DNA of 64,000 bases from an uncultured virus (IMG/VR IMGVR_UViG_3300018405_000013) (taxonomy: Duplodnaviria; Heunggongvirae; Uroviricota; Caudoviricetes). The position numbers and the translations under genes were made by a program. The stretch is from the IMG/VR virus record IMGVR_UViG_3300018405_000013; one strand, 5' to 3'. This document shows, piece after piece, positions 1-64,000 of this stretch (positions are counted from its first letter, which is position 1; every line of letters begins with the position of its first letter). The notes under the pieces were generated by a model. The model was not told where the DNA came from. It did no database searches and saw only the letters and a program-made list of their open reading frames with translations.

Positions 1-473
1 ATAAAGTCGTCAATACGACTAGAACCGTTTATGGTGCAAAGTGTATTGTCGTCAGTGTTTACGCCCAAACTAACTACCCCACATGGTACGCCATTTAATG
101 CGCTGTCAATAATTTCCAATGCCTTGTTTGCTGTGTGACTTGGTTGTCTTTGTGCTGATAACCATGTTTCCAACCTATACATTCTGTAGCCGATAAGGTC
201 GGCAATAGTCAACTTTCTTGGGAACGTGCGCAACTTCTTATCAAGGTTAGCGATATATTCGGCTTTTTTGTCAACTGGTGCGCCTGTTGTGTCTGCCTGT
301 GGTTCGTCCTGTGGCTGTGTGTCTGCCTGTGTCCGTTCTGTTTCTGCCTGTGCTGTTTCTCCCTTAATTTCCATGTTAGTTCCTTCACTTTCTGTAGCCT
401 GTGCTACTGCTTCATTCTGTGCGATAACTTCCTGTGTCTTTGCGTTTGCCTTTGCGTTGTTCTTAACTGTCAT
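1..473 (-). CDS. Partial ORF (runs off window): Ala/Gln/Glu-rich N-terminus followed by a DUF262/ParB-like segment
   Basis: Own translation from ATG at 473: MTVKNNAKANAKTQE...AQRQPSH..LEIIDSALNGVPCGVVRL...TINGSSRIDDF, resembling DUF262 QR..W..IDS..G.P.G..L...IDGQQR. RBS GTGAAGG and promoter at 539-567. Not in the ORF track. Confidence 0.65.
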   Translation of the reverse strand, partial: MTVKNNAKANAKTQEVIAQNEAVAQATESEGTNMEIKGETAQAETERTQADTQPQDEPQADTTGAPVDKKAEYIANLDKKLRTFPRKLTIADLIGYRMYRLETWLSAQRQPSHTANKALEIIDSALNGVPCGVVSLGVNTDDNTLCTINGSSRIDDF

Positions 474-538
474 AATAATACCTTCACTTTCTGCCCATGT
501 TGGGCTATAAAATATAATTTTGTTTACCTTACTTCTTA

Positions 539-567
539 AGTATAAACTAATTTAAACTAATTGTCAA
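539..567 (-). promoter_or_regulatory. Sigma70/SigA-type promoter
   Basis: TTGACA-17 bp-TATACT on minus strand. Confidence 0.75.
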
Positions 568-708
568 TGTTTTTATTTCAAAACATTATTTGGAAATCTT
601 TTCCAATTTATTGTATACAATCACGCTGCCAAAACATAAAGCTGAAAAGCAACCCAACAAATATAATGTCACTTTCACGCAGACTTCAAAATTTTCCATG
701 ACTTCCCC

Positions 709-1023
709 CTACTTTTCTACAATATCAATAATCAAGTCGTCATAAATATCTGCCGTTCCTAGCGTGTCAAATTTGACAACATATTCAGTGCCAACTTTTA
801 AGTCGGGTCTATTTTCACAATACCAACCATTTCCATCAAAAGTCGATAACTGCACCTTGCCATTTTCGTTAGAAACTACTGTAGCAAGTTCTGACTTTTG
901 TTGTGTCATTTTCATAAAGTTAACATTCTGCTGAATTTTCTTTGAATGTTCAGCGTTATTCTGTGCGTTAAATCCGCAAACTAAAGTCGCCATTAAGCAG
1001 ACAGCTAAAACTTTTCTTTTCAT
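709..1023 (-). CDS. Secreted hypothetical protein
   Basis: Signal-peptide-like N-terminus MKRKVLAVCLMATLVCG; RBS GGGGGT. Confidence 0.65.
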   Translation of the reverse strand: MKRKVLAVCLMATLVCGFNAQNNAEHSKKIQQNVNFMKMTQQKSELATVVSNENGKVQLSTFDGNGWYCENRPDLKVGTEYVVKFDTLGTADIYDDLIIDIVEK

Positions 1024-1075
1024 AATTTTTTACCCCCAAATTTTACCAATTCAAACTATACCGTTCTATAAATTT

Positions 1076-1291
1076 TTAATTGCCTTGATAGAAAAGTTCC
1101 AACGGCAATTCTATTTTCAATTCAATAGCCAAACTTCTTAAGCAAGAAAAATCATCTTCCAGTATTTGGCTTGTGTATTCTTGTATCAGTTCGGACTTTG
1201 TAAAGTCATATATAGAAAACATATCAATTGCAATTTCTGCAACTTCATTCACAAAGTCTTTAAGTTCTTGACTTAATTGTAATCGTTTCAT
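1076..1291 (-). CDS. Acidic hypothetical protein
   Basis: 71-aa ORF with RBS AAGGA. Confidence 0.55.
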   Translation of the reverse strand: MKRLQLSQELKDFVNEVAEIAIDMFSIYDFTKSELIQEYTSQILEDDFSCLRSLAIELKIELPLELFYQGN

Positions 1292-1481
1292 TTATGTAAA
1301 TTCCTTACTTCTAATACCACAGTCTATTAGCTGACTTACTGCTTTGATATTCCTTGCCACACTTCCAAAATACTTTTAATGTATTTCTACTTGTGTAATG
1401 GGGGTGTATATCCTAACCAGATTTTTACAACCGTATTTGCTTTGTTGTTCGTACACTGTAGTAATCGCTTACTACTTCTTA

Positions 1482-1746
1482 AGTATATCACAGGTTCAAA
1501 CCCTGTGTCAACTACTTTTTTAAAAAGTTTTTTAAGTTCTGTCCTGTAGTAATTGCTTACCACATTTACTATTATAAACGTGTGACTTGCTAATGTCAAC
1601 AACTTTTTTCAAGAAATTTTCAACTTATTTATTATACCAGTGACGCGCTAACGTGTGTGTATATATAATGAAGTTTTGATGAAGTATGCTGTTGTGTAAT
1701 GCCTTATCACATTTTCTATATTAAACCTATTCAAGACTAATGTCAA
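1482..1746 (-). promoter_or_regulatory. Cluster of SigA-type promoters
   Basis: TTGACA at 1506-1511 (18 bp, TATACT), 1594-1599 (17 bp, TATAAT), 1741-1746 (17 bp, TAATAT). Confidence 0.6.
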
Positions 1747-1998
1747 ATACTTTTTTCATATTTTTTTAAAAAACTTTATCTAAAAAAATCGCTTCTATTA
1801 TATAGGAAAAATAAATCATCATTTATATGCGATACAATCCCACAAATTAAGCGTATCATGGTTTTTTACTGGTGAATAATAAGAACATACCAATCCACCT
1901 ATATAATGTCTAAAATCTGCTTTTATATGTACATAAATATATTAAAATTCTATGTATATGTATCGCAGCGATAATGGTATATAATTTTTTAATCATTC

Positions 1999-2245
1999 CC
2001 ATAGGGAAAGATGATAATAGCGTTAGCTATTATCTATAGTATCAATAGGAAATAACTATAGTAATGTAGTTTTCAAAATTACATCATATAATATCAATAT
2101 CTATCTTTATCTATACCTATATTATATCAAAATTTAGCTACTTTGTCAAGTTGATAGACTTTACATCAAAATGGCTATCGTGACCATAGGAAAAGATAAT
2201 AATAACGAATAGTTATTATTTATAGTATCAATAGGATTTATCTAT
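1999..2245. repeat. Two imperfect ~62-bp direct repeats, each with an internal 9-bp hairpin
   Basis: 1999-2060 and 2184-2245; hairpins GATAATAGC/GCTATTATC and AATAATAAC/GTTATTATT; a consensus promoter (2121-2149) lies between them. Confidence 0.8.
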
Positions 2246-2386
2246 ACTATAGCGTAACCATAGTATTTATTTATGGAAGGCATAGGATCTACCTATTTCC
2301 AAAATCTACCAGATCCGGTCTACTAAAAAATTTAAGGTCTACAAAATTTCTTCCTATTGGAGAAAAACCAGAAGTCCACGAACCCA

Positions 2387-2591
2387 CGCAGGGTAACAGC
2401 GACTCGCAGGGTAACAGCCGAGGCTCGGTTAACAGCTGAGGTTCCAGAAACTTGCGTAGAGGTATCATGACCGAAGGGAATGATTGTCTGAACGACAGTT
2501 CAGTAAAATCAGACCAAATTCAAGGAACAGCTACGAATGATGACAAAAGGAAATCAAAACCAATAAGGTAATAGTCTCACAGGGTAACAGC
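2387..2591 (+). repeat. Short direct repeats (C[GA]CAG)GGTAACAGC, four copies
   Basis: Copies at 2387-2400, 2405-2418, 2427-2436 (GGTTAACAGC) and 2578-2591. Confidence 0.8.
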
Positions 2592-2629
2592 GATGAACCA
2601 AGTAGCTTTTATGTTTTTAGAATTAACAC

Positions 2630-2953
2630 TTATAGAATATCAACTATATACTTCTTAGGTTTAATCCAACATTCAGATTCACCGTCAAGTATTCCAAACA
2701 ATTTAACGTCATAGCTACACGTTCCATGCTTTCCAATATATGAAATTATAACAAATGCACCTGTATAGTCAGTAGTAGAAACATTGTATTCAAATAACTG
2801 AATAACCTTTCCGGTCTTAACAATATCTTCCTTATCAATCCCATCGCTGTAATAAAATTCTACTTCATCACCAACATTGATAGTAACATTGTTATATGTA
2901 ATACCAACTATTTTACTATCATCATTCACATCAAATATATAACCATTATCCAC
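2630..2953 (-). CDS. Small SH3/KOW-like protein with C-terminal tag (YIVDIL)
   Basis: VGDEV...G.V pattern; terminal motif. Confidence 0.75.
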   Translation of the reverse strand: MDNGYIFDVNDDSKIVGITYNNVTINVGDEVEFYYSDGIDKEDIVKTGKVIQLFEYNVSTTDYTGAFVIISYIGKHGTCSYDVKLFGILDGESECWIKPKKYIVDIL

Positions 2954-2959
2954 TTATAA

Positions 2960-3790
2960 TCACCACCTTAACAATCTACAATAACCAATAACTAATATCA
3001 AATATATAAAATTGAATAAACGATAGTTTATGAAATTTTATACACATATTCTGTTTTGCATATGAAGTTGATTATAATCAGAATCCTTATAATTTATTCA
3101 GACAATATAATCAACGGATATATGCTATATATACAGAATAATTTTCAAAAACAAATTCAAAAATATGTAGAAAAAATATAGAATAATTATACAAAATTTT
3201 ATGAAAATCTTATAACATAAATTTTACATTATTTTATAAATATTTTACAAAAATTTATAAATATTTTTTAGAAAGTTCTAATCACTTTTTACATATTTTT
3301 TACAAAATATTTTAGAAGCATCTAACATAACAGGTTTATATATAGGAAGAATCATTTTAACCAATTCTAAAATTTATCGCATATATAAAATTATTTTATA
3401 TAATATATTTATAAGTATTTACAATCTTTATTTAAATTTCATCAACCCTTATAAATTGTTTTTAATTTACAGATACCTTTATCTATATATTCTTGTTATA
3501 AATATACCACACACAAAATGGAATTCATTTTTAAATTTCTTCCATTTGTGTTATCATATGTATTTATATTATAAGAATACTTTATATATATATTTATATT
3601 ATAATATTATATTATATATTCTATCACTTTTTATGATTCTTTATATAAGGAACGATTGCGTAACATAAGTATTTCTATGGAGTTTTTTTCAAGTTTATCA
3701 CTTTTGTCTCTCAAAAATGGAGTCCGCCCAAAAAGGTGATAAAGAAAAAACCAGTATTTTTTTTAAAAGTTATCACTTTTGGGGTGATAA
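2960..3790. other. Very AT-rich non-coding tract ending in inverted TTATCAC/GTGATAA repeats (candidate origin)
   Basis: TTATCAC at 3695 and 3770, GTGATAA at 3736 and 3784; no credible ORF in the tract. Confidence 0.45.
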
Positions 3791-3800
3791 ATTTATCTGC

Positions 3801-5048
3801 TTACTTTTTAGTGGTTAAGGCTTTTTCTTCATCTAATTCTATACCCGCCCAATCGCACAATAACGTTCTCATCCTTCTTGATGGTATATATATATTGATT
3901 GATTCACAACATCTTAATCTACTTCTAAATATAAATTGTATCAATTCAGATAGCGCAAATGCATCTTCATCAACTTCTATTCCACAACTATCAAAGAATA
4001 ATTTAATGTATGGATTCATAAATCTATTAGCAATATATGCTACATTTTTTCTAGTTCTATATTCATTTGTCGCGCGCATATTTAATGAAACAAACGACTT
4101 TGAAAAACCTTTACTTGAATAGTCATCTTTACAAGATATAAACGTAGTCCAAATACAATCATTACCTTTAGCCTTAACAACATTTCTAAGAAAGTTATTG
4201 ATGTTATTTTTTAGAACCCTTGATACTGCGTTGTTTCTATTTTTATCAAACCAAGTTCTTGATAAGGCATTTCTGTCATATCCAATTTGATTAAGGTTAG
4301 GTTTGTCATATACGTTAATCAGTTTGCCATATTTTTCTTTGACGTTATAATCTTGATATTCTTCTGTAAATTCAAAATCTTTAACATATAGATATTCATA
4401 TTGGATATTGTAAAAATCATAATAATATTTTTGAACCTGTGCATCAAATATATATGTTAGTATAAATATATCGCTAAAGGCTTCAAATACTTTTATTGGA
4501 AACATCCATATAAGTAGATTAACCTGTTCACCTACTTTATGTGCTGTAACACATCCTAAATCGCATAGGTTTTTATAATCTTCGAACCTTCCAACATAAT
4601 CCTTATCGTCCCATATAACGGACACGCCATCAATATGTGCATATTTTTCCAATATAGTATTCGCATCATCCGACGATATTTCTAATGGCGAAACTACATC
4701 TGCAACTTCATCCATTATCAATATGTATCCGCTTAATTTAACCAAATTGATTACATCCGGCGTAAATCTATTAAACAGATTGTGTGTTGTTACAATATTA
4801 TCACCCTTTTCAATTAGTCTAAATATATCTTGCATCTTACTGCCATATGTTTGCGGTTCTTTAAACTTTTTATCAACACACGTTTCTTTTATTCTTTGAA
4901 CTTCTGTAAGATATGGTGTGACATACATAAATCTTTCGCCAACATTTGAAGGGTGGTTTATATAATTGATTGCGGCGGTTGTCTTTCCCGCCCCACAAAT
5001 CGCATCTATAACTTTTACTTTAATTTCATTCATTTTCAATCTCTCCAT
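3801..5048 (-). CDS. Superfamily 2 helicase-like / origin-binding-type protein (start may be 5033)
   Basis: Walker A DAICGAGKTT, Walker B LIMDEV, motif VI-like QFIFRSRLR. Confidence 0.75.
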   Translation of the reverse strand: MERLKMNEIKVKVIDAICGAGKTTAAINYINHPSNVGERFMYVTPYLTEVQRIKETCVDKKFKEPQTYGSKMQDIFRLIEKGDNIVTTHNLFNRFTPDVINLVKLSGYILIMDEVADVVSPLEISSDDANTILEKYAHIDGVSVIWDDKDYVGRFEDYKNLCDLGCVTAHKVGEQVNLLIWMFPIKVFEAFSDIFILTYIFDAQVQKYYYDFYNIQYEYLYVKDFEFTEEYQDYNVKEKYGKLINVYDKPNLNQIGYDRNALSRTWFDKNRNNAVSRVLKNNINNFLRNVVKAKGNDCIWTTFISCKDDYSSKGFSKSFVSLNMRATNEYRTRKNVAYIANRFMNPYIKLFFDSCGIEVDEDAFALSELIQFIFRSRLRCCESINIYIPSRRMRTLLCDWAGIELDEEKALTTKK

Positions 5049-5209
5049 ATTCCATCTTTAATTTCGATATGCTTAGTTGTTTTCTTACACTTAACACACC
5101 ATAAATCTTTTATATGACCAACTTTTCTTTGTCTGCCCGCATGTCTTGAAATTGGAAACAACGAACCACATTCTTCACATCTTAACCACGTTATCACTGT
5201 CTTTATCAT
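5036..5209 (-). CDS. 57-aa L33-like zinc-ribbon protein
   Basis: Own translation MIKTVITWLRCEECG...GHIKDLWCVKCKKTTKHIEIK; two CxxC pairs; ATGA overlap with upstream stop. Confidence 0.7.
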   Translation of the reverse strand: MIKTVITWLRCEECGSLFPISRHAGRQRKVGHIKDLWCVKCKKTTKHIEIKDGIWRD

Positions 5210-5514
5210 AAAAGCACCACCTCAAAATTATTGCCAACCAATTCCATCGCGCGATGCATAACCAGATACATATAGGAATCAGTCCTAACAGCATAAACAT
5301 CATTATTATGTTGATTTGGTTTATACGGTGCGATACACACAACTTTACCAATTGTTCCATCTTCATATAATGCACCACTTTCGAACAGTGGTAAATATTC
5401 TGGACAATTCGTAATAACCCATTCTTCATAGCAGTAATAGCAACATGCGTATGCTTTGCTTATTTTAACCTTTGAACCAACTTTAATATCATCACTCATA
5501 TCAACCCTCCTCAC
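5206..5514 (-). CDS. Small protein, W..N.P/IAP family, C-terminal tag (FEVVLL)
   Basis: Paralog of 17349, 20789, 24383, 29427. Confidence 0.8.
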   Translation of the reverse strand: MRRVDMSDDIKVGSKVKISKAYACCYYCYEEWVITNCPEYLPLFESGALYEDGTIGKVVCIAPYKPNQHNNDVYAVRTDSYMYLVMHRAMELVGNNFEVVLL

Positions 5515-5546
5515 TTACATAAGTCTTTCATATGCCATCCCTTCTG

Positions 5547-5828
5547 TTAAATAAGGGAAACGGCATAGTTATTGAATAAATCTTCATAGTAACATTCTTC
5601 AAATCCATCAAGCATCCAATTACCAGTTAGACAGGATTCACTTGGACTAAAATCAGAATAGAAGAAAGATATATGTCGCTTTGCCATAAAACTACTAATA
5701 GTTCTACCCTTACCAAGTTTACCTTGTTGATTTAAAAAGTTAATAAATCTTTCTTTATTATTATCTTCTTTAAACAACATGTTTATATAGTTATTTTGAA
5801 TATGTTCTAAAATTTCAAAATCATTCAT
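5547..5828 (-). CDS. Small protein, RH.[ST]FFY/YYEDL family, C-terminal tag (YAVSLI)
   Basis: Paralog of 7881 and 23280. Confidence 0.8.
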   Translation of the reverse strand: MNDFEILEHIQNNYINMLFKEDNNKERFINFLNQQGKLGKGRTISSFMAKRHISFFYSDFSPSESCLTGNWMLDGFEECYYEDLFNNYAVSLI

Positions 5829-5840
5829 AATACCCTCCGT

Positions 5841-6191
5841 TTATAAAAGGTCTACTTCATATTTACCGCCAATAACAACTTCACCAGTTACTTTATTATA
5901 TTGCACCGGCGACATAACTTCGTATTCACAATATAATTCCATTCGCTTAAGTAAATTATCCATATCATTTGAACTTGCAAAAACGACACTTGTATTACAT
6001 GATTTTGTCAATAAACAATATCTGTCATTGAAAAACACTATTGGATAATATCCACCAACCGGAATATGTTGTTCAACAATCATTTTCGAATTGGCACTTT
6101 GATCTTCTATTATCTCTTTTGTATTAAATAAGTGTGTAAATTCAAAACTGCCCGCACTTTTAATATCCATAACAAGATTCATAATAACCAC
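5841..6191 (-). CDS. Small protein, YYPI family, C-terminal tag (YEVDLL)
   Basis: VGGYYPIV motif. Confidence 0.8.
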   Translation of the reverse strand: MVIMNLVMDIKSAGSFEFTHLFNTKEIIEDQSANSKMIVEQHIPVGGYYPIVFFNDRYCLLTKSCNTSVVFASSNDMDNLLKRMELYCEYEVMSPVQYNKVTGEVVIGGKYEVDLL

Positions 6192-6382
6192 CTTCCTTTA
6201 TAACAGACTTTTTATATCGGAAATTATTTCTTCTATCCGGTTTAATTCTTGCTTATCGTAAGATGATTGCGCCTTAAGTTTAATGGCTTTTAGCTTGTAT
6301 TTGCTTAAAAGTTTTTCTAAGTTTGAACGCATATTTACATACATATATACACGTGTATCTACCATAACAATATCTCCTTAAA

Positions 6383-6589
6383 CTATAGTTTTATTATCGC
6401 ATCATAGTTAATTTCTTCAACGCTTCCGAAATACCAATCTTGCGATTTATTGGAAAATGTTTTATTTTCTTTAAACCAGTGTTTTGCTTGTTCTTCTGTT
6501 AATGCAAATGCAAGATACCGTTCAATTTTTGTATCATTGCTTTTATCTTTATCAATATATCTGTGAATGTTAATAATCCATGCTTTCAT
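6383..6589 (-). CDS. Hypothetical protein
   Basis: ORF in operon context with RBS. Confidence 0.6.
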   Translation of the reverse strand: MKAWIINIHRYIDKDKSNDTKIERYLAFALTEEQAKHWFKENKTFSNKSQDWYFGSVEEINYDAIIKL

Positions 6590-6591
6590 AA

Positions 6592-6780
6592 TTACAATCC
6601 TTCCTTTGCTTCAATATAATATCCGCTATCATTTGTATGTAACAGAACACCGTTGTCAGTAATAACATATCCAACGACACTGTTAGGATTGATATATACA
6701 TGCGACGCAATAATTAAACCGATAACAATACCAATTATAAAAAATACAAGCACCTTAACAGTTTCTTTTAATAATTCCAT
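6592..6780 (-). CDS. Small membrane protein
   Basis: N-terminal hydrophobic helix; RBS GGGGAGG behind promoter. Confidence 0.7.
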   Translation of the reverse strand: MELLKETVKVLVFFIIGIVIGLIIASHVYINPNSVVGYVITDNGVLLHTNDSGYYIEAKEGL

Positions 6781-6820
6781 AACAATTACCTCCCCAATAA
6801 TTCTTTTTTAACCTACATAT

Positions 6821-6849
6821 ATTATATCATATTTTACATATAATGTCAA
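6821..6849 (-). promoter_or_regulatory. SigA-type promoter with extended -10
   Basis: TTGACA-17-TATAAT with TG at -15/-14. Confidence 0.85.
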
Positions 6850-6853
6850 ATCA

Positions 6854-6878
6854 AAAAAGACCGCATATTGCGGTCTTT
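6854..6878 (-). terminator. Intrinsic terminator
   Basis: AAAGACCGC-ATATT-GCGGTCTTT hairpin with U-tract on minus strand. Confidence 0.8.
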
Positions 6879-6887
6879 AAATAATAT

Positions 6888-7172
6888 TTATTTATACATT
6901 TTGTATTTAATGTAGTCACACATATCTTCAAAAGTGTTTCTAAAAAACCTATTCCACACCTTTGTTAATACACACCAAACACCTACGCATATTAGCATTA
7001 TGCATGTTCCAGGCAAAAACGCCAATAGTATTATTGCTTTAAGCAAAATACCGAATCTGGTAATTTTTTTACTTTTTGGGTATCTGTATACATAGCTAAA
7101 TACAACACTAGTAGATACACCAATTCCAAACAATACATATAAGTATAACAGCACAGAAATTAATTCATTCAT
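6888..7172 (-). CDS. Membrane protein
   Basis: Two hydrophobic segments; RBS GGGAGG. Confidence 0.7.
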   Translation of the reverse strand: MNELISVLLYLYVLFGIGVSTSVVFSYVYRYPKSKKITRFGILLKAIILLAFLPGTCIMLICVGVWCVLTKVWNRFFRNTFEDMCDYIKYKMYK

Positions 7173-7201
7173 TTTAATTACCTCCCAGTAAATTTAATAT
7201 A

Positions 7202-7462
7202 TTATAACTTTTTCCAATGAAATGTGCTACCTTCAAAATGTCCAGTTCTAAACGAAATTGATTTTGTAATTTCTATTTCCACTTCAAAAAATGATATAAA
7301 ATCTTTACCACAATCTTTGCACACATGGTCAAAGCAGATTGCGCTTGGCGCATTAACATTTAAAGTATTCATACTTTGATTTATAGTATATGTGCTTTTG
7401 CCGCCACATTTGGGGCACCTTATATCTTCAACATTTAATTTTTCTAAATTCATTTCAAACAC
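7202..7462 (-). CDS. Zinc-ribbon protein
   Basis: CPKCG and CKDCG pairs. Confidence 0.7.
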   Translation of the reverse strand: MFEMNLEKLNVEDIRCPKCGGKSTYTINQSMNTLNVNAPSAICFDHVCKDCGKDFISFFEVEIEITKSISFRTGHFEGSTFHWKKL

Positions 7463-7773
7463 CCCAATGTATATGACTTATGACATGTTTTAAAATAATT
7501 TTTAAAATCTTCTATAATTACATCATACAAACGATTGACTTCTTTAGTGCCGGCGCATAATCCTTCTTCTTTGAAGAAAGAAACATATGTCGAATCTTCG
7601 TTGTTTGAAATAACAATCTTGATTGAACTGTATGGCACGTATTTCGTTGGAATGATAACAATTGAATTGTCAACAGTGTCATTTTTAAAAGAACCGAAAA
7701 TGCTTCCTATAACATCTTCTGTGAACACGACCATGTCATTTACTGGCATATTACTTACATAAATATTTTCCAT
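7450..7773 (-). CDS. Hypothetical protein
   Basis: RBS TTGGGAGG downstream of promoter. Confidence 0.7.
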   Translation of the reverse strand: MENIYVSNMPVNDMVVFTEDVIGSIFGSFKNDTVDNSIVIIPTKYVPYSSIKIVISNNEDSTYVSFFKEEGLCAGTKEVNRLYDVIIEDFKNYFKTCHKSYTLGCLK

Positions 7774-7823
7774 TTTTAATTACCTCCCAAGTAACTATGT
7801 ATTTATCTTTAACTTATAATATA

Positions 7824-7852
7824 ATTATACCAAAAATGCATATAAATGTCAA
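7824..7852 (-). promoter_or_regulatory. SigA-type promoter
   Basis: TTGACA-17-TATAAT. Confidence 0.85.
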
Positions 7853-7880
7853 GTATGTAAAAAAGACCACAAAAGTGGCC

Positions 7881-8165
7881 TTATATCAAATCTACTTTAT
7901 AACTGGAAAATAAATCTTCATAATAATATTCGTTCTTCTTCCTACTTTGTCGTGTGCCATACATAACAGTGCTTGACATCTCCAAATCTTCTTCATAAAA
8001 GAATGTTAAGTGCCTTCTTCCAAGCAATTCGTTATATGAACCGCTACTCCAAAATACATGTTTATTTTTAAGATATTCAAGGAATGAAATTTGATTGGCG
8101 CCACGTTTAAATAACAGATTCATTGGCTCGGTTTTCATTTTCTGTAATATTTCATCGTTTGACAT
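7881..8165 (-). CDS. Small protein, RH.[ST]FFY/YYEDL family, tag (YKVDLI)
   Basis: Paralog of 5547. Confidence 0.8.
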   Translation of the reverse strand: MSNDEILQKMKTEPMNLLFKRGANQISFLEYLKNKHVFWSSGSYNELLGRRHLTFFYEEDLEMSSTVMYGTRQSRKKNEYYYEDLFSSYKVDLI

Positions 8166-8179
8166 AACACGCCCCCTTT

Positions 8180-8425
8180 CTATATTAAATCAACAGCGTA
8201 TTGATTTACAACAAGTTCTAAACAATCTACCATAACCCACCAGCATTTTCCTGGGTCGCCACATCCAATTCCACAAACACCATTGCCATCATGATATCCA
8301 ACCGGTGCATCATCAAATTCAACCAGTATTTCAGTTAGTGAAGAATTTTTTATATGTTTTATGGTTCCTGTTTTTCCTCTATAAACAACCCTATCCCCGA
8401 CTTCATATGGTTTATTATCATCCAT
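8180..8425 (-). CDS. SH3-like protein, H[DN]G/CW family, tag (YAVDLI)
   Basis: GDRV..G.I..VEFD..GYHDG..CWW. Confidence 0.8.
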   Translation of the reverse strand: MDDNKPYEVGDRVVYRGKTGTIKHIKNSSLTEILVEFDDAPVGYHDGNGVCGIGCGDPGKCWWVMVDCLELVVNQYAVDLI

Positions 8426-8436
8426 AATAATCCTCC

Positions 8437-8685
8437 TTATAACAAATTTACTTCATATTTATTTTCAAGTTCAATTTCATTATCTGCACACCAAATATCT
8501 TTATCTGATGCATGGTCAAATGTAACACATATTGGATAATCAGCGCAATTTGGAAATATATTGTTTACAATACCAACATCACCAACATGAACACCATATT
8601 CTGCCAATGGTGTTTCGATGCAGTCAGTGTCGTCTACAACACGAACCCTGTCGCCAATTTTATATTTAAGTTTATTGTCAGCCAT
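8437..8685 (-). CDS. SH3-like protein, GDRVR family, tag (YEVNLL)
   Basis: Paralog of 9035, 9280, 11164. Confidence 0.8.
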   Translation of the reverse strand: MADNKLKYKIGDRVRVVDDTDCIETPLAEYGVHVGDVGIVNNIFPNCADYPICVTFDHASDKDIWCADNEIELENKYEVNLL

Positions 8686-8694
8686 AATAACCCC

Positions 8695-9021
8695 CTAAAC
8701 TAAATCAACCGCATAGTTATCTTTAATAACCACATAACCATCTTCTTCATCGTATTCAAGTATATCAATTACTTCAAACGTAGTATGATTATGCAATACA
8801 CGTGTAACTTCGGATATATGAGTATTCCCAGTAACATGATCCACCACGTCAAATCTTTTATCAAGACATCTATATCTAAGACCATCATATATGATTGGAT
8901 AATATTTATCCACTTCAAGATACGATTTAATTACCGCAGTCTTTAAACTGGTTATTTTAACAAGACAATAAATTGTAAAACGTTCGTTCCTTGCATTATT
9001 TATGTTCATATTAATTTTCAT
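8695..9021 (-). CDS. YYPI family protein, tag (YAVDLV)
   Basis: VDKYYPIIYD. Confidence 0.8.
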   Translation of the reverse strand: MKINMNINNARNERFTIYCLVKITSLKTAVIKSYLEVDKYYPIIYDGLRYRCLDKRFDVVDHVTGNTHISEVTRVLHNHTTFEVIDILEYDEEDGYVVIKDNYAVDLV

Positions 9022-9034
9022 TGTATTTTACTCC

Positions 9035-9262
9035 CTATAACAAATCTACTTTAAACTCATTTATAAGTTCAAGTTCACATTCGGCAAATGTTAGCCTTCT
9101 ATCTTTAATATCAAGTTTAACTAAAAATGGGTATCTATCATTTCTTTCTAATCCAATAACAGTTCCTTCGTCGCCAACTTTAACCCCAAGTTGTTCCATT
9201 GATATAAATGGGCTTGAATTGCCAATTAGACGAACGCGACTGCCTATTTTTAATTCAGACAT
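9035..9262 (-). CDS. SH3-like protein, tag (FKVDLL)
   Basis: Close tandem paralog of 9280 (shared MEQL, LTFAECE). Confidence 0.85.
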   Translation of the reverse strand: MSELKIGSRVRLIGNSSPFISMEQLGVKVGDEGTVIGLERNDRYPFLVKLDIKDRRLTFAECELELINEFKVDLL

Positions 9263-9279
9263 TTTTCACACACCTCGCC

Positions 9280-9507
9280 TTATAATAATTCTACATTAAA
9301 CTTATTAACAGATTCTATTTCACATTCAGCAAATGTTAAAATTCCTTCGCGTTTATCAAGCTTTGCCACAATTGAATATTTTGTATTACTTCTAAATCCA
9401 ATTACCGTTCCTACATATCCCTTTTCAATTTTAAGTTGTTCCATTGTTAGAAATGGATTGATATTATCTATAACGCGAACACGGTCACCAATATTATATT
9501 TTGTCAT
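9280..9507 (-). CDS. SH3-like protein, tag (FNVELL)
   Basis: Close tandem paralog of 9035. Confidence 0.85.
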   Translation of the reverse strand: MTKYNIGDRVRVIDNINPFLTMEQLKIEKGYVGTVIGFRSNTKYSIVAKLDKREGILTFAECEIESVNKFNVELL

Positions 9508-9517
9508 TTCACACCAC

Positions 9518-9886
9518 CTAAATTAAATCTATTTGATACGAATTTGCAACAAATTCATACCGTGTAACACCATCGTTAAGTTCACCAATAAATGATAGTT
9601 TTAAATTGTCGGATAGTGTTTTATACACGCGAAGGTGTAAATACCCATCTTTGAAATTCATATCAAATTCTGCACGAACATAATCTTCACCTAAGAGCCA
9701 ATCCTTAATCCAACAATCTCTGTTTCCATTTTCAATTCTTTCACAAGCCATAATTTGTTTGTATAGTTTTAAGTATGATTTAAAATCTGGAATAAGTATA
9801 TAAGCCACATGATATGCATTAAATTGGTCAACTTTCTGTAAATCATCTATTCTAATCATAACATCCTCTTTTCTAAAATAAATCAC
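9518..9886 (-). CDS. Y.QI/N..W family protein, tag (YQIDLI)
   Basis: Paralog of 11739, 12108, 24016, 24701. Confidence 0.8.
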   Translation of the reverse strand: MIYFRKEDVMIRIDDLQKVDQFNAYHVAYILIPDFKSYLKLYKQIMACERIENGNRDCWIKDWLLGEDYVRAEFDMNFKDGYLHLRVYKTLSDNLKLSFIGELNDGVTRYEFVANSYQIDLI

Positions 9887-9938
9887 ATCACCTACCTATT
9901 TTGGTAAAAGATATAGTCTTTGATAATTTATACCACAT

Positions 9939-10226
9939 TCATTTTTTCGTCGCTGTATGGGGCGATTTGACCCCTTCTCGCACGCCCTGTGCACGACACG
10001 ATAGATTATATTTCGCAAATTCAATCAGCAATCCAATTATTTCTGAAAATAATACAGCCACCACTAATATCGGGAAAACATTTGGATTTTTATTTAAACC
10101 CAACGATTGCAATATAAGAATTAGGCTTAAAAAGAATATCGTTGAGATGTTAGCCAGTATTTTGCTTAAAATCGAAATCCACTGGTAAAACATTCCGAAT
10201 ATAAACCCCATCGTTAATATTTCCAT
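9939..10226 (-). CDS. Membrane protein
   Basis: Hydrophobic segments; RBS AAGGAG. Confidence 0.55.
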   Translation of the reverse strand: MEILTMGFIFGMFYQWISILSKILANISTIFFLSLILILQSLGLNKNPNVFPILVVAVLFSEIIGLLIEFAKYNLSCRAQGVREGVKSPHTATKK

Positions 10227-10470
10227 AACAGTCTCCTTTTGTATGTTATAATAAAAGAAATATTTTATCTGTAAAATTCATTTTCTACACCCATAGAAAC
10301 ATATGGATGAAAGTTTTTGATTTTTAAGATTTATGCCTGAATATGACAAAAAGATTTTATCTATATTTTTTTTAGTTTTTCTTCAAGTTTAGCTTTATAG
10401 TATCCCGCTTTGTAGGCATTATACACTAATCCATATACGCACAATAATTCTGCGATAGTAACGCCTATTA

Positions 10471-10857
10471 TTATAATTCCATCCATTCTATTACCTGCTT
10501 TCCGTTGTCACAATACTGAGATAAATCTATTCCGATTTCATTTAACACGTCGCACTTAATCCATACGTTGGTAAGTTGACGTTCTTCGATTTTGTAAGGT
10601 TTATCATAATACTCAATCATATAGTAAACGTCAGCTTCTTTTTTGATTATTAAATAGGTGCATGATTCGTATTCATCGCCTTCAATAAATTCAAAATCAT
10701 ACAACCCACCAACTTCTAAATCTTGAAGGATTGTTCTTTTAATAACACCAATTTTTGTCTTTAAATCATAGTAATAGCCAATATTTTCATATCCACAAAA
10801 CTTATCGCCGTTTGTGTGTTCTTCAATCCGTAATTTTACATCATTCATTTTATTCAT
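10471..10857 (-). CDS. Hypothetical protein
   Basis: ORF with RBS AAGGAAG. Confidence 0.65.
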   Translation of the reverse strand: MNKMNDVKLRIEEHTNGDKFCGYENIGYYYDLKTKIGVIKRTILQDLEVGGLYDFEFIEGDEYESCTYLIIKKEADVYYMIEYYDKPYKIEERQLTNVWIKCDVLNEIGIDLSQYCDNGKQVIEWMEL

Positions 10858-10866
10858 CTTCCTTTG

Positions 10867-11148
10867 CTATAACAGTTCAACATTATATTTACTTTTAGAA
10901 AAATCAGACCATTTAAGAATAGTATAACTACTTCTACATAACCCAGATACACTTCCGAAATATCCTTCATTAAAATAGTAAACGGTTCCAGAACGATATA
11001 CATCAAAATTATTAGTTTTACTGTATGGCAAACCACCGACCCAACATCTACCATCGTCATGCATTAATTTGCAAAATTCAATACATTCTTCTTCTGTCTG
11101 ACAATGCATTACATAGTTGCCAGTATAGTCTTTAAAATTAAATTTCAT
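10867..11148 (-). CDS. C.T.EE..F family protein, tag (YNVELL)
   Basis: HCQTEEECIEFC...GRCW.GG. Confidence 0.8.
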   Translation of the reverse strand: MKFNFKDYTGNYVMHCQTEEECIEFCKLMHDDGRCWVGGLPYSKTNNFDVYRSGTVYYFNEGYFGSVSGLCRSSYTILKWSDFSKSKYNVELL

Positions 11149-11163
11149 ATCAAGACCTCCCTA

Positions 11164-11424
11164 TTAAATTAAATCCACCTCATATTGATTTACTTTCTGG
11201 ATTTCAGCAACACAACAAGCAACACAACTACCATTACCAAAGTTAATGGTTATTGGAAACGCTTCTGTTTCTGCCAACATTCCGACTATAACACCTTCAT
11301 CGCCAATATCAACGCCATATTCAACTAACGGTGCACCAGAAGAATAATCCGTCCTTATTATTTTAACCCTGTCGCCAACCTTATAATCATCAAAATTATT
11401 TGGTGGTAATAAATCACTTTTCAT
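11164..11424 (-). CDS. SH3-like protein, tag (YEVDLI)
   Basis: PLVEYGVDIGDEG; paralog of 8437. Confidence 0.8.
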   Translation of the reverse strand: MKSDLLPPNNFDDYKVGDRVKIIRTDYSSGAPLVEYGVDIGDEGVIVGMLAETEAFPITINFGNGSCVACCVAEIQKVNQYEVDLI

Positions 11425-11723
11425 ATCAAATCCACCTTATACTTATTTCCGTTCAAATATATATTATGAAGTTTAGTTTCTATGCAATCTACCTTCCAGA
11501 CTCTTGGAATACGTTTACTGTCATATTCCACATTTATAATGAATCCGCCATTTTTATCTCCTTTATACCATAAATCAATATCACGAATGATTCCAGTAGT
11601 GGGAAATTTGATACCATGTCGAACGGAATATATACCAACGGTATCGCCAATCATTATTTTTTCGCCGTCACATTCGACAGATATTATTTTGTCGCCATTA
11701 TATTTTAAAACACATTCTTTCAC
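11421..11723 (-). CDS. Small protein, tag (YKVDLI)
   Basis: IGDTV...G.I pattern; terminal motif. Confidence 0.8.
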   Translation of the reverse strand: MKECVLKYNGDKIISVECDGEKIMIGDTVGIYSVRHGIKFPTTGIIRDIDLWYKGDKNGGFIINVEYDSKRIPRVWKVDCIETKLHNIYLNGNKYKVDLI

Positions 11724-11738
11724 AATTACACCACCTTA

Positions 11739-12098
11739 TTATATTAAATCAACATTGTACGCGTTGATTGTAAATTTATATATTATGGAATCCGAATATA
11801 CCCTTGATATTAAGCTAAATTTTAAAAGCCCGGAAAATACATCCTTGTGAACTTTGACATACATAACCCCATCGCGCTTTTTAGATATAAATTCTTTCTG
11901 AATATACCATGAACCAATATCATAATCTTCACGCCAAGCGTTTCTATTTTTTTCTGCAACTAAATCAGAAGATATGATTTGTTCATACAGTTCATAATAT
12001 TCTTCGAACGTAGATATTGAAAAATATACCGTATTAAATTCACCTATGCGGGGAATACTGCAATCTGCAAGTTGTGATATATTTGTTATGATTTTCAT
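11739..12098 (-). CDS. Y.QI/N..W family protein, tag (YNVDLI)
   Basis: LYEQIISSD..NRNAWREDY. Confidence 0.8.
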   Translation of the reverse strand: MKIITNISQLADCSIPRIGEFNTVYFSISTFEEYYELYEQIISSDLVAEKNRNAWREDYDIGSWYIQKEFISKKRDGVMYVKVHKDVFSGLLKFSLISRVYSDSIIYKFTINAYNVDLI

Positions 12099-12107
12099 TT
12101 TAACCCC

Positions 12108-12461
12108 CTAAATTATATCAACAGTATATTCATTATTTTCAGAAAACTTATATATGAAATCATTTTCTTTAAAATCATCTGCAAAAGCAAGTTGAAACAT
12201 CAAACCATCGGAACATGAACCAATTCTAAGAAATATACAATTATCCTTCAAACTTACATAGTCGTTATATTCATATTCGATTCCATCTATACCACGGCAC
12301 AAATCATTAAACCAAGATTGTTTATTTATTGGTTCAACACAGTCTGAATTGGAAACTTGTTCGTAGAATTTCTTATACAGGTCAAGCCCTCCAATTCGTA
12401 AAAAATATCTTCTTTCAAAATCTGTAATTTCAATTTTATCTATATTGGATATTGCTACCAT
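12108..12461 (-). CDS. Y.QI/N..W family protein, tag (YTVDII)
   Basis: FYEQVSNSD..NKQSWFND. Confidence 0.8.
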   Translation of the reverse strand: MVAISNIDKIEITDFERRYFLRIGGLDLYKKFYEQVSNSDCVEPINKQSWFNDLCRGIDGIEYEYNDYVSLKDNCIFLRIGSCSDGLMFQLAFADDFKENDFIYKFSENNEYTVDII

Positions 12462-12466
12462 AATTT

Positions 12467-12826
12467 TTATTTCCTTCCTACATGAAATATGATGTAAAAT
12501 AGTTTATACATCATTATGCATAAATATACAATTAGCATAATGATGCAATAAATAGGATTAGCTATTATATATCCTACGGAAACAAACATGCATCCAAAGA
12601 TGTTCATTTTTGTATTTCTATATATTGAAATTGGCATAAAGTAAAACAGGTTTTCTTCATATAAATCAAAACCAATTGTAAAAAAGAATGCTATTATTCC
12701 ATACGCTATATATACGCCAATTGAAGAATTTATAATTATTTCCATACTTATACAACCCTTTCGTTTCATTTTAGAAAAGCACGAATTATACGTGCTTTTA
12801 ACTATTTCTTCCAAATATAGTAGCAT
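12467..12826 (-). CDS. Membrane protein (true start probably internal)
   Basis: Hydrophobic; IY..TKMN.FGC motif. Confidence 0.6.
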   Translation of the reverse strand: MLLYLEEIVKSTYNSCFSKMKRKGCISMEIIINSSIGVYIAYGIIAFFFTIGFDLYEENLFYFMPISIYRNTKMNIFGCMFVSVGYIIANPIYCIIMLIVYLCIMMYKLFYIIFHVGRK

Positions 12827-13014
12827 CCATTTCCAGTGGCGGACATATATGAATGCCCAAGGTCTGCAATATGTTTTTCGAAATCCTTGCGTTCCTTTAT
12901 TTCTTCCTGTGTCGCCAGATAAAGCGGAAATAGAACCTGTTTGCCATTTAGGAAATCTTTCATATTCTTTTCATTCCGTTGTTCTAATGTCATTTTCATT
13001 TCTTTACCTCTCAA
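12802..13014 (-). CDS. Hypothetical protein
   Basis: ORF in operon context. Confidence 0.55.
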   Translation of the reverse strand: MRGKEMKMTLEQRNEKNMKDFLNGKQVLFPLYLATQEEIKERKDFEKHIADLGHSYMSATGNGCYYIWKK

Positions 13015-13028
13015 AATAAATCCTAAAT

Positions 13029-13265
13029 TTAAACAACCCCGCTGTCTAAATATCTAAACGTAAACGATTTCTTAAACCACTTTTTAATACATGGTGTATT
13101 TCCTTCAAGGCAACTAACTACTTCAATTGCGCTAACTTTAAATTCTTTGCAGATATCAAAAACTGATTTGAAAACTTCGCCAGTTTCAAGACAAATAATA
13201 TCACGTTCTGGAAGATTTAAAGGTCTATATACCTTTATTCTGACGTCTTTCTTTTTTCTTCTCAT
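13029..13265 (-). CDS. NUMOD1-like DNA-binding protein
   Basis: IICLETGEVFKSVFDICKEF motif. Confidence 0.6.
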   Translation of the reverse strand: MRRKKKDVRIKVYRPLNLPERDIICLETGEVFKSVFDICKEFKVSAIEVVSCLEGNTPCIKKWFKKSFTFRYLDSGVV

Positions 13266-13279
13266 TTCATTTACCTCCC

Positions 13280-13615
13280 TTAATAGATGTAGTCCATTAG
13301 CAGTTTAGCTTTGTATATTTCCGAAGCCAATCTTTTACACTGTATCATCTGTTTGTCTGATAATTTCTTTCCAGACTGAATCTGTTTAACAAAACTACCT
13401 ATATATGCATATCCGCTTATAAGACTGTAATCAATAGCAATTTTAAGCTTTTCAATATCCAATAATTTTAGCGTATCTTCTATGTCATTAGAAGATTTAA
13501 AATACGTAGTCCATTTAACAGACCTTCCATAAATAGCTTCCCTTGATTGGTTGCTATTTACTTCAATAGCGATTCTCATATATCCATTATGTAATTTCAT
13601 CTTTTTACCTTCCAA
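13280..13615 (-). CDS. Hypothetical protein
   Basis: ORF directly behind promoter. Confidence 0.65.
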   Translation of the reverse strand: MEGKKMKLHNGYMRIAIEVNSNQSREAIYGRSVKWTTYFKSSNDIEDTLKLLDIEKLKIAIDYSLISGYAYIGSFVKQIQSGKKLSDKQMIQCKRLASEIYKAKLLMDYIY

Positions 13616-13647
13616 AGTAAATATCTCTTTCTTTAACTTATATATAT

Positions 13648-13676
13648 ATTATATCACTTTTTAGATACTATGTCAA
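13648..13676 (-). promoter_or_regulatory. SigA-type promoter with extended -10
   Basis: TTGACA-17-TATAAT with TG. Confidence 0.85.
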
Positions 13677-13680
13677 ATTA

Positions 13681-13705
13681 AAAAAGACCACAAAAGTGGT
13701 CTTTT
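13681..13705 (-). terminator. Intrinsic terminator (sequence repeated near 7861 and 16368)
   Basis: AAAAGACCAC-AAAA-GTGGTCTTTT. Confidence 0.85.
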
Positions 13706-13707
13706 TA

Positions 13708-14001
13708 TTATAATTTATTTACGTATGGCGTTAAGATATCAATTACATCACCCTCTATTATCAGTGATTCTGGGCAACCGTTTTTAAGCAAGGTATCTTT
13801 TATGTTTCTATTTACAAGAACCTGCGCCATGATTTTAGTTCCACGCCGAACATAGTCAGCGCCCATAGAACTTATTGTAAATTTCTTTTCTGGTAAATAG
13901 AAAATTAAATCATTCTTACCAATTCCGGATTTCAATAAATCATCTTTATTTTTTATTGCAAATTTATCGCCGGCTATAACATCCTTAAAATCATTCTTCA
14001 T
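13708..14001 (-). CDS. Stand-alone domain homologous to the N-terminus of the 47473-49005 protein
   Basis: GDKFAIKNKDDLLKSGIGKNDLIFYL vs GDNLVIKSQEELKAEGIDESDLAYYL. Confidence 0.75.
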   Translation of the reverse strand: MKNDFKDVIAGDKFAIKNKDDLLKSGIGKNDLIFYLPEKKFTISSMGADYVRRGTKIMAQVLVNRNIKDTLLKNGCPESLIIEGDVIDILTPYVNKL

Positions 14002-14021
14002 TTTTTAACACCCCTTTTTTA

Positions 14022-14363
14022 TCAAATTAAATCGACGCAATATTCACCCGCAATATGAAGTTGTGATTTTTCATGGTCATAACTAAAATTAGTTATAATA
14101 TCAAATTCAACGTATCTTTTTATACTAGCATATACATTTTCAATTTCAGACCAACTGAAAACACCATTTTCGGCATTAAGATTTCTATTTCCAGTATTTT
14201 CATGCAATGCATAATGACCTTTGCTATATTTATATATTATTGGATAGTATTTATCAACCTTCATATAGTTTCTTATATCGCTATCCTTTATTTTTTTTAC
14301 CTTTATAAGAGCTACAATATGGTGGATGCTTGGATCAAATCTTTCTATTTTCATTTCTGTCAT
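14022..14363 (-). CDS. YYPI family protein, tag (YCVDLI)
   Basis: VDKYYPIIYK. Confidence 0.8.
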   Translation of the reverse strand: MTEMKIERFDPSIHHIVALIKVKKIKDSDIRNYMKVDKYYPIIYKYSKGHYALHENTGNRNLNAENGVFSWSEIENVYASIKRYVEFDIITNFSYDHEKSQLHIAGEYCVDLI

Positions 14364-14380
14364 GTTAAGTTTACCTCCGG

Positions 14381-14827
14381 CTATACTTCAATTTCCTTAA
14401 TTTCAAGGTCTGGATATTCTCTTGCGATTTCCATTAGTTCCTTAAAACTCCAATCTGTAACTTCGCCACGACTATCATATTCACCATTGATGTAGATATA
14501 TTTGTAATCATCATCATCGGATATGATAAGGATACAGTTTGGATTTGCTGAAACTATGTCTTCAAATTGCTGTTCTTCTTCCAATTCTGCCTTTTCAATA
14601 GCCGCTATTCCTTTAACATATGCATTATAATATTCCTTATCCCATTCGTCTTCATCCATTACGAATAATTCCTTATCGAAATATGCAACCGCATTGAAAT
14701 AGCCCTCTTTTTCATATTTAATTCCAACACGACCTGGTGCATTGAATACTGGATATACTTCATAAGTAACACCCGCCACTACATTAACAGATATGTTTTC
14801 ACAACTTTCTATACAAACCGCTTTCAT
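14381..14827 (-). CDS. Acidic hypothetical protein, untagged
   Basis: N-terminus (VCI....G.TYEV) resembles the 17155/30306 family. Confidence 0.7.
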   Translation of the reverse strand: MKAVCIESCENISVNVVAGVTYEVYPVFNAPGRVGIKYEKEGYFNAVAYFDKELFVMDEDEWDKEYYNAYVKGIAAIEKAELEEEQQFEDIVSANPNCILIISDDDDYKYIYINGEYDSRGEVTDWSFKELMEIAREYPDLEIKEIEV

Positions 14828-15159
14828 TTTTTCACCCTCCCATTGATATAATTAACTTTAAATCCAAAACCATTATTATCTGTAATAACCCACAAGTTAT
14901 CAAGATTGAACCTTCCATTCATTTCAACATCTCCGGCATTTCTTGTTGAGCCAGTGCCAGTTACGAATGCATAATACTGACCCATATTGTCAATATACAA
15001 TCTTTTTACTTTATACATAAGGTATTTTTCAATATCCTTGTTTGTTTCACAACCTTCAAGGTTGCCTTTGTACATAACAGTATCACCAATTGATATAACA
15101 GAACAATCCCCTTTAACAGACAGGATTTCGCCATCTTTTGTTTTAACAATAGAAAACAT
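14824..15159 (-). CDS. Hypothetical protein
   Basis: RBS AGGGGGG; overlaps downstream start. Confidence 0.65.
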   Translation of the reverse strand: MFSIVKTKDGEILSVKGDCSVISIGDTVMYKGNLEGCETNKDIEKYLMYKVKRLYIDNMGQYYAFVTGTGSTRNAGDVEMNGRFNLDNLWVITDNNGFGFKVNYINGRVKK

Positions 15160-15168
15160 AAAACCCCC

Positions 15169-15594
15169 CTATATGTTAAGTTTGTAATATTTATTATTAC
15201 AACCATGTTCATAAACAAATCCGACTTCTTCATATATCTTTTGCGCCACTGGATTATTGGAAAACAATCTTATGCAATCTTCGCCGCGCTTTTTTAAGAT
15301 TTCAGTCATATCGTTGATACATTCTTTCATAAGCATATGACAAATTCCGTTGTTTCTATATTCTTCATCTGTGCATACGCCATATATAGTTCTTCCTGCG
15401 TATATACACATAGCAACAGGTTTTTCATTATGCAATATTACTAATGCGCCGTCAGCCATATTGAACGGCACGTATTGGTGAAATGAATCGTATGTAATTC
15501 TGTCCATTTCACATCCATGCTTAATCCGCATATTTTCCACATCATATCTGTTATTTGCACGCTTTACCTGTAGTTCTTCAATATTTACTTTCAT
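15169..15594 (-). CDS. GNAT family acetyltransferase
   Basis: VCTDEEYRNNGI acetyl-CoA loop; NPVAQKIYEEVGF. Confidence 0.85.
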   Translation of the reverse strand: MKVNIEELQVKRANNRYDVENMRIKHGCEMDRITYDSFHQYVPFNMADGALVILHNEKPVAMCIYAGRTIYGVCTDEEYRNNGICHMLMKECINDMTEILKKRGEDCIRLFSNNPVAQKIYEEVGFVYEHGCNNKYYKLNI

Positions 15595-15784
15595 TTTAAT
15601 TTCCTCCCAAATTTTTTATTATAATTCATTTGTTTTACATAATCTAATACTACATCCATCATAATGTATAGTATATGATTCACCGTCTTGTGTTTCAAGA
15701 ATAATTTCTTCGTCATCAACAACTGTGACGTTGGCTATATTCTTATCTTTTAAAACTGAAAATTCATTTGGCATAATTCACCAC

Positions 15785-16285
15785 CTAATTCCTTACAATA
15801 TATCCAAAACAACAATTTGTTTTTAAAACATCTGAAAGCTGTTTGCTATTTGTGTCAAATTTAAAATCTTCAACGCCCTCAAATACGCTTGTTCTTATAT
15901 TTTGAAGTTTAAGCCAAATTGCATTATTTTCACCTTCCCAAATAGTGGGTGTAATATCTTCGCATGGTGATTTTCTTCCGCCTGCCCTTGAACGAATATC
16001 TACAACGTCTGCTGTATATTCTATTTCATTAACACCGCCACCAGATTTACCAATAACAAAAAATACTTGAACGCAATACCCTTTTGCGATTGCATTAAAA
16101 AATTCTTCTTTTCGTTTATCAGATATACCCATAGGAAGTGAATTTGTAGAAAACCATGTTTCGCCTTTTTCCACATTAACTAACCCATATTCTTTCATAG
16201 TCTGAAACCCATCGAGCGAATCCGTATTGTCACGACCTAACTTTACAAATATTGATACTGGATGTATACCGATATATTTTTTCAT
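15785..16285 (-). CDS. Hypothetical protein
   Basis: 166-aa ORF behind its own promoter. Confidence 0.7.
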   Translation of the reverse strand: MKKYIGIHPVSIFVKLGRDNTDSLDGFQTMKEYGLVNVEKGETWFSTNSLPMGISDKRKEEFFNAIAKGYCVQVFFVIGKSGGGVNEIEYTADVVDIRSRAGGRKSPCEDITPTIWEGENNAIWLKLQNIRTSVFEGVEDFKFDTNSKQLSDVLKTNCCFGYIVRN

Positions 16286-16336
16286 AATTTTACCTTGCCT
16301 TTCGTTTATAATAATATGTATTTCTTAACTATATAT

Positions 16337-16365
16337 ATTATATCAAATATAACCCATAAAGTCAA
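16337..16365 (-). promoter_or_regulatory. SigA-type promoter
   Basis: TTGACT-17-TATAAT with TG; terminator GACCAC-AAAA-GTGGTC immediately upstream (16368-16387). Confidence 0.8.
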
Positions 16366-16514
16366 ATAAGACCACAAAAGTGGTCTTATTATTTAATGTC
16401 TTATTAAAAGCCACCACCAACCGAATTTATGAAATCCTTGAATATCAACATATACGGCTAATGACACTGTAGCTATTAGCAACATGCTGACAAACACTAT
16501 TCTTAACTTATTCA

Positions 16515-16832
16515 TTATGATTTACCATCCTTACGACAACTTAAGCAATATTTTATAAGACTTTCATACGTCATAAATGTTTCCCAGCCCATAGGTTTTG
16601 CAAAGTGATATTCATCTGAAACTGGATTATGAAATATTATATTAGAACTTGCAACCATTATATCACTAAACAGATTTGCTGGCTTATTTTCTTGGTAACA
16701 TGACCAGTTGCATATATCCCATAACCGTTCTCTGTCGAACGTTTCCACTTCAATATAACCATGCTCTGTTATATCAAAACCAATTCCTTTGCCATAATAA
16801 CTAAATGCTACCTTAAGAATTTTTGCTTTCAT
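16515..16832 (-). CDS. Hypothetical protein
   Basis: RBS AGGAGG. Confidence 0.7.
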   Translation of the reverse strand: MKAKILKVAFSYYGKGIGFDITEHGYIEVETFDRERLWDICNWSCYQENKPANLFSDIMVASSNIIFHNPVSDEYHFAKPMGWETFMTYESLIKYCLSCRKDGKS

Positions 16833-16846
16833 TTTAAAATCTCCTC

Positions 16847-17140
16847 CTATTTAACTTCAACAAAATCATCCGTTCTCAATCTTATATGATTACCATTATA
16901 CATACCATCAAATCCGGTGGAACAATTTTCTTTTCCGAACCACATATTATATGTTTCAAATGATTTCAAAATTTCCTTCATTTGAACTTCGTCCACGGTA
17001 ACAACCCCACCTTTGGGAACAGCTAAATGAAATTCATTATGTTTTACACAAAAATCATAAGCGTCACAACCATAGAAATTTGGTTTTATAACATCGCGGA
17101 TTGCAACAAGTTTGTAAACTATTGGTAATTTTTCCGACAT
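16847..17140 (-). CDS. Hypothetical protein
   Basis: RBS AAGGAGG. Confidence 0.7.
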   Translation of the reverse strand: MSEKLPIVYKLVAIRDVIKPNFYGCDAYDFCVKHNEFHLAVPKGGVVTVDEVQMKEILKSFETYNMWFGKENCSTGFDGMYNGNHIRLRTDDFVEVK

Positions 17141-17154
17141 ATTAACACACCTCC

Positions 17155-17352
17155 TTATAATAGGTTAACAGTATACTGATTTTCTGCTTCTATAAATCTT
17201 CGGTAATAATAGTATATGCCACCATTTATATTAACGAAATAGAAAATTTCACTTCCAATTTTTTCTGTCTTACGTTCATCTATTTCGTACACGGCATCAA
17301 TTTTCAACGCACACTCAACACCTTCATTATCAATGCATTTCATTCTTTTCAT
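17155..17352 (-). CDS. C.DN.G family protein, tag (YTVNLL)
   Basis: Paralog of 30306, 32861, 33058. Confidence 0.8.
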   Translation of the reverse strand: MKRMKCIDNEGVECALKIDAVYEIDERKTEKIGSEIFYFVNINGGIYYYYRRFIEAENQYTVNLL

Positions 17353-17645
17353 AATAAATTTACCTCATATGTTCCATATTTTTCAATTCCAGGTTCAGAT
17401 ATAATAAACACATGGTTTTCATCACGAACGATATATAATAATTTTCTTTCATGCGGATGAATTATAGTGTTAATAACCCTTCCAATCGTTCCTTCTTCCG
17501 GTGAATATCCTTCATAAAATTCTGAAAGTAGGGTTGGAAAATTGTTATTTATAAGTTCTGAATACATACAATAAGTTCTTCCATTGTGTATCACCTTAAC
17601 AGAATCACCAATGGCAATATTATTAGTTTTAATTCCCATTTCCAT
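17349..17645 (-). CDS. W..N.P/IAP family protein, tag (YEVNLL)
   Basis: Paralog of 5206 (EGTIG.V). Confidence 0.8.
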   Translation of the reverse strand: MEMGIKTNNIAIGDSVKVIHNGRTYCMYSELINNNFPTLLSEFYEGYSPEEGTIGRVINTIIHPHERKLLYIVRDENHVFIISEPGIEKYGTYEVNLL

Positions 17646-17654
17646 AACAGCTCC

Positions 17655-18710
17655 TTATAGGTATTCTGATAGTCGTTCAGCCAATAATCTTTTTTTATTA
17701 TTTGGAACAGAATGTGCTGAACCGCATGATGAGGATTTTTTATTGTCGTCCATCATAGACATCATCAATAATGGAATAATATCTTTATTGTTATTTCCCA
17801 TCATCATAAATTTAAGCATTTCTTTATTAGTTTCATCTTCTATACTATCTAAAAGAAATTCTTCTATTGTATATTTAGAATTAGTTTTTTCATCTGGAAT
17901 TGGTGATAAAGGATTCATATTTCCTTTATTATACCTTTCACGAATATTGTCTAATGGATTCTCAGTAGATAATTCTAATGTAACAGGCTTATCAATTTGT
18001 CCCAACGTGGATTTGAAATCACTATAAACTAACCCATCACGTTCAAGTATTGTGCTTAACACCTGTGCGTTTACAGTTGTGTTCAGAATTTCAACCTTCT
18101 TAATGTCATTTAGAATAACACTGGCACCTTGGCAAAATAAATTTAATGAATTATTTATTGATTCAAGTGATTCAGTTCTTTCATCGCAATCTGGTGATAG
18201 GAATATATTTTTATAGTTAGAAATCATACCCATAATCATTGGTATATAATGTGTTATAAATTTTCTAATATCGTTATTATCACAAGGATAGTTATTTATA
18301 GCTATGTCAAAAATAGAACAACCATTTTCTTTAACACTCGCAAATAACCCGATTATTGTATTATTCGCCGAAGGAATATAGTGTGAATAAGACACCGGAA
18401 AATGCCCTATTGTATTGTTTAAACATGATTCAAACTTACGTTTAGAGTTTTCTAATTCTTTCTTTTCTTTGCAATCACCCATAAGTTTTTCTGGTGATCC
18501 AGCAGACGATTCTGTTTTTAATTTGTGGCTATCAATTAGAACATGTTCTAAGAATCTGCACACACCGATTGCAATAACACTTAAAACGCCTATGACTATA
18601 AAAACTTGTAACACGGTAGTTATCTCCATTAACGCACAGAACAGCATGGTTGCAATAAGTGTTACAACGCCTAATAATGCGCCAATACAAAATTTAATTC
18701 CATTCTTCAT
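17655..18710 (-). CDS. Membrane-anchored XpaC-like protein with Met-rich C-terminal motif
   Basis: Two TM helices; IRKFITHYIP resembles the XpaC RRF..YYLP motif; MLKFMMMG..IIPLLMMSMM. Confidence 0.55.
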   Translation of the reverse strand: MKNGIKFCIGALLGVVTLIATMLFCALMEITTVLQVFIVIGVLSVIAIGVCRFLEHVLIDSHKLKTESSAGSPEKLMGDCKEKKELENSKRKFESCLNNTIGHFPVSYSHYIPSANNTIIGLFASVKENGCSIFDIAINNYPCDNNDIRKFITHYIPMIMGMISNYKNIFLSPDCDERTESLESINNSLNLFCQGASVILNDIKKVEILNTTVNAQVLSTILERDGLVYSDFKSTLGQIDKPVTLELSTENPLDNIRERYNKGNMNPLSPIPDEKTNSKYTIEEFLLDSIEDETNKEMLKFMMMGNNNKDIIPLLMMSMMDDNKKSSSCGSAHSVPNNKKRLLAERLSEYL

Positions 18711-18881
18711 TTCTATTACCTCCCAAAGTAATTATTTAATATTATGATACCTTTTGACGCTTTTCTAGCCATTTTGAAAAATTACGAAAATCTTTCATAT
18801 GATATTTCATCCAAATAGTATGCATTTGACCTTCATTATAAATATTTCCATTAAATAGATACCAATTCATATTCGCACCAC

Positions 18882-19181
18882 CTAAATCAATTCTGTTTTA
18901 TATTCATCAATAACTTTTAAATAATCATCCCAATCAAAAAGATTGATATACCAACAGTGGTCTTGTTTTCCAACAGGAAACAATTTATATTCTTTGTCGT
19001 AATCATCCAGTATAATGCCGTGGGCATTGTGACCGTCGTGCCCACTAATATCTGATTCAAATTCGACAAGAATAAGTGTTTCACCTATTCCAATAACTTT
19101 CCCATTAACGCCTACGAATAAATCATTGTCGTCGTGTGCTTCAATCCCAACCACGGATTGACCAATTTTAATTTCGTTCAT
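18882..19181 (-). CDS. SH3-like H[DN]G/CW family protein, tag (YKTELI)
   Basis: VEFESDISGHDGH...HCWY; paralog of 21111. Confidence 0.8.
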   Translation of the reverse strand: MNEIKIGQSVVGIEAHDDNDLFVGVNGKVIGIGETLILVEFESDISGHDGHNAHGIILDDYDKEYKLFPVGKQDHCWYINLFDWDDYLKVIDEYKTELI

Positions 19182-19231
19182 TTTAATTACCTCCCAAATA
19201 TGTATTTATTACTTAACCTTAACTTACTTAT

Positions 19232-19260
19232 ATTATATCAAATTTTTATAGAAATGTCAA
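19232..19260 (-). promoter_or_regulatory. SigA-type promoter
   Basis: TTGACA-17-TATAAT with TG. Confidence 0.85.
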
Positions 19261-19307
19261 AAAAAAAAGAACTACATGACGTAGTTCTTTTAAATGTTAA
19301 ATATTTA

Positions 19308-19904
19308 TTAGTAATTACTTGGCAACGACCATGATTCTATCAATCTTGCCGGTATTTTGTGTTCAGTTACTATAATGTTTGGTTCACAATACATGATGTA
19401 GTTTTCACCAGTTGCTTCATCAACCATCATTAACCATGTTGCATCAGCAGTTCCAGAAGAATAAAGTCCATTTGGGTCAGACTGTGGAATTACCACAGAA
19501 CCTGCATCGCAAGTTCCATTTGGATCGTCAAGATACTTATCTGGATTTGTATACTGTGTTGAATACGGTAATCCATAGCCCATACATTCACCAACATATA
19601 CAAATTTTCCGTTAAGATTTTGGCTATATGTGTAACAGATTAAGCTACTGTCATCCCTTTTTTCGTAGATTTCCTTAGCCAATTTCTTTTCGTAAAATTC
19701 TGTTATGTCCGGCATACCAACTTTGTCATTAGCCTGTGACATTAGTTTTTCTTGGTATTCTTTTTCCTTAGTTGTGGACGTCGCTTCTTCACTTGGCGCA
19801 CACCCAGATAGGATAAGCGTTGAAAGAACCATTATTAAAACCAACCAAATACTTATAGCCTTTTTCATTTTTTTATACCTCCCTAATAACTGCCGTTTCT
19901 GCAA
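19308..19904 (-). CDS. Lipoprotein (true start probably MKKAISI)
   Basis: Lipobox LSGC after hydrophobic stretch; GYGLPY..QYTNP and DPNGLY motifs. Confidence 0.75.
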   Translation of the reverse strand: MQKRQLLGRYKKMKKAISIWLVLIMVLSTLILSGCAPSEEATSTTKEKEYQEKLMSQANDKVGMPDITEFYEKKLAKEIYEKRDDSSLICYTYSQNLNGKFVYVGECMGYGLPYSTQYTNPDKYLDDPNGTCDAGSVVIPQSDPNGLYSSGTADATWLMMVDEATGENYIMYCEPNIIVTEHKIPARLIESWSLPSNY

Positions 19905-20260
19905 TCTTCCAGAAACGTTCTTAAATCATCGTTTTCAATCTTGCTTTCATCATAATTGGCATACACTGAATTTACATAATCCGCAATTGCTGCCTTTTCC
20001 GTATCACTTTCAGCCTTACTCATTTCAAGACGATACTTGGCTAAATCATCCAACTTACCTTCGTTGTATGTTGCTGTTTGTTTAAATGTCACCCTATCCA
20101 TGTTGGCTTTCCAGATGTTATACCCAACACCTGCAACAGAACTAATGATGGCTAAAATAATAACTACTATTACAATTTTAGTAATAGTTTTTCTACCGGC
20201 GTATGACGCATTAGCAAATTCTTGGTCAAACCCCATCTTAAAATCTTTGTCTACTTTCAT
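19883..20260 (-). CDS. Single-TM membrane protein paired with the lipoprotein
   Basis: One TM helix; first gene after promoter 20290-20318. Confidence 0.75.
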   Translation of the reverse strand: MKVDKDFKMGFDQEFANASYAGRKTITKIVIVVIILAIISSVAGVGYNIWKANMDRVTFKQTATYNEGKLDDLAKYRLEMSKAESDTEKAAIADYVNSVYANYDESKIENDDLRTFLEDCRNGSY

Positions 20261-20289
20261 ATTTACCTCCCTTGTTTTAACTTATTTAT

Positions 20290-20318
20290 ATTATATAAAA
20301 AAATAATTAGTGTGTCAA
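20290..20318 (-). promoter_or_regulatory. SigA-type promoter
   Basis: TTGACA-17-TATAAT. Confidence 0.8.
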
Positions 20319-20324
20319 GTCATA

Positions 20325-20744
20325 CTAGTCATCATTTTCATTTTCTTCATCTTCAATCACAGTTCCGTTGAAATATTCTGGCATTTCAGTCGGTTCTTTG
20401 AATTTGGCACACAACATGCCATTTTCACGGACATATTTGATGCATGACTGTGGAACATATTGTTCGTATTTTCTATGGTTAAGTTTTTTAAGTTCTCTGT
20501 TAACAAAAAGAATTATCCTAATGCTTCCAGAATAATAAACCAGTGCCGTAAGCCATATCGCAATCTTAATGGTGATATTACAATCATACGCTAAACTTAC
20601 ATATAACAGCGGTAGCCATGTGAACAGGTTTGTTCTAGCATTGCTTCTTAAAATAATTAAATTCTGTTTCTTCTTAAATTCACTTTCTAATTTTTCATAT
20701 TCATTCCGTTCGGAATCAAAATAGCTTTTGCTTTCATTTTCCAT
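20325..20744 (-). CDS. Membrane protein
   Basis: Two hydrophobic segments; RBS AGGAGG. Confidence 0.65.
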   Translation of the reverse strand: MENESKSYFDSERNEYEKLESEFKKKQNLIILRSNARTNLFTWLPLLYVSLAYDCNITIKIAIWLTALVYYSGSIRIILFVNRELKKLNHRKYEQYVPQSCIKYVRENGMLCAKFKEPTEMPEYFNGTVIEDEENENDD

Positions 20745-20788
20745 CTTTTTTACCCTCCTAAATACCGATAAAAGAATTTTTTTATTTG

Positions 20789-21088
20789 TTATAACAGTTC
20801 GACTTCAAACGACCTTAAATACAACTTAAACCCCCTTTCATCCATAATATACACTTGGTTTTTATATGATAGTAGGTATAAATTTCTCTGCGCATTTGTT
20901 GAATGTGGCGCAATGAATAATATTTTACAAACATACCCATTTTCCGGAAGTGCTTCTTCTGCAAATTTATCAATCTCGCTTGGAATATTTCTTAATATCC
21001 AAGGTGAATTATTTGCATAGGTGTACCCATATTCTGTTATTATAACATGGCTACCAACTCTATACTTGTCATTTACTAACTTGCCCAT
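20789..21088 (-). CDS. W..N.P/IAP family protein, tag (FEVELL)
   Basis: WILRNIP...IAPH. Confidence 0.8.
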   Translation of the reverse strand: MGKLVNDKYRVGSHVIITEYGYTYANNSPWILRNIPSEIDKFAEEALPENGYVCKILFIAPHSTNAQRNLYLLSYKNQVYIMDERGFKLYLRSFEVELL

Positions 21089-21110
21089 TTTGTGTCACCA
21101 TCCTAACAAT

Positions 21111-21410
21111 CTAAAGTAATTCAGCTACGTATCCATTAACAATTTCAAAATATTTGAAAAAGTCGTCGATTGCGAAATACCAACAGCGTCCATTCTTTCC
21201 GTAAGGAAATTCTTTGTATGATTGATCATATCCATCCATATCGAATCCCTTATTAGTGTGACCATCGTGCCCATTAACATTTTCATCAAATTCTACTAAA
21301 GCAAGCCTTGCGCCTATGCCTATTACTGTGCCAGCAACACCTTGAGTTTGGTGATTATCTTCGGCGTTTTTTATACTATTAACCTTTAATCCAACCTTAA
21401 GTTCATCCAT
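21111..21410 (-). CDS. SH3-like H[DN]G/CW family protein, tag (YVAELL)
   Basis: VEFDENVNGHDGH...GRCWY. Confidence 0.8.
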   Translation of the reverse strand: MDELKVGLKVNSIKNAEDNHQTQGVAGTVIGIGARLALVEFDENVNGHDGHTNKGFDMDGYDQSYKEFPYGKNGRCWYFAIDDFFKYFEIVNGYVAELL

Positions 21411-21455
21411 GTTTTAACCTCCCTAATATTATGTATTATTTTTAACTTTATATAT

Positions 21456-21484
21456 ATTATATCAAAAAAATATAACAAAGTCAA
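21456..21484 (-). promoter_or_regulatory. SigA-type promoter
   Basis: TTGACT-17-TATAAT with TG; upstream hairpin AATAGCCACGTA/TACGTGGCTATT. Confidence 0.8.
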
Positions 21485-21518
21485 GAATAGCCACGTAAAC
21501 TATATACGTGGCTATTTA

Positions 21519-21775
21519 TTATATTAATTCTACATTATATTGGTTATGTTTTTTTACCTTGTATTATGGCATATTCCAACAATGACCATTCTTGCCCAAG
21601 GAATCATATCCCTATGACCTCTTCTTATAGGTTCATCAAATTCAATAGTTAAATACTGCGTTCCATCACTACATGGTCTTGTGGCTATTATAGTCCCAAT
21701 TTTATTTATAATATCATTATTATCGTCGTGCGCATATGTCGCGATAACTCTATCTTTAACCTTGAGTTCATTCAT
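21519..21775 (-). pseudogene. Disrupted SH3-like CW-family gene whose tag (YNVELI) survives out of frame
   Basis: Restoring 1 nt after GHR gives GHRGYDSLGKNGHCWNMP*YKVKKHNQYNVELI* (one frameshift plus one in-frame TAA). Confidence 0.75.
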
Positions 21776-22056
21776 AATAAATCCACCACATATCCTTTCT
21801 TAAAAAGTCTTACTTCTTTTGTATCATTATCCCAACATACGCCACACATCAGTTCATGCGGTTCATCACGTTTTACGAACTTCAATACTTTATTGTATCT
21901 ATACAACTTTTCAAGTCTTATAAAATCGTCTAGTGGCTTACCGCTTCCCCATGTATACCCCATCTTGTGTAGTTTATAACATAAGAATTTGGCATCATCA
22001 AGTGTTTCAAACCTATATCCTATTTTTTGATTTAGAAAATCATTTAAATACATCAT
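21772..22056 (-). CDS. C.T.EE-like family protein, tag (YVVDLL)
   Basis: FETLDDAKFLC..L...GYTWGSG. Confidence 0.8.
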   Translation of the reverse strand: MMYLNDFLNQKIGYRFETLDDAKFLCYKLHKMGYTWGSGKPLDDFIRLEKLYRYNKVLKFVKRDEPHELMCGVCWDNDTKEVRLFKKGYVVDLL

Positions 22057-22364
22057 ACTAACGCCACCTCATAAGGATTAAATAGTTCGCTGTCGTTAAT
22101 TGTGGTTTTATATTCGCCGACGCCCACCACTTCCATATTTCTAATTCTTCCACTTGAAGTAAATCCAATATAGTTCCCACAATTATGTCTTGTTTTTAAC
22201 CATGCCAAAATATCTCGGTGCATATAATTTTGACCATATGAGGTTGTTATGCCATTGTCTCGTAATAGTTGGCATATTTTAGCACTATTTTCATAACTAT
22301 GACTTACTATTATCAACGAATCTTTTTTAACCCTAAATGAATCAAGGATGCTTGTTTTATTCAT
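22053..22364 (-). CDS. C.T.EE-like family protein, tag (YEVALV)
   Basis: ICQLLRDNGI...FNPYEV. Confidence 0.8.
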   Translation of the reverse strand: MNKTSILDSFRVKKDSLIIVSHSYENSAKICQLLRDNGITTSYGQNYMHRDILAWLKTRHNCGNYIGFTSSGRIRNMEVVGVGEYKTTINDSELFNPYEVALV

Positions 22365-22377
22365 AATATACCTCCTT

Positions 22378-22617
22378 TTAAATTAATTCTACTGCATATG
22401 CGTTGTCGTCAATTATATTCTTAGAATAATGATGAACAATACGAAACACACAACCGTATGATTTATCAATTCGGAATGAAAATGTATTTTCACGCTGATA
22501 ATCTATAAATACGCCATGAACAATGCTGTCTTTTAGAATATTTGTGCATACAGATGATAGCCAAGTTTCAGCTTTAACATGAACTATATCGCCAGGTTTA
22601 AATTTCTTCATAAACAC
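22378..22617 (-). CDS. Small protein, tag (YAVELI)
   Basis: FKPGDIV; terminal motif. Confidence 0.75.
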   Translation of the reverse strand: MFMKKFKPGDIVHVKAETWLSSVCTNILKDSIVHGVFIDYQRENTFSFRIDKSYGCVFRIVHHYSKNIIDDNAYAVELI

Positions 22618-22620
22618 ACC

Positions 22621-22941
22621 TCATATCAAACTTACACAATATTTGTTAAATACTATTTCGGCGTAATTTATTACATATTCATATTCATCTTTAATCATAA
22701 ATGATGTGTTCCATATTCCATTTTTTGTAAATGCAACGCTATTGCCAGATAGTAATCTATCCGTCATCCATTTAAGTGTGTTTGCAGAATAATAGTTTTC
22801 CCCATCTAAGTTTTTTATTTCATTACTGTCCAATATTTTACAGAATGACATTGCATGTTCAAATGTCTCGCATATAACAGCGACATCTTCTTTATCAGAT
22901 GATTTGAATATTGAAATTATTTCATTTTGACTTAAAGACAT
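22621..22941 (-). CDS. C.T.EE family protein, tag (YCVSLI)
   Basis: VICETFEHAMSFCKILDSNEI. Confidence 0.8.
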   Translation of the reverse strand: MSLSQNEIISIFKSSDKEDVAVICETFEHAMSFCKILDSNEIKNLDGENYYSANTLKWMTDRLLSGNSVAFTKNGIWNTSFMIKDEYEYVINYAEIVFNKYCVSLI

Positions 22942-22956
22942 ATATACACCTTCTTC

Positions 22957-23298
22957 CTATATTAGACCTACAACATACGGGTTGAATATAGACGAATACG
23001 GATATATTTCCAATACATCAATATCGAAATCGTCAAGTGATGCATATACTTCGCCATTAGCGAAAAAATATATTGGAAATTTTTTACATTGATTATACCA
23101 ATCAATCATATCATCTTCAACATATGGTTCGTCGCAAATGTCATATATATCATTATTATCTAAAAATTCAGAGAACGCGATACATTCTTCTTTAGTATTG
23201 CATTCGATAACAACGTAGTTATTTTCTTTATTTTCGAACAATTCGATTATAAGGTCTTTATTCATACATTCCCCACTTTCTATATAAGTTCCACACAA
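22957..23298 (-). CDS. C.T.EE family protein, tag (YVVGLI); start probably MNKDL
   Basis: IECNTKEECIAFSEFLDNNDI. Confidence 0.8.
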   Translation of the reverse strand: MCGTYIESGECMNKDLIIELFENKENNYVVIECNTKEECIAFSEFLDNNDIYDICDEPYVEDDMIDWYNQCKKFPIYFFANGEVYASLDDFDIDVLEIYPYSSIFNPYVVGLI

Positions 23299-23570
23299 TA
23301 TTTCGGTGTGGTTAAATCTTCGTAGAACACAGTTCTTTTACCTGGATTAAGTCTTTCACCATACATACATTTTGGGTAAGGTTTTACATCGTCAACACAA
23401 TAAAAAGTTAAATGATGTTTCATAAAAGTTCTTATTGCGCTTTCTACATCGCTGTCTATTTTTCTTTTTTTAACCAAAAATTTAATATATTTCTTATAAT
23501 TATCTGGTTCACGAAACATAAGGTCTGTTGGTTCAGAAATCATATATTCCAAAATTTCTTTATCGTTCAT
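23280..23570 (-). CDS. RH.[ST]FFY/YEDL family protein, tag (YCVELI)
   Basis: HHLTFY...MYG...FYEDL. Confidence 0.8.
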   Translation of the reverse strand: MNDKEILEYMISEPTDLMFREPDNYKKYIKFLVKKRKIDSDVESAIRTFMKHHLTFYCVDDVKPYPKCMYGERLNPGKRTVFYEDLTTPKYCVELI

Positions 23571-23581
23571 ATAACACCATC

Positions 23582-24004
23582 CTACAGATTAAGTTTATAG
23601 TATTTTTTACCACCATCGTATCCAGACGTCATAATAAATCCGCACTTTTCATAAACATGTTGTGCGATGGGATTCGATGAATCTAAAAATACGCATGGAT
23701 ATGAATTTTTCTTGATTATTTTTACTGCGTTCTTAACTAGGATATAACTTATATTATTTCCGCGATATTTTTTGTCGACGCACAAATTATATATGATATT
23801 GTTATGTATTGCACATGTGGCTATAACAGTATCATCTACCATAATATTTATAATTGAATCCATGTATGAATTTGGGTATAAGTCAATACCAAATGAGTTT
23901 TTTGCAACCCTATTCATCTGAACAATATGTTTTTTATACATAGACCGCATAGACCGTTCAGTCTTAGCCCTTCTTACCTGTAATTCATTTATATCAACTT
24001 TCAT
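23582..24004 (-). CDS. GNAT family acetyltransferase (paralog of 15169)
   Basis: LCVDKKYRGNNI; NPIAQHVYEKCGF. Confidence 0.85.
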   Translation of the reverse strand: MKVDINELQVRRAKTERSMRSMYKKHIVQMNRVAKNSFGIDLYPNSYMDSIINIMVDDTVIATCAIHNNIIYNLCVDKKYRGNNISYILVKNAVKIIKKNSYPCVFLDSSNPIAQHVYEKCGFIMTSGYDGGKKYYKLNL

Positions 24005-24015
24005 AATAAACCTCC

Positions 24016-24372
24016 TTAAATTAAATCAACCGAATAACTATTTTTTGTAAATTTGTAGATAACTTCTGATGATTGTAGATTTCTTCCAAATGAAAACCTT
24101 ACAAAATCTCCATGTAATTTTTCAACATCTATAATAACAGCATTATGAACATAATTATATTTTCTTGTAAATTCAGCATAAACACTTTTATTATATTTGT
24201 TATAATAATCATTTACCCATGCTCTTTTGTTGTCGCCAAAAACAATGCCACTATTTATAATTTGGATGTAAAATTCATCATACGCACGCAAGTCTCCTAT
24301 AAGTATCTTGGCACGACCATATTCGTCAAACTCCTTAATGTCGTCAATCTTGCAGATATTATTCATAACCAT
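24016..24372 (-). CDS. Y.QI/N..W family protein, tag (YSVDLI)
   Basis: FYIQIINS..NKRAWVNDY. Confidence 0.8.
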   Translation of the reverse strand: MVMNNICKIDDIKEFDEYGRAKILIGDLRAYDEFYIQIINSGIVFGDNKRAWVNDYYNKYNKSVYAEFTRKYNYVHNAVIIDVEKLHGDFVRFSFGRNLQSSEVIYKFTKNSYSVDLI

Positions 24373-24382
24373 AGTTTACACC

Positions 24383-24688
24383 TCATATTAACTCCACATC
24401 GTATGTGTGAACCTTTTTTAACCCAGATTGCATTATCAACATTGTATAGCGTCCGGATTTAACAGCACATATAGTTCCATATTTTTCATAATTTTCATGT
24501 GGCGCCATTGCAACTACTATTCCAGTTACAATGACGACATTTTTACGATTATTGTATTCAAGATATTCCAACAATAAGTCTGGTGCGTTATTTTCAAACC
24601 ATTTTGGATATGTTGTAAATTGCTTACCCCTGCTTATAACTTCTACTTCATCGTCAACCTTTAAATTATTTACAATATCGGCATTCAC
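24383..24688 (-). CDS. W..N.P/IAP family protein, tag (YDVELI)
   Basis: YPKWFENNAP...MAPH. Confidence 0.8.
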   Translation of the reverse strand: MNADIVNNLKVDDEVEVISRGKQFTTYPKWFENNAPDLLLEYLEYNNRKNVVIVTGIVVAMAPHENYEKYGTICAVKSGRYTMLIMQSGLKKVHTYDVELI

Positions 24689-24700
24689 ATTATATTCCCC

Positions 24701-25051
24701 CTATATTAAATTTACCGAATATGAATTTGCGAATAGACTATATGCCGGCATACTTGAATTTGTATATAAAGAAAAAACAAAACGTAAAATTCCTTCGTCT
24801 ATTTTTTTCACCTTTAGAACAATACAGTGTGATTGGCTATCCATTCTTTTCACATATTCATTTGCTATGCTTGTGATGCCTTTACGATAATCTATTCTCC
24901 AAGACGCTTTATTTATTGTACTTGCGATACTTTCATCGGAAATAATTTGTTCGTAAAAAGCCTTATAGTTTTCAATTGAATTTATATAAAGCACAGCATC
25001 GCCATCTTCGTTAAACGTGTCTATCTGATTGATATTGTTAATCTTAATCAT
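24701..25051 (-). CDS. Y.QI/N..W family protein, tag (YSVNLI)
   Basis: FYEQIISD..NKASWRIDY. Confidence 0.8.
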   Translation of the reverse strand: MIKINNINQIDTFNEDGDAVLYINSIENYKAFYEQIISDESIASTINKASWRIDYRKGITSIANEYVKRMDSQSHCIVLKVKKIDEGILRFVFSLYTNSSMPAYSLFANSYSVNLI

Positions 25052-25064
25052 TTATAACACCATC

Positions 25065-25646
25065 CTATTTGTTGTCATAGATGTTTTTATAAAAATCTAT
25101 CTCCATTAGTTCGCCACGTATTTCATCATACATCTTATGCAATCTTGGGTTAACCATACTCATCCAAAGTTTTCTATTGTCGGTAGCCATAGCATGTCGA
25201 ACCATAGTAGCCGATACAGCAATTCTTCCTCTAGGAATAATAAACTCATAAGTGTCTTTAATATCTTCTGGAGAGAACCACTTTGATCTCGCTTCATCAT
25301 TTCCGTAAAGCATTAAATCTGGCGTCTTATGCAAGTATTTATCCAAATTCGACAATACGAACTTACCCCAATCTGGCGTAATATCATTTTCGTTGGTTAA
25401 ATCTTGCAATCCATAAAAATGCACATTGGGATTGTCGCCATAGATTTCATTCAACAGCTTTATTCTTGTTCCTATGTTCAAAGGATTTCTTTCTGTTCCG
25501 CTTTCTTGTGATGAACCAACCAATATATACAGTCTATCACATAGGTTAATACCCATATCAAACAAACTACCGTGTCCGATGTGTGGTGTTTGAAATCTTC
25601 CACAGATTAAACCGCTATCAAAACTTTTCATATCTAAACCTCCCAA
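25065..25646 (-). CDS. NMN adenylyltransferase-like nucleotidyltransferase (NadM type)
   Basis: GRFQTPHIGH, GSSQES.T.RNP and SATMVR motifs. Confidence 0.85.
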   Translation of the reverse strand: MGGLDMKSFDSGLICGRFQTPHIGHGSLFDMGINLCDRLYILVGSSQESGTERNPLNIGTRIKLLNEIYGDNPNVHFYGLQDLTNENDITPDWGKFVLSNLDKYLHKTPDLMLYGNDEARSKWFSPEDIKDTYEFIIPRGRIAVSATMVRHAMATDNRKLWMSMVNPRLHKMYDEIRGELMEIDFYKNIYDNK

Positions 25647-25651
25647 TTATA

Positions 25652-26008
25652 TTACAACTTTTCTTTTATTTTAGCATATGCCAATCTTATCTGTTTGAAA
25701 ACTTCCGTAGATTCATCAGTAATATCAATTCCGGCAATTTCACCGAAATTTGATTCATATAAATTTATGATATCACCGCCAAACGCATCTTCAAACAAAA
25801 TATCATCAATTAAACCTTTGACATACATCATGCAGATGTATTCATAGGTATTTAGGAACGTTCTAACAATTCCTTTGAAGATATAATTCTTTTCAGTATC
25901 AGACATTAGTTTCTTTCTGATATAAAAATCTGCAAGTGATTCATAATAGTGTCGTTTTTCCTTAAAAAGCAATTCTGCTATATTGTGAAATAATGCAATC
26001 TTATCCAT
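25652..26008 (-). CDS. DUF4760-like protein
   Basis: FLNTYEYIC....GLIDD.LF pattern. Confidence 0.5.
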   Translation of the reverse strand: MDKIALFHNIAELLFKEKRHYYESLADFYIRKKLMSDTEKNYIFKGIVRTFLNTYEYICMMYVKGLIDDILFEDAFGGDIINLYESNFGEIAGIDITDESTEVFKQIRLAYAKIKEKL

Positions 26009-26334
26009 TATTTTTTCCTCCCATAAAGTTCTTCGAATTGTTCCAAGCTGTCAATTTCTTTCACATGATAATTTAATTCGCATATTCCGGTTACTTTTCC
26101 AAAATCTGGCAATGGAATGAAATCAAATAGAGATTCTGGTATCCCTATTTTTAAAATAATGCTTTTCATAACATCTAATTCGCCTGTAATCAGTGTTGGT
26201 GGAATAAATGGCATAGAATTATGAAACATTAAAGCCGAACTTCTATCTTTTTTAACCGCAGTAAAAAACTTTTTCTTATTAGACATAATATTTACCTCCC
26301 AAGTAAATCTTTTAATTTGTAAATGTTCCAACAA
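26008..26334 (-). CDS. Hypothetical protein (true start probably MSNKKK)
   Basis: RBS TTGGGAGG before the internal ATG. Confidence 0.6.
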   Translation of the reverse strand: MLEHLQIKRFTWEVNIMSNKKKFFTAVKKDRSSALMFHNSMPFIPPTLITGELDVMKSIILKIGIPESLFDFIPLPDFGKVTGICELNYHVKEIDSLEQFEELYGRKK

Positions 26335-26464
26335 TCGTTATTTTTTTAGAATATTTACACTTTTTAATAAACTTATCCATTAAGTATGGTGATGGAAATT
26401 CTTTTTCGAATCGTTCACCTTTTTCGTTGATACATATTGCATAACACATAACGTTCACCAACCA

Positions 26465-26677
26465 TCAATCATATTTTGAAAACTGTTTCATAATATCTTT
26501 ATATGTCGTATTTTCGTCAACCTTTAGTACGCGGTCATTAAACACGCCTGCTATGTCGAAACTTTGTATTTGTCTTAGTTTAAATAAGTCCCACACGAAA
26601 TCGTCAAGTCTGTCGCCAGGTTTTGCTTCAACAAATACCACCTGTTTATAATCCTTTAACATATTATTACCTCCCAA
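26465..26677 (-). CDS. Hypothetical protein (start probably MLKDY)
   Basis: RBS TTGGGAGG after promoter. Confidence 0.65.
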   Translation of the reverse strand: MGGNNMLKDYKQVVFVEAKPGDRLDDFVWDLFKLRQIQSFDIAGVFNDRVLKVDENTTYKDIMKQFSKYD

Positions 26678-26694
26678 TCTTTTTCTATACTATT

Positions 26695-26723
26695 ATTATA
26701 TCAAAAAAGTGAATGGATGTCAA
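26695..26723 (-). promoter_or_regulatory. SigA-type promoter
   Basis: TTGACA-17-TATAAT with TG. Confidence 0.85.
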
Positions 26724-26764
26724 GTAAAAAAGACGCCATAAATATGACGTCCTTTGTTTTAAAG

Positions 26765-26866
26765 TTAATAGCAATGACCTGTTCCGCCGCCACCACCATC
26801 GCCATAGCAATGACCCATACCATAAGTTCGGCTATATACAATTTTTCTTACAATCTTGGTAAACAT
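26765..26866 (-). CDS. 33-aa Gly-rich peptide with two GHCY motifs; candidate radical SAM substrate
   Basis: Own translation MFTKIVRKIVYSRTYGMGHCYGDGGGGGTGHCY*; starts 2 nt after the radical SAM stop and is followed by a terminator-like hairpin (26726-26756). Confidence 0.7.
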   Translation of the reverse strand: MFTKIVRKIVYSRTYGMGHCYGDGGGGGTGHCY

Positions 26867-26868
26867 AA

Positions 26869-27726
26869 TTATTTCCATCCCCTTTCCAATGACCCATCTT
26901 CATAGACAACGCCATATTTATTTGTAGATTTAATAAATGACTTACTTACTGCCTTAACACCATCCATAAATGATGCTTTTAAGGTTTCTTCGCACATAAA
27001 ACAAGACCTTTTTAATAACACCGGTGTCTTAAACCCCGGAATTAGCTTATCCATATCAATATATGTCTGGCATCCACCATAAAACGGTGAGCTTAATTTG
27101 ATTCCAAAGGTCTTTTCGAAAGACACATAATATTCTTCACCATGTTGAATTTCCGACAGTTTGATGGAATTGAATCCCATCTTATCATAATGTGTCAGAC
27201 ACTTTTCCAAATCTTCCCTTGTGTATAGGAATGGTTTAACAATATTAAGGTTGATTCGTATTTTTTCTTTGTATGGTAGTGCGTTATAGAATAACTGTCT
27301 ATCATACTGGGACTTTACACACCTGATTTCATCCGCAATAGATTCATCGTAATGTTGGACAGAAAGATTGATTCCGTCTACGATTTTTAACAATTCAACA
27401 AATAAGTCGAATCTTTCCATGCATATTTTTGGAACAGATGTTGTAACAAACACCTTTAAATCCGTTTCACGTTTTATAATGTTTATGCAGTCTATAAGTT
27501 CTTGCAGATAAAGACAAGGTTCGCCACCTAGAAACAATACATCATCATAACCATTTTGGTTATAGATTATCGTCTTTGCAATAGCTTTAATATCTGGTTT
27601 ACAAACTCCAATTCCTTGGTATTTTGAATCTATGCAATGTGCACATTTATTGTCACACGCACTTGTAAAGTGAACGTCAAAGGAATTATAGATTCCGTCG
27701 CAACAGTTCCGTTTAAAATTAAACAT
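26869..27726 (-). CDS. Radical SAM enzyme
   Basis: CDNKCAHC (CxxxCxxC), LGGEP; extra C-terminal Cys (GGCQ...RSCFMC). Confidence 0.9.
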   Translation of the reverse strand: MFNFKRNCCDGIYNSFDVHFTSACDNKCAHCIDSKYQGIGVCKPDIKAIAKTIIYNQNGYDDVLFLGGEPCLYLQELIDCINIIKRETDLKVFVTTSVPKICMERFDLFVELLKIVDGINLSVQHYDESIADEIRCVKSQYDRQLFYNALPYKEKIRINLNIVKPFLYTREDLEKCLTHYDKMGFNSIKLSEIQHGEEYYVSFEKTFGIKLSSPFYGGCQTYIDMDKLIPGFKTPVLLKRSCFMCEETLKASFMDGVKAVSKSFIKSTNKYGVVYEDGSLERGWK

Positions 27727-27816
27727 ATTTTTTACCTCCCTAAAAAATATCTTACTACCATATACAACATATTATATGAATATGTCATATATGGTGTATG
27801 CCGTAAAATATTACTC

Positions 27817-28350
27817 TTATACGCCAAGACTTATAATGATTGCTTTATCTACCTTGCTCATAGTATAGTCATCTACGGAACAAATTTTTTCACGCAATCT
27901 ACGTTTGTCTATTGTTCTGACCTGTTCAAGCAACGCAACCGAGTTTTTGCTTAATCCGTTATCTGAATACGGAATTCCAACGTGTGTTGGCAATTTAGCC
28001 TTGGACATTTGTGATGTTATAGCAGCAACTATTGTTGTAGGACTGTGTTTATTCCCAACGTCGTTCTGAATTACAAGAACGGGTCTTATTCCACCTTGTT
28101 CAGAACCTATAACTGGACTTAAATCGGCATAATAGATATCCCCACGCGTAACGCCGTTAATTGTGCGTTTTTTTGACGTGTTTTTCTGATTACCGTCAAT
28201 CCGTTTAATAGCACCACTATGTAGGTTTTCGGATTCTAACGATTCATCTTCTAAAGATAACAATTGTTGTAACGCAACATCTGCTTCATTACATTTGTCA
28301 CAATTTCCACTACAACTTCCTTCTGATAAATAACAATTACTTTTGTTCAT
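27817..28350 (-). CDS. mazF: MazF/PemK (NdoA-like) endoribonuclease with Cys-rich N-terminal extension
   Basis: [32 protein letters not shown]...KLPTHV...[13 protein letters not shown]. Confidence 0.9.
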
Positions 28351-28401
28351 TTCTATTACCTCCCAAGTAAAATATAAATATTTGTTTTTCTTACTATATA
28401 T

Positions 28402-28430
28402 ATTATATCAAAATACAGATATAATGTCAA
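28402..28430 (-). promoter_or_regulatory. SigA-type promoter driving mazF
   Basis: TTGACA-17-TATAAT with TG. Confidence 0.85.
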
Positions 28431-28438
28431 ATCTGTAT

Positions 28439-28777
28439 TTATACCAGCGTGACACTATAATCCATTTTAATATCAACAATTCCATCAAGATGATTATAGT
28501 TTGCCACATCGACTTTTTCAAATGCGACATATTTGCTTATTCCAAAAAAAGTTTTTCTAATTTCATCACCGGCAAATAATGACGCCTCCATGTTAAAATT
28601 ATCATAATTATTTATTCGATATAACATTCTATATATTAACCCATCATATACAATAGGATAATACCCACCGACCTTCATAAATGGATTTATATTTCTATTT
28701 AATACGTTCGTGGCTTTAACCAAGCAGGATATTTTTAATTTTGATTCGTCAAATCCGATTATTTTCATATTTTCCAT
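28439..28777 (-). CDS. YYPI family protein, tag (YSVTLV)
   Basis: VGGYYPIVYDG. Confidence 0.8.
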   Translation of the reverse strand: MENMKIIGFDESKLKISCLVKATNVLNRNINPFMKVGGYYPIVYDGLIYRMLYRINNYDNFNMEASLFAGDEIRKTFFGISKYVAFEKVDVANYNHLDGIVDIKMDYSVTLV

Positions 28778-28799
28778 AACAAGACACCCCGTCCATTCA

Positions 28800-29072
28800 C
28801 TAGATTCCTAATAGTATAACATCACCGATAGAATATATGGTTATGCATATTAGGGCTATTATAAATAACCAGAAGATACCATATGCCAGTAAACATAGAA
28901 TGTCGAATATAAAAATTATATTATACTTGATAATCAAATATTTCTTTGTGCTTCTGATATCAGTGGTTTTATTTTTAACATATTTACATATGCTTAATGA
29001 AATCTTTTTGATAAATGCACATATACATATAAATAAAGCTATTGAAAACAACCCTATTAAAAATTTAATCAT
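28800..29072 (-). CDS. Membrane protein
   Basis: Highly hydrophobic; RBS AAGGGGG. Confidence 0.6.
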   Translation of the reverse strand: MIKFLIGLFSIALFICICAFIKKISLSICKYVKNKTTDIRSTKKYLIIKYNIIFIFDILCLLAYGIFWLFIIALICITIYSIGDVILLGI

Positions 29073-29084
29073 TCTTTTACCCCC

Positions 29085-29414
29085 TTAAATTAATTCAACT
29101 TCGTATGAATCAGAAGTTACAACGTGACCACTAATTCTATCATACTTTCTAATATAAATTCTTTCACATTCAACATATCTTTCTATGTCACGAAACGTTC
29201 TTTCCGGATCAAGCCAACTGAACACGCGATATCCCATAGATAAATCTCTTGTTCCGTTGTTATGAAGAATTGAATATGCATTATCCTTCTTAACAATCGG
29301 ATAATAATGACCCAGCTTTAAGTAGGAATTGATAGCCCTGTCTTTTATTTTGGTTATTTTTACCAACACCGTAAGTTCACATGAATTATCAAATCCATGT
29401 ATTTTAATATTCAT
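29085..29414 (-). CDS. YYPI family protein, tag (YEVELI)
   Basis: LGHYYPIV. Confidence 0.8.
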   Translation of the reverse strand: MNIKIHGFDNSCELTVLVKITKIKDRAINSYLKLGHYYPIVKKDNAYSILHNNGTRDLSMGYRVFSWLDPERTFRDIERYVECERIYIRKYDRISGHVVTSDSYEVELI

Positions 29415-29426
29415 AATATTTACCTC

Positions 29427-29723
29427 CTATATAAGTTCAACATTATAAGACTTTTTAACAGAAACTATTCCCGTGCCACACATAAGAAATATTCTGTCTT
29501 TTATTTCTACGGCATAAACTAATCCGTATGTTTCTATTCTTGCGTGTTCTGCTATTGCTACAATTGTGCCAATTTCCATTCTTATTGGTGATTTGCCAAC
29601 TGTAAACATATGAAGTTTTTCGGGTATGTTTTTACCAACCCATTCTGCATATGAAGAATAACATTCGTATGAATTTGTAATCATAACAGAGTCGCCTACG
29701 TTAAAATTTTCCATCCGTATCAC
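29427..29723 (-). CDS. W..N.P/IAP family protein, tag (YNVELI)
   Basis: YAEWVGKNIP...IAEH. Confidence 0.8.
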   Translation of the reverse strand: MIRMENFNVGDSVMITNSYECYSSYAEWVGKNIPEKLHMFTVGKSPIRMEIGTIVAIAEHARIETYGLVYAVEIKDRIFLMCGTGIVSVKKSYNVELI

Positions 29724-30032
29724 CTATAATATATCTACGACATATGGATTGAATATATCAGAATAAGATGCGCTATCGGTATAATACTCATCTTCGACAT
29801 CTCCAAGTTCCATAATATAACCATCTGATGTAAATACTATTGGCAAATCACAATCTTCAATTACAGCATATATGCAGTCACTATCATATTCATCTCCATC
29901 GCAATCGGTTATTTCATTTTCACTTAAAAAGTTTCTTAATCGTTCAACTTCATCGCTTGTTTGACATACGATATACATCTCACAATCTTTATTGCCAAAT
30001 GATCTTATAACATCATCTAAATTCATAAACAA
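29724..30032 (-). CDS. C.T.EE family protein, tag (YVVDIL)
   Basis: IVCQTSDEV..L..FLSENEI; paralog of 22957. Confidence 0.8.
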   Translation of the reverse strand: MFMNLDDVIRSFGNKDCEMYIVCQTSDEVERLRNFLSENEITDCDGDEYDSDCIYAVIEDCDLPIVFTSDGYIMELGDVEDEYYTDSASYSDIFNPYVVDIL

Positions 30033-30036
30033 CTCC

Positions 30037-30297
30037 TTATATTATATCCACAGAATAATCCGAATGTTTAACAAAATATTCGTCAATTTCATATGAAAAA
30101 TACCACCAACAATTCTTGTGTAAATGTGGATATTTTCTTTTAGTATCAGGCATACCACCGTCGTGACCATCAATATCTTTTTTAAATTCAACTAGATAAT
30201 CACCGTCGTCCATTGCTATTATTATCCCAACGTCACCTATTTCGGCGGATATATCGTTCTTTGTTTTTATACATTCCACTTTTTGACCTATTTCCAT
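30037..30297 (-). CDS. SH3-like H[DN]G/CW family protein, tag (YSVDII)
   Basis: VEFKKDIDGHDG...NCWWY. Confidence 0.8.
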   Translation of the reverse strand: MEIGQKVECIKTKNDISAEIGDVGIIIAMDDGDYLVEFKKDIDGHDGGMPDTKRKYPHLHKNCWWYFSYEIDEYFVKHSDYSVDII

Positions 30298-30305
30298 AAT
30301 GCCCC

Positions 30306-30488
30306 CTATATTATATCTACACTAAAATCATTAACATGAACAAATCTGGTTTTGAAGAACCATCTTTTCCATCCTTCATGGTCAAGTATTATATAGTATT
30401 CGTCAGATTCTTCCACTAAGTCATACACTTCACCAACTTTTATACAAGTTTTGCCTTCTGCGTCTACACATTTAACTTTTTTACACAT
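30306..30488 (-). CDS. C.DN.G family protein, tag (FSVDII)
   Basis: KCVDAEG...GEVY...RF. Confidence 0.8.
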   Translation of the reverse strand: MCKKVKCVDAEGKTCIKVGEVYDLVEESDEYYIILDHEGWKRWFFKTRFVHVNDFSVDII

Positions 30489-30499
30489 ATTGGTTCTCC

Positions 30500-30754
30500 T
30501 TATATTAAGTCAACTTGATATTTTGGCTTATCTTTAGCTAGATAGTTGGATGCAGTATCTGTATCATAAAACCAACAATGGTTCATTTTTTTAGAACGTC
30601 CTTCACCATTATGACCTAATATTTCTTCATCAAATTCTACTAAAATTCTTGATGAAGTTATACATATAACAGTTCCAGTTTTTCCAACAGCTTGTTTTCT
30701 TCCTTCATATGATTTTATACAAACAACCCTATCATCAACATTAAAATCATCCAT
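30500..30754 (-). CDS. SH3-like H[DN]G/CW family protein, tag (YQVDLI)
   Basis: VEFDEEILGHNG...HCWFY. Confidence 0.8.
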   Translation of the reverse strand: MDDFNVDDRVVCIKSYEGRKQAVGKTGTVICITSSRILVEFDEEILGHNGEGRSKKMNHCWFYDTDTASNYLAKDKPKYQVDLI

Positions 30755-30765
30755 TTTTACACCGC

Positions 30766-31095
30766 CTATAACTTACTAAATTTTTCCTTTAACGCATTTA
30801 ATTTTGACATTTTAAAGTCAATTAACACCTGCACTTCATCGGCGTCAAACAATATAATACTTCCAAGACTATCTAGGTTTTGCGAACACCAGTAATTCCA
30901 AACGGTTTTCTTTTCTGGTTTCTTAAACAATTTGGATAACGCCAACCTATGTGTTCCAGTTCTTTTTTCACGCGTATTATATTCCATATTGGACAATGTT
31001 TTGATTTCTTCTTCTAGTGTTTCAATATCTTTCTTCATGGCTTCCGCCATTTTAAATTCTTCTGCTTTCATTGCCATCACCTTCCTATATATCAA
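30766..31095 (-). CDS. Coiled-coil hypothetical protein
   Basis: Heptad-like charged sequence. Confidence 0.65.
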   Translation of the reverse strand: MIYRKVMAMKAEEFKMAEAMKKDIETLEEEIKTLSNMEYNTREKRTGTHRLALSKLFKKPEKKTVWNYWCSQNLDSLGSIILFDADEVQVLIDFKMSKLNALKEKFSKL

Positions 31096-31375
31096 ATATT
31101 GTCACATCATTTTTTGGTGCAATAGATAACTTAGCATCTTCAATATATGTTGACAACATTTCTTGTGCAGTTGATATACTTTCACAACGGTCAATAACCT
31201 CATAGTTATTTCCAGATATTTGTCTTTCGATTCTAACTGGTTTTGCGTTATTCAATTTAGCCAGTCTGTATTTTTCCGGATCTGTAATTGCACAAACACG
31301 AATCTTAATAACACCTTCATTAGATTCAACTTTTTCCGTATGAACGATTTCATATACCCTTTTAGCATGTTTCAT
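31085..31375 (-). CDS. Hypothetical protein (paralog of 36525)
   Basis: IKIRVCAITD...RIERQI vs IVIRIMAVMD...KLQRQV. Confidence 0.7.
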   Translation of the reverse strand: MKHAKRVYEIVHTEKVESNEGVIKIRVCAITDPEKYRLAKLNNAKPVRIERQISGNNYEVIDRCESISTAQEMLSTYIEDAKLSIAPKNDVTIFDI

Positions 31376-31421
31376 TTTATTTACCTCCCAAGTAAAATAT
31401 TTATCTTTAACTTATACTATT

Positions 31422-31450
31422 ATTATACCAAAATTTAACCGCATTGTCAA
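31422..31450 (-). promoter_or_regulatory. SigA-type promoter
   Basis: TTGACA-17-TATAAT; leader nearly identical to that at 7801-7830. Confidence 0.85.
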
Positions 31451-31494
31451 ATAAAAATAAATAGCTATCATATAAATTATGATAGCTATAAATA

Positions 31495-31929
31495 TTACAA
31501 ACTATTTGCTTCGTCAAGTGTGTCAAAAACATCACGCGTATTCAAATACGCATCTTTTGGATATAATGGATTCCCTTTTTGATATTTTATATCATATATG
31601 ACAACATTTTTATGATTATATGTGTTGTCTGGCTTTGGATTAGAACCCAGAAGTGGAACACTATCCATACCAATTTGGAAATCTTGTAGCCTAACACCCA
31701 CTATTTCACCATATTCTACATTATAGCCACACAAACTTCCTTTGGCAAGATATTTTTCACCATTACAGCATGGGCACTTATATAATTGATTATCAAGTGC
31801 GACTATTTTGCCGACACCCTTGCACGCCGGACATTTTTCCCGTTTTTCTCTAAACCTATTACCAGTTCTAAAAAAAACCTTGTCACCTATAGTATGTTCT
31901 ACATCTACATTTAATATTTTCTTACTCAT
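31495..31929 (-). CDS. Protein with DnaJ-type zinc finger
   Basis: CPACKGVG and CPCCNGEK. Confidence 0.7.
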   Translation of the reverse strand: MSKKILNVDVEHTIGDKVFFRTGNRFREKREKCPACKGVGKIVALDNQLYKCPCCNGEKYLAKGSLCGYNVEYGEIVGVRLQDFQIGMDSVPLLGSNPKPDNTYNHKNVVIYDIKYQKGNPLYPKDAYLNTRDVFDTLDEANSL

Positions 31930-32001
31930 TTCTTTATCCTCCCTAGATAATTTAATATTTAACTATATTATTATAATAACATAACATTAAAGAAATGTCA
32001 A

Positions 32002-32265
32002 TTATAACAAATCAACCGAATATGGATTGCACGCATATACCATAACTTCATTTAAATGTTTTCCGTTATTATACATTTTACCGTCTTCGCCAATGTATAC
32101 TAAATTGCAATCTGTAAATTCTAATGGCAACGTTCTATCGTTACCACACCATCGGACACCCCGATTTTGACATTCAGATAAAAAATGAATTTTATCATCA
32201 TTATTGTCAAATTTTACTAAGGCTTTTCTATGGAGAAAAGTTTCCCAATTGAACAAATTTGCCAT
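32002..32265 (-). CDS. C.T.EE-like family protein, tag (YSVDLL)
   Basis: FLSECQNRGVRWCG. Confidence 0.8.
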   Translation of the reverse strand: MANLFNWETFLHRKALVKFDNNDDKIHFLSECQNRGVRWCGNDRTLPLEFTDCNLVYIGEDGKMYNNGKHLNEVMVYACNPYSVDLL

Positions 32266-32266
32266 A

Positions 32267-32515
32267 TTATGTCAACTCCACCTCATATTTATTGTATTTT
32301 TTCAAATATTCCGCCGGAAGATACCTGCCGGTATTACCAGGAAGCAAATCCCTGTCTAAACGCCAAGTCCATGAGCCAATTTCCATCCCAAAATCGACAC
32401 CAATACTTTCTTCATTATAAAAATGAACTATTTTTCCAGTTTTATTCAGAAGTAAATCCGTGCCAGTGGCATCTTTTATTACAATAACATTATCGCCAAC
32501 TTTAAAATCGTGCAT
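32267..32515 (-). CDS. SH3-like TGRY family protein, tag (YEVELT)
   Basis: GVDFG..TWRL..LLPGNTGRYLP; paralog of 36252. Confidence 0.8.
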   Translation of the reverse strand: MHDFKVGDNVIVIKDATGTDLLLNKTGKIVHFYNEESIGVDFGMEIGSWTWRLDRDLLPGNTGRYLPAEYLKKYNKYEVELT

Positions 32516-32528
32516 ACTATCACCGCCT

Positions 32529-32864
32529 TTATATTAAATCAACACTGTAATCATTTTCTATAAATGCAATACAGTTTGCTTTGTCATATTCTGATACATA
32601 TTTTATATCGAAATCAATATATGACGTCAATATGGTTAACAATGAATCCATAGATTCAGATATAATCAATCTTTCACTTTCCCTCATTGTATTGCTTAAT
32701 ACGCCATATTTGTTTTTTATAGCCTTTTCATTGTATAGTATTGGATATACTGAATCGACATTGATATATTTTCTGATTATACTTGATTTGATTTTCTTAA
32801 CAGTTATTAGTGCAACAACTTTTGTTTCGTAAGAAATATCTCTTATGTGAATATCATATTTCAT
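32529..32864 (-). CDS. YYPI family protein, tag (YSVDLI)
   Basis: VDSVYPILY. Confidence 0.8.
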   Translation of the reverse strand: MKYDIHIRDISYETKVVALITVKKIKSSIIRKYINVDSVYPILYNEKAIKNKYGVLSNTMRESERLIISESMDSLLTILTSYIDFDIKYVSEYDKANCIAFIENDYSVDLI

Positions 32865-33061
32865 AATAATTCCACCTCATAATCTTCGTATATTTTTTTA
32901 AATCTCCAATCTAAAAATAATCTACTTCCGTTATTAGTGTTGTCATTTTCAAGTATAACAACCCCATAATGCATTTCATTTTTAACTAAGTATATTTTAC
33001 CTGTGGTTAGATATTTTTCGACACCAAAATTATCTGTGCATAAAACTTTTCTGACAATCAT
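32861..33061 (-). CDS. C.DN.G family protein, tag (YEVELL)
   Basis: CTDNFGVE..L..GKIY. Confidence 0.75.
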   Translation of the reverse strand: MIVRKVLCTDNFGVEKYLTTGKIYLVKNEMHYGVVILENDNTNNGSRLFLDWRFKKIYEDYEVELL

Positions 33062-33261
33062 AATAGATTCACCTCATATTTATTGCAAATAGGTTTAAAT
33101 CTATAACTTTGATATAACATAACAATCCCATCATCAACTTTGATAATATAGAGACCTTTATCCCTATGTTCGACGGCTTCATATATGCCACCGATTTTTA
33201 TTTTAGTTAAAGTGCCATATTTTGTAGTATTATCCACACAAACTACTTTCATTTTTACCAC
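33058..33261 (-). CDS. C.DN family protein, tag (YEVNLL)
   Basis: VCVDN...GGIYE...RF. Confidence 0.8.
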   Translation of the reverse strand: MVKMKVVCVDNTTKYGTLTKIKIGGIYEAVEHRDKGLYIIKVDDGIVMLYQSYRFKPICNKYEVNLL

Positions 33262-33267
33262 CTCAGC

Positions 33268-33609
33268 TTATATCAAATTTACTGCATAAGACTTATCGAA
33301 ATCAATTGCTATACAATTGCCATCTCGTAAAGATGTATATCCGAACACTTCTTCAAATTTGGCATCATATCCAATATTGCCTTCTAATTCGATGTCAAGC
33401 GAAATAGAATCATTTACATAACATGCAACATATTCCCATGATGCATCCATATCATTATCTATGAACTTTATTCTGCTTCCACGTTTAATTACCGGATAAT
33501 AATTATCTTTGGTAAAATAATTCTTATAACCTATTTTGCATTTTAATACACCAAACAAAACATCATCTGATGCCAGTCTTTTTATTTGAAATTCTATCAT
33601 AATACACAT
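33268..33609 (-). CDS. YYP family protein, tag (YAVNLI)
   Basis: DNYYPVI. Confidence 0.8.
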   Translation of the reverse strand: MCIMIEFQIKRLASDDVLFGVLKCKIGYKNYFTKDNYYPVIKRGSRIKFIDNDMDASWEYVACYVNDSISLDIELEGNIGYDAKFEEVFGYTSLRDGNCIAIDFDKSYAVNLI

Positions 33610-33839
33610 CCTTTTATTTTAATTAGATATTTATTACAAGACATGGTTTCATAATACCAACAATGTCCTTCTTTAAGTGGTAAATTCAATCTAACACCAC
33701 CATTATGACCTTTGATGTTTTTGTCAAACAAAACCAATAGTTTCTTATTGTCGGCATATACAACCGTTCCTGTAATGCCCAATGATTCTATGTGTTTATC
33801 AGAAGATTTTATACATCTTACTCTATCACCAACATTCAT
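33597..33839 (-). CDS. SH3-like H[DN]G/CW family protein lacking the tag
   Basis: FDKNIKGHNG...HCWYY; ends KIKGCVL. Confidence 0.8.
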   Translation of the reverse strand: MNVGDRVRCIKSSDKHIESLGITGTVVYADNKKLLVLFDKNIKGHNGGVRLNLPLKEGHCWYYETMSCNKYLIKIKGCVL

Positions 33840-33851
33840 AATAAGCCGCCT

Positions 33852-34376
33852 TTACTTACCATTTTCCATAACATCTAGGAACATTTTGTATTTGCATACA
33901 TTTTCAACATAATAATTGTCATATACGTCATCTATGCCATTCGCATAAATGTATTCATTTGTATATTTTATGCCACTATGGTGTGCCATAATCACACATC
34001 CATATGCATTTTCATCAGACATTATACCAGTATAATAATCACGTAATTCCGCAATATCCTTAATTGAATCATTGATATTTTTGGTTGGATTATACCAAGT
34101 TAAAACATTACTGTTTAGAAAAGGCTTTCCACCACCCCGCATATCTTCATGCATAATGGCTTCAACCATTTCATATGATATGGAGTACTTATCACATTCG
34201 GATTCTATGTGCTTCATTATATGAATATCATTTGGTATATCTTTAACATACACCTCAATGACCATCATGTATGAAATTACAAATACGAATAAAAATATAA
34301 CAACAAATTTTAATAAATTCAAAACTTTACCTTTCATAACAATACCTCCTATTATATAATATCTACAGTATAACAT
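33852..34376 (-). CDS. Membrane-anchored, degenerate lytic transglycosylase-like protein (start probably MKGKV)
   Basis: TM anchor then KYSISYEMVEAIMHED...NI...MAHHSG, resembling SLT AI...ES...AYN.G. Confidence 0.5.
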   Translation of the reverse strand: MLYCRYYIIGGIVMKGKVLNLLKFVVIFLFVFVISYMMVIEVYVKDIPNDIHIMKHIESECDKYSISYEMVEAIMHEDMRGGGKPFLNSNVLTWYNPTKNINDSIKDIAELRDYYTGIMSDENAYGCVIMAHHSGIKYTNEYIYANGIDDVYDNYYVENVCKYKMFLDVMENGK

Positions 34377-34627
34377 TCTTTTATTTTTATAAATTCATCC
34401 CATCTTGAATATGGAATATATATGCAATTATATTCCAAGCCTTCTTTTAATTTCCTTATGTTGTTGGCTAGAAAATAATTGGATGCCGCATGGCCTTCAA
34501 TATTTTTATCAAATTCAATCAATACGCTTTCTTCGGTTACAAATATCACCTTTCCATACACATCAGTAATTGGATAGATGCAATAATCATTTATTCCTAT
34601 AACAGAATCCATAGCTTTAATATTCAT
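34352..34627 (-). CDS. SH3-like protein, tag (YTVDII)
   Basis: IEFDKNIEGH...NCIY. Confidence 0.8.
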   Translation of the reverse strand: MNIKAMDSVIGINDYCIYPITDVYGKVIFVTEESVLIEFDKNIEGHAASNYFLANNIRKLKEGLEYNCIYIPYSRWDEFIKIKECYTVDII

Positions 34628-34637
34628 AATACACCTC

Positions 34638-34946
34638 TTATATTAGTTCAACGCAATATCTATTACCTATGTTTTTCAAGTAAATAAGGTCGCCATAATC
34701 TTCTACGTAATTTTCTAAGAAATCTATTGTTCTATCGGAATAATATACACATGGAAAAACTTCTTGGTCATCAAAACAACATGAACGTAAAAGTGAAATT
34801 CCGTTATTTTCAGAATATCTTTCATTGTCATACCATGTAATTCGGTTCTCATCCATAATTTTACAAAAAAGCTTTACTTCTTCCATATTTTCACAAACTA
34901 CACCAAAATTTTCACGCTCTATAAATTTTTTTATTAAAATATCCAC
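34638..34946 (-). CDS. C.T.EE family protein, tag (YCVELI)
   Basis: VVCENMEEVKLFCKIMDENRITW. Confidence 0.8.
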   Translation of the reverse strand: MDILIKKFIERENFGVVCENMEEVKLFCKIMDENRITWYDNERYSENNGISLLRSCCFDDQEVFPCVYYSDRTIDFLENYVEDYGDLIYLKNIGNRYCVELI

Positions 34947-34963
34947 ATTTATTCACCGCCTAA

Positions 34964-35215
34964 TTAGATTAAATCTACAGAATAATTATTTTGTATAAGT
35001 TCGTATACCCCGCCGTTTTCGGGTTTATTTACCTTCCAAACGCACCCCTCCCTATCTAATTTCACGACTATTCCAACATCACTACGCAACAATCCGTTCT
35101 TAGAAGGATATTCGGATGGCATAACAGTTCCGGTGTGACCATTACTACCTAATGCGCCTTTACCACCACTTATTATTTTTATTTTCGACCCAACCAAATA
35201 GCTATTCATCGCCAA
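34964..35215 (-). CDS. SH3-like protein, tag (YSVDLI)
   Basis: VGSKIKI...GTV...VKLD. Confidence 0.8.
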   Translation of the reverse strand: MAMNSYLVGSKIKIISGGKGALGSNGHTGTVMPSEYPSKNGLLRSDVGIVVKLDREGCVWKVNKPENGGVYELIQNNYSVDLI

Positions 35216-35504
35216 AATCCTCTAAAAGAACATATTCAACCAATGCCTTACCGTCGCCCACAAGCATAGTTTGCAACACTACTATGCTTTTTATAACATC
35301 ATATGTTGCATAGCTATTTTCATATTGTTCTTTTTTTATTACCCTGCGCGGATTATCGCTATCGAACATCATATTGTTTTCCGACAATGAAGTAACACAC
35401 GTTTTACTTTTTGGATGCGATTTCCGTAAAGTTCCACTTACAGCATTTATATTGAAATTAAATTTATTCGAATTAGTATTAAAATTATCTAACATTTTTT
35501 TCAT
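35202..35504 (-). CDS. Hypothetical protein
   Basis: RBS GGGAGG after promoter. Confidence 0.65.
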   Translation of the reverse strand: MKKMLDNFNTNSNKFNFNINAVSGTLRKSHPKSKTCVTSLSENNMMFDSDNPRRVIKKEQYENSYATYDVIKSIVVLQTMLVGDGKALVEYVLLEDFGDE

Positions 35505-35522
35505 CCTCCCTTATTTATATAT

Positions 35523-35551
35523 ATTATATCAAAAAAATAGGATTATGTCAA
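35523..35551 (-). promoter_or_regulatory. SigA-type promoter
   Basis: TTGACA-17-TATAAT with TG; upstream hairpin GAACCGAT/ATCGGTTC. Confidence 0.85.
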
Positions 35552-35581
35552 ATTGAAAAAGAACCGATAAAAATCGGTTCA

Positions 35582-35926
35582 TTACAATAAATCAACATTA
35601 TAAGTTGAATATTTTTTAAGTGCAATGAAAAACACACATAAATGTCTTCCATCTTCCATACATACACCAGATATGTCGGAATATTCTAAACTATTTTTAC
35701 TTAATGTTATATGTTCTATCATTATTTTTTTTTCAATATAATCTTTGTGATTGTGTTCGTGGTAGTCATCATATAATCCATCAATAACGTAATGGTCTTC
35801 AAAAGGTTCACATTCGCCACTTTCACAGTAGTTTTCCAATATCTTGAGTGCTTCATCCATTTCAATTATTGTTATAATATCGCCAACCGAAAACTCTGAT
35901 ATATGGTCATTTAATGTCTTTTCCAT
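35582..35926 (-). CDS. Small protein, tag (YNVDLL)
   Basis: VGDIITI; terminal motif. Confidence 0.8.
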   Translation of the reverse strand: MEKTLNDHISEFSVGDIITIIEMDEALKILENYCESGECEPFEDHYVIDGLYDDYHEHNHKDYIEKKIMIEHITLSKNSLEYSDISGVCMEDGRHLCVFFIALKKYSTYNVDLL

Positions 35927-35945
35927 AAAAATACCACCCCTAATT

Positions 35946-36239
35946 TTATATTAAATCTACTTCATATTTCTTTGATAACAATTTAATCTCCAATCCACTT
36001 CTATTCAAATTCCAAGTAAACGCATCCTTTTGGTTTTCATGATTGCATTTTGAACCTGTATCTAACAGAATTGTGAAAGTTGGCCACATATTGTCATGCG
36101 CCAGAAATACTTTTCTAATAACACCAGTTCTACCAATATGACATTCTTTTCTGAAATTGGTTATGACTACTTTGTCGCCCACGCTGTATAGTTCGTCGTT
36201 AAACATAAACGATTTTTCGCTTACAATTCCGTTTTTCAT
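35946..36239 (-). CDS. SH3/KOW-like protein, tag (YEVDLI)
   Basis: VGDKVVI...GRTGVI. Confidence 0.8.
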   Translation of the reverse strand: MKNGIVSEKSFMFNDELYSVGDKVVITNFRKECHIGRTGVIRKVFLAHDNMWPTFTILLDTGSKCNHENQKDAFTWNLNRSGLEIKLLSKKYEVDLI

Positions 36240-36251
36240 TATAATATCCTC

Positions 36252-36521
36252 CTATATCAAGTCAACGTTATAGTTATCGATCAATTTGACATTATATACT
36301 GGAAAGTATCTACCTGTTGGCTTAGGCAAGATATCGTTTCTTAATTTCCATGTGGCACCTTTAAACACTTTGCCGAAATCTATACCAATAACATCACCAG
36401 ATGTTGACATATTAACAACTGTTCCAATTTTGCCTGTGAAATCAACTTTTGATGTGCCGTCATTAAATATTATTTTAACTTTTTTACCTATACTAATTTT
36501 TTCCATAAAATACACCACCAA
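36252..36521 (-). CDS. SH3-like TGRY family protein, tag (YNVDLI)
   Basis: Paralog of 32267. Confidence 0.8.
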   Translation of the reverse strand: MVVYFMEKISIGKKVKIIFNDGTSKVDFTGKIGTVVNMSTSGDVIGIDFGKVFKGATWKLRNDILPKPTGRYFPVYNVKLIDNYNVDLI

Positions 36522-36524
36522 TAA

Positions 36525-36782
36525 TTATATTCTTATATATTTTTGCCCAAATGTGAATGTGTTAACATAATCATCAATTACTACGCCTGCATGGAATAAA
36601 TCTTTAGCCGTTGCGAATGTTTCAAATTTATTTTTATCAACTTGCCGTTGTAACTTAACAGTGTCCATACTAAGCAATTTACACTCATTATATCCTTTTA
36701 TATCCATAACAGCCATGATTCTTATAACGATGCAAGCTGACTTGGTCACAACTGTTTCTTTCTTTATTAACTTAAATCGCAT
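36525..36782 (-). CDS. Hypothetical protein (paralog of 31085)
   Basis: Shared motifs with 31085. Confidence 0.7.
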   Translation of the reverse strand: MRFKLIKKETVVTKSACIVIRIMAVMDIKGYNECKLLSMDTVKLQRQVDKNKFETFATAKDLFHAGVVIDDYVNTFTFGQKYIRI

Positions 36783-36792
36783 ATTTCACCGC

Positions 36793-37167
36793 CTAAAAAA
36801 CTTCTATTGATTTTGATACTATTTTGTTATTGAACGACTTAAGTGTAAAACTTATAGTGAACGAACATTTTCCGAAACACTTTTGATCGTATATTACATA
36901 GTTTATATAATATGAATAATCAAATGTATATCCAGTAGATATCAGTTTTCGTAAAATATTATCAATGTTTCTATTGCAGTAAAAGTATTTATTTATATCG
37001 CTTCTATTATCTATGAGACAATATGTTTTCTTGTCAAAATTGTATATGATTGGATAGTATTTGTTAACCATAAACTTATCCTTGTTGGATGTTTCTGTTA
37101 TTTTTACAATTGCAACAACTTTATATTTACCATAATTGAACTTACCAAGACATTTTATTACATTCAT
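36793..37167 (-). CDS. YYPI family protein lacking the tag
   Basis: VNKYYPIIY; ends SKSIEVF. Confidence 0.75.
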   Translation of the reverse strand: MNVIKCLGKFNYGKYKVVAIVKITETSNKDKFMVNKYYPIIYNFDKKTYCLIDNRSDINKYFYCNRNIDNILRKLISTGYTFDYSYYINYVIYDQKCFGKCSFTISFTLKSFNNKIVSKSIEVF

Positions 37168-37184
37168 TTTTAACCTCCAATATA

Positions 37185-37817
37185 TTACAGCAAATTAACG
37201 ACATAGCTTTTATATATGTCATTAATATCATAGAAATAGTCATAATCTTGACCGTATACATAATATAAACACCCATTTCGAAGCACTGGCTGAATATCTT
37301 GATTGTTTAATGTATATAGGTCACATACATCTTTTAATTCGTATGGAGATTTTACGTAATGTATTGCTGCTTCTTTTTTTGTGCAATAATGTGCATCTGA
37401 CAATTCTTGAAGCATAATATCCACCGATTCATTGGTTCTTAAATTTAACAATATTTTTCTGTCAAAAGATAGCATCAACAAGTCATGCGTTGAATCTATG
37501 CCTTTTATATTTTTAACGTCGTTTTTGAAAAAATTATTTATTTTTCTATATATCATAGCGTATTCGATGGATAAATATAGTGAATAAAATATAATATCGG
37601 ACACCAAGTATACCATAGAATATCTATAGGTTCCACATATTGCGTTGCCTATGGCAAATACTATTGCAATAACAGCAAGTGTCGAAACAATAATATTCTT
37701 AGCCGTGGCACGAAACATCGGATTTATATACCTGTTGAATATATTGTAACTAATATATCGTGACGATATATATTTATTGTATTTTTTATGAAAATGTCTA
37801 AATAATAATTTACTCAT
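37185..37817 (-). CDS. 210-aa protein with N-terminal TM segments and tag (YVVNLL)
   Basis: Hydrophobic N-half; terminal motif. Confidence 0.75.
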   Translation of the reverse strand: MSKLLFRHFHKKYNKYISSRYISYNIFNRYINPMFRATAKNIIVSTLAVIAIVFAIGNAICGTYRYSMVYLVSDIIFYSLYLSIEYAMIYRKINNFFKNDVKNIKGIDSTHDLLMLSFDRKILLNLRTNESVDIMLQELSDAHYCTKKEAAIHYVKSPYELKDVCDLYTLNNQDIQPVLRNGCLYYVYGQDYDYFYDINDIYKSYVVNLL

Positions 37818-37827
37818 AACTTACCCC

Positions 37828-38205
37828 CTATATTAAATCTACAACATACTTATTTCTAACATATGCATACACTATATCATTACAGTCAATATTATACGAT
37901 TGATACAACCAATTATCTTCTAATAGAAGGTATCTGTCGGTATTTAAATTATTACTCCAAGGTTTTGGCAAAACACCTTTTCGCAGTCTATTTAATTCGC
38001 CTTCCCAACCGATACTATTATTGGCGATATTTTTTAATTTAGAATATTTTATATATTCTGATACAAATTCAATATAATCGTCAATACTTCTTATTAGGAC
38101 TTTGATTTGACCTTTTTTTATATCCAACGTATCAATATACGATGAAATTACACCCTTAAAATCAGGGTTTATTTCCTTAAAAGTTTCTATATCAAACATA
38201 ACCAC
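37828..38205 (-). CDS. Small protein, tag (YVVDLI)
   Basis: Terminal motif; RBS AAGGAG. Confidence 0.8.
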   Translation of the reverse strand: MVMFDIETFKEINPDFKGVISSYIDTLDIKKGQIKVLIRSIDDYIEFVSEYIKYSKLKNIANNSIGWEGELNRLRKGVLPKPWSNNLNTDRYLLLEDNWLYQSYNIDCNDIVYAYVRNKYVVDLI

Positions 38206-38212
38206 TCCTTAT

Positions 38213-38500
38213 TTATAACAGCGAGACTTCATATGAATTTGATTTAGTGAGCATTTCTTCTTCTAACCAATATCCATAACCATATTTTACAATACCTTCA
38301 AGGTCGTGACAGCCTTCTGTTATTTCGTCAAACTTTATTCCAATGGCACCTTGGCATCCATCAAAGTCTTGTGTTCCAACAATTTCGCCAGATTTACCCT
38401 CAAGACCAAACATTATATAAAATTGATTTGAATCATACGTTCCTAATCTTGTATAATTGTCTTTCACTGTAACCCTATCGCCAATCTTAAATTTTTTCAT
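38213..38500 (-). CDS. SH3-like protein, tag (YEVSLL)
   Basis: IGDRV...IKFDE..GCHDL.G...GYW. Confidence 0.8.
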   Translation of the reverse strand: MKKFKIGDRVTVKDNYTRLGTYDSNQFYIMFGLEGKSGEIVGTQDFDGCQGAIGIKFDEITEGCHDLEGIVKYGYGYWLEEEMLTKSNSYEVSLL

Positions 38501-38515
38501 ATAAAAATCGCCTTT

Positions 38516-38794
38516 CTATATTAATTCAACACCATATTTTAAATATGGAATATATTCAAATTTATAGTCCATCCAATTGCAATCGTCACACCATTCATTA
38601 AATGCGCCAACAGGGTCGTTTAAAAAACGATTCCCTATTGAATGTGAAGTTAGGTCAACGTCTTTGTCGGCAAATATAACGATGGCATTTTTAGAATAAG
38701 GATGTCTTTTACAATACATATTGTAAATTTTATCCAATTCAAATCTGTCATCTTTCGTTTCTATGCATTTTATTCTAAATAATACTTTTACCAT
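38516..38794 (-). CDS. Small protein, tag (YGVELI); start corrected to MVKVLF
   Basis: RBS AAGGAG 9 nt upstream of ATG 38794; the longer ORF overlaps the tRNA-like element. Confidence 0.75.
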   Translation of the reverse strand: MVKVLFRIKCIETKDDRFELDKIYNMYCKRHPYSKNAIVIFADKDVDLTSHSIGNRFLNDPVGAFNEWCDDCNWMDYKFEYIPYLKYGVELI

Positions 38795-38816
38795 ATCATA
38801 TATCTCCTTAATATAT

Positions 38817-38888
38817 CGGTCGGGGTAGTGGGAATCTAACCCACACATGATAGTAAGCCTACCCGTCTAACATTGACTTTATACCCCG
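38817..38888 (-). tRNA. Degenerate tRNA-Pro-like element with collapsed anticodon loop
   Basis: Acceptor CGGGGTA/TACCCCG-A, T-arm GTGGG-TTAGATT-CCCAC, D-arm GTC/GAC, anticodon stem GGTAG/CTATC with 5-nt loop; 69 nt to discriminator. Confidence 0.65.
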
Positions 38889-39023
38889 ATGTTGGCAACA
38901 GATGCGAAATTGGCATCTGCTACTTAATTAGATTAGATTAAAACAAGAACGTCGTCAACTATACTTTTATACCATTCTGGAATTTCAATTTTTACGTTTG
39001 GCATATTTTTCACCTCCTTTAAT

Positions 39024-39341
39024 TTATATAAGTTCAACACTATATTTATTCACAGCTTCAATTTCTAATGGATAATAGAATGTTGTTTTTTCATTAATTG
39101 GATTATTTACCGAAACCTGTAATGCAGCTATATTTGCGTTCGGACTAACCCTGCTATTTGATATATGCATTACAGTTAATTCATATTTACTATATTCTTC
39201 ATACCTGCTTTCAGCAAGCATTTGGAAATTGTATTTTCTTTTATTATCATATATATCCTCTGTTGGCAATATTTTAACTTTATCGCCAATTTTAATTGGT
39301 AGCGTTTTAAGATCAATGTCTAATTTTGGAACTTCCGACAT
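39024..39341 (-). CDS. SH3/KOW-like protein, tag (YSVELI)
   Basis: IGDKVKI; terminal motif. Confidence 0.8.
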   Translation of the reverse strand: MSEVPKLDIDLKTLPIKIGDKVKILPTEDIYDNKRKYNFQMLAESRYEEYSKYELTVMHISNSRVSPNANIAALQVSVNNPINEKTTFYYPLEIEAVNKYSVELI

Positions 39342-39354
39342 AATATTACACCTC

Positions 39355-39627
39355 CTAAAGCAGTTCTACGGAATAATTATTTACATCAACAACCTTTAAT
39401 CGCCTAAATTCTTGATTTATTTTTTCAAGATAATTATGCATATCAATGTCTTCTATATCCCAATTTTTCTGTTCTTTTAATTGCTTTTTAAAATTAAGAC
39501 TGTAAAAACTAAATTCGCCATATTCGTCGATTACGATTTTAATATAATCACCAGACTTAACATCCGAATATTCGCTCGAAACTACCTTTAACAGAATTTC
39601 TTTGTATATACCAACTGTTCTCCACAT
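39355..39627 (-). CDS. Small protein, tag (YSVELL)
   Basis: Terminal motif; RBS GAGGTG. Confidence 0.8.
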   Translation of the reverse strand: MWRTVGIYKEILLKVVSSEYSDVKSGDYIKIVIDEYGEFSFYSLNFKKQLKEQKNWDIEDIDMHNYLEKINQEFRRLKVVDVNNYSVELL

Positions 39628-39642
39628 AATACACCTCGTTAT

Positions 39643-40044
39643 TTACAAATCAAGGATGCTAACATAGCCTTCTGATTCTTCTATTACAAAGTTATCCAAT
39701 ACCATAGATTCAGACGTTTTGTATGTCTTACCATTTTCGGTATTTAGAATATTGCATGGTTTAATACAGTCATCATTAAATCCAACGAACAAATATTCAA
39801 CACCATCAATAATTAGTTTTCTACGATAATCTCTTGGTGTGAAATCATATTCCTTACACATTGACATGAAACTAGCTTGTTCGCCAATATTGGACGGTTT
39901 ATCAATTCCCAACGTAAGTCTACACTGGCGATTGTCATACACTATAGTTCCGGCGGAAATCTTAATTCCATATTTGGATTCCAACGGCTTTAATAAACTT
40001 TCAACGTCTACACGTAATTCTTTAAAATCAAAATCTTTAAACAT
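39643..40044 (-). CDS. Hypothetical protein (start corrected to MFKDFDF)
   Basis: RBS TTGGGAGG; promoter 40079-40107 occupies the longer ORF's 5' end. Confidence 0.7.
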   Translation of the reverse strand: MFKDFDFKELRVDVESLLKPLESKYGIKISAGTIVYDNRQCRLTLGIDKPSNIGEQASFMSMCKEYDFTPRDYRRKLIIDGVEYLFVGFNDDCIKPCNILNTENGKTYKTSESMVLDNFVIEESEGYVSILDL

Positions 40045-40078
40045 AAATAAAATACCTCCCAAATTCTTATATATATAT

Positions 40079-40107
40079 ATTATATCAAAATTTGGAAGGT
40101 AAGTCAA
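40079..40107 (-). promoter_or_regulatory. SigA-type promoter
   Basis: TTGACT-17-TATAAT with TG. Confidence 0.8.
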
Positions 40108-40109
40108 GT

Positions 40110-40763
40110 TTATAGTAATGAAGATATCAGTGGATCAATTTCTTTAAGTTGTTCAATTGTTAGGAAATCAAGTCCAATATCATACCATTCTGCTAATTCA
40201 TTGTCATCTAATTTTGTATTGTCAATTATGTCTATCATTATTGCAGATAACAAACATGAATCCATAACCTTTCCGGAAATTATAGTCTTTTTAACAAAGT
40301 TGTAATAATTATGTTCATTTCCTACCATATATATGGTTTTAGACATATTTCCAAGAATATATTTGGCAATTAGCTCTGCATTAAATATTTTGTATTCAAA
40401 TTTTGAAAACGATGAATTGAATTTTCTGAAATAACATGTCTCTGTTGCATCTTCAACTTTGAATTTTGTAAATTCAGCATATTCCTTTGCATCAAAAACA
40501 TGCCTATATCCGCATGTAACACACGACTCTATAGTAGCGTATACTTTGTATGGATAACTTACAATTGTTGGATTTAAGGGATTCCCAACTTTTATCCCAT
40601 TTATAGATTTAACAACATTGTTAAAATCTACACCAAACCATTCGCCACACTTGGAACATTTTGCTTTGTAATATGTGTTACCAAGTATATCTTGACATAA
40701 CATAAAATGTTCATCTTGATATATTATGGTATCATCTATTTCATTAAAACTACCCATAAACAC
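40110..40763 (-). CDS. Zinc-ribbon-containing protein
   Basis: CSKCG and CVTCG. Confidence 0.7.
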   Translation of the reverse strand: MFMGSFNEIDDTIIYQDEHFMLCQDILGNTYYKAKCSKCGEWFGVDFNNVVKSINGIKVGNPLNPTIVSYPYKVYATIESCVTCGYRHVFDAKEYAEFTKFKVEDATETCYFRKFNSSFSKFEYKIFNAELIAKYILGNMSKTIYMVGNEHNYYNFVKKTIISGKVMDSCLLSAIMIDIIDNTKLDDNELAEWYDIGLDFLTIEQLKEIDPLISSLL

Positions 40764-40779
40764 CCTCCTGTTTGGTGTA

Positions 40780-41049
40780 TCAAATTAAATCTACGGCGTA
40801 TTTATTTATTATTTCGAAGGTATTTTCTGGATATCTTGCATGGATGAAACTTAAAATTTCCATATGACTTCTATGCTCAATATCAACACATGAAAATGGA
40901 AGTCTGCACCCGTATCCTTCTTGTTTGTTTTTTACATACAAAACACCTTCTTTATCGGATGTTGCGAATACGTCGAATGTGTCATTTTTCATTAGCCATT
41001 GTCCACCTATTGCTATGGTGTTAACAACTTCAAACAGTTTAATTTTCAT
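40780..41049 (-). CDS. Small protein, tag (YAVDLI)
   Basis: Terminal motif. Confidence 0.8.
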   Translation of the reverse strand: MKIKLFEVVNTIAIGGQWLMKNDTFDVFATSDKEGVLYVKNKQEGYGCRLPFSCVDIEHRSHMEILSFIHARYPENTFEIINKYAVDLI

Positions 41050-41276
41050 ATTATTTCAACCTCGTATCTGTTGTATAATTCAAACAATTCGCAATAAACC
41101 CAATAGCTGCTGATATCACGATGTTCATCACCATTAACATGTCTTAATCCATGCAACAGAATCCTGCTGCCTTCTATATCTTTTACTTCACATATCAACT
41201 TAGAATTAGTAATTATATAATGTATATCGGATTGTTTAGTTCCTACTACTATATCACCAATTTTAAATTTACGCAT
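41046..41276 (-). CDS. SH3-like protein, tag (YEVEII)
   Basis: FKIGDIV; terminal motif. Confidence 0.8.
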   Translation of the reverse strand: MRKFKIGDIVVGTKQSDIHYIITNSKLICEVKDIEGSRILLHGLRHVNGDEHRDISSYWVYCELFELYNRYEVEII

Positions 41277-41288
41277 ATAAATACCTCG

Positions 41289-41540
41289 CTATAACAGTTC
41301 AACGCTGTATACATATGCACTACTTAGCTTAGAAGAGTGTAGTGTTGCGATATTCGTTTTTGGCATAGTTAATCCCGCAATTTCTTTTTCCAACGTTACA
41401 TCATACAATCCATCGTATCGGTATGAATATATTACACCACAAACACCTTTTGTTTGCACTATTCCGTTCCAACCAAGCGTGTTGTTTGTTATGACGACCT
41501 TGTCGCCATTTTTAAATTTTCTTTTAAATTTTTCAGCCAT
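41289..41540 (-). CDS. SH3/KOW-like protein, tag (YSVELL)
   Basis: FKNGDKVVI...GVI. Confidence 0.8.
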   Translation of the reverse strand: MAEKFKRKFKNGDKVVITNNTLGWNGIVQTKGVCGVIYSYRYDGLYDVTLEKEIAGLTMPKTNIATLHSSKLSSAYVYSVELL

Positions 41541-41550
41541 ATTTTACCAC

Positions 41551-41766
41551 CTAACCCAAGTAATCTGTCATATTTTGTTCTACATAACCAAAGAATGAAT
41601 CTAATTCGGTAGGGTTCTGCGAATCATAGTCATCGCTGGCAAGATAATCCTTAACAAGATCGTTGGCAATATATATTGATTCGTCAACGGATAACTCTGC
41701 TGATGATTCTAAAGTATCCTTATATTTCCAGATAAACGCGGCAATTAAATAAGTTTCAGCTTTCAT
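41551..41766 (-). CDS. Acidic hypothetical protein
   Basis: RBS AAGGAG. Confidence 0.65.
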   Translation of the reverse strand: MKAETYLIAAFIWKYKDTLESSAELSVDESIYIANDLVKDYLASDDYDSQNPTELDSFFGYVEQNMTDYLG

Positions 41767-41781
41767 ATTACAATCTCCTTC

Positions 41782-42426
41782 TTAAAATCCATTCATTCTT
41801 GCTACATCACCGATTTCTATAACTCTGCCATTCTTAACAATAACAGCGCCAGATTCAGCAATGCCGTATACGGTTTTATTTTTAACTTCTGAATACAAAC
41901 GATAATATTTTATATCATCTATATATGCTTGGAAATGAGGCTTAACTTCGAATGGAACTAGACCCAAGCCTTGATAGTTATTGTCATCTACAAAGTTATC
42001 GTCCGCAATGTTCGCAATTAAAATATCTTCACACATAACAATAGAACCGGCGCTATTTCCAATTAGTAATCCACCATTTTCAACATAATCAACCAATTTG
42101 GGCATCAATCCGCGATTATCAAGAAGATATCTTAGCAAGAATGTATTTCCTCCACCTATGTGAATCATATCAGAAGATAATAACTCGTCAATCCTTGATT
42201 CATCAAAATCATATCCCAAACTAAATCTTGTAGATTTTTCAAAACCCATCTTCTTATAAGTGTCACCATTGAATGGATAAAATTCCATTCCTGCCGGTAT
42301 ATAAGATGCTAGACGTTTGGTTTTACACATGTCATTGATATGATTTTGAATTTGGGGATTTAAGAATATGCTGCTGAACAAAATCATGTTTTTTCTTGAT
42401 TTTTTACCGTCTAATAAACTTTCCAT
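41782..42426 (-). CDS. Peptidase E / S51 family serine peptidase
   Basis: GGGNTF, G.SAGS nucleophile elbow, GLGLV...PHF. Confidence 0.85.
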   Translation of the reverse strand: MESLLDGKKSRKNMILFSSIFLNPQIQNHINDMCKTKRLASYIPAGMEFYPFNGDTYKKMGFEKSTRFSLGYDFDESRIDELLSSDMIHIGGGNTFLLRYLLDNRGLMPKLVDYVENGGLLIGNSAGSIVMCEDILIANIADDNFVDDNNYQGLGLVPFEVKPHFQAYIDDIKYYRLYSEVKNKTVYGIAESGAVIVKNGRVIEIGDVARMNGF

Positions 42427-42435
42427 ATCGCCCTC

Positions 42436-43116
42436 CTATAGCTCTTCTTCGCATATTTGCGAAATATAATCTATTTCATCATCCCATTCGCCATTTAACG
42501 CATCATTATCTTCAAGCAAAAATGGTAAAAGAACAGCCAATAGTTCATTATGACCATATATGTCTATAAACTTATCTATTATGTTGTTTTTGTATTGTGT
42601 AGTTGTAAAATCAAAACAAAGCCCTTCATCAACCAACATATCGTAAAAAGCCGATGCAGACAATTCACTATAAGTTTCATATCCATATTTTTCAATAATA
42701 TTAAGACGTGACCTAATATTCATAAGTATAAACCCACGAATATTCTCGCCTTCGCCTTCCGATATCCCCCAGAATTTATCACCGTAATCATTTACGTCGA
42801 TTAAAAATGTAACGCCCGTTGCAAGTAACGCATCTTTTAGTTCTTCATTTTGCGTAAATTTACACCATGTCACGTTATACATTTCTGTTATTTTTCCAGA
42901 ATTAAAATCCTTAAGTGTTCTTGCATTTCTTATAAATTCTAATGCATCTTCTGCAGACATTTTCGATAATTCATCTTTATCTTTATTGCTTATCAGCTTT
43001 TGGGATAAATACGCAGATTCAGAACAGTCATAAGATCTGGATTCATAACACACTGGAATTTTATACAATCCATTTAAGAATTCATATTCTCCCGAAAATT
43101 TGTTAATTACATCCAT
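42436..43116 (-). CDS. NADAR (YbiA-like) protein with acidic C-terminal extension; start corrected to MDVINKF
   Basis: F.GEYEFL, SE.AY..QK, KFTQN.EL...LLATG, D.FWG, GEN..G.ILM.IR. Confidence 0.85.
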   Translation of the reverse strand: MDVINKFSGEYEFLNGLYKIPVCYESRSYDCSESAYLSQKLISNKDKDELSKMSAEDALEFIRNARTLKDFNSGKITEMYNVTWCKFTQNEELKDALLATGVTFLIDVNDYGDKFWGISEGEGENIRGFILMNIRSRLNIIEKYGYETYSELSASAFYDMLVDEGLCFDFTTTQYKNNIIDKFIDIYGHNELLAVLLPFLLEDNDALNGEWDDEIDYISQICEEEL

Positions 43117-43194
43117 ATATACCACCCTATTAATTGATATTATAAAATATTTGGCTATGCGTATAAGAATCACATAGCCAAATAAACCGATTAT

Positions 43195-44253
43195 TTAAAA
43201 TACATTTTCGTCAAAATTAATGTCGCATAATTTTGAATTTTTAGCAACAAACTCAGGCGGATAAAGGGTTTCTTTGCTATACACATTTAATCCAGGAATT
43301 GCTTCGAATATTCCATTGTATTCAATATAAGTGTCAAGTTTTGAATCAATGTAATACTCTGCCGATCTTGGGCAATCATTCCATTCTGATTCATAAATCC
43401 AATATTTTGCTGGGTCTAAGCGCATAAGAAGCCTAGATATAATTACATTTTTTTCTGTTTTTACCTTTTCGTCTTTTTTTGTTACTGCGGTAGTTCCAGT
43501 CGTCGTCGTATCTGTTTTTTTTCCTACCGCACCAGTAGTTGTTCCTTTACCATAAGTTTTTCCAGTATTATAATACCCATATGTCTTTTTGATATACGGA
43601 TATCTAGTAGCCGAATCTTTTAGGATAAGTTCTTTTGCCCACTTAACATTTCTGTTTACGAAATACATAACAATGAACTCGTATAATGTGTGTGGGTTAT
43701 AATATCCGGAACTTAAGTTAACAGCCGCCACTTCAAGATGTGGTGCGACATATGATATATCTGAACATGAACCCCATGCTGTTTTAAAACCAACTGAATT
43801 TACAAAAGTTTCAAACTTTGAATTATCACAATCATAAAACACAGAATCTTCACTACCTTTTCTGTCAAATTCTATGATATAATTAACATCCGGCTTTATA
43901 TCTGATTTGCAAAACGCCTTTGCACCAACACAACCAACTTCTTCTTGTTCACAGAACAACACATGGCATTTTAATTCTTTGATAATTTCAAGAATCATAT
44001 ATACACCACATCTATCATCACCGCCAACACCGTTTGGCGATACGATAAATCTCCCGTCTTTAGACCAACAAATTGGTGGTGCTAGATTCTTATGAACTGT
44101 ATCCAAATGTGCAATCAATAGAACGGGGATTTCGCCCTCGGCATAAAGATAGCCTTTATCTATTTGGACATTGTCATAATTTTTACACAGTAAGTCTCGT
44201 AATTCTTCCTTTAGTGGCATCTCATCTAATGAGAGAATTTTTTCCATTTCCAT
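43195..44253 (-). CDS. M20/M28-like zinc peptidase with Thr/Lys-rich linker and C-terminal domain
   Basis: AHLDTVH, GGDDRCG, EEVG, FDRKG, SD, GYYNPHT. Confidence 0.85.
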   Translation of the reverse strand: MEMEKILSLDEMPLKEELRDLLCKNYDNVQIDKGYLYAEGEIPVLLIAHLDTVHKNLAPPICWSKDGRFIVSPNGVGGDDRCGVYMILEIIKELKCHVLFCEQEEVGCVGAKAFCKSDIKPDVNYIIEFDRKGSEDSVFYDCDNSKFETFVNSVGFKTAWGSCSDISYVAPHLEVAAVNLSSGYYNPHTLYEFIVMYFVNRNVKWAKELILKDSATRYPYIKKTYGYYNTGKTYGKGTTTGAVGKKTDTTTTGTTAVTKKDEKVKTEKNVIISRLLMRLDPAKYWIYESEWNDCPRSAEYYIDSKLDTYIEYNGIFEAIPGLNVYSKETLYPPEFVAKNSKLCDINFDENVF

Positions 44254-44300
44254 ATTTTTCTACCTCTTTCCAATTTCAGATTAACTACCAACTTATAGAA

Positions 44301-44332
44301 ATAGCCTTGCGCCTCATCAAGCGCAAGGCTAT
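44301..44332 (-). terminator. Intrinsic terminator
   Basis: ATAGCCTTGCGC/GCGCAAGGCTAT 12-bp stem. Confidence 0.75.
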
Positions 44333-44364
44333 AAACTAGGAAGGTAGTAAAAAAATGAATTATG

Positions 44365-44473
44365 TCAAGCACATTTTGGTGCTCAATGAGGGACGCCGTA
44401 TAAACATTGTTGCTTGGGAGGCGTAGGTGTCAATGTCTATAACCGTATCCCTCATTCAGCACCAAGGTGCTGA
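44365..44473 (-). ncRNA. Candidate long hairpin RNA with anti-SD loop
   Basis: Plus-strand pairings TTGGTGCT-C-AATGAGGGA with TCCCTCATT-C-AGCACCAA and ACATTG with CAATGT; minus-strand loop contains CCTCCCAA. Confidence 0.5.
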
Positions 44474-44482
44474 ATTTTTAAA

Positions 44483-45607
44483 TTACTTCTTTTCTGGTGT
44501 TTCTGTTACTACTGGTGCTACTGGTGCGATACCACCGAACAATCCACCGAATGGACTTGCTCCGCCACCAAGCATTGACATCATCATAATATCCTTGATG
44601 CCACCGCCACCGCCAAGACCTCCATCACCCATTAGAAGAAGTGGAAGCATTGGGTTGGATGCGAATGGGTTAGCACCTGCGCCACCTGCCATTCCAGAAA
44701 ACATCATTAGCTTAAGCATATCGTCTTTTCCACCCTGTTGCATTAGAAGCATTGGAAGCATTGCTGCCATCTGTGGATTGTTTCCTGCTCCACCCTGCAT
44801 TGCCTGCATTAACATGAATGTTGAAAGTAGGCTGTCGTCACCGTCATTATCCATGAACATCATAGCCATCATAGGGTTCATCTGACCACCTTCACCGCCT
44901 AATCCTTCAAACGGGTTGAATAATTTAGGAATAAATGAAGTCTGCATTAATACGTGTGTTGCTACTGTTTCAGTGGAAACTGCACCGCTGTACTTCTGAA
45001 TCTGAATCTGGGAATCTTCGATCTTTGTAATCATTCCGTAAGTGTTGTTTCTCTTAATAATATCGCCTTCTTTTAATGCAGTGATTGCAGTTGGGATACA
45101 CATAAGCGGAATTGTCTTAACCATGTCCGGCATAGTTTCCATAAGCTGTTTCTTACCGTTGATAATGATTGCCTTATCCTTGTTGATATAAGCCAGTTTA
45201 CCTGTCATTAAATCAATACCGAAATCAGCAGTCTTAACTAAATCGAATCCCATACCCTTAAATAATCCATCAAATTTCATACCCTTATTCTCCTTTTCAC
45301 TTCTTACATTTGTGTTAACTGTTGTTCTTGTTGCCTTTGGTGCGGATACATGTGAATAACTTCCTCTGTATTCATGCACTCTACCTGACCAATCTGACTG
45401 ATAGTTTACGAAAGCAAGTGTTTTATTGCCCTTAATCTTTACATAAACGTCATCATGGTTGTAGTATTCACTAGAATCTAGTGCCTTACCACTACTGAAA
45501 GCAGTGATACCATTTTCCAAGCAGATATCAATGAATTCATCAAAGTCTCTCTTGCTTGTGATGTGGAAATAATCATTCTTTCCTTTGAATTGTAATAAAT
45601 CTTTCAT
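44483..45607 (-). CDS. 374-aa protein with Gly/Met-rich low-complexity C-terminus
   Basis: MNPMMAMMFM, NPQMAAMLPMLLM and NPMLPLLLM repeats; four upstream promoters. Confidence 0.85.
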   Translation of the reverse strand: MKDLLQFKGKNDYFHITSKRDFDEFIDICLENGITAFSSGKALDSSEYYNHDDVYVKIKGNKTLAFVNYQSDWSGRVHEYRGSYSHVSAPKATRTTVNTNVRSEKENKGMKFDGLFKGMGFDLVKTADFGIDLMTGKLAYINKDKAIIINGKKQLMETMPDMVKTIPLMCIPTAITALKEGDIIKRNNTYGMITKIEDSQIQIQKYSGAVSTETVATHVLMQTSFIPKLFNPFEGLGGEGGQMNPMMAMMFMDNDGDDSLLSTFMLMQAMQGGAGNNPQMAAMLPMLLMQQGGKDDMLKLMMFSGMAGGAGANPFASNPMLPLLLMGDGGLGGGGGIKDIMMMSMLGGGASPFGGLFGGIAPVAPVVTETPEKK

Positions 45608-45658
45608 ATTACAACCTTCCTTTCTTTCTTTGTTTTGTTTGTTTTAACTTACTTACTT

Positions 45659-45947
45659 ATTATACAACATCGCAACCAGTTTGTCAAGTTTAATCTATTT
45701 GGTGGCGGTGGAAGTATCGGTTGTGTTAACCAACTTACAAATATATTATATCATTTATAAGTTAGTTTGTCAAGTCAACATCAATTTATTTAAGCTGTAT
45801 TTTTTTTAGTTAAGTTGTTGACTATGTATTTATTATATCATACATTATTGTGTATGTCAAGCACAAACATCTTATTTAGTTTGTGTTATGTATTTGGCAA
45901 CCCCTTATCCATATATTAATTATACAACATATGGACGGGATTGTCAA
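45659..45947 (-). promoter_or_regulatory. Four tandem consensus SigA promoters
   Basis: TTGACA-17-TATAAT at 45659-45687, 45745-45773, 45832-45860, 45919-45947. Confidence 0.9.
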
Positions 45948-45958
45948 GCTATCCTTAT

Positions 45959-46207
45959 TTATTGAATCATACATCCTGCAGCTAATACGCCGAATATTGA
46001 TGACCAAAATAATCCAATTACAACTATTTCAATAGCTACAAAAATTAGATTGGCTTTAAAGTAATTAGATTTACTTGGATTTACATTTTTACCAAATGCC
46101 CAAACAAAAATCATTACAATATTTACGATTGGAATACACATAATAAGAAGTGTAATTAGCCATTCTTTCAAAGATACTGGAGTGTTTTTATCGCAATCAT
46201 AACACAT
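45959..46207 (-). CDS. Small membrane protein
   Basis: EWLITLLIMCIPIVNIVMIFVWAFG...KSNYFKA; own promoter at 46260-46288. Confidence 0.8.
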   Translation of the reverse strand: MCYDCDKNTPVSLKEWLITLLIMCIPIVNIVMIFVWAFGKNVNPSKSNYFKANLIFVAIEIVVIGLFWSSIFGVLAAGCMIQ

Positions 46208-46297
46208 TATTAAACACCTCCTTTATGTTTATTTTTGGCAGTCGTTATTTCATATTAATATTATATAATATAATTTAACGACTGTCAAATCAAGATA

Positions 46298-47539
46298 TTA
46301 TTTTGCGCAACAGATGAAGTTTCCTCTTTCACGCATAATCTTACCGCAATTAGGGCAAACAAGTTCTTTTACACCAATATCATAATATACCCCTCTTTTA
46401 AGTTTGTCTATTGTAGGCTTGTGAACAAATCCATATCTAACGCCTTCATTGTATGATAATTTATCCGTTGGATATGAGCCTACGCAACTAGTCCAGTTAT
46501 CTTCAACTTCACAATATTTTGTGATTTTATTCATAAGGAATTTCAGTATCTTATCTTGTAATTCCTTACTTTTTGCGTTTGCGCCGCCATAACCACCATC
46601 TATTCCGATAGCACCGTTGGTTTTATCCATAAACAGAAGATATCTTACCTGCATTGATACATAATCCCATGTAAATCCATCAAGATTATATTGGACTTCT
46701 TCATTACTACACTTATAGGCAACTAATGAACCTTCGTCTGTCATTTTTGACAAAACAACATTATTGTAGCCTGTGCACTCCGGTGATATTGCCATACATG
46801 ATTTCCAATTATGCTGATTGGTACTCATCATTAAGAAATCGCATGGGTCAATAGAGATATAAATACTACCTTTAATTGTTTTCGTCTGCATAACTTTTGA
46901 TAATTCTATGTCAAAAGTATGTCTTGCCTTAACAATGGTGCCGTCGCCCAATTCTCTTTCGACTTTATATCCTTCGTCTTGAACAATTTCAGATAAGGCG
47001 GTACTTAATCTTCTACCTTTGGTTAGATAGATAGTCTTGTATAGATTACGCACATATTCCTCTTCTTTGTTTTTTGATCCATGAGCAAATTCCGAGAAAG
47101 AATTGCTAATATAATCTTCTGGTCTGAATAATTTTAACAACAATGCGAACTGCCGATACTGTTGACATAACCTGTTTATTTCAAAAGCCATCTGTTCTGT
47201 GCTCATGGTTAAATCTACTTCTTCTGTAATTTTCAAACTATGGTCAAATAATACAAATTGGTCATACTTTGAATAAGCCCATTTTTCCAAATAACTATTA
47301 ACCATATCCATAGATACTGTTATCTTTCCCTTGTTAAGATGGGAGGCACCAACTGACATCATTTTCTGCATTTTTTCTTTATCCACCAGTCCTATCATTT
47401 CTGATAGGACTTTCGGATCTTTTTTACCTGCGTGTATTCTGACTAAATTTGACATTCCAAACACCCTGCTTTCTATTTGTTGTAGCAGTCTTCGCACAAT
47501 ACGGAGCTGTTTCTTAGTTCTTTTCCACATTTTAAACAA
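46298..47539 (-). CDS. ISIDP/W.SC family phage protein (start probably 47455)
   Basis: YLEKWA.SK, ISIDPCDFLMMS...WKSCM, C-terminal CPNCG; paralog of 47473. Confidence 0.8.
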   Translation of the reverse strand: MFKMWKRTKKQLRIVRRLLQQIESRVFGMSNLVRIHAGKKDPKVLSEMIGLVDKEKMQKMMSVGASHLNKGKITVSMDMVNSYLEKWAYSKYDQFVLFDHSLKITEEVDLTMSTEQMAFEINRLCQQYRQFALLLKLFRPEDYISNSFSEFAHGSKNKEEEYVRNLYKTIYLTKGRRLSTALSEIVQDEGYKVERELGDGTIVKARHTFDIELSKVMQTKTIKGSIYISIDPCDFLMMSTNQHNWKSCMAISPECTGYNNVVLSKMTDEGSLVAYKCSNEEVQYNLDGFTWDYVSMQVRYLLFMDKTNGAIGIDGGYGGANAKSKELQDKILKFLMNKITKYCEVEDNWTSCVGSYPTDKLSYNEGVRYGFVHKPTIDKLKRGVYYDIGVKELVCPNCGKIMRERGNFICCAK

Positions 47540-49005
47540 TAAACCCTCGCACCATCTACAATTTTTGATTTGGAGATATCTGCATCTTTAATGCCGACAT
47601 AATCCATCTTAACGGTGTCACCGTAAGAACCTCTTAGGCTTCTATAGTTTGAAATATCAGAATAATAATGCTCAGTAAATTTGGATTGATATCTTGTAAG
47701 ATTATCGCCATAGTTAGCCCACTTGTTTTCGATTCCAAGGTAGCTTGCCAATAATTCTTCGAACATTTCCCTTACCTGTGTTCTTAGGTCGTCAGAAGTT
47801 GTTCTCTTAGGATATTCTCTGCTGAAAATCATGGTTGTTGTGTCTTGGTCGATAGAAATTAACTGTCTGAATGACTTTGAATTTCCAGAGAATGCATTTT
47901 TCTTGAAGTCAAACGTCTTTGGTGAATCCCCATCACGATACATACCTTTGTCATAAAGATATTCTTTACCATTGTGCTTGTATGCTACAACAGTATTTTC
48001 ATCAATCATATACATAAATGATGATGTTGGGTGACAACCACTTACCGGACTGTGACATGAACCCCAACCATGCATACTGATTGCATGTGTCATATAATCG
48101 TATGGGTCAATAGATATAGTTAAGAATCCTTTAACGGTTCTTTCCTGCATAACAGCGGAAATGTCGTTATCAAATTCTTTATCACCGAATAATGATAAGA
48201 ATTTTGACACCTTCATGCCTTTTACAAAATCGTCGCCGAAGTAAGTTCTGAAATCCTGCACGTCCTGCATCTTATTGTCAACGAAGCATTTAGGTGCGAT
48301 TCTTACCAAATTCAATGCATACTTAGGATATTTTCTGATAAGTTCGTTAACAAGGCAGTTCATTTCATTTTCTTCCATAGCATATTCGATCTTCTTAGAT
48401 ACGGATAAATTTCTATCCATAGCAAGATAATAAGGCGCTTTTGACCTAGCCCATTTTTCAAGATACATATCAAGAATTTCTTCTGGAACATTCATAGGCT
48501 TTCTTCCAACTGACATTGGAATTTGGAACTGCTTTCTTAAGGTTTCTCTGTCAACCTTTGAAATCATTTCCTTGATTAATTCATCATTAACTTCTGGCGC
48601 AGCCTTTTCTCTTAAAGAATAAGTGATTTTCTTTTCAACTTCCTTTTTAGCGCAAGGATATTTTACATGCTTTAAGCATACATTGATGAAATCTTCATCT
48701 GTAAGTTCCTTGCCCTTATATCCTGCATCTGCAATAATCTGTCTAACCCTTGCAACTGTTGGAATCTGTGCAATGAAGTCATTTCCCGTTTCAATACCAT
48801 AAATTGTGGTATCTGTGGTTACAAAACCCCTTCCGGAAAGGTAATAGGCAAGGTCTGATTCGTCAATTCCTTCTGCCTTTAATTCTTCCTGTGACTTAAT
48901 GACAAGGTTGTCACCTTCTGTTAAGTCCTTTAAATGTTCTGGTAACTTAGAATTGTCACATTTCTTTAGGTTTGCGTTTTCTTCTAATTTCATTCTGATT
49001 TCCAT
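47473..49005 (-). CDS. ISIDP/W.SC family phage protein with C-terminal zinc ribbon
   Basis: YLEKWARSK, ISIDPYDYM...WGSCH, CLKCG...CEDC; own promoter at 49065-49093. Confidence 0.85.
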   Translation of the reverse strand: MEIRMKLEENANLKKCDNSKLPEHLKDLTEGDNLVIKSQEELKAEGIDESDLAYYLSGRGFVTTDTTIYGIETGNDFIAQIPTVARVRQIIADAGYKGKELTDEDFINVCLKHVKYPCAKKEVEKKITYSLREKAAPEVNDELIKEMISKVDRETLRKQFQIPMSVGRKPMNVPEEILDMYLEKWARSKAPYYLAMDRNLSVSKKIEYAMEENEMNCLVNELIRKYPKYALNLVRIAPKCFVDNKMQDVQDFRTYFGDDFVKGMKVSKFLSLFGDKEFDNDISAVMQERTVKGFLTISIDPYDYMTHAISMHGWGSCHSPVSGCHPTSSFMYMIDENTVVAYKHNGKEYLYDKGMYRDGDSPKTFDFKKNAFSGNSKSFRQLISIDQDTTTMIFSREYPKRTTSDDLRTQVREMFEELLASYLGIENKWANYGDNLTRYQSKFTEHYYSDISNYRSLRGSYGDTVKMDYVGIKDADISKSKIVDGARVYCLKCGKELRNSSVLCEDCYNK

Positions 49006-49095
49006 GTTTTTTTACTCCTCTTAATTCTTCTTGTTTTCTTGTTTGCTTTTTTGTTTATATTATTATTATAGCACTATCAGATGTGCTTGTCAAGT

Positions 49096-49887
49096 TTAAT
49101 AGTAGTCGTGAATATTATTTCCACTCCATCCTGTTCCGACACCTGTTCCGTATGATTTAATCTTTGGTTGATAGTCAAAAATTACATCCTTATCCGCTTC
49201 TTGGATAATTTTTAACAGTTTTTCGGTAGTAGAAAGCATTGTTTCAACGTTCACAATTTCGGATGTTTGGTGTTCGCCTTCAAAACCACATGATAAATTA
49301 ACACCTGCAACATCAAATTGGTCGCATAAGATGCAAATATCGGTTCTTGTTCCCTGTGCCGTATCAAAACCGTATGCATTGATATATTTTTCAAAATCCT
49401 TGTTACCACAATTGTAGTATACAGAATCATTTTTGTTTCTTCTGTCAAGTTGAACAAAAAATCTTACGTCTTCCATAAGGTTTGCGCACTCTTTTTTCAA
49501 AAATTCACACGCAATCTTGGTTGATGCACTACCACATTCTTCGTCTGTTGAAAAGAATAGACTTGGTAAACCTGCGCCTTCTTCTAAGGATTGCAATATT
49601 TTTAAAATAATCCATACGCCACATCTGTCATCCCCACCGATTCCTTGTGGTGAATGAATAATCAGCTTTTCAGCTTCACTAAACATATCCCGAACCGGTT
49701 CTTTGTGAACAGTATCAAGATGTGCACATAAACATACCGGACTTGTTCCTTTAAAATAAGCCCACCGTGGGAAATATACAACATTTTTTTCGTCATACAA
49801 TTCAGATAACTGTTCGTATAACCAATCTAACAGATCATAAGTGTTTGCTTGACATAAAAGCTTGAAGCCTTTGTAATTAAATTCCAT
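49096..49887 (-). CDS. M20/M28-like zinc peptidase (paralog of 43195)
   Basis: AHLDTVH, GGDDRCG, DEECG, LDRR, TDI, EH. Confidence 0.85.
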   Translation of the reverse strand: MEFNYKGFKLLCQANTYDLLDWLYEQLSELYDEKNVVYFPRWAYFKGTSPVCLCAHLDTVHKEPVRDMFSEAEKLIIHSPQGIGGDDRCGVWIILKILQSLEEGAGLPSLFFSTDEECGSASTKIACEFLKKECANLMEDVRFFVQLDRRNKNDSVYYNCGNKDFEKYINAYGFDTAQGTRTDICILCDQFDVAGVNLSCGFEGEHQTSEIVNVETMLSTTEKLLKIIQEADKDVIFDYQPKIKSYGTGVGTGWSGNNIHDYY

Positions 49888-49900
49888 AACTTTCCTCCCA

Positions 49901-50548
49901 TTATAAAATAGCTTTCCATGAAACCTTTTCAGCCAATAAAATTGACTTTTTATTCACATCTACCTTTTCGGCACCTACTGATTTTTGCTTAAGTTCTACC
50001 ACATTTGTAGACGCTGTAGTCGTCGTAAAAGTATATTTGCCGATTTTTGAGTCTAAAAGTGCTTTAAAGGCTCCTTTGTCGATTAAGTCCTCTAAATCTA
50101 TTGTATAGGATAAATCGGATAAAATCGTAGCTTTCCTATTTACGGCAAAGCTCATTTCACCTTTATTGTTTAACTGCATCATTACAAATTCATCAAGCAT
50201 TGGATTCATAACTTTTTCGAACTTTGTAATTGCATCGTTATCAATATCGGCAGACTTAGACATCATAAATCTTCCAATCATATTGAACCTACATGGTCTG
50301 TAATCATTGTTGAACGTAGAATAAGAAACCCGTGACACATAATCTTCATCAAAGTTACACATAACCCACTCATTTACATTTTGTGGCGGAATATATATAT
50401 CCTCAACGATATATTTTTTGCCCAACTTTCTAATTAAACAAACCCACATTAAGTTTGTTTTAATGTTTTCTGCAATATACTTAAGCATTGCATACACCTG
50501 TGGTTTTAGAACAATTTCTGGTTCTGGATGTTTGTACTGAATTTTCAA
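49901..50548 (-). CDS. Possible catalytically degenerate JAB/MPN-like protein
   Basis: W...I......YIVEDIYIPPQNV resembles prokaryotic JAB N-terminal strands, but no HxH motif; promoter at 50597-50625. Confidence 0.45.
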   Translation of the reverse strand: MKIQYKHPEPEIVLKPQVYAMLKYIAENIKTNLMWVCLIRKLGKKYIVEDIYIPPQNVNEWVMCNFDEDYVSRVSYSTFNNDYRPCRFNMIGRFMMSKSADIDNDAITKFEKVMNPMLDEFVMMQLNNKGEMSFAVNRKATILSDLSYTIDLEDLIDKGAFKALLDSKIGKYTFTTTTASTNVVELKQKSVGAEKVDVNKKSILLAEKVSWKAIL

Positions 50549-50770
50549 TGTAAATTCCTCCCTTTCATTTGGTTCTTGTTTCTTACTTATATATTTATTA
50601 TAACACTTTTCATAAGACGTGTCAAGTCAACTATCTTTATCTTTTTGTTTGAAAGCTGTCACTATAGATGATATCCCGCTACATATAGCAAGTATCGGAA
50701 TCCATCCTAATAGTAAAAAATACAATAGAAATAAAGTTGTATTATCACTCAACTTAATATCCTCCTTCTA

Positions 50771-51070
50771 TTATATAATTGATACGTTATAATCTATGCC
50801 ATATAAAAACATATCTAACGAATAGTTATACCCACCAATTCTAATATACCCATTTTTAGACCACTCATCTTCTTTGAAGACAAATCTAGTGAATTGATGT
50901 GCGTATTGTCTCATTTCAGAAGTAAAAGAACAATATATATTTGTTGCATATATCATATCTTCGACGGCTTTAAGTTTTAAAACATCACCGTCTTTAAGAT
51001 CTTTGAACCGCTCTTTTGTTTCCGGATCTCTTTGATTACTCAACATTTCCCTAATCTTAAATGAACACAT
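50771..51070 (-). CDS. Small protein, tag (YNVSII)
   Basis: DGDVLKL; terminal motif. Confidence 0.8.
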   Translation of the reverse strand: MCSFKIREMLSNQRDPETKERFKDLKDGDVLKLKAVEDMIYATNIYCSFTSEMRQYAHQFTRFVFKEDEWSKNGYIRIGGYNYSLDMFLYGIDYNVSII

Positions 51071-51079
51071 ATAATAATA

Positions 51080-51367
51080 TCACTCCTTTGCAAAAATGTC
51101 AACTATATATGGTTTTTTGTCATAAACATATATATTTCTACCTTCTTTTTCATAGAAGTCATTTGACGCACACTTAAAATTACCGGAATCGCTTATTGTA
51201 ACACATAGATGATTTCCATACTTATCACAATAATACGACATTTCTCGTTTATGCGGTATTCCTTTTGTCAATAGAAATGCACAAAATATTCTAAACGAAT
51301 CAAAACTTGCAAATCTTACTGCGATTTCTTTAGATTTCAATTTTTCATATAAAGCAATTTCATTCAT
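51080..51367 (-). CDS. C.T.EE-like family protein with extended tag (YIVDIF-AKE)
   Basis: AVRF.SFD.F..FC.FL...GI. Confidence 0.75.
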   Translation of the reverse strand: MNEIALYEKLKSKEIAVRFASFDSFRIFCAFLLTKGIPHKREMSYYCDKYGNHLCVTISDSGNFKCASNDFYEKEGRNIYVYDKKPYIVDIFAKE

Positions 51368-51384
51368 ATTTACCTCCCACCCAT

Positions 51385-51678
51385 TTATAATATATCAATA
51401 ACATATGGATTTGCTTCTAATCTTCTTAATGCAATATTTGGTATCACATACGGAATTTCTTTAAATGTAGAAGTTGAACCATTTGTATATTTTATTTCAA
51501 ACCTAGCATCAACTAGGTTTAAATGGTCATACATAGTTCCACTTAAGCCATAAAAAAGCGTTCCCTGTAAGCCATACGCAGTGCGTTCATCTTCCGTAAA
51601 GGTTTTTTTTACCAAATCTGTAATAGCATCAAATGATAAAAACCCAACAATGTCACCGTCTTTAAATTCGTAATTCAT
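51385..51678 (-). CDS. Small protein, tag (YVIDIL)
   Basis: FKDGDIV; terminal motif. Confidence 0.8.
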   Translation of the reverse strand: MNYEFKDGDIVGFLSFDAITDLVKKTFTEDERTAYGLQGTLFYGLSGTMYDHLNLVDARFEIKYTNGSTSTFKEIPYVIPNIALRRLEANPYVIDIL

Positions 51679-51708
51679 ATTACACCTCTATAATATCATA
51701 ACAGACTA

Positions 51709-52512
51709 TTAGTTGTCAAATGTTTTCAAATCATCTTCTACTGAATACATATATTCAATATTTGACATATTTCTTGCTGTTTTTGTGTTCCCATTATATG
51801 TCATTAAACCCATTTCATAAGCAGACAGTAATTGACCAGTCTTAGGATGATATTGGGTTATATTTCCATGTGACCATGCAGAAACGCACTCTTGGACATA
51901 ATAATACGTTCCTAACTTTATATTATCGTGATAATCAGAAAGATTATACGATGAGAGTCCAAGTTGCTCTGCGGCATATTTCGCCGTCGCAGGCATTAAC
52001 TGCATCATACCAGTTGCACCAAATTGTGATTTTGCCCCAGGTTGAAACTTACTTTCCACATCTATTATACTTGAAATGGTCAATGGATTTATATTATTAG
52101 CAACAGATTCTGATATTATTACATTAACCATATCATTAACAGTTTCTGCTGTAATTTGCACACCAAATTCAGAATAACGTTGATATATTTTTTTAGCTAT
52201 TTTATAATGAACATCTTCTGTAGTATTTCCGCCACGAGATACGCCACTGTATGACAATACAGTATTTGGAATATGGTCTGCGAATTTTTCCAAGATTTCT
52301 CTTTCGCTAACACTGAATTTATCCAAATTTATACGTTTAGTTATTCTTTTTGGCTTATTTTTTTTAGCATTCTTGCCAACATTATGAAAGACCTGTGTTA
52401 ATTGAGAATTTTTATCTACAACAAATCTATTTATTTCAGAACATCCAAGCATAGTTAACAACGCTATACTTATAAGAAGTATAATTACTGCATCTTTTAC
52501 TCTTGTTATCAT
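51709..52512 (-). CDS. Lytic transglycosylase (SLT family), probable lipoprotein
   Basis: IIDVESKF..GAKS..GATGMMQLMPATA, NIKLG..Y, YNG; lipobox-like MLGC. Confidence 0.9.
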   Translation of the reverse strand: MITRVKDAVIILLISIALLTMLGCSEINRFVVDKNSQLTQVFHNVGKNAKKNKPKRITKRINLDKFSVSEREILEKFADHIPNTVLSYSGVSRGGNTTEDVHYKIAKKIYQRYSEFGVQITAETVNDMVNVIISESVANNINPLTISSIIDVESKFQPGAKSQFGATGMMQLMPATAKYAAEQLGLSSYNLSDYHDNIKLGTYYYVQECVSAWSHGNITQYHPKTGQLLSAYEMGLMTYNGNTKTARNMSNIEYMYSVEDDLKTFDN

Positions 52513-52537
52513 ATAACACCTTGCCTTTCCATATGAA

Positions 52538-52960
52538 TTATTTTCCTTTTATTATTATTTTACCATTAACGGATATATTGCTAATTATATATTTCGAATT
52601 ATTTACAAACACATCTTTGTTGCGTTTAACGTTATATACATTCTGATTTTTCTGTGATATTTTCGTAGGAACATTTGATAAATCAATACCTTTAAGATTT
52701 AAAGCCATTTCTATCTTTCTGATAGACTGCTTTATCATCGTTCTTTCACCTAAAAGATTTCTATATTCAGATACAACCTGTGCTATTTTATGCGCCGGCA
52801 TTTTACAAATTACCGGATTCAAGACATGACGCATATCATTTTCCCGTTCAGATATTACCATTAACTGCTTTCTTAAATCAGCAAGTTCTTTCCGTAATTC
52901 TACGGTTAATTCTTGCATTATATCTAATTTATTTTCAATAGTTACATTATCCATTATCAT
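52538..52960 (-). CDS. Coiled-coil hypothetical protein
   Basis: Heptad pattern; RBS TTGGGAGG. Confidence 0.7.
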   Translation of the reverse strand: MIMDNVTIENKLDIMQELTVELRKELADLRKQLMVISERENDMRHVLNPVICKMPAHKIAQVVSEYRNLLGERTMIKQSIRKIEMALNLKGIDLSNVPTKISQKNQNVYNVKRNKDVFVNNSKYIISNISVNGKIIIKGK

Positions 52961-53000
52961 TTACCTCCCAAAATGACATAATAAGCAACCATTATATTGG

Positions 53001-53513
53001 TTACTTATTGTAATATTTTTTAATTATTTCAAAGTCAATTGGTTTATATCCAATTTTCTCTACACTTATATTATAGTATAAATTCAGATCATTGTCAAGT
53101 TTTAATTCCATATTAGTGTCATGCAAATGACCATGAACATTAACGTATGGCATCGTTTTGTTTAAAAATACTGGTTTATGTGACAGGATGTAAAAACCAT
53201 CCATGATAATTGGATATTTGTAAACTTCTTTAAATCCAGCTTCAAAGTATTTGCCAACTGATTTGTGGTCATGATTTCCAAGAACAATCTTATGTTCACC
53301 ATTCAGTCGGCTTAAAATGTAACTTATTCTTTCCGTATTACCAAAACAAAAATCACCAAGATGAATTACAACATGACCATTTTTAACGCAAGAATTATGA
53401 TTTTTAATTAATTCCTCATTCATTTCATCTACATCTTTAAATGGTCTGTTGCAAATATCTATAATATTACTATGAAAGAAATGTTGGTCGCTGATTAGCC
53501 ATATCTTATTCAT
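53001..53513 (-). CDS. Calcineurin-like metallophosphoesterase
   Basis: SDQH, HLGDF, GNHD, SH, HGHLH. Confidence 0.9.
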   Translation of the reverse strand: MNKIWLISDQHFFHSNIIDICNRPFKDVDEMNEELIKNHNSCVKNGHVVIHLGDFCFGNTERISYILSRLNGEHKIVLGNHDHKSVGKYFEAGFKEVYKYPIIMDGFYILSHKPVFLNKTMPYVNVHGHLHDTNMELKLDNDLNLYYNISVEKIGYKPIDFEIIKKYYNK

Positions 53514-53552
53514 ATCTTTACCTCCAAATTTATGTAATGCCCATGTAGGGCA

Positions 53553-54296
53553 TTATTCCAACCAATCACCTTTAAGATGATAAAAAACCGCCACCAAGAC
53601 TGCGGTTAATATTATCCAGAATATCCAAAATAAGACGATACCCACATTAGTTTGGTAACTATCTATTAATTCTTGGATTGTTGCAGACGTATAATGATAA
53701 TCTGTATTATTTATTGTATTGTTTTTTAAGTTTGTAAAAATGATACATTTATGCTTTGGTGTAATTCCATAATATACATACCTAACATCGCTGTCATTAT
53801 CATCATAAATCGTTTCAATATATTCTGATGATGGCATTTTAAATTTATCTATTGGAAATTTTACACCAACAAACGTAACATTTGTGCTTTGTAAATGTTC
53901 TTCGCCGGCATAATCCCAAGTCCAATATGTTTCTGTATGTGAATGGGTATGACCGTTTGAATCTGTTGTGGTTACAATCCGTGTGTGCATCGTATATTCT
54001 TCACGTTCTTTTTTAACATACATATATTTGTCTTTGCTATTAAGTTCGGGGAATGTTACAGTATCAATAGCTTCAACTGTTCCTTTGACAAAAGCATTTC
54101 CAACATCTGTTGACATACCATATTCAAATATATCGTGATTAGTAATTTTTAATGCTTTGTTATATACCGCCATCTTATCATTATGTGCGTCATTGATTTT
54201 TCCACCAATGACGACACCAATAATAATCATAATGGCTACGATTGCAATACTTGCAAGAATTTCTCTTTTGGTAATTTCAAGGTAGTCATCAAACAT
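53553..54296 (-). CDS. Two-TM membrane protein adjacent to LemA
   Basis: N- and C-terminal TM helices; E.YT.HTR...ETYWTWD. Confidence 0.8.
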   Translation of the reverse strand: MFDDYLEITKREILASIAIVAIMIIIGVVIGGKINDAHNDKMAVYNKALKITNHDIFEYGMSTDVGNAFVKGTVEAIDTVTFPELNSKDKYMYVKKEREEYTMHTRIVTTTDSNGHTHSHTETYWTWDYAGEEHLQSTNVTFVGVKFPIDKFKMPSSEYIETIYDDNDSDVRYVYYGITPKHKCIIFTNLKNNTINNTDYHYTSATIQELIDSYQTNVGIVLFWIFWIILTAVLVAVFYHLKGDWLE

Positions 54297-54299
54297 CTT

Positions 54300-54845
54300 T
54301 TAATCCTCCTTTAATAAATCTTGTGGGGCAGTTGAAGGTGCATTATAATCAAGATATTTGAAGTCTAATACTTCATATCCAGACCAATCTAAAAACACTC
54401 TCGTTGGAAATTTTCTAACTGTTCTATTATATTTCTTAACTTGGTCATTATAATTAGATCGATACTCTGCAATAAGGTTTTCTGTAACCGACAGTTCATT
54501 CATAAGAGTCTTATAGTTTTGATTTGATTTTAAATCCGGATATGCTTCTGAAACGGCGGTAATAGCCATTGATACGTTTTCAATATCACCAGTTTTACCC
54601 CTATTTTCTGCTACCGCTTTAAGCGTATCTGATTCATGTTTGTCATATTGCTTAACACAATCTGCTAAATTATATACTAAATCTACTCTTCTTTTTTCCT
54701 GCACCTTAATATCCGACTGTGCAGTATTTACCTGTTCTTCCATAGATATAGCTTTGTTTTGCGAACCCTGCACAATAAAAATACACATTCCGCATATTGA
54801 TGCAATAATAACTGCAATAATAATTGCCAACTTTAACTTACTCAT
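54300..54845 (-). CDS. lemA: LemA family protein
   Basis: TM anchor; Q..RR.DL..NL...VK.Y..HE, EAYPDLKSN, EN.I...R..YN..V..YN...FP. Confidence 0.9.
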   Translation of the reverse strand: MSKLKLAIIIAVIIASICGMCIFIVQGSQNKAISMEEQVNTAQSDIKVQEKRRVDLVYNLADCVKQYDKHESDTLKAVAENRGKTGDIENVSMAITAVSEAYPDLKSNQNYKTLMNELSVTENLIAEYRSNYNDQVKKYNRTVRKFPTRVFLDWSGYEVLDFKYLDYNAPSTAPQDLLKED

Positions 54846-54880
54846 TTATTTTCCTCCTTTTTATCAATCAACATATATAT

Positions 54881-54909
54881 AGTATATCATTTGCATATAT
54901 AAATGTCAA
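54881..54909 (-). promoter_or_regulatory. SigA-type promoter
   Basis: TTGACA-17-TATACT with TG. Confidence 0.8.
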
Positions 54910-54910
54910 A

Positions 54911-55276
54911 TTATATTAAATCTACAGTATATTCTGAAATCTTTTTTATTGAAAAGCCATATATTCCATATGGCATACATGATGATTTTCCATTTTTTGA
55001 TAGATAATATAACTCTGTCCCTTTAGGGTGTCTAGAGTTGCTATTTTCAATATTTATAACTGTATATTTCGCACCGATATTTCCACCTAATACTTTATCA
55101 GAATTATAATCGGAGTTTATATTTACTATAGCGCTACGAACAATACTTTTAGATCTCTCACTTCTTAATGTTGCTATCTTATTTTCCGCATCAGAAATAG
55201 CAATATCTCTATCCAGTATAACTATGCTATCACCGATACTTATGTCATCTTTTATTTTTTTCATAAATAATATCAC
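54911..55276 (-). CDS. Small protein, tag (YTVDLI)
   Basis: IGDSIVI; terminal motif. Confidence 0.8.
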   Translation of the reverse strand: MILFMKKIKDDISIGDSIVILDRDIAISDAENKIATLRSERSKSIVRSAIVNINSDYNSDKVLGGNIGAKYTVINIENSNSRHPKGTELYYLSKNGKSSCMPYGIYGFSIKKISEYTVDLI

Positions 55277-55278
55277 CT

Positions 55279-57252
55279 CTATTCATTGCTTTTTGAAATC
55301 ATTGAAAAAAAGACATCTTCGTTTATTATTTTAATACCAAGTTTTTTAGCTTCTTCGTTCTTTGTGGATTTCGAAGTCACATCATTGTTTATCAAATATA
55401 ACTCGCCGACTTTTGGCTTGCTTACTGATTTTACAAACTTTCCTCCCATCTCTTGTATTAATTTGACAAGATTTGCTCTTCGAATCTTGTTTAATTCACC
55501 AGTAACAGCAAATACTTTTCCAGACAACACATTTGAAATAACTTCTTCTTCTTTTTCAACTTCAAATGATAATTCTTTTGAAAGATTTTCAACCAATGAT
55601 ATATTTAAATCAAGGTAGTCAGAAATTGCACATTCGGTGATTGCGCCAACATCTTTTATGGTGCACCACTTAAAGAAGCTATAATAATATTCTATAAATT
55701 TAGATATATCACCAGAGCAATAATCTGATATTTTCTTACAGGTTCCTCTGCCGGTATATGGAATACCTAAAGATGTTAAAAACTTGGTTAATGTCGTATT
55801 TCTACTTACCTTTATTGCAGACATAAGATTACTATACGACAATTCACCAAATCCTTGGAGGTTTACAATTAAAGCCTTATTTTTCGCCCACATTTCATCA
55901 TCGTAAATATCTTCTATTTTATGAAGTATTCCAAGATCAACGAATCTTTCTATTGTGCTTTCACCTAAACCATCAATGTCCATTGAATCCTTTTCAGTAA
56001 AGTGTATAAGCGTGTTTATTAGTTTAGCCTTACATCCGCTTGTATTTGTGCAATGAAGTGTCTCGACACCGTCATTTTCAACAATATTAGCTTTGGCGCC
56101 ACATATTGGACACACTTCTGGTATTTCACAATTATTACTTTTGGTAAGATTTTCATATATCTGCGGAATTACCTTATTCGCCCTGTATACACTTATAGTA
56201 TCACCAATACCTAATCTTAATCTTTTTACGATTGATACATTATGAACACTCGCTCTAGTTGTCATTGCGCCATCCAAATCAACTTCTTCAAATATGGCAA
56301 CCGGATTAATTAACCCTGTTCTACTTGTATTCCATTCTATGCCAACCAATTTAGTTTCATATACTTCATCTTTCCATTTCAGCGCCATCCTGCAATTTTC
56401 ATATTTTGACGTTTTACCCAAGCTTATTGAATATGGAATACTATTATACTCAAATACTATTCCATCAACTGGATATTTATATTCTTCTGGATTAAATAAT
56501 TTAATAGAATCCTCTACGCCAAGTAAACATCTTTCTACAACAGTAAAACCAAAAGATTCAAGTAGTCTAAAATTGGTTTCTTTAAAATCATTGCCCAAGT
56601 CAGTAACACATTCAAACAGGATGAAGTCAAGATTTCTTTCTTTAACCAAGGCAGTATTAAGTTGTCTAATTGTTCCTGCGGCTAGATTTCTTGGGTGCGA
56701 ATATTTTTTATCAACATCCATATTTTCGTTTATCTTGTTGAAGTTTTCCCAAGAAATAACACATTCGCCACGAACAACTAGTTCACCTTTTCTTGGTATT
56801 GTTGTTGGCAGGTTTTTTATAAAAGATGCCTGTGCTGTAACATCTTCCCCATATTCACCATTTCCGCGTGTTAATGCTTGAAATAATTTTCCATCTCGAT
56901 ATGTTAATACTAATGTCAAACCATCTAATTTCCAACTTGCATATGACATTTTCTTGGTTGCAAAATTTTTAATTATTGAAACATCTTTTGTTTTATCACA
57001 AGACAACATTGGTTTCACATGCTTAACAACTGGCAACGATTCAAGAATTCCACCCTCTATATTTTTAGTTGGCGAATTAGACATTATGATATTCATTTTG
57101 TTTTCCAAGTCTAGTAATTCAGCATAATAATCGTCATACTGCTTATCTGTCAATACTGAATCATCATATTTATGATACATTATTGATGCATTATTCAAAA
57201 TCTTAATCAATGTATGCATCCTTTTAACATCTTTTAAATTACTTGTTTCCAT
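55279..57252 (-). CDS. ligA: NAD-dependent DNA ligase
   Basis: KLDG adenylation motif, TRGNG..GEDVT, VRGE, PRNLAAG, SRTG, C4 zinc finger, C-terminal BRCT. Confidence 0.95.
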   Translation of the reverse strand: METSNLKDVKRMHTLIKILNNASIMYHKYDDSVLTDKQYDDYYAELLDLENKMNIIMSNSPTKNIEGGILESLPVVKHVKPMLSCDKTKDVSIIKNFATKKMSYASWKLDGLTLVLTYRDGKLFQALTRGNGEYGEDVTAQASFIKNLPTTIPRKGELVVRGECVISWENFNKINENMDVDKKYSHPRNLAAGTIRQLNTALVKERNLDFILFECVTDLGNDFKETNFRLLESFGFTVVERCLLGVEDSIKLFNPEEYKYPVDGIVFEYNSIPYSISLGKTSKYENCRMALKWKDEVYETKLVGIEWNTSRTGLINPVAIFEEVDLDGAMTTRASVHNVSIVKRLRLGIGDTISVYRANKVIPQIYENLTKSNNCEIPEVCPICGAKANIVENDGVETLHCTNTSGCKAKLINTLIHFTEKDSMDIDGLGESTIERFVDLGILHKIEDIYDDEMWAKNKALIVNLQGFGELSYSNLMSAIKVSRNTTLTKFLTSLGIPYTGRGTCKKISDYCSGDISKFIEYYYSFFKWCTIKDVGAITECAISDYLDLNISLVENLSKELSFEVEKEEEVISNVLSGKVFAVTGELNKIRRANLVKLIQEMGGKFVKSVSKPKVGELYLINNDVTSKSTKNEEAKKLGIKIINEDVFFSMISKSNE

Positions 57253-57265
57253 TTTTCTTCTCCCT

Positions 57266-57583
57266 CTATAATAATTCTACATTATAATCACAAGTTTTAA
57301 TTCCGGCAAATTTATTATTCCATATACTCGCCACTTCTTCTAAATTCATACATAGGTGAATGTGTGACCAATCATCATAACGTCCTGGATAATATCTTGA
57401 TATAACATTGTATTTCGTATAAAGTTTTACTTCATAGTAATTTGAGTGTCTTACGTTATTAATAGATACATTTGGATATTTCCCTTTATTATCCTTATAT
57501 ACTATTGCTGTAATTTTATTAAAAGTTAGCTTATATGAAATAAGACGCCCGTGATTACATTTTGATTTAAATAATTTAAACAT
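57266..57583 (-). CDS. Small protein, tag (YNVELL)
   Basis: Terminal motif; first gene after promoter 57612-57640. Confidence 0.75.
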   Translation of the reverse strand: MFKLFKSKCNHGRLISYKLTFNKITAIVYKDNKGKYPNVSINNVRHSNYYEVKLYTKYNVISRYYPGRYDDWSHIHLCMNLEEVASIWNNKFAGIKTCDYNVELL

Positions 57584-57611
57584 ATTCGTCCACCTTTTTA
57601 ACTATACTATA

Positions 57612-57640
57612 ATTATATCAAAAAATACCAAGAATGTCAA
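57612..57640 (-). promoter_or_regulatory. SigA-type promoter
   Basis: TTGACA-17-TATAAT with TG. Confidence 0.85.
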
Positions 57641-57659
57641 GTTCTTGGTATTTTAAAAA

Positions 57660-58040
57660 TTATACTAAATTTAATTCTTTTAATTTTGGCAATATTAAAT
57701 ATTCTAATTCTGGACAATATACATATAATGTTTGATATGCATTTAAGGGCTTATCTGGTTTGGTAAATCTTGCACTTTCCCAATCAATAACCATTGACAA
57801 AATATCCTTATGTGTTCTTTTATGATGCGAGGAATACCATCTGTGTATATTATTTATGGTATTAGTTCCTAAAAACGGAAGAAATGCATACATTAACAAT
57901 TTATCTGCATCATGAAACATGCTTTTAAATCTAAATTTTCCTGTAAGGTTCTTTTCGCACTTGCAAAATGCTACAATGTGTTTACTGGTATACGGGATAT
58001 GCGCATAGCTATTTTTAATGTTTTTTATAATATTAGTCAA
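57660..58040 (-). CDS. HD-fold-like small protein
   Basis: H...HDADK...HR...HH...DW His/Asp pattern. Confidence 0.6.
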   Translation of the reverse strand: MTNIIKNIKNSYAHIPYTSKHIVAFCKCEKNLTGKFRFKSMFHDADKLLMYAFLPFLGTNTINNIHRWYSSHHKRTHKDILSMVIDWESARFTKPDKPLNAYQTLYVYCPELEYLILPKLKELNLV

Positions 58041-58046
58041 TTAAAT

Positions 58047-58691
58047 TTATCCTCCATTATTCTTTATGTATTCAATAAAATCATCCCACAAACCGTTATA
58101 GTATATGAAATTCTTAGCCGGTATTTCTGATGCACTTAATTTGTTTAACAGATTGTTTTTCTGCGTTGTCTTTGAAGTTATAAATTCAATATATATTTTT
58201 TTGTATTTAGAAATTGGTATTTTTAACTCTTTTCCGATATTCGTAAATTCTTCGCTTTTAACATCCGGTATATCATATGTTCCTGGAAGGTTTTTTATAT
58301 CTGTTGGTGAAGTAGTATAACCCGCTTTCAAAAAATTACAATATGCATCAACCGCATCAATATCCTTCATATCGAATGTTAACACGACTTCTGCATCAGT
58401 TACATCGTAATCAATAACAACATTTTCTGATTTTAATTTATCCAAAATGGAATTTCCACTTTTCAATGAAAATATATATAACATATATATGTTATCATAA
58501 GAATGGTGAACTTCGCAAATTCCTTTTTTCCCCGATAAATAATAGTCATCAAAATTTGGGTCAAGTGCCCAATTTTCCAATCTTGGAAAATCGTTTGTAA
58601 CAGTGTCATATTTAGCAAATATCCTATACCCTAAATCTTGCAGTTGAAATATGGGATTTTCATATTCTGTTTCTAATTTTTTTTTCTTCAT
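58047..58691 (-). CDS. Hypothetical protein
   Basis: 214-aa ORF with RBS AGGAGG. Confidence 0.75.
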   Translation of the reverse strand: MKKKKLETEYENPIFQLQDLGYRIFAKYDTVTNDFPRLENWALDPNFDDYYLSGKKGICEVHHSYDNIYMLYIFSLKSGNSILDKLKSENVVIDYDVTDAEVVLTFDMKDIDAVDAYCNFLKAGYTTSPTDIKNLPGTYDIPDVKSEEFTNIGKELKIPISKYKKIYIEFITSKTTQKNNLLNKLSASEIPAKNFIYYNGLWDDFIEYIKNNGG

Positions 58692-58708
58692 ATATAATTA
58701 ATCACCTC

Positions 58709-60244
58709 CTATTTCAATGATACATTATATTGTTCTCTTTTAACACTATACTTATTGATTCTCCAAGACTTATTACCATTCCAAACTTCACATTCATAAT
58801 CTTCTGGTTCTGTTAAAATAGTGTCATATTGAAGCAATCTATTTTTATCAAAAAATCTTGCCCAAACTTTCAGTTCGCTAACTTTTCCTGTTCCAAAACT
58901 CATGCATTTCAAAATATATGAATAGATTTTTGACTTATCTCTTGTATATAACGGCTTTATGTTCACAATCAATAATTTATACCTATCCTTTGGACTATTA
59001 GTTTGGAAACTTATATATCCTAAATATTCTTGTTGCCAAGCCACCTTTGTTTTTATTTCAATATCTTTCATATCTTGTTCTTTAATGTATGATTCACATG
59101 ATGATAATATCGTATGTATATTTAACTTTCTATACGTTTTACCAGATTCGGTTAATTCTGAATTATTTTCAACAATTTCTCTTAAATATTCTACGCCGTT
59201 TAATTTATCATATGAAATTTGCTTTGCTTCACCATTTTTAAAGAACGTAAATACATTTACTATGGTTAATAATTCCTTAATATTTCCAAATTCAGAAAAG
59301 AATTCTAATTTAATAAGAATATCCAACTGTCTTGCATCAATTTCTATCTTATTTATATCTAACAATAATTCCATAAATGTCTTATATTTATTATCCCTTA
59401 GTGAATATAATCCTTCTGCGCATTTTTCAGATAAGAACTTTATAGATTGTAGACCTTTGTATATAACTTTATTTTCTTTATCAAACATATAGTCGGCTTT
59501 TGAATGTCTGAATTTTGGCGATGATACTGTAATTCCGAATATTCTCATTTCATCTAATAATTTAGACGTTCTTTCTTGGTCGTCTTTGTATATATTTAAT
59601 ACAACTGCAAAATATTCCATTGGATAATTCGCTTTTAAATAAGCACCATATACGGAATCATATGCGTAACCAAGAGCATGTGGGCTATTAAATCCATAAG
59701 CTAAACAATCTTGTATCATTGTCCATATTTCATCAAATTTATCAATACTACCAGTTTTTTTAATCCAGTTTTCTCTTAAACCCTCTTCTAGTTTATCAAA
59801 ATCAGATTGTTTAATTTTCTTTTTAGATATTTTTTTGATTAAACCAATAGAATCTGCGGGTGAAATTCCAAGCCATTCAAAATATTGCATCAAATTTTCT
59901 TGGAATAATACGTAATGGTCAGTATGTGTAAATAAATCATCCATTTCTTTTACACCATTTGTATATGGCTGTCTGTTTATAAATGTATCACGCCAAGAAT
60001 TGAATGATGGTCTTATTGCCGCGCATAGTTTAGCGATATCTTCTATACTTTTTGGTTTATATGTTCTGGCTAACTGTGTCCCCCAATGAGAATCGACTTG
60101 GTTGACGGTGCAGGTTAATCCTTCGCTATAAATATTCCAAACTTTTTCATCTAATCTACTTCTTAGTTCTTTAAGTGATAAAATTGGTTGGTCTATCATA
60201 TTGAACACTTGTGATATAATGTCCCATACTGAAACTACTAAATA
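58709..60244 (-). CDS. dnaE: DNA polymerase III alpha, exon 2
   Basis: Begins YLVVSVW (completes KND|YL); LFQE, YGFNSPHALGY, YLKANYP, GLQSIK. Confidence 0.9.
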   Translation of the reverse strand, partial: YLVVSVWDIISQVFNMIDQPILSLKELRSRLDEKVWNIYSEGLTCTVNQVDSHWGTQLARTYKPKSIEDIAKLCAAIRPSFNSWRDTFINRQPYTNGVKEMDDLFTHTDHYVLFQENLMQYFEWLGISPADSIGLIKKISKKKIKQSDFDKLEEGLRENWIKKTGSIDKFDEIWTMIQDCLAYGFNSPHALGYAYDSVYGAYLKANYPMEYFAVVLNIYKDDQERTSKLLDEMRIFGITVSSPKFRHSKADYMFDKENKVIYKGLQSIKFLSEKCAEGLYSLRDNKYKTFMELLLDINKIEIDARQLDILIKLEFFSEFGNIKELLTIVNVFTFFKNGEAKQISYDKLNGVEYLREIVENNSELTESGKTYRKLNIHTILSSCESYIKEQDMKDIEIKTKVAWQQEYLGYISFQTNSPKDRYKLLIVNIKPLYTRDKSKIYSYILKCMSFGTGKVSELKVWARFFDKNRLLQYDTILTEPEDYECEVWNGNKSWRINKYSVKREQYNVSLK

Positions 60245-61431
60245 CGAAATACCGTTGCTTTCACAATACTTTAACACATTTTATTTCAAATGTCGGACTA
60301 GACTATTCCTTACGCATAGTATAAATACCTTAGCGTCACCTATTATAGTCGTTGAAGGTCTTTATTAATATCTTTAAATTTAATATACATTCTATATTTT
60401 CTATCTATATAAATATTGGCATCTTTATACAGATAATCTAGTATGGTATTTATGTCTGATCTACATGACGTGACGCATGTATAACATACATTGCCTTCTT
60501 TTACTATTTTGGTATGAAGATTAAACATATTATATATATACATAACAACATCATATGTTCCAGTATACCCCAGATGATATGTATGTTTTTTAAAATATGG
60601 GTATTTATATATTCTAAAACTACCATCCCCATCAAACATACCTCTAATAAAATATCGCTCTAATTCTTTAGGTATTGACTCGAGTATTTTTTCAATATTT
60701 ACATAATACGATTTTCTATTATTAAACCCAATGTTAATTAAGTCGTCACATATCTTTTTACACGTTATATTTAATAATGCATTGTTGTCTTTATATTTTA
60801 TATCCCCAGAGTATTCTAATTCTTTTTTTATTTGATGTAGAATATTTTCGTCAGATTTAACACAAGCAAACATTAATGCGTTATGTCCAACGTGGGCGTC
60901 TGCTAATATATATCCTAATATATATGCATTCGTTTCAGTCGCAACACTGGTAAAGTAATCAGTATTCAAATCATAGAATGAATTGCTTCTTTCCTTGCCT
61001 GTGTATATGTCAAAATATCTTAACCATCTTAATATTGTATCTGACCCACAGTCATAATATTTTGAGATTTTAGCCGAACTCATTTTTTCAATAACGTGCA
61101 TATTATACATATTATCTTTTTCTTTTTCCCAAAATTCTAAACTTCCGTTGCTTTTATGAATAAAACCCACTCCTTCCATATTTTTAATTTGCCAAATTTG
61201 TATATTATTATATTAATAAATTTCCATGCTCGTTATCCATTGCAATAACCCTTAGCACCTTATTTCCATAAGGCTTTTATTTCAGCTTAGGTCATATATT
61301 TATTTTTTTCTGCTTTCGCAACATTCACGCATATTGTTACCAATTACGTTGTAGTATAAATATCTTTAGGAACTTCGAGCAGTTTAAGGTGTTGTACTCC
61401 ACTATATTTCTATAATGGACGACTAAAATTA
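60245..61431 (-). ncRNA. Group I self-splicing intron in dnaE (1187 nt)
   Basis: P1 GAT|TA..TAGTC with U-G at the 5' splice site; P3 CACCT/AGGTG; P4 GCTCG/CGAGC; P7 GACTA/TAGTC; GAAA-capped 3' hairpin; terminal G; splicing restores the reading frame. Confidence 0.9.
60343..61179 (-). mobile_element. Intron-encoded double-motif LAGLIDADG homing endonuclease with N-terminal HTH-like segment
   Basis: AYILGYILADA and YFIRGMFDGDGS motifs; the ORF end overlaps the intron P7 strand. Confidence 0.85.
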
Positions 61432-63075
61432 ATCATTCTTTAGATATTTCCAAGTATCGGCCTCGTCGGATGTTATAATTGTGCAATAATTTTCACCAAG
61501 TTTAACAATTCCTAATTCTTCTTCTATATCACCATCGAATAGCAGATATGAACATGGATGGATTGATGCGCTTACTATTGTCCCCGACATTTCTTCTGCT
61601 TGTGCAATAATATCTTTCCATTTTTTATCATTTCTATATCCATCTATATTTTTAGCCACTTCATTGAAATCATCAAATTCCATGCCCATACTTCTACAGA
61701 TATTTCTAAAAGATTCACTTATCTGCATTGTGCCATATGCCATCATTGGTAAACAACCCAATTCACCAAGATAATCTTTACTTGCCCTTACAAATGGCTC
61801 TTGTGCTACTACATTTAAATCTATATCTGGATAACTGTGATTTTCTAATGTTCTTGCTACGGACATAAATCTAACTGGATATATTGGAATCTCTGTCGTA
61901 AATCTATCAAGCTGTGTTAAACCCATAAGTCTATTAAGATAAAAAGCGCCACAACTTCCTCTGCCAGACCTTGTTAATATTCCGCCGTATTTCTCAATCG
62001 CATCTTTAACAATATGGTAATCAAGTATAAAATAATCAGAAGTATGCATAACAGAAGTATCTTCGACAACTTTTAAACAATCTTCTATTTCTTTATGATA
62101 TTTCGGCAAATCCTTATCAGCTATACCATCTTCTATTTTTATTTTTTCAAAATTAGAATACGATAATTCCCTTAGTATTTTAAATTTTTCTTCTTCGCTC
62201 TTACCTTTATGTAGGGATGGCATTTTAGGGTCGAAATTTATGTCGATATCGTCACATAGCGCAAATATATTGGTATTTGTTATAGATAAAATAATCATTT
62301 CATTTGACAAAACACCCTGTTTCTCATATCTCTCAACCAATGTATTTATATGAGGATAGTCCAATATGAAAGAATCTTCATCATCATATTTAATCTTTTT
62401 TCCGCTTAATAATGTTTCTCTTTTTTTGCTATCTTCTGGATGGATGTAATGCGAGTCATTTGCAGAAATTATAGAAATTTCATATGTATCCTTATATTTT
62501 TCATATAATTCCAATACTTTTTTATTATGTTCAACTTGTTTTGTATGTGAATGTGCTTGAACCTCTAAAAATAATGAACTTTTAAAATGCTTCATCAATG
62601 GAATAAATATATCGTTAATACTATCATCATCTCTAATAATACCTGCGACACATGCAGTTGTTATGTAAATATCATCTGGTGAAATTTTCAATAAATCATC
62701 TAAAAATAATCTAGGTTTATAATAATAACCATTTCTATTAGCTGATGAGCTTGCCTTATTTAATTGTCTCCTTCCTTTATTTGTTCTTGCGATAAGGCAT
62801 ATATGATAATTGCTTCTGTCTTTTTCTAATGGGTCTTTTACAATATATCCTTCCATAGCAAATATGCATTTTAATTCGTATTTCATGCATAATTCTTTTG
62901 CTTCAAATATATCCCCACCATATCCGTGTTCTGTCGTAAAATAAGCTGTCTGATTTAATTCTTTAGCCCTCTTACAATATTCTTCAACCCTTGTATGTGT
63001 GTCGGGCGAAAATATATTAGACCTATGTGTGTGTTTGTGATAATTTTCATAGTTTTCGATATTTAATTTATTCAG
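61432..63075 (-). CDS. dnaE: DNA polymerase III alpha, exon 1 (PHP + palm); probable CTG start
   Basis: In-frame extension upstream of 62886 gives ENYHKHTHRS...TTEHG (PHP); also ANDSHY, SGRGS, PDIDL, SIHP; ends YLKND. Confidence 0.9.
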
Positions 63076-63104
63076 CTAAATCACACTCCTTTCGATGTAT
63101 AAAC

Positions 63105-63133
63105 AGTATAACACAGTTTGACTTATTTGTCAA
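63105..63133 (-). promoter_or_regulatory. SigA-type promoter of dnaE
   Basis: TTGACA-17-TATACT. Confidence 0.8.
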
Positions 63134-63177
63134 GACACTATATGTGGTATGTTAAAATTAACATACCACAACATTTA

Positions 63178-63360
63178 TCATCTAATTAACTTACCACAAG
63201 CCAAACATTTTCTTGCGCCGGTCATCCTATCTACATCATCAAGGTGGTTATGTGGACAAATATTTTGGATTTGTGATAATGCACACTCATATTCGCGCTT
63301 CTTATTTTGAAAATTCTCACTTAATGCCTCAACGATTACCTTTATATTTTCGTCTGTCAT
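63178..63360 (-). CDS. Small zinc-binding protein
   Basis: CPH...CLACG. Confidence 0.65.
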   Translation of the reverse strand: MTDENIKVIVEALSENFQNKKREYECALSQIQNICPHNHLDDVDRMTGARKCLACGKLIR

Positions 63361-63373
63361 ATCATACCTCTTT

Positions 63374-63595
63374 CTATTTCTTGTTTAATTTAGCAAATTC
63401 TATTTCTCTTCTTTTTATGATTCCTGTGATTAAATCAAGCTTTGCATTAATATTTTCTAAATTACTATTTTTTATATTATGCTGTGCAAATAACACAGAC
63501 AGTGCAATATCTAATGCTTTAACCTCTGATTCTGTTAATTCCAATGTGTAAGATGCCATAATAACTACCTCATATAAAAATATATGTATAACCAT
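63374..63595 (-). CDS. Hypothetical protein (start probably MASY)
   Basis: RBS GAGG before the internal ATG. Confidence 0.55.
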   Translation of the reverse strand: MVIHIFLYEVVIMASYTLELTESEVKALDIALSVLFAQHNIKNSNLENINAKLDLITGIIKRREIEFAKLNKK

Positions 63596-63616
63596 ACTAT
63601 AAGTATGGCTATATAA

Positions 63617-64000
63617 TTATTTTCTTCCCAATATAGACAAAACCCTAATAAACAGGTTAATTATATCCATATATATCGCAGTTGCACTATCTATTGCATT
63701 ATCAACTGTTTTACTAATCCTATTAGCCCTCTGCCAGTCATATCCGATATACCCACAGAAGATTAGTGCTACGATCCAATCTATAATTCCTGGATGCATA
63801 CCAAATAACGACAATCCAATTTCAACGACTATAACAGCAATAAGTGATACAAATAACACGCCACCAAGTTTAGAAAATATTTGTGGAAACAACGAACTTA
63901 AAAACATCATTATCAATGTAACGGTTCCTGTAACAAATATTGCCATAAATACTACGTCTGGATTATAACGGGCAATAAAAATATTTAAAAGCAAACCGAA
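63617..64000 (-). CDS. Bax inhibitor-1/YccA family membrane protein (5' truncated by window)
   Basis: Multi-TM; LIFCGYIGYD...A..IYMDIINLFIRVLSILG. Confidence 0.85.
   Translation of the reverse strand, partial: FGLLLNIFIARYNPDVVFMAIFVTGTVTLIMMFLSSLFPQIFSKLGGVLFVSLIAVIVVEIGLSLFGMHPGIIDWIVALIFCGYIGYDWQRANRISKTVDNAIDSATAIYMDIINLFIRVLSILGRK

Follow-up and report, generated by a model that had tools for sequence, protein, structure and literature searches.

A C-terminal peptide shared by 63 small proteins of an uncultured phage looks like a protein address label

RESULTS

Sixty-three genes of one strand end in the same peptide

The window analyzed here is the whole 64,000-nucleotide stretch of DNA from the uncultured virus IMGVR_UViG_3300018405_000013 (Caudoviricetes). 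Scanning it for open reading frames (ORFs) of at least 40 residues showed that 64 of 186 minus-strand ORFs, versus 2 of 159 plus-strand ORFs, terminate in [YF]-x-[VIAT]-x-[LI]-[LIVT]. Tag counts were then based on a greedy, non-overlapping set of 144 minus-strand genes covering 88% of the window, in which 63 genes carry the tag; the 64th ORF (26685-26810, 41 aa) was left out because a longer ORF overlaps it. The operons of the carriers have consensus host-type promoters; the minus strand has 28 such promoters and the plus strand none. The carriers are listed below with their strand, length, paralogue cluster (SH3-like being family 0; single, no family) and eight terminal residues.

2630..2953 (-) 107 aa, single, KKYIVDIL
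5206..5514 (-) 102 aa, SH3-like, NNFEVVLL
5547..5828 (-) 93 aa, family 4, NNYAVSLI
5841..6191 (-) 116 aa, family 1, GKYEVDLL; modelled, residues 111-116 at pLDDT <50
7881..8165 (-) 94 aa, family 4, SSYKVDLI
8180..8425 (-) 81 aa, SH3-like, NQYAVDLI
8437..8685 (-) 82 aa, SH3-like, NKYEVNLL
8695..9021 (-) 108 aa, family 1, DNYAVDLV
9035..9262 (-) 75 aa, SH3-like, NEFKVDLL
9280..9507 (-) 75 aa, SH3-like, NKFNVELL
9518..9886 (-) 122 aa, family 3, NSYQIDLI
10867..11148 (-) 93 aa, family 2, SKYNVELL
11164..11424 (-) 86 aa, SH3-like, NQYEVDLI
11421..11723 (-) 100 aa, single, NKYKVDLI
11739..12098 (-) 119 aa, family 3, NAYNVDLI
12108..12461 (-) 117 aa, family 3, NEYTVDII
14022..14363 (-) 113 aa, family 1, GEYCVDLI
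17155..17352 (-) 65 aa, SH3-like, NQYTVNLL
17349..17645 (-) 98 aa, SH3-like, GTYEVNLL
18882..19181 (-) 99 aa, SH3-like, DEYKTELI
20789..21088 (-) 99 aa, SH3-like, RSFEVELL
21111..21410 (-) 99 aa, SH3-like, NGYVAELL
21772..22056 (-) 94 aa, single, KGYVVDLL
22053..22364 (-) 103 aa, family 2, NPYEVALV
22378..22617 (-) 79 aa, single, NAYAVELI
22621..22941 (-) 106 aa, family 2, NKYCVSLI; modelled, residues 100-106 at pLDDT <50
22957..23298 (-) 113 aa, family 2, NPYVVGLI
23280..23570 (-) 96 aa, family 4, PKYCVELI
24016..24372 (-) 118 aa, family 3, NSYSVDLI
24383..24688 (-) 101 aa, SH3-like, HTYDVELI
24701..25051 (-) 116 aa, family 3, NSYSVNLI
28439..28777 (-) 112 aa, family 1, MDYSVTLV
29085..29414 (-) 109 aa, family 1, DSYEVELI
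29427..29723 (-) 98 aa, SH3-like, KSYNVELI
29724..30032 (-) 102 aa, family 2, NPYVVDIL
30037..30297 (-) 86 aa, SH3-like, SDYSVDII
30306..30488 (-) 60 aa, SH3-like, NDFSVDII; the sole carrier above the Pfam cut-off (DUF6501, residues 2-49)
30500..30754 (-) 84 aa, SH3-like, PKYQVDLI
32002..32265 (-) 87 aa, single, NPYSVDLL
32267..32515 (-) 82 aa, SH3-like, NKYEVELT
32529..32864 (-) 111 aa, family 1, NDYSVDLI
32861..33061 (-) 66 aa, SH3-like, EDYEVELL
33058..33261 (-) 67 aa, SH3-like, NKYEVNLL
33268..33609 (-) 113 aa, family 1, KSYAVNLI
34352..34627 (-) 91 aa, SH3-like, ECYTVDII
34638..34946 (-) 102 aa, family 2, NRYCVELI
34964..35215 (-) 83 aa, SH3-like, NNYSVDLI
35582..35926 (-) 114 aa, single, STYNVDLL
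35946..36239 (-) 97 aa, single, KKYEVDLI
36252..36521 (-) 89 aa, SH3-like, DNYNVDLI
37185..37817 (-) 210 aa, single, KSYVVNLL
37828..38205 (-) 125 aa, single, NKYVVDLI
38213..38500 (-) 95 aa, SH3-like, NSYEVSLL
38516..38848 (-) 110 aa, single, LKYGVELI
39024..39341 (-) 105 aa, SH3-like (by BLAST cluster only), NKYSVELI
39355..39627 (-) 90 aa, single, NNYSVELL
40780..41049 (-) 89 aa, single, NKYAVDLI
41046..41276 (-) 76 aa, SH3-like, NRYEVEII
41289..41540 (-) 83 aa, SH3-like, YVYSVELL
50771..51070 (-) 99 aa, single, IDYNVSII
51385..51678 (-) 97 aa, single, NPYVIDIL
54911..55276 (-) 121 aa, single, SEYTVDLI
57266..57583 (-) 105 aa, single, CDYNVELL

The original prediction, made from the sequence alone, had counted 63 such genes, and this number was reproduced. 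The consensus tail spans eight residues, N-x-Y-x-V-[D/E]-L-[I/L]-stop. Among the 63 tails, N occupies position -8 in 34, position -6 is Y in 58 and F in 5, V is found 59 times at -4, D or E 48 times at -3, L 54 times at -2, and I or L 59 times at -1. The 17,811 positions of the 144 proteins contain the broad pattern 18 times, a rate that predicts 0.15 terminal copies against the 63 observed; a null matched to residue composition (0.0013 per position) predicts about 0.19. All 53 copies of the strict form [YF]xV[DENS][LI][LI] were terminal and none was internal. The motif thus sits exactly at the free C terminus, as had been claimed, and this placement suggests that the free end is what is recognized.

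Selection acts on the protein, as also predicted. Information in the tag DNA follows the codon period, third positions contributing close to 0 bits, and codon usage at positions -8, -6, -4, -3, and -2 is no different from that elsewhere in the genes (chi-square P values of 0.075 to 0.95); an A-ending codon is preferred at the final tag codon only.

The tag is appended to different folds

The carriers had been described as unrelated proteins, which holds in part. Five paralogue families hold 47 of the 63 (26 in the SH3-like family and 21 in the four others), and the remaining 16 are singletons. However, when tags were trimmed off and family profiles compared with hhalign, no link was found among the five families, the best pairwise probability being below 5%. 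AlphaFold models of one member each of families 1 and 2, based on shallow alignments of 7 and 6 sequences, gave a strand-rich fold (pLDDT 85.2) and a helix/strand fold (pLDDT 83.7), respectively. In both models, the final six or seven residues fell below a pLDDT of 50 and were free, versus 73 and 81 for the first ten residues. The models thus support a tag that is a flexible add-on to different folds, rather than a strand integral to one shared fold. Carriers are also acidic, with a median pI of 5.46 versus 7.63 for 37 untagged proteins of 60 to 130 aa. Nearly all membrane proteins had been said to lack the tag, a statement qualified by the 210-residue carrier at 37185..37817, in which two hydrophobic membrane-type segments were seen by eye near the N terminus.

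The SH3-like family has 2335 homologues outside the window (E ≤ 0.001). Among the best 150 of these, 135 exceed 170 aa in length, and the strict motif is absent from all 135. In two of four SH3-like repeat proteins inspected, the repeats terminate in ...LELV, which is the point at which the window proteins append N-x-Y-x-V-D-L-I.

Several further genes have an altered tag, lack it, or are broken.

21522..21775 (-) frameshift-broken SH3-like gene, the N-terminal part being ORF 21554-21775
33597..33839 (-) SH3-like paralogue without tag, ending in IKIKGCVL
36793..37167 (-) family 1 paralogue whose tag is degenerate (SFTISF) and is extended by 16 residues
51080..51367 (-) naturally capped variant of 95 aa, with three residues (AKE) added after PYIVDIF
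58709..60277 (-) C-terminal half of the phage DnaE, ending in EQYNVSLK

Capped or lost tags thus occur naturally (51080-51367, 36793-37167, and 33597-33839). The C-terminal part of the frameshifted gene, a separate piece at 21596-21522, matches residues 73 to 97 of P0141, a tagged protein from outside the window. The terminus of DnaE, already remarked on as a near match, closely resembles the tag but has K in place of the final I/L.

Other phages use other tails

Other phages with almost no genes in common with the window phage carry different shared tails on comparable gene arrays: RKNNY[Y/W] on 15 to 17 genes, EPxYEIY on 28 to 32 genes, and VSISxLI on 5 genes. Each of the four tails closes with two hydrophobic or aromatic residues preceded by a polar or acidic one (D-L-I, E-I-Y, N-L-I, and N-Y-Y). 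Genomes G004 and G006 have three protein matches in common. The SH3-like family is common to the window, G004, and G006, while a nucleotidyltransferase, a MazF-like protein, DnaE, a LAGLIDADG ORF, and one small ORF are common to the window and G006 only. A strict DNA pattern for the window tag gave 41 single matches in IMG/VR; none had more than 65 open codons, and no two were on one contig. Each of the tails is restricted to a single lineage.

DISCUSSION

We consider it fairly probable (roughly 0.75) that the tag is a portable, flexible C-terminal peptide read in trans by one common partner. It would follow the final structured part of a wide range of small early proteins, most of them acidic, and the partner would contact the alternating Y, V, and L side chains, the terminal hydrophobic residue, and the free carboxylate. 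A docking or sorting signal for one receptor had been predicted; protein-level selection, the terminal position, and the varied folds fit this idea. No receptor was found, and the roles proposed with it (capsid signal, clamp hub, PDZ ligand, degron, or conjugation site) are candidates. Among them, conjugation was tested through an E1/JAB pair adjoining one array in another tagged phage, and the pair was rejected as a general reader. Capsid loading and self-association are alternative roles that the tag might serve.

The reader may be of host origin; in favor of this, the same strategy occurs with other tails in phages with almost no common genes. The restriction of each tail to one lineage agrees equally well with a host reader and with a phage-encoded reader co-evolving with its tag.

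As for the identity of a host partner, our leading candidate, put forward with low confidence, is an energy-dependent protease of the Clp, FtsH, or Lon type or its adaptor. The tail may then be a C-degron that shortens the lifetime of early proteins or, alternatively, a tether bringing the binding target of each variable domain to the protease. In bacteria, C-degrons typically have nonpolar free ends. However, a simple degron would be expected to have fewer conserved positions than these eight, among which Y at -6 and N at -8 are near-invariant, and destabilizing 44% of the early proteins would seem costly. ClpX-type recognition is weakened by acidic residues close to the terminus, so the D or E at -3 also counts against a protease. 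A replisome or clamp hub reading the tag is a competing possibility: the C termini of the window DnaE and of a PD-(D/E)XK nuclease encoded by G004 nearly copy the tags of their respective phages, and both cases point to a replisome hub rather than to a protease.

In agreement with the original prediction, no described system of this kind was found in the literature searched. The presence of different tails on the arrays of unrelated phages is a new observation here, and tags of this kind look like protein address labels that are widespread and undescribed.

Genomic setting of the tagged genes

The window has a G+C content of 31% and a strong strand bias, with nearly all long open reading frames (ORFs) on the minus strand. 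Mechanical gene calling gave a greedy, non-overlapping set of 144 minus-strand genes that covers 88% of the window. Shine-Dalgarno-like strings precede 92 of these genes, and consensus promoters of the form TTGAC[AT]-N16-18-TATA[AC]T were found 28 times on the minus strand and 0 times on the plus strand. Five consensus-type promoters lie in a gene-poor stretch of higher G+C content (45687-46288; promoters at 45687, 45773, 45860, 45947, and 46288), the first four with a spacing of 86 to 87 bases. A search of the window for tRNA genes was negative. Of its 54 untagged proteins with at least 90 amino acids (aa), 19 matched a Pfam family at an E value of ≤0.001.

Pfam families of untagged window proteins
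Families include: DnaE-type polymerase, NAD-dependent ligase, SLT lysozyme, two GNAT acetyltransferases, radical-SAM protein, MazF-like protein
Also: S51 and M28-like peptidases, NADAR, LemA, Bax1-I

The DnaE-type polymerase is encoded in two pieces: ORF 61429-62886 carries the PHP and NTPase domains and ORF 58709-60277 the finger and HHH domains. Between them, a 278-aa ORF (60343-61179) with a weak LAGLIDADG match looks like an intron- or intein-type insertion. The early region also encodes a PemK/MazF-like toxin domain (27817-28350; E value of 7e-36), which follows a 68-residue N-terminal extension.

No close relative was found in INPHARED, where the sole matches were 78 bases in two records of one phage. 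One protein cluster of the window phage also occurs on a 169,327-base contig, a 143-kb metagenome contig overlaps the high end of the window at 100% identity, and L044, a contig of the phage's own metagenome, extends about 2.9 kb past the window. Just past the high end, L044 encodes a 567-aa protein resembling class I Glu/Gln-type tRNA synthetases (415-2118). We read the window as the early-plus-replication arm of an uncultured phage of about 169 kb, and we infer a host of the Gram-positive type.

The tag is strictly terminal and selected as a peptide

The pattern as first described ends 64 of 186 minus-strand ORFs compared to 2 of 159 plus-strand ORFs. The original prediction of some 63 minus-strand ORFs with a shared C-terminal motif was reproduced in our gene set, where 63 of the 144 genes carry it. 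From 18 internal occurrences at 17,811 positions, 0.15 terminal occurrences would be expected, compared to the 63 observed, and a strict form of the motif was found 53 times at the terminus and never internally, in agreement with the claim that it sits at the free C terminus. The conserved tail exceeds the hexapeptide described at first, since N is found at position -8 in 34/63 carriers and Y at -6 in 58/63, followed by V at -4 (59/63), D or E at -3 (48/63), L at -2 (54/63), and I or L at -1 (59/63). Two GNAT paralogues encoded within the tag arrays (15169-15594 and 23582-24004) have tag-like, non-matching ends (NKYYKLNI and KKYYKLNL, respectively).

The nucleotide information in the tag is codon-periodic, with third positions near zero bits, and codon choice shows no difference from the rest of the genes at five of the six conserved positions (p values of 0.075 to 0.95). 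This codon-periodic information and ordinary codon use indicate that selection acts on the peptide, as had been proposed from the variety of codons. It is hardly credible that the tag instead reflects a signal in DNA, RNA, or translation at the ends of genes, for instance, the ribosome-binding site of the next gene or a recombination linker. A Shine-Dalgarno-like string does lie within the tag codons of 9 of the 13 tagged genes that abut the next start, compared to 4 of the 50 others, but most carriers have a separate ribosome-binding site past the stop codon, and a DNA-level signal as the cause of the tag was rejected on the codon periodicity and codon use. At the 13 junctions where the end of a tagged gene touches or overlaps the following start (for instance, 11421-11424, 17349-17352, and 22053-22056), the Y-E/K-V codons often contain GAGGTG.

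Carriers belong to several families

The carriers had been described as unrelated small proteins, a claim that holds in part. BLAST placed 40 of the 63 carriers in eight clusters. When families were built by profile iteration after removal of the last nine residues, the largest had 27 members, 25 of them tagged, and the next had 8 members, 7 of them tagged; the remaining families (6, 5, and 3 members) were entirely tagged, and 16 tagged proteins were singletons. The protein encoded at 39024-39341 was placed in the large family through its BLAST cluster, bringing the tagged members of this SH3-like family to 26, alongside four further families. With the tags trimmed, comparison by hhalign gave no meaningful probability between the five families, and the best scores (≤41%) tied a few singletons to the SH3-like family. 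Only one of the 63 carriers passed a Pfam cut-off, and the match was to a domain of unknown function (DUF6501). The SH3-like assignment comes from outside homologues of the family (P0003, P0004, and P0006), which match PF18129 (SH3_12) above the cut-off; the window protein 30500-30754 reached 22.7 bits, under the cut-off of 26.2. One carrier, 37185-37817, appears to be membrane-anchored.

Structure models were obtained for one member each of two further families. The family 1 model (5841-6191; shallow alignment of 7 sequences) had a mean pLDDT of 85.2 and a pTM of 0.79, and the family 2 model (22621-22941; shallow alignment of 6 sequences) showed a helix/strand fold with a mean pLDDT of 83.7. 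A Foldseek search of both models against the PDB returned nothing at an E value of ≤0.001. A single fold common to all carriers was rejected, given that no hhalign link was found and that the two models differ in secondary structure. The family 1 model gave a weak FeoA/SH3-like match (Z score of 5.3, root mean square deviation of 3.5, 73 aligned residues), which leaves room for a distant tie between it and the SH3-like family.

The tail is an add-on outside the fold

In both models the tag stood apart from the well-predicted part of the chain, at residues 111 to 116 of the family 1 protein and residues 100 to 106 of the family 2 protein, where the pLDDT fell below 50. The tag is thus predicted not to be an integral strand of one shared fold, an outcome that would have counted against the original prediction.

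Homologues of the SH3-like family were then compared. An exhaustive profile search with 20 members returned 2,335 proteins at an E value of ≤0.001. Of the best 150 of these, 135 were longer than 170 aa and mostly contained several repeats, and none of the 135 had the strict motif. Nine of the same 150 were tagged, namely, six window proteins, one 98.8% variant, and two proteins encoded outside the window (P0128 and P0141) with 35 to 40% identity to the window paralogues; a genome-contig scan for the source of the latter two gave chance matches only. In two of the four repeat proteins inspected (P0003 and P0006), each repeat ends in ...LELV and is followed by a linker, at the very point where the window proteins go on with N-x-Y-x-V-D-L-I. 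The outside proteins P0002 to P0006 carry the SH3-like domain as long tandem repeats, up to 25 to 30 in 2,448 aa, joined by short Gly/Ser-rich or Glu/Pro/Lys-rich linkers. In a scan of 31 of the 63 carriers, the PHROG matches of several ended ahead of the tail, for instance, at residues 7 to 73 of 82 for 8437-8685. Word-index searches with the carriers 5841-6191 and 50771-51070 returned only the protein itself or a 99% variant. Taken from the models and these alignments, the tail is an add-on placed outside the predicted fold. The window also holds natural variants, which provide ready-made controls.

Natural variants of the tag
51080-51367: tag followed by three extra residues
36793-37167: degenerate tag with an extension
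33597-33839: paralogue that has lost the tag
21522-21775: frameshifted copy

A tail that is free in the monomer models and has alternating Y-x-V-x-L residues would suit an added β-strand. Acting as a donor strand, it could pair either with tagged partners or with its own domain in a second copy, giving homo- or hetero-oligomers. We consider such self-association improbable, since the same tail is found on at least two predicted folds with no common acceptor surface and the strict requirement for the chain end would be left unexplained.

Other phages carry different tails on a shared domain family

No single IMG/VR contig was found with more than one copy of the window's own tag. A strict DNA pattern, which fits at most 11 of the 63 window tails, gave 41 single IMG/VR matches in open frames of ≤65 codons. 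No tagged genes were found near the ligase (40 to 45% identical) in loci L001, L002, and L045 to L051, of which L045 and L046 are short (8 to 9 ORFs), and the whole phage records G001 and G002 had 0 and 3 pattern matches, compared to 2 and 2 in a reversed control.

L052, an IMG/VR contig of 114.5 kb, was reached through a relative of P0141; 15 of 38 genes there share the ending [R/K]-K-N-N-[Y/F]-[Y/W], written in varied codons. The carriers include homologues of the window's SH3-like family as well as other families, and all 15 pattern matches lie within 58.9 to 70.3 kb of the record. IMG/VR was then scanned with a back-translated motif of the SH3-like family, which gave 70 loci, and each was scored by the number of genes sharing at least four of their last six residues. 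The window scores 39 by this measure and 27 background loci from other searches score 1 to 2. Of the 70 loci, 29 (overlapping pieces of the L052 group and of the phage record G006) scored 7 to 17 with the same RKNNY[Y/W]-type tail, two further tails appeared, one in L126 (score of 12) and another in L115 (score of 5), and the remaining 39 scored 1 to 2.

Shared tails in other phage records
G004 (holds L126), 175 kb, 100% complete: tail E-P-x-Y-E-I-Y; 32 pattern matches on one strand at 67-91 kb; 28/279 genes by gene call; 5 internal copies in 53,492 residues; 22 tag-trimmed BLAST clusters among the 28
G006, 130 kb, 99% complete: tail of the RKNNY[Y/W] type; 17/172 genes; 0 internal copies in 38,758 residues; 6 tag-trimmed BLAST clusters among the 17
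G007 (holds L115), 42.7 kb, 36% complete: tail [V/I]-S-[I/L]-S-[K/N]-L-[I/L]; 5/28 genes in the locus

These phages have little else in common. G004 and G006 share three protein matches, and the window shares the SH3-like family with both; a nucleotidyltransferase, a MazF-like protein, DnaE, the LAGLIDADG ORF, and one small ORF are shared by the window and G006 only. Shine-Dalgarno-like strings precede only 13 of 263 plus-strand genes in G004, which may reflect a different host group.

The L052 contig raised the question of an enzyme acting on the terminal carboxylate, such as an E1-like adenylation and conjugation system, a ligase, or a carboxypeptidase, for which the tail would be the substrate site. 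Between its two tag arrays L052 encodes a ThiF/E1-like protein (Pfam E value of 1e-21; PADLOC E1-E2 E value of 6e-16) with a JAB-like neighbor that has an H-x-H-x7-S-x2-D string, and in G007 some 1.4 kb separates an E1 gene from the first of the tagged genes. The window encodes a 215-aa JAB-like protein as well (49901-50548), although it lacks the histidines. However, ThiF/E1 is present in G003, G005, and G007 and absent from the tagged G004 (100% complete) and G006 (99% complete), no ThiF match was seen among the scanned window proteins, and an E1 with similar neighbors occurs in 21 IMG/VR loci of two other phage groups, with no shared tail in the six that were scored. In addition, the tails end in L-I, L-L, Y-Y, Y-W, or I-Y and not in the Gly-Gly of ubiquitin-like proteins. 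The E1/JAB pair was therefore rejected as a general reader on account of its absence from G004 and G006 and of the E1 loci that have no shared tail; the conjugation site offered in the original prediction fell with it, and a carboxylate enzyme of any kind seems very improbable.

The stretch between the L052 arrays (6315-13018) encodes a 574-aa protein of unknown type, the JAB-like protein, and the ThiF/E1-like protein, and a reverse transcriptase gene lies just past the second array. The window protein 49901-50548 resembles the JAB-like protein of L052 weakly (23% identity over 147 residues) and falls in a look-alike Atlas cluster in which Prok-JAB covers 33% of the members (score of 0.92). 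Its histidines are also replaced in three relatives of 57 to 98% identity, and judging from the sequence it may be an inactive JAB/MPN-type domain.

Candidate readers of the tail

A conserved, strictly terminal, protein-selected, and predicted free tail has the hallmarks of a short linear docking motif dependent on a free carboxylate. This reading follows from the terminal position, the several unrelated carriers, the predicted free tail, its absence in outside homologues, and the replacement peptides of other phages. We further infer a single reader for the tail.

One candidate is the sliding clamp, or another replisome hub used by the phage DnaE, onto which the tag would dock its carriers. 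The five final positions of the tail, x-V-[D/E]-L-[I/L], are similar to the clamp motif Q-L-[S/D]-L-F, and the residue counts given above for positions -4 to -1 fit that consensus. DnaE itself ends in EQYNVSLK, which bears out the near-match to the tag noted at the outset; by a rough estimate about 0.02 such matches would be expected among 81 untagged proteins. Similarly, a terminal near-tag (PFEIF) occurs in G004 on just one untagged protein, a PD-(D/E)XK nuclease. Neither a DnaN nor a T4-type clamp family was found in G001 and G002 (distant ligase relatives) or in the other tagged phages G003 to G007, so that these phages would rely on a host clamp. On the other hand, the seven commonest residues at position -5 (E14, S11, N8, V7, A6, K4, and T4 of 63) do not include Q, and clamp motifs need not be terminal, whereas the tag always is. 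The carriers are 63 small ORFans with no identity as DNA enzymes (the one Pfam pass being a DUF), while the window's ligase and helicase-like protein have no tag. In G006, the tail of four replication proteins (RNFGF, KQFFF, RKFIF, and NKFSF) is unlike the RKNNYY of the small proteins. Docking on a replisome hub is doubtful. The second G006 tail lies at 100452-113542 (L187) in the replication region, and its four carriers include a PD-(D/E)XK nuclease and a RecD-like helicase.

Alternatively, the reader could be encoded by each phage lineage, for example, a pocket in the capsid or scaffold that loads these small proteins into heads for delivery to the next cell, or a phage compartment or adaptor. 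The four different tails, one code for each lineage, would fit this idea, as would the failure to find multiple copies of the window tag on any IMG/VR contig. The extended tail with alternating hydrophobic residues and a free C terminus also recalls encapsulin cargo peptides, and the SH3-like domain occurs elsewhere in long multi-repeat proteins. Against capsid loading, the carriers are preceded by consensus host-type promoters typical of early genes, and one of them (37185-37817) appears membrane-anchored. The families common to G004 and G006 comprise only carriers, a nuclease, and a P-loop helicase/PhoH match, and the 64-kb window of the roughly 169-kb genome contains no structural genes. 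We regard a phage-encoded reader as unlikely.

Our tentative preference is for a universal host machine tolerant of different nonpolar ends, i.e., a proteolytic or unfoldase system, because the same strategy is found in unrelated phages and the tail ends are alike. The four tails share a layout in which a polar or acidic residue precedes two final residues that are hydrophobic or aromatic. In the window the last two are L/I and I/L/V/T in 63/63 carriers by definition of the pattern, mostly L followed by I or L. C-degrons call for an exposed, disordered tail and a nonpolar free end, features that the window tail shows in the two models (pLDDT below 50) and in its sequence. The ends also resemble class III PDZ ligands ([D/E]-x-hydrophobic-COOH), with D or E at -3 in 48/63 and a hydrophobic last residue. 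No PDZ family was found among the 54 untagged window proteins of at least 90 aa or in a relaxed scan of 14 of them, and no Clp or other peptide-reading family was seen among the untagged window proteins scanned. Under a proteolytic machine, the tail would serve as a degron or a tether.

A bolder reading, to which we give a probability of roughly 0.3, is that the tails represent an undescribed C-terminal address code in tailed phages of different host groups. Each lineage would place its own short free tail on the many small, rapidly evolving accessory proteins of its early region, SH3-like binders shared between phages among them; a dedicated reader would handle the whole set, and domains that move between phages would take on the local tail. 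Such a reader might load the set into heads for injection, gather it at replicating phage DNA, or clear it at a set time.

Implications

The finding of the same domain family with different tails, in phages that have almost no other genes in common, suggests a general organizing principle of phage early regions beyond the quirk of one genome. Small early phage genes are mostly ORFans that offer no handle for study, and a common tail supplies one: a single eight-residue peptide could fetch the partner of 63 proteins, and capping or deleting it would be a uniform test. Should a host protease or the replisome prove to be the reader, the tails would be at hand as tools to degrade or recruit chosen targets in Gram-positive bacteria; with a capsid pocket as reader, they would be natural cargo-loading peptides for phage heads.

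Comparison with known systems

Literature searches turned up no description of one C-terminal peptide across many early phage proteins or of lineage-specific tails on a shared domain family, and to that extent they agree with the original statement that no such phage system had been described. Shared terminal docking peptides as such are already known, among them the T4 clamp tails, the T4 capsid targeting sequence, and degrons.

Bacterial clamp-binding motifs read Q-L-[S/D]-L-F or Q-L-x-L-x-L; compared by sequence, the window tag has no Q in its consensus, is strictly terminal, and has additional conserved residues (Y at -6 and N at -8). T4 gp43, gp33, and gp55 share C-terminal clamp-binding peptides; related literature includes a T4 review (PMC2988020) and a phage Mu paper (PMC12867686). 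As in the window, one short hydrophobic peptide terminates several proteins of a single phage, and in T4 it docks them on one hub, but here there are 63 carriers, nearly all small ORFans of the early region.

C-degrons of AAA+ proteases, such as the ssrA tag and the MuA C terminus read by ClpX, would be a parallel, in that host proteolytic machinery reads a disordered tail with a nonpolar free end. The window tag is unusual for this class in its acidic residue at -3 and in the length of its conserved stretch. We know of no phage that places one tail on dozens of its own early proteins. SPO1 gp53 is described as an adaptor-like protein for ClpCP (PMC6873191), and the reprogramming of a host protease by early phage proteins is already known.

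Encapsulin cargo-loading peptides use a short terminal peptide as the address label for an HK97-type shell. T4 marks its internal proteins with a capsid targeting sequence (PMC3012670 and PMC9026906). Both place one short terminal peptide on unrelated proteins, as the window does. The T4 signal, however, is N-terminal and cleaved off, whereas the window tag is C-terminal in 63/63 carriers, which follow early-type promoters and include one membrane-type protein.

Poxvirus ankyrin/PRANC proteins and other viral adaptors combine variable binding domains with a constant C-terminal element that recruits a host machine. They parallel the carriers as a large, fast-diverging family with one constant C-terminal element, but that element is a folded F-box-like domain in viruses of eukaryotes, whereas here it is an eight-residue peptide in a phage.

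What the first reader, a model, noticed from the sequence alone, without database searches (positions are those of the whole stretch)
5206..51678. The tag is modular: attached to at least eight paralog families, with tagged and untagged members
Seen, tagged families: SH3-like H[DN]G..CW (8180, 18882, 21111, 30037, 30500); GDRVR (8437, 9035, 9280, 11164); TGRY (32267, 36252); W..N.P/IAP (5206, 17349, 20789, 24383, 29427); YYPI (5841, 8695, 14022, 28439, 29085, 32529, 33268); Y.QI/N..W (9518, 11739, 12108, 24016, 24701); RH.FFY (5547, 7881, 23280); C.T.EE (10867, 21772, 22053, 22621, 22957, 29724, 32002, 34638); C.DN (17155, 30306, 32861, 33058). Family members at 33597 and 36793 lack the tag, and 51080 has it capped by AKE. 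Families are interleaved rather than clustered. Inference: a diversified library of variable binding domains on a constant docking peptide, like adaptors bringing many targets (for example host defence proteins) to one machine.
Basis: partly seen in the sequence, partly recalled or inferred. Interest (0 to 1): 0.8.

Follow-up and report, generated by a model that had tools for sequence, protein, structure and literature searches.

The report
Shared C-terminal tag on phage proteins
An uncultivated large phage ends more than a third of the genes in this stretch, and in a variant form its own DNA polymerase, with the same eight-residue tail, which looks like a portable address label that brings many unrelated small proteins to one still unknown partner.

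Summary
57 of 148 minus-strand ORFs end in N-x-Y-x-V-[DENS]-L-[IL]-COOH. None of 203 plus-strand ORFs does, and there is 1 internal match in 18,825 residues. Codons vary synonymously, so selection acts on the peptide.

The SH3-like, GDRVR, W..N.P and TGRY families form one SH3-like superfamily. The others are YYPI, Y.QI, C.T.EE, RH.FFY and C.DN. There are also 17 tagged singletons.

AlphaFold2 models of two groups give different folds: a YorP-like SH3 barrel and an alpha/beta domain. In both, the tag is a low-confidence coil after the last fold element. Homologs elsewhere lack the tag (22 single-domain SH3 relatives, one C.T.EE fusion protein).

New finding: Pol III alpha in this lineage carries a tag-like C-terminal extension that more distant homologs lack.

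The tagged genes sit behind perfect sigma-A-type promoters, so they look like early genes.

Best reading: a docking peptide for one shared receptor. A replisome hub such as the sliding clamp is the leading but untested candidate (about 0.35). I found no description in print in my searches.

The parts
2630..2953 (-). tagged ORF, 107 aa, singleton, ends KKYIVDIL
5206..5514 (-). near-tag ORF, 102 aa, SH3-like (W..N.P group), ends NNFEVVLL
5547..5828 (-). tagged ORF, 93 aa, RH.FFY, ends NNYAVSLI
5841..6191 (-). tagged ORF, 116 aa, YYPI, ends GKYEVDLL
7881..8165 (-). tagged ORF, 94 aa, RH.FFY, ends SSYKVDLI
8180..8425 (-). tagged ORF, 81 aa, SH3-like (H[DN]G..CW group), ends NQYAVDLI
8437..8685 (-). 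tagged ORF, 82 aa, SH3-like (GDRVR, YorP-like), ends NKYEVNLL
8695..9021 (-). tagged ORF, 108 aa, YYPI, ends DNYAVDLV
9035..9262 (-). tagged ORF, 75 aa, SH3-like (GDRVR, YorP-like), ends NEFKVDLL; folded: barrel, tag 68-75 coil
9280..9507 (-). tagged ORF, 75 aa, SH3-like (GDRVR), ends NKFNVELL
9518..9886 (-). tagged ORF, 122 aa, Y.QI/N..W, ends NSYQIDLI
10867..11148 (-). tagged ORF, 93 aa, C.T.EE, ends SKYNVELL; its domain recurs untagged in P0016
11164..11424 (-). tagged ORF, 86 aa, SH3-like (GDRVR), ends NQYEVDLI
11421..11723 (-). tagged ORF, 100 aa, singleton, ends NKYKVDLI
11739..12098 (-). tagged ORF, 119 aa, Y.QI/N..W, ends NAYNVDLI
12108..12461 (-). tagged ORF, 117 aa, Y.QI/N..W, ends NEYTVDII
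14022..14363 (-). tagged ORF, 113 aa, YYPI, ends GEYCVDLI
17155..17352 (-). tagged ORF, 65 aa, C.DN, ends NQYTVNLL
17349..17645 (-). tagged ORF, 98 aa, SH3-like (W..N.P), ends GTYEVNLL
18882..19181 (-). tagged ORF, 99 aa, SH3-like (H[DN]G..CW), ends DEYKTELI
20789..21088 (-). tagged ORF, 99 aa, SH3-like (W..N.P), ends RSFEVELL
21111..21410 (-). near-tag ORF, 99 aa, SH3-like (H[DN]G..CW), ends NGYVAELL
21519..21775 (-). broken SH3-like member: ORF 21554-21775 truncated by a frame shift and an in-frame stop; the old 3' end still encodes ..NQYNVELI ending at 21519
21772..22056 (-). tagged ORF, 94 aa, singleton (C.T.EE membership not supported), ends KGYVVDLL
22053..22364 (-). near-tag ORF, 103 aa, C.T.EE, ends NPYEVALV
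22378..22617 (-). tagged ORF, 79 aa, singleton, ends NAYAVELI
22621..22941 (-). tagged ORF, 106 aa, C.T.EE, ends NKYCVSLI; folded: alpha/beta domain, residues 102-106 pLDDT under 50
22957..23298 (-). near-tag ORF, 113 aa, C.T.EE, ends NPYVVGLI (same ending in relative P0013)
23280..23570 (-). tagged ORF, 96 aa, RH.FFY, ends PKYCVELI
24016..24372 (-). tagged ORF, 118 aa, Y.QI/N..W, ends NSYSVDLI
24383..24688 (-). tagged ORF, 101 aa, SH3-like (W..N.P), ends HTYDVELI
24701..25051 (-). tagged ORF, 116 aa, Y.QI/N..W, ends NSYSVNLI
28439..28777 (-). near-tag ORF, 112 aa, YYPI, ends MDYSVTLV
29085..29414 (-). tagged ORF, 109 aa, YYPI, ends DSYEVELI
29427..29723 (-). tagged ORF, 98 aa, SH3-like (W..N.P), ends KSYNVELI
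29724..30032 (-). tagged ORF, 102 aa, C.T.EE, ends NPYVVDIL
30037..30297 (-). tagged ORF, 86 aa, SH3-like (H[DN]G..CW), ends SDYSVDII
30306..30488 (-). tagged ORF, 60 aa, C.DN (Pfam DUF6501 covers residues 2-49 only), ends NDFSVDII
30500..30754 (-). tagged ORF, 84 aa, SH3-like (H[DN]G..CW), ends PKYQVDLI
32002..32265 (-). tagged ORF, 87 aa, singleton (C.T.EE membership not supported), ends NPYSVDLL
32267..32515 (-). near-tag ORF, 82 aa, SH3-like (TGRY), ends NKYEVELT
32529..32864 (-). tagged ORF, 111 aa, YYPI, ends NDYSVDLI
32861..33061 (-). tagged ORF, 66 aa, C.DN, ends EDYEVELL
33058..33261 (-). tagged ORF, 67 aa, C.DN, ends NKYEVNLL
33268..33609 (-). tagged ORF, 113 aa, YYPI (by HMM, E 1.3e-5), ends KSYAVNLI
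33597..33839 (-). untagged member of the SH3-like family, 80 aa, ends IKIKGCVL
34352..34627 (-). tagged ORF, 91 aa, SH3-like, ends ECYTVDII
34638..34946 (-). tagged ORF, 102 aa, C.T.EE, ends NRYCVELI
34964..35215 (-). tagged ORF, 83 aa, weak SH3-like, ends NNYSVDLI
35582..35926 (-). tagged ORF, 114 aa, singleton, ends STYNVDLL
35946..36239 (-). tagged ORF, 97 aa, singleton, ends KKYEVDLI
36252..36521 (-). tagged ORF, 89 aa, SH3-like (TGRY), ends DNYNVDLI
36793..37167 (-). untagged member of YYPI, 124 aa; decayed SFTISFT at the tag position, then a 19-aa extension
37185..37817 (-). tagged ORF, 210 aa (longest), singleton, ends KSYVVNLL
37828..38205 (-). tagged ORF, 125 aa, singleton, ends NKYVVDLI
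38213..38500 (-). tagged ORF, 95 aa, SH3-like, ends NSYEVSLL
38516..38848 (-). tagged ORF, 110 aa, singleton, ends LKYGVELI
39024..39341 (-). tagged ORF, 105 aa, SH3-like (W..N.P), ends NKYSVELI
39355..39627 (-). tagged ORF, 90 aa, singleton, ends NNYSVELL
40780..41049 (-). tagged ORF, 89 aa, singleton, ends NKYAVDLI
41046..41276 (-). tagged ORF, 76 aa, singleton, ends NRYEVEII
41289..41540 (-). tagged ORF, 83 aa, weak SH3-like, ends YVYSVELL
50771..51070 (-). tagged ORF, 99 aa, singleton, ends IDYNVSII
51080..51367 (-). capped tag: 95 aa, ends PYIVDIF + AKE
51385..51678 (-). tagged ORF, 97 aa, singleton, ends NPYVIDIL
54911..55276 (-). tagged ORF, 121 aa, singleton, directly downstream of the NAD-dependent DNA ligase gene, ends SEYTVDLI
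57266..57583 (-). tagged ORF, 105 aa, singleton, three genes downstream of Pol III alpha, ends CDYNVELL
58709..60277 (-). DNA polymerase III alpha, C-terminal part (522 aa); ends EQYNVSLK, in register with the tag, last residue K instead of I/L; lineage-specific extension
2121..35551 (-). ten perfect TTGACA-17-TATAAT promoter-like sites on the coding strand (first hexamer at 2149, 6849, 7852, 13676, 19260, 20318, 26723, 28430, 31450, 35551; nine with TG), heading the gene runs that hold the tagged ORFs

Best explanation
The ending N-x-Y-x-V-[D/E/N/S]-L-[I/L]-COOH is a portable short linear docking peptide.

Shown:
- It is selected at the protein level.
- It sits at the exact C-terminus.
- It follows a two-residue polar turn.
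- It is attached to at least six groups of small, soluble proteins with no detectable mutual similarity, and to 17 singletons. These are probably early proteins.
- AlphaFold2 leaves it as a loose tail in two different folds.
- Homologs of the carrier domains in other genomes lack it.
- The phage's own DNA polymerase III alpha, and those of its three closest relatives, have gained a tag-like tail that more distant homologs lack.

Inferred: the tail binds as an extended strand. Y, V and L lie on one face, and the last residue and its free carboxylate sit in a pocket of one shared receptor. I commit to a replisome hub as that receptor, most likely the sliding clamp (host DnaN or a phage clamp encoded outside the window). 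The tail would then act like a clamp-binding motif and bring a diversified set of early proteins to the place where the polymerase docks, on replicating DNA.

Confidence by level:
- About 0.8 that it is a portable recognition peptide for one receptor.
- About 0.35 that the receptor is a clamp-like replisome hub. The confidence field refers to this.
For: Counts and chance:
- 57 of 148 ORFs carry the tag. 0 of 203 plus-strand ORFs do. There is 1 internal match in 18,825 residues. Residue shuffles give a mean of 0.046.

Protein-level selection:
- Val is encoded GTT 22, GTA 21, GTG 8, GTC 3. Leu at -2 is TTA 25, TTG 10, CTT 5, CTG 5, CTA 3. Stops are TAA 29, TAG 18, TGA 10.
- In 84 within-family pairs, paralog bodies are 26% identical and the five constrained tag positions 71%.

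Modularity:
- hhalign probabilities are under 3% between YYPI, Y.QI, C.T.EE, RH.FFY, C.DN and the SH3-like groups.
- The AlphaFold2 SH3-like barrel has pLDDT 84.7, with the last strand at residues 64-66 and the tag at 68-75 as coil; pLDDT averages 55 over the last five residues (71-75).
- The AlphaFold2 C.T.EE alpha/beta domain has pLDDT 82.9, with residues 102-106 under 50.
- 22 of the 25 non-window sequences in alignment A5 end 0-10 residues (one 13) after the last conserved strand, without a tag. 3 carry a tag: P0019, P0024 and P0027.
- P0016 continues from the C.T.EE domain into another domain, without a tag.
- PHROG and Pfam profiles cover only the protein bodies.

Shape of the tail:
- Positions -8 and -7 are 7% and 4% hydrophobic, against a 41% background. 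Y, V and L alternate.

Replisome link:
- The Pol III alpha tail EQYNVSLK ranks among the 8 best non-tag 8-mers of all window proteins under the tag's scoring matrix.
- Relatives at 59-65% identity end KEYDVEIV, EEYIADLI and EELIQELV. Five more distant homologs stop 0-2 residues after the last shared strand.
- 46 of 57 tags fit [LVIM][SDNE]L[FLI]$, the last four places of the bacterial clamp motif QL[S/D]LF. 0 of 91 untagged ORFs fit it (motif from PMC9690074, passage read).
- A Bacillus phage C-family polymerase has EEDLL aligned to the E. coli clamp motif. Viral C-family polymerases have divergent C-terminal regions (PMC3201878, passages read).

Early, cytoplasmic proteins:
- There are ten 12-of-12 sigma-A-type promoters on the coding strand and none on the other strand.
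- 1 of 57 tagged proteins has a membrane-like segment. The median length is 98 aa.
Against: - No receptor was identified. No DnaN- or gp45-like clamp is found among the 148 window ORFs by Pfam, nor among the 25 longer ORFs scanned with NCBIfam.
- The rest of the roughly 169-kb genome could not be read.
- The Gln that defines bacterial clamp motifs is present at the matching place in only 2 of 57 tags. The most conserved tag residues, Y at -6 and N at -8, have no counterpart in that motif.
- The motif is at the exact C-terminus in 57 of 57 cases. A clamp cleft does not require this. It would fit better a receptor that reads the free carboxylate, such as a PDZ-like domain, an AAA+ pore or a tail-specific protease.
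- The polymerase's own tail ends in K in this phage and is degenerate in two relatives.
- It is not obvious why about 60 different small proteins should ride on a clamp.
- The AlphaFold2 coil prediction for the SH3-like model rests on an alignment in which 22 of 29 rows lack the tag.
Confidence: 0.35

Rival explanations
1. C-terminal degron or protease tether. The tail is read by an AAA+ protease or its adaptor (ClpXP, ClpCP, Lon or FtsH of the host, or a phage protease). One version: all early proteins are removed on schedule. The other version is the reader's: the variable domains hold host targets and the tail delivers them for destruction, as the SspB adaptor tethers itself to ClpX.
For: - The tag is strictly terminal in 57 of 57 cases, with two hydrophobic last residues and a free carboxylate. 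ssrA-type degrons have the same property (recalled).
- A loose tail is predicted in two folds.
- The genes have early-type promoters.
- Capped or altered ends occur in some paralogs (AKE on 51080, T on 32267, K on the polymerase). These would make stable variants.
- SspB tethers itself to ClpX (PMC9963277, abstract start seen in the search listing).
Against: - A replicative polymerase lineage that gains and keeps a degron-like tail is hard to explain.
- There is no similarity to LAA-type endings, and an acidic residue sits at -3 in 46 of 57 tags.
- No AAA+ protease or adaptor is found in the window. The three peptidases present are an Asp-X dipeptidase type and two aminopeptidase types.
Confidence: 0.2
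2. Targeting signal for a phage-made container. The tail loads the proteins into the procapsid for co-injection, like the T4 capsid targeting sequence or encapsulin cargo peptides. Alternatively it sends them to a phage replication compartment.
For: [quoted passage not shown] This is the closest precedent for one short label on diverse proteins.
- The alternating hydrophobic pattern resembles encapsulin cargo peptides (recalled, not tested).
- A compartment signal would explain why the polymerase also carries it.
Against: - The genes lie behind consensus host-type promoters in what looks like an early region, not with head genes.
- The T4 signal is N-terminal and is cleaved off.
- About 60 packaged species would be unprecedented.
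- No capsid, scaffold or shell gene is in the window to test against.
Confidence: 0.1
3. Structural strand. The tail is a beta strand that folds back on the last strand of each domain as a hairpin, or pairs with the tail of another copy. It would then be a general stabilising or oligomerising cap, with no shared receptor.
For: - The polar two-residue turn followed by alternating Y-x-V-x-L is what a tight hairpin looks like. Positions -13 to -9 are mildly hydrophobic (46-58%).
Against: - AlphaFold2 does not pack the tail in either fold. pLDDT over its last five or six residues averages 55 and 45, and the whole tag is coil.
- Tagless homologs are complete domains.
- The same eight residues would have to fit an SH3-like barrel, an alpha/beta domain and at least four other sequence groups.
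Confidence: 0.08
4. Nucleic-acid element or inheritance artefact. The conserved 3' ends would be a DNA or RNA signal (promoter, ribosome-loading site, recombination joint), or simply the remains of recent duplications.
For: - The tag lies 5-20 nt upstream of the next gene's Shine-Dalgarno sequence in most cases.
Against: - Third codon positions and the stop codon vary freely while the residues are kept.
- The carriers are unrelated in sequence and fold.
- Relatives at 63-79% identity keep the tag, with changes only within the motif's allowed set.
Confidence: 0.01

Closest known systems
Bacterial beta-clamp-binding motif, QL[S/D]LF (PMC9690074, passage read)
   Same: - A short peptide, often at the C-terminus, carried by many unrelated proteins including the replicative polymerase, that docks them on one hub.
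- The last four tag residues fit [LVIM][SDNE]L[FLI] in 46 of 57 tags.
- A phage C-family polymerase has EEDLL at the aligned site (PMC3201878).
   Different: - The defining Gln is missing (2 of 57).
- The tag adds an invariant aromatic residue two places upstream and an Asn turn.
- It is always terminal.
- It is carried by about 40% of the ORFs in a 64-kb phage region.
- Binding was not tested.
T4 capsid targeting sequence on internal proteins (PMC3012670, passage read)
   Same: One short conserved label on otherwise highly diverse phage proteins, some of which are anti-restriction proteins.
   Different: The T4 label is N-terminal, about 10 residues long (length and cleavage recalled), removed by the prohead protease, and found on a handful of proteins. 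There is no sequence likeness. Here the label is C-terminal, sits on 57 proteins, and the genes look early.
ssrA-type C-degrons and the C-terminal ClpX-tethering tail of SspB (PMC9963277, listing only; details recalled)
   Same: A free, hydrophobic C-terminal tail read by one machine, and transferable between proteins.
   Different: There is no LAA-like or LRVVK-like sequence. The tag has an acidic residue at -3. It is encoded in the genes rather than added by tmRNA. A polymerase carries it.
B. subtilis SPbeta prophage protein YorP (PDB 2heq)
   Same: Best structural match of the GDRVR carrier domain (Foldseek TM 0.73, rmsd 2.4 over 73 columns, E 1.6e-3). The record for the c-st polymerase calls it a homolog of SPbeta YorL, so the replication module is of the same broad type.
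   Different: This concerns only the carrier fold, not the tag. YorP's function is unknown. Whether YorP has any such ending was not examined.
Cellulosome dockerin-cohesin and encapsulin cargo-loading peptides (recalled)
   Same: The same logic: variable catalytic or cargo part plus a constant docking part.
   Different: A dockerin is a folded domain of about 70 residues. Encapsulin peptides have other sequences and bind an HK97-fold shell. Neither was tested here.

Membership tests
beta-clamp-binding motif (QL[S/D]LF) | Gln at position 1 of the pentapeptide | tested here: not met
   Q at the matching place (-5) in 2 of 57 tags. The polymerase tail has Q one place before the Y (EQYNVSLK).
beta-clamp-binding motif (QL[S/D]LF) | hydrophobic - S/D - L - hydrophobic in the last four places | tested here: met
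   46 of 57 tags and 0 of 91 untagged ORFs end in [LVIM][SDNE]L[FLI].
beta-clamp-binding motif (QL[S/D]LF) | carried by the replicative polymerase and lying on a flexible segment | tested here: met
   A tag-like tail is added to Pol III alpha in 4 of 4 close relatives and absent in 5 of 5 more distant ones. Tails are coil with low pLDDT in two models.
beta-clamp-binding motif (QL[S/D]LF) | binds the hydrophobic cleft of a sliding clamp | not testable with these tools
No clamp gene is in the window. The rest of the genome is not held.
T4-type capsid targeting sequence | N-terminal leader removed by the prohead protease | tested here: not met
   The motif is at the C-terminal end in 57 of 57 cases. 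The N-termini of the carriers share nothing.
T4-type capsid targeting sequence | carriers are packed in the virion | not testable with these tools
   No proteome is available. The genes lie behind sigma-A-type promoters, which neither proves nor excludes late presence.
ssrA-like C-degron | non-polar last residues with free carboxylate | tested here: met
   L/I then I/L/V at the end in 57 of 57 tags. There is 1 internal match in 18,825 residues.
ssrA-like C-degron | LAA-like ending; degradation by ClpXP | tested here: not met
   No tag ends in AA. Degradation itself is not testable here.
PDZ ligand, class III (x-[D/E]-x-hydrophobic-COOH; classes recalled) | sequence pattern at the C-terminus | tested here: met
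   46 of 57 tags fit [DE].[LIV]$.
PDZ ligand, class III | a PDZ-domain receptor in reach | tested here: inconclusive
   No PDZ family among the Pfam hits of 148 window ORFs at E up to 0.01. The host and the rest of the phage genome are unknown.
SH3-like barrel, YorP-like (carrier of the GDRVR group only) | five-stranded small barrel matching solved SH3-like proteins | tested here: met
   AlphaFold2 pLDDT 84.7. Top Foldseek hits are YorP 2heq (TM 0.73), then PsaE, FeoA and CPH/SH3 domains, all with E above 0.001. PHROG 18380, 7871 and 22041 match the bodies.

The most novel reading that the evidence does not exclude
A phage-wide address-label system. About 60 diversified early effector domains and the replicative polymerase share one C-terminal peptide. 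That peptide plugs them into a single hub on phage DNA, a sliding clamp or an unknown processivity factor. The result would be a clamp-borne library of host-takeover or anti-defence proteins that travels with the replicating genome. Tags are gained, capped and lost as paralogs turn over.
Probability: 0.2. Interest if true: 0.95.

Novelty: new variant of a known kind. Interest (0 to 1): 0.82.

Why it matters
Short docking peptides shared by many proteins are known for cellular hubs such as clamps, proteases and PDZ scaffolds. T4 has an N-terminal capsid label on a few internal proteins. Here one peptide ends 57 of 148 ORFs in a phage region, on unrelated folds, and in variant form ends the polymerase.

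If the receptor is found, it names a central control point of infection in an uncultivated group of large Firmicute-type phages. It would also give dozens of orphan early proteins a common handle for experiments: pull-downs through the tag, and tag removal as a general loss-of-function test. It could also provide a compact, transferable eight-residue tag for Gram-positive hosts. Finally, the paralogs that have lost, capped or mutated the tag form a natural series for studying how such linear motifs spread and decay.

Tried and rejected
- No whole genome is held for the window. The 143-kb metagenome contig that carries the same phage cannot be searched by handle. I therefore could not count tags genome-wide or look for a receptor outside the window.
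- The search for related loci with the Y.QI alignment in viral contigs found no relative. The YYPI alignment had no stretch conserved enough to search with. Of P0027 and P0024, only P0024 gave a locus: a weak one (40% identity over 44 residues) with no tagged ORF.
- Scans with a tag-encoding DNA pattern:
  - 17 single hits in viral contigs.
  - 113 or more loci in metagenome contigs, where the only multi-hit contig is the same phage.
  - 120 loci in genome contigs, none with two tagged ORFs.
- A shorter pattern in 401 genomes of one class gave at most 4 hits per genome, like its reversed control. The 64-kb window has 20 hits.
- tblastn of two tagged proteins against 50,697 phage records gave one weak hit, the untagged N-terminal domain of an Enterococcus phage protein, and no hit for C.T.EE.
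- The first 50 kb of Clostridium phage c-st has 0 tagged of 196 ORFs. The Enterococcus phage locus has 0 of 168.
- The ESM Atlas gave low-confidence models and no usable lead for a Y.QI protein or for the 214-aa ORF next to the polymerase.
- The C.T.EE model has no clear solved-structure match: Foldseek best E 0.65, VIA best Z 3.6. Its best matches are weak ones to uncharacterised phage proteins (TM 0.55-0.60).
- PDB sequence searches of two unknown ORFs gave nothing significant.
- No tRNA, tmRNA or Rfam family is in the window.
- Sequencing runs: no RNA holder was listed. Laid contigs of a near-identical strain and of a relative were too fragmentary for a count of changes in tag versus body. 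One change in the tail of 32267 is synonymous.
- dN/dS was not attempted, because paralogs are about 26% identical and synonymous sites are saturated.
- Full-text searches for a described shared C-terminal motif on phage early proteins found nothing relevant.

Full report
**What the window is**

All long ORFs lie on the minus strand. GC content is about 31% and GC skew is negative throughout. Pfam and PHROGs find the following:
- a DNA polymerase III alpha split by a LAGLIDADG ORF
- an NAD-dependent ligase
- a MazF domain
- two GNATs
- a radical SAM protein
- an NMNAT-like protein
- NADAR
- a PepE-like S51 peptidase
- two M28/M42-like peptidases
- an SLT domain
- a LemA-like protein

The closest named phage by polymerase is Clostridium phage c-st, at 43.5% identity over 90% of the C-terminal part. 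No whole genome is held.

The same phage lies at 99.995-100% identity on a 143-kb metagenome contig. The protein database records a longest contig of 169,327 bases for the window's proteins. Four freshwater runs hold the stretch. A wastewater run holds a small share of it (0.14), probably from a relative.

**The observation**

- 57 ORFs end in [YFW].[VIT][DENS][LI][LIV], all on the minus strand. That is 57 of 209 minus-strand ORFs of at least 35 aa, or 57 of 148 after removing overlaps. 0 of 203 plus-strand ORFs match.
- Shuffling the residues of each protein gives a mean of 0.046 matches, with at most 2 in 1000 rounds.
- The pattern occurs once internally in 18,825 residues.
- The consensus is N(29)-x-Y(53)/F(4)-x-V(54)-D29/E17/N7/S4-L(48)/I(9)-I35/L21/V1.
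- Seven more ORFs carry near-tags or a capped tag.
- One broken gene still encodes the tag downstream of a frame shift and a stop.

**Protein level or DNA level**

The residues are kept while the codons vary. Val uses four codons (22, 21, 8, 3). Leu at -2 uses five. All three stop codons follow the tag (29, 18, 10). Relatives found in metagenomes keep the tag:
- P0006 is 63% identical to ORF 9518 and ends in the same NSYQIDLI.
- P0012 is 79% identical to ORF 22621 and has NKYCIDLI where the window has NKYCVSLI. Both changes stay inside the motif's allowed set.

Within families, bodies are 26% identical and the five constrained tag positions 71% (84 pairs). The signal is therefore a peptide under purifying selection.

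**How many independent carriers**

With the last eight residues trimmed, blastp gives seven clusters that contain tagged proteins. Iterated HMM searches and hhalign join the H[DN]G..CW/TGRY, GDRVR and W..N.P families into one SH3-like superfamily (probabilities 84-95%). YYPI, Y.QI, C.T.EE, RH.FFY and C.DN stay apart (probabilities under 3%).

C.DN rests on weak DUF6501/DUF7244 hits.

Nineteen tagged ORFs fell outside the eight family alignments. Two of these (34964, 41289) had joined the SH3-like set by iterated HMM. That leaves 17 singletons, some of which also show weak SH3-like scores. The carriers are thus six groups with no detectable mutual similarity plus many singletons.

**Is the tag part of the folds**

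- An AlphaFold2 model of ORF 9035 (29-row alignment) is an SH3-like barrel, with pLDDT 84.7 and its last strand at residues 64-66. The tag (68-75) is coil, and pLDDT averages 55 over the last five residues, 71-75. Its best solved match is B. subtilis SPbeta YorP (TM 0.73).
- A model of ORF 22621 (8 rows, all with a tag or near-tag) is an alpha/beta domain with pLDDT 82.9. Residues 102-106 are under 50 and coil. It has no clear solved match and only weak matches to longer uncharacterised phage proteins.
- A profile search of 1.84 billion representatives with the GDRVR group gave 149 hits. I printed 32 of them and aligned 25 non-window sequences. Of these, 22 end 0-10 residues (one 13) after the conserved last strand and have no tag. 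Three have one: P0019, P0024 and P0027.
- P0016, from another large contig, has the C.T.EE domain followed by a different domain and no tag.
- PHROG and Pfam profiles stop where the tag starts.

The carriers are not one fold, and outside homologs do not share the ending.

**Anatomy of the tail**

Positions -8 and -7 are almost never hydrophobic (7% and 4%, against a 41% background). Y, V and L then alternate with polar residues, and the chain ends in two hydrophobic residues. This reads as a tight turn followed by an extended strand with one greasy face and a free carboxylate, which is the usual form of a peptide that docks by strand addition or pocket insertion. This is inference.

**Context**

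Ten perfect TTGACA-17-TATAAT sites, nine of them with an upstream TG, lie on the coding strand between 2 and 36 kb. None lies on the other strand. Each sits in a gap ahead of a run of genes, several just after terminator-like hairpins. Four more promoter-like units stand at 87-nt spacing at 45654-45948. The tagged genes therefore look like early genes read by the host RNA polymerase (inference). Tagged proteins are small (median 98 aa), mildly acidic (median pI 5.5) and soluble (1 of 57 has a membrane-like segment).

**The polymerase**

Under a scoring matrix built from the 57 tags, the C-terminus of Pol III alpha (EQYNVSLK) is among the eight best non-tag 8-mers in all window proteins. It is the only one of those that sits at the C-terminus of a protein outside the tagged families. 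It is in register with the tag and differs in the last residue, K (AAA) instead of I/L.

Three relatives at 59-65% identity end KEYDVEIV (a full tag), EEYIADLI and EELIQELV. Five more distant homologs, including c-st and phiCD211, stop 0-2 residues after the last shared strand. The tail is therefore an add-on to the polymerase in this lineage.

From the literature:
- Viral C-family polymerases have divergent C-terminal regions.
- No known processivity factor was found in c-st.
- One Bacillus phage polymerase has EEDLL aligned to the E. coli clamp-binding site (PMC3201878, passages read).
- The bacterial clamp motif is QL(S/D)LF, usually C-terminal (PMC9690074, passage read).
- 46 of 57 tags fit the last four places of that motif, and 0 of 91 untagged ORFs do. 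Only 2 of 57 have the Gln.

**Mechanism**

I commit to a docking peptide for one shared receptor, with a clamp-like replisome hub as the leading candidate (0.35).

Against this:
- The Gln is missing.
- The extra conserved Y and N have no counterpart in the clamp motif.
- The position is strictly terminal.
- No clamp is found in the window.
- About 60 clamp riders have no obvious purpose.

The rivals are a degron or protease tether (0.2), a capsid or compartment signal (0.1), a structural strand (0.08) and a nucleic-acid element (0.01). The remaining probability lies with an unknown receptor of another kind. The complex prediction that could have tested the clamp was not available.

**How widespread**

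Pattern scans of viral, metagenome and genome collections, and of 401 genomes of one class, found no other multi-tag genome. 50 kb of c-st and 24 kb of an Enterococcus phage have no tagged ORF.

The tag does occur in a small lineage outside the window: P0006, P0007, P0012-P0014, P0019, and the more distant P0024, P0027, P0170 and P0172. These were seen only as single proteins on short or unreachable contigs.

**Novelty**

Two full-text searches found no description of such a shared ending. The nearest precedents are the clamp motif, the T4 capsid targeting sequence (PMC3012670, passage read) and C-terminal degrons or tethers (PMC9963277, listing only). The tag passes no membership test fully. 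I rate it a new variant of a known kind (a shared linear docking motif), of unusual scale, with high interest.

Noticed in passing
window 45654-45948: Four promoter-like units (TTGACA ... TATAAT on the minus strand) at 86-87-nt spacing, upstream of the 374-aa ORF 44483-45607. This looks like an array of tandem strong promoters.
   Followed up: partly
window 21519-21775: A member of the SH3-like family is broken by a frame shift and an in-frame stop, but its old 3' end still encodes the tag (..NQYNVELI). This shows that tagged paralogs decay.
   Followed up: yes
window 58709-62886: DNA polymerase III alpha is in two ORFs (61429-62886 and 58709-60277), separated by a LAGLIDADG endonuclease ORF (60343-61179). 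No Rfam intron family was detected. Whether the insert is an intron or the gene is truly split is open.
   Followed up: partly
window 41782-44253 and 49096-49887: A cluster of peptidase-like genes: PepE-like S51, NADAR and two paralogous M28/M42-like peptidases. This is unusual for a phage, and any link to the tag is unknown.
   Followed up: no
window 25065-28350: An NMNAT-like cytidylyltransferase, a DUF4760 protein, a radical SAM protein with weak viperin-like scores, and a MazF domain with a 66-aa N-terminal extension lie together among the tagged genes.
   Followed up: no
window 15169-15594 and 23582-24004: Two GNAT acetyltransferase paralogs both end in YYKLN[IL]. This is a second, different conserved ending.
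   Followed up: no
window 1603-2288, 2954-3800, 46208-47472: Stretches of 0.7-1.3 kb without ORFs of 35 aa or more. No tRNA, tmRNA or Rfam match. The last stretch holds several inverted repeats.
   Followed up: partly
P0022, P0023, P0051: In other genomes the GDRVR-type SH3-like domain occurs as 5-12 tandem repeats in proteins of 600-1300 aa, for example separated by DQYEEW linkers in P0051. In this phage it stands alone with the tag.
   Followed up: no
L254 (phiCD211) 3154-3339: In phiCD211 the gene after Pol III alpha is annotated 'Initiation-control protein YabA'. This small protein is named after a clamp- and DnaA-binding regulator (YabA's role recalled). The record itself marks the name as having no homology support.
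   Followed up: no
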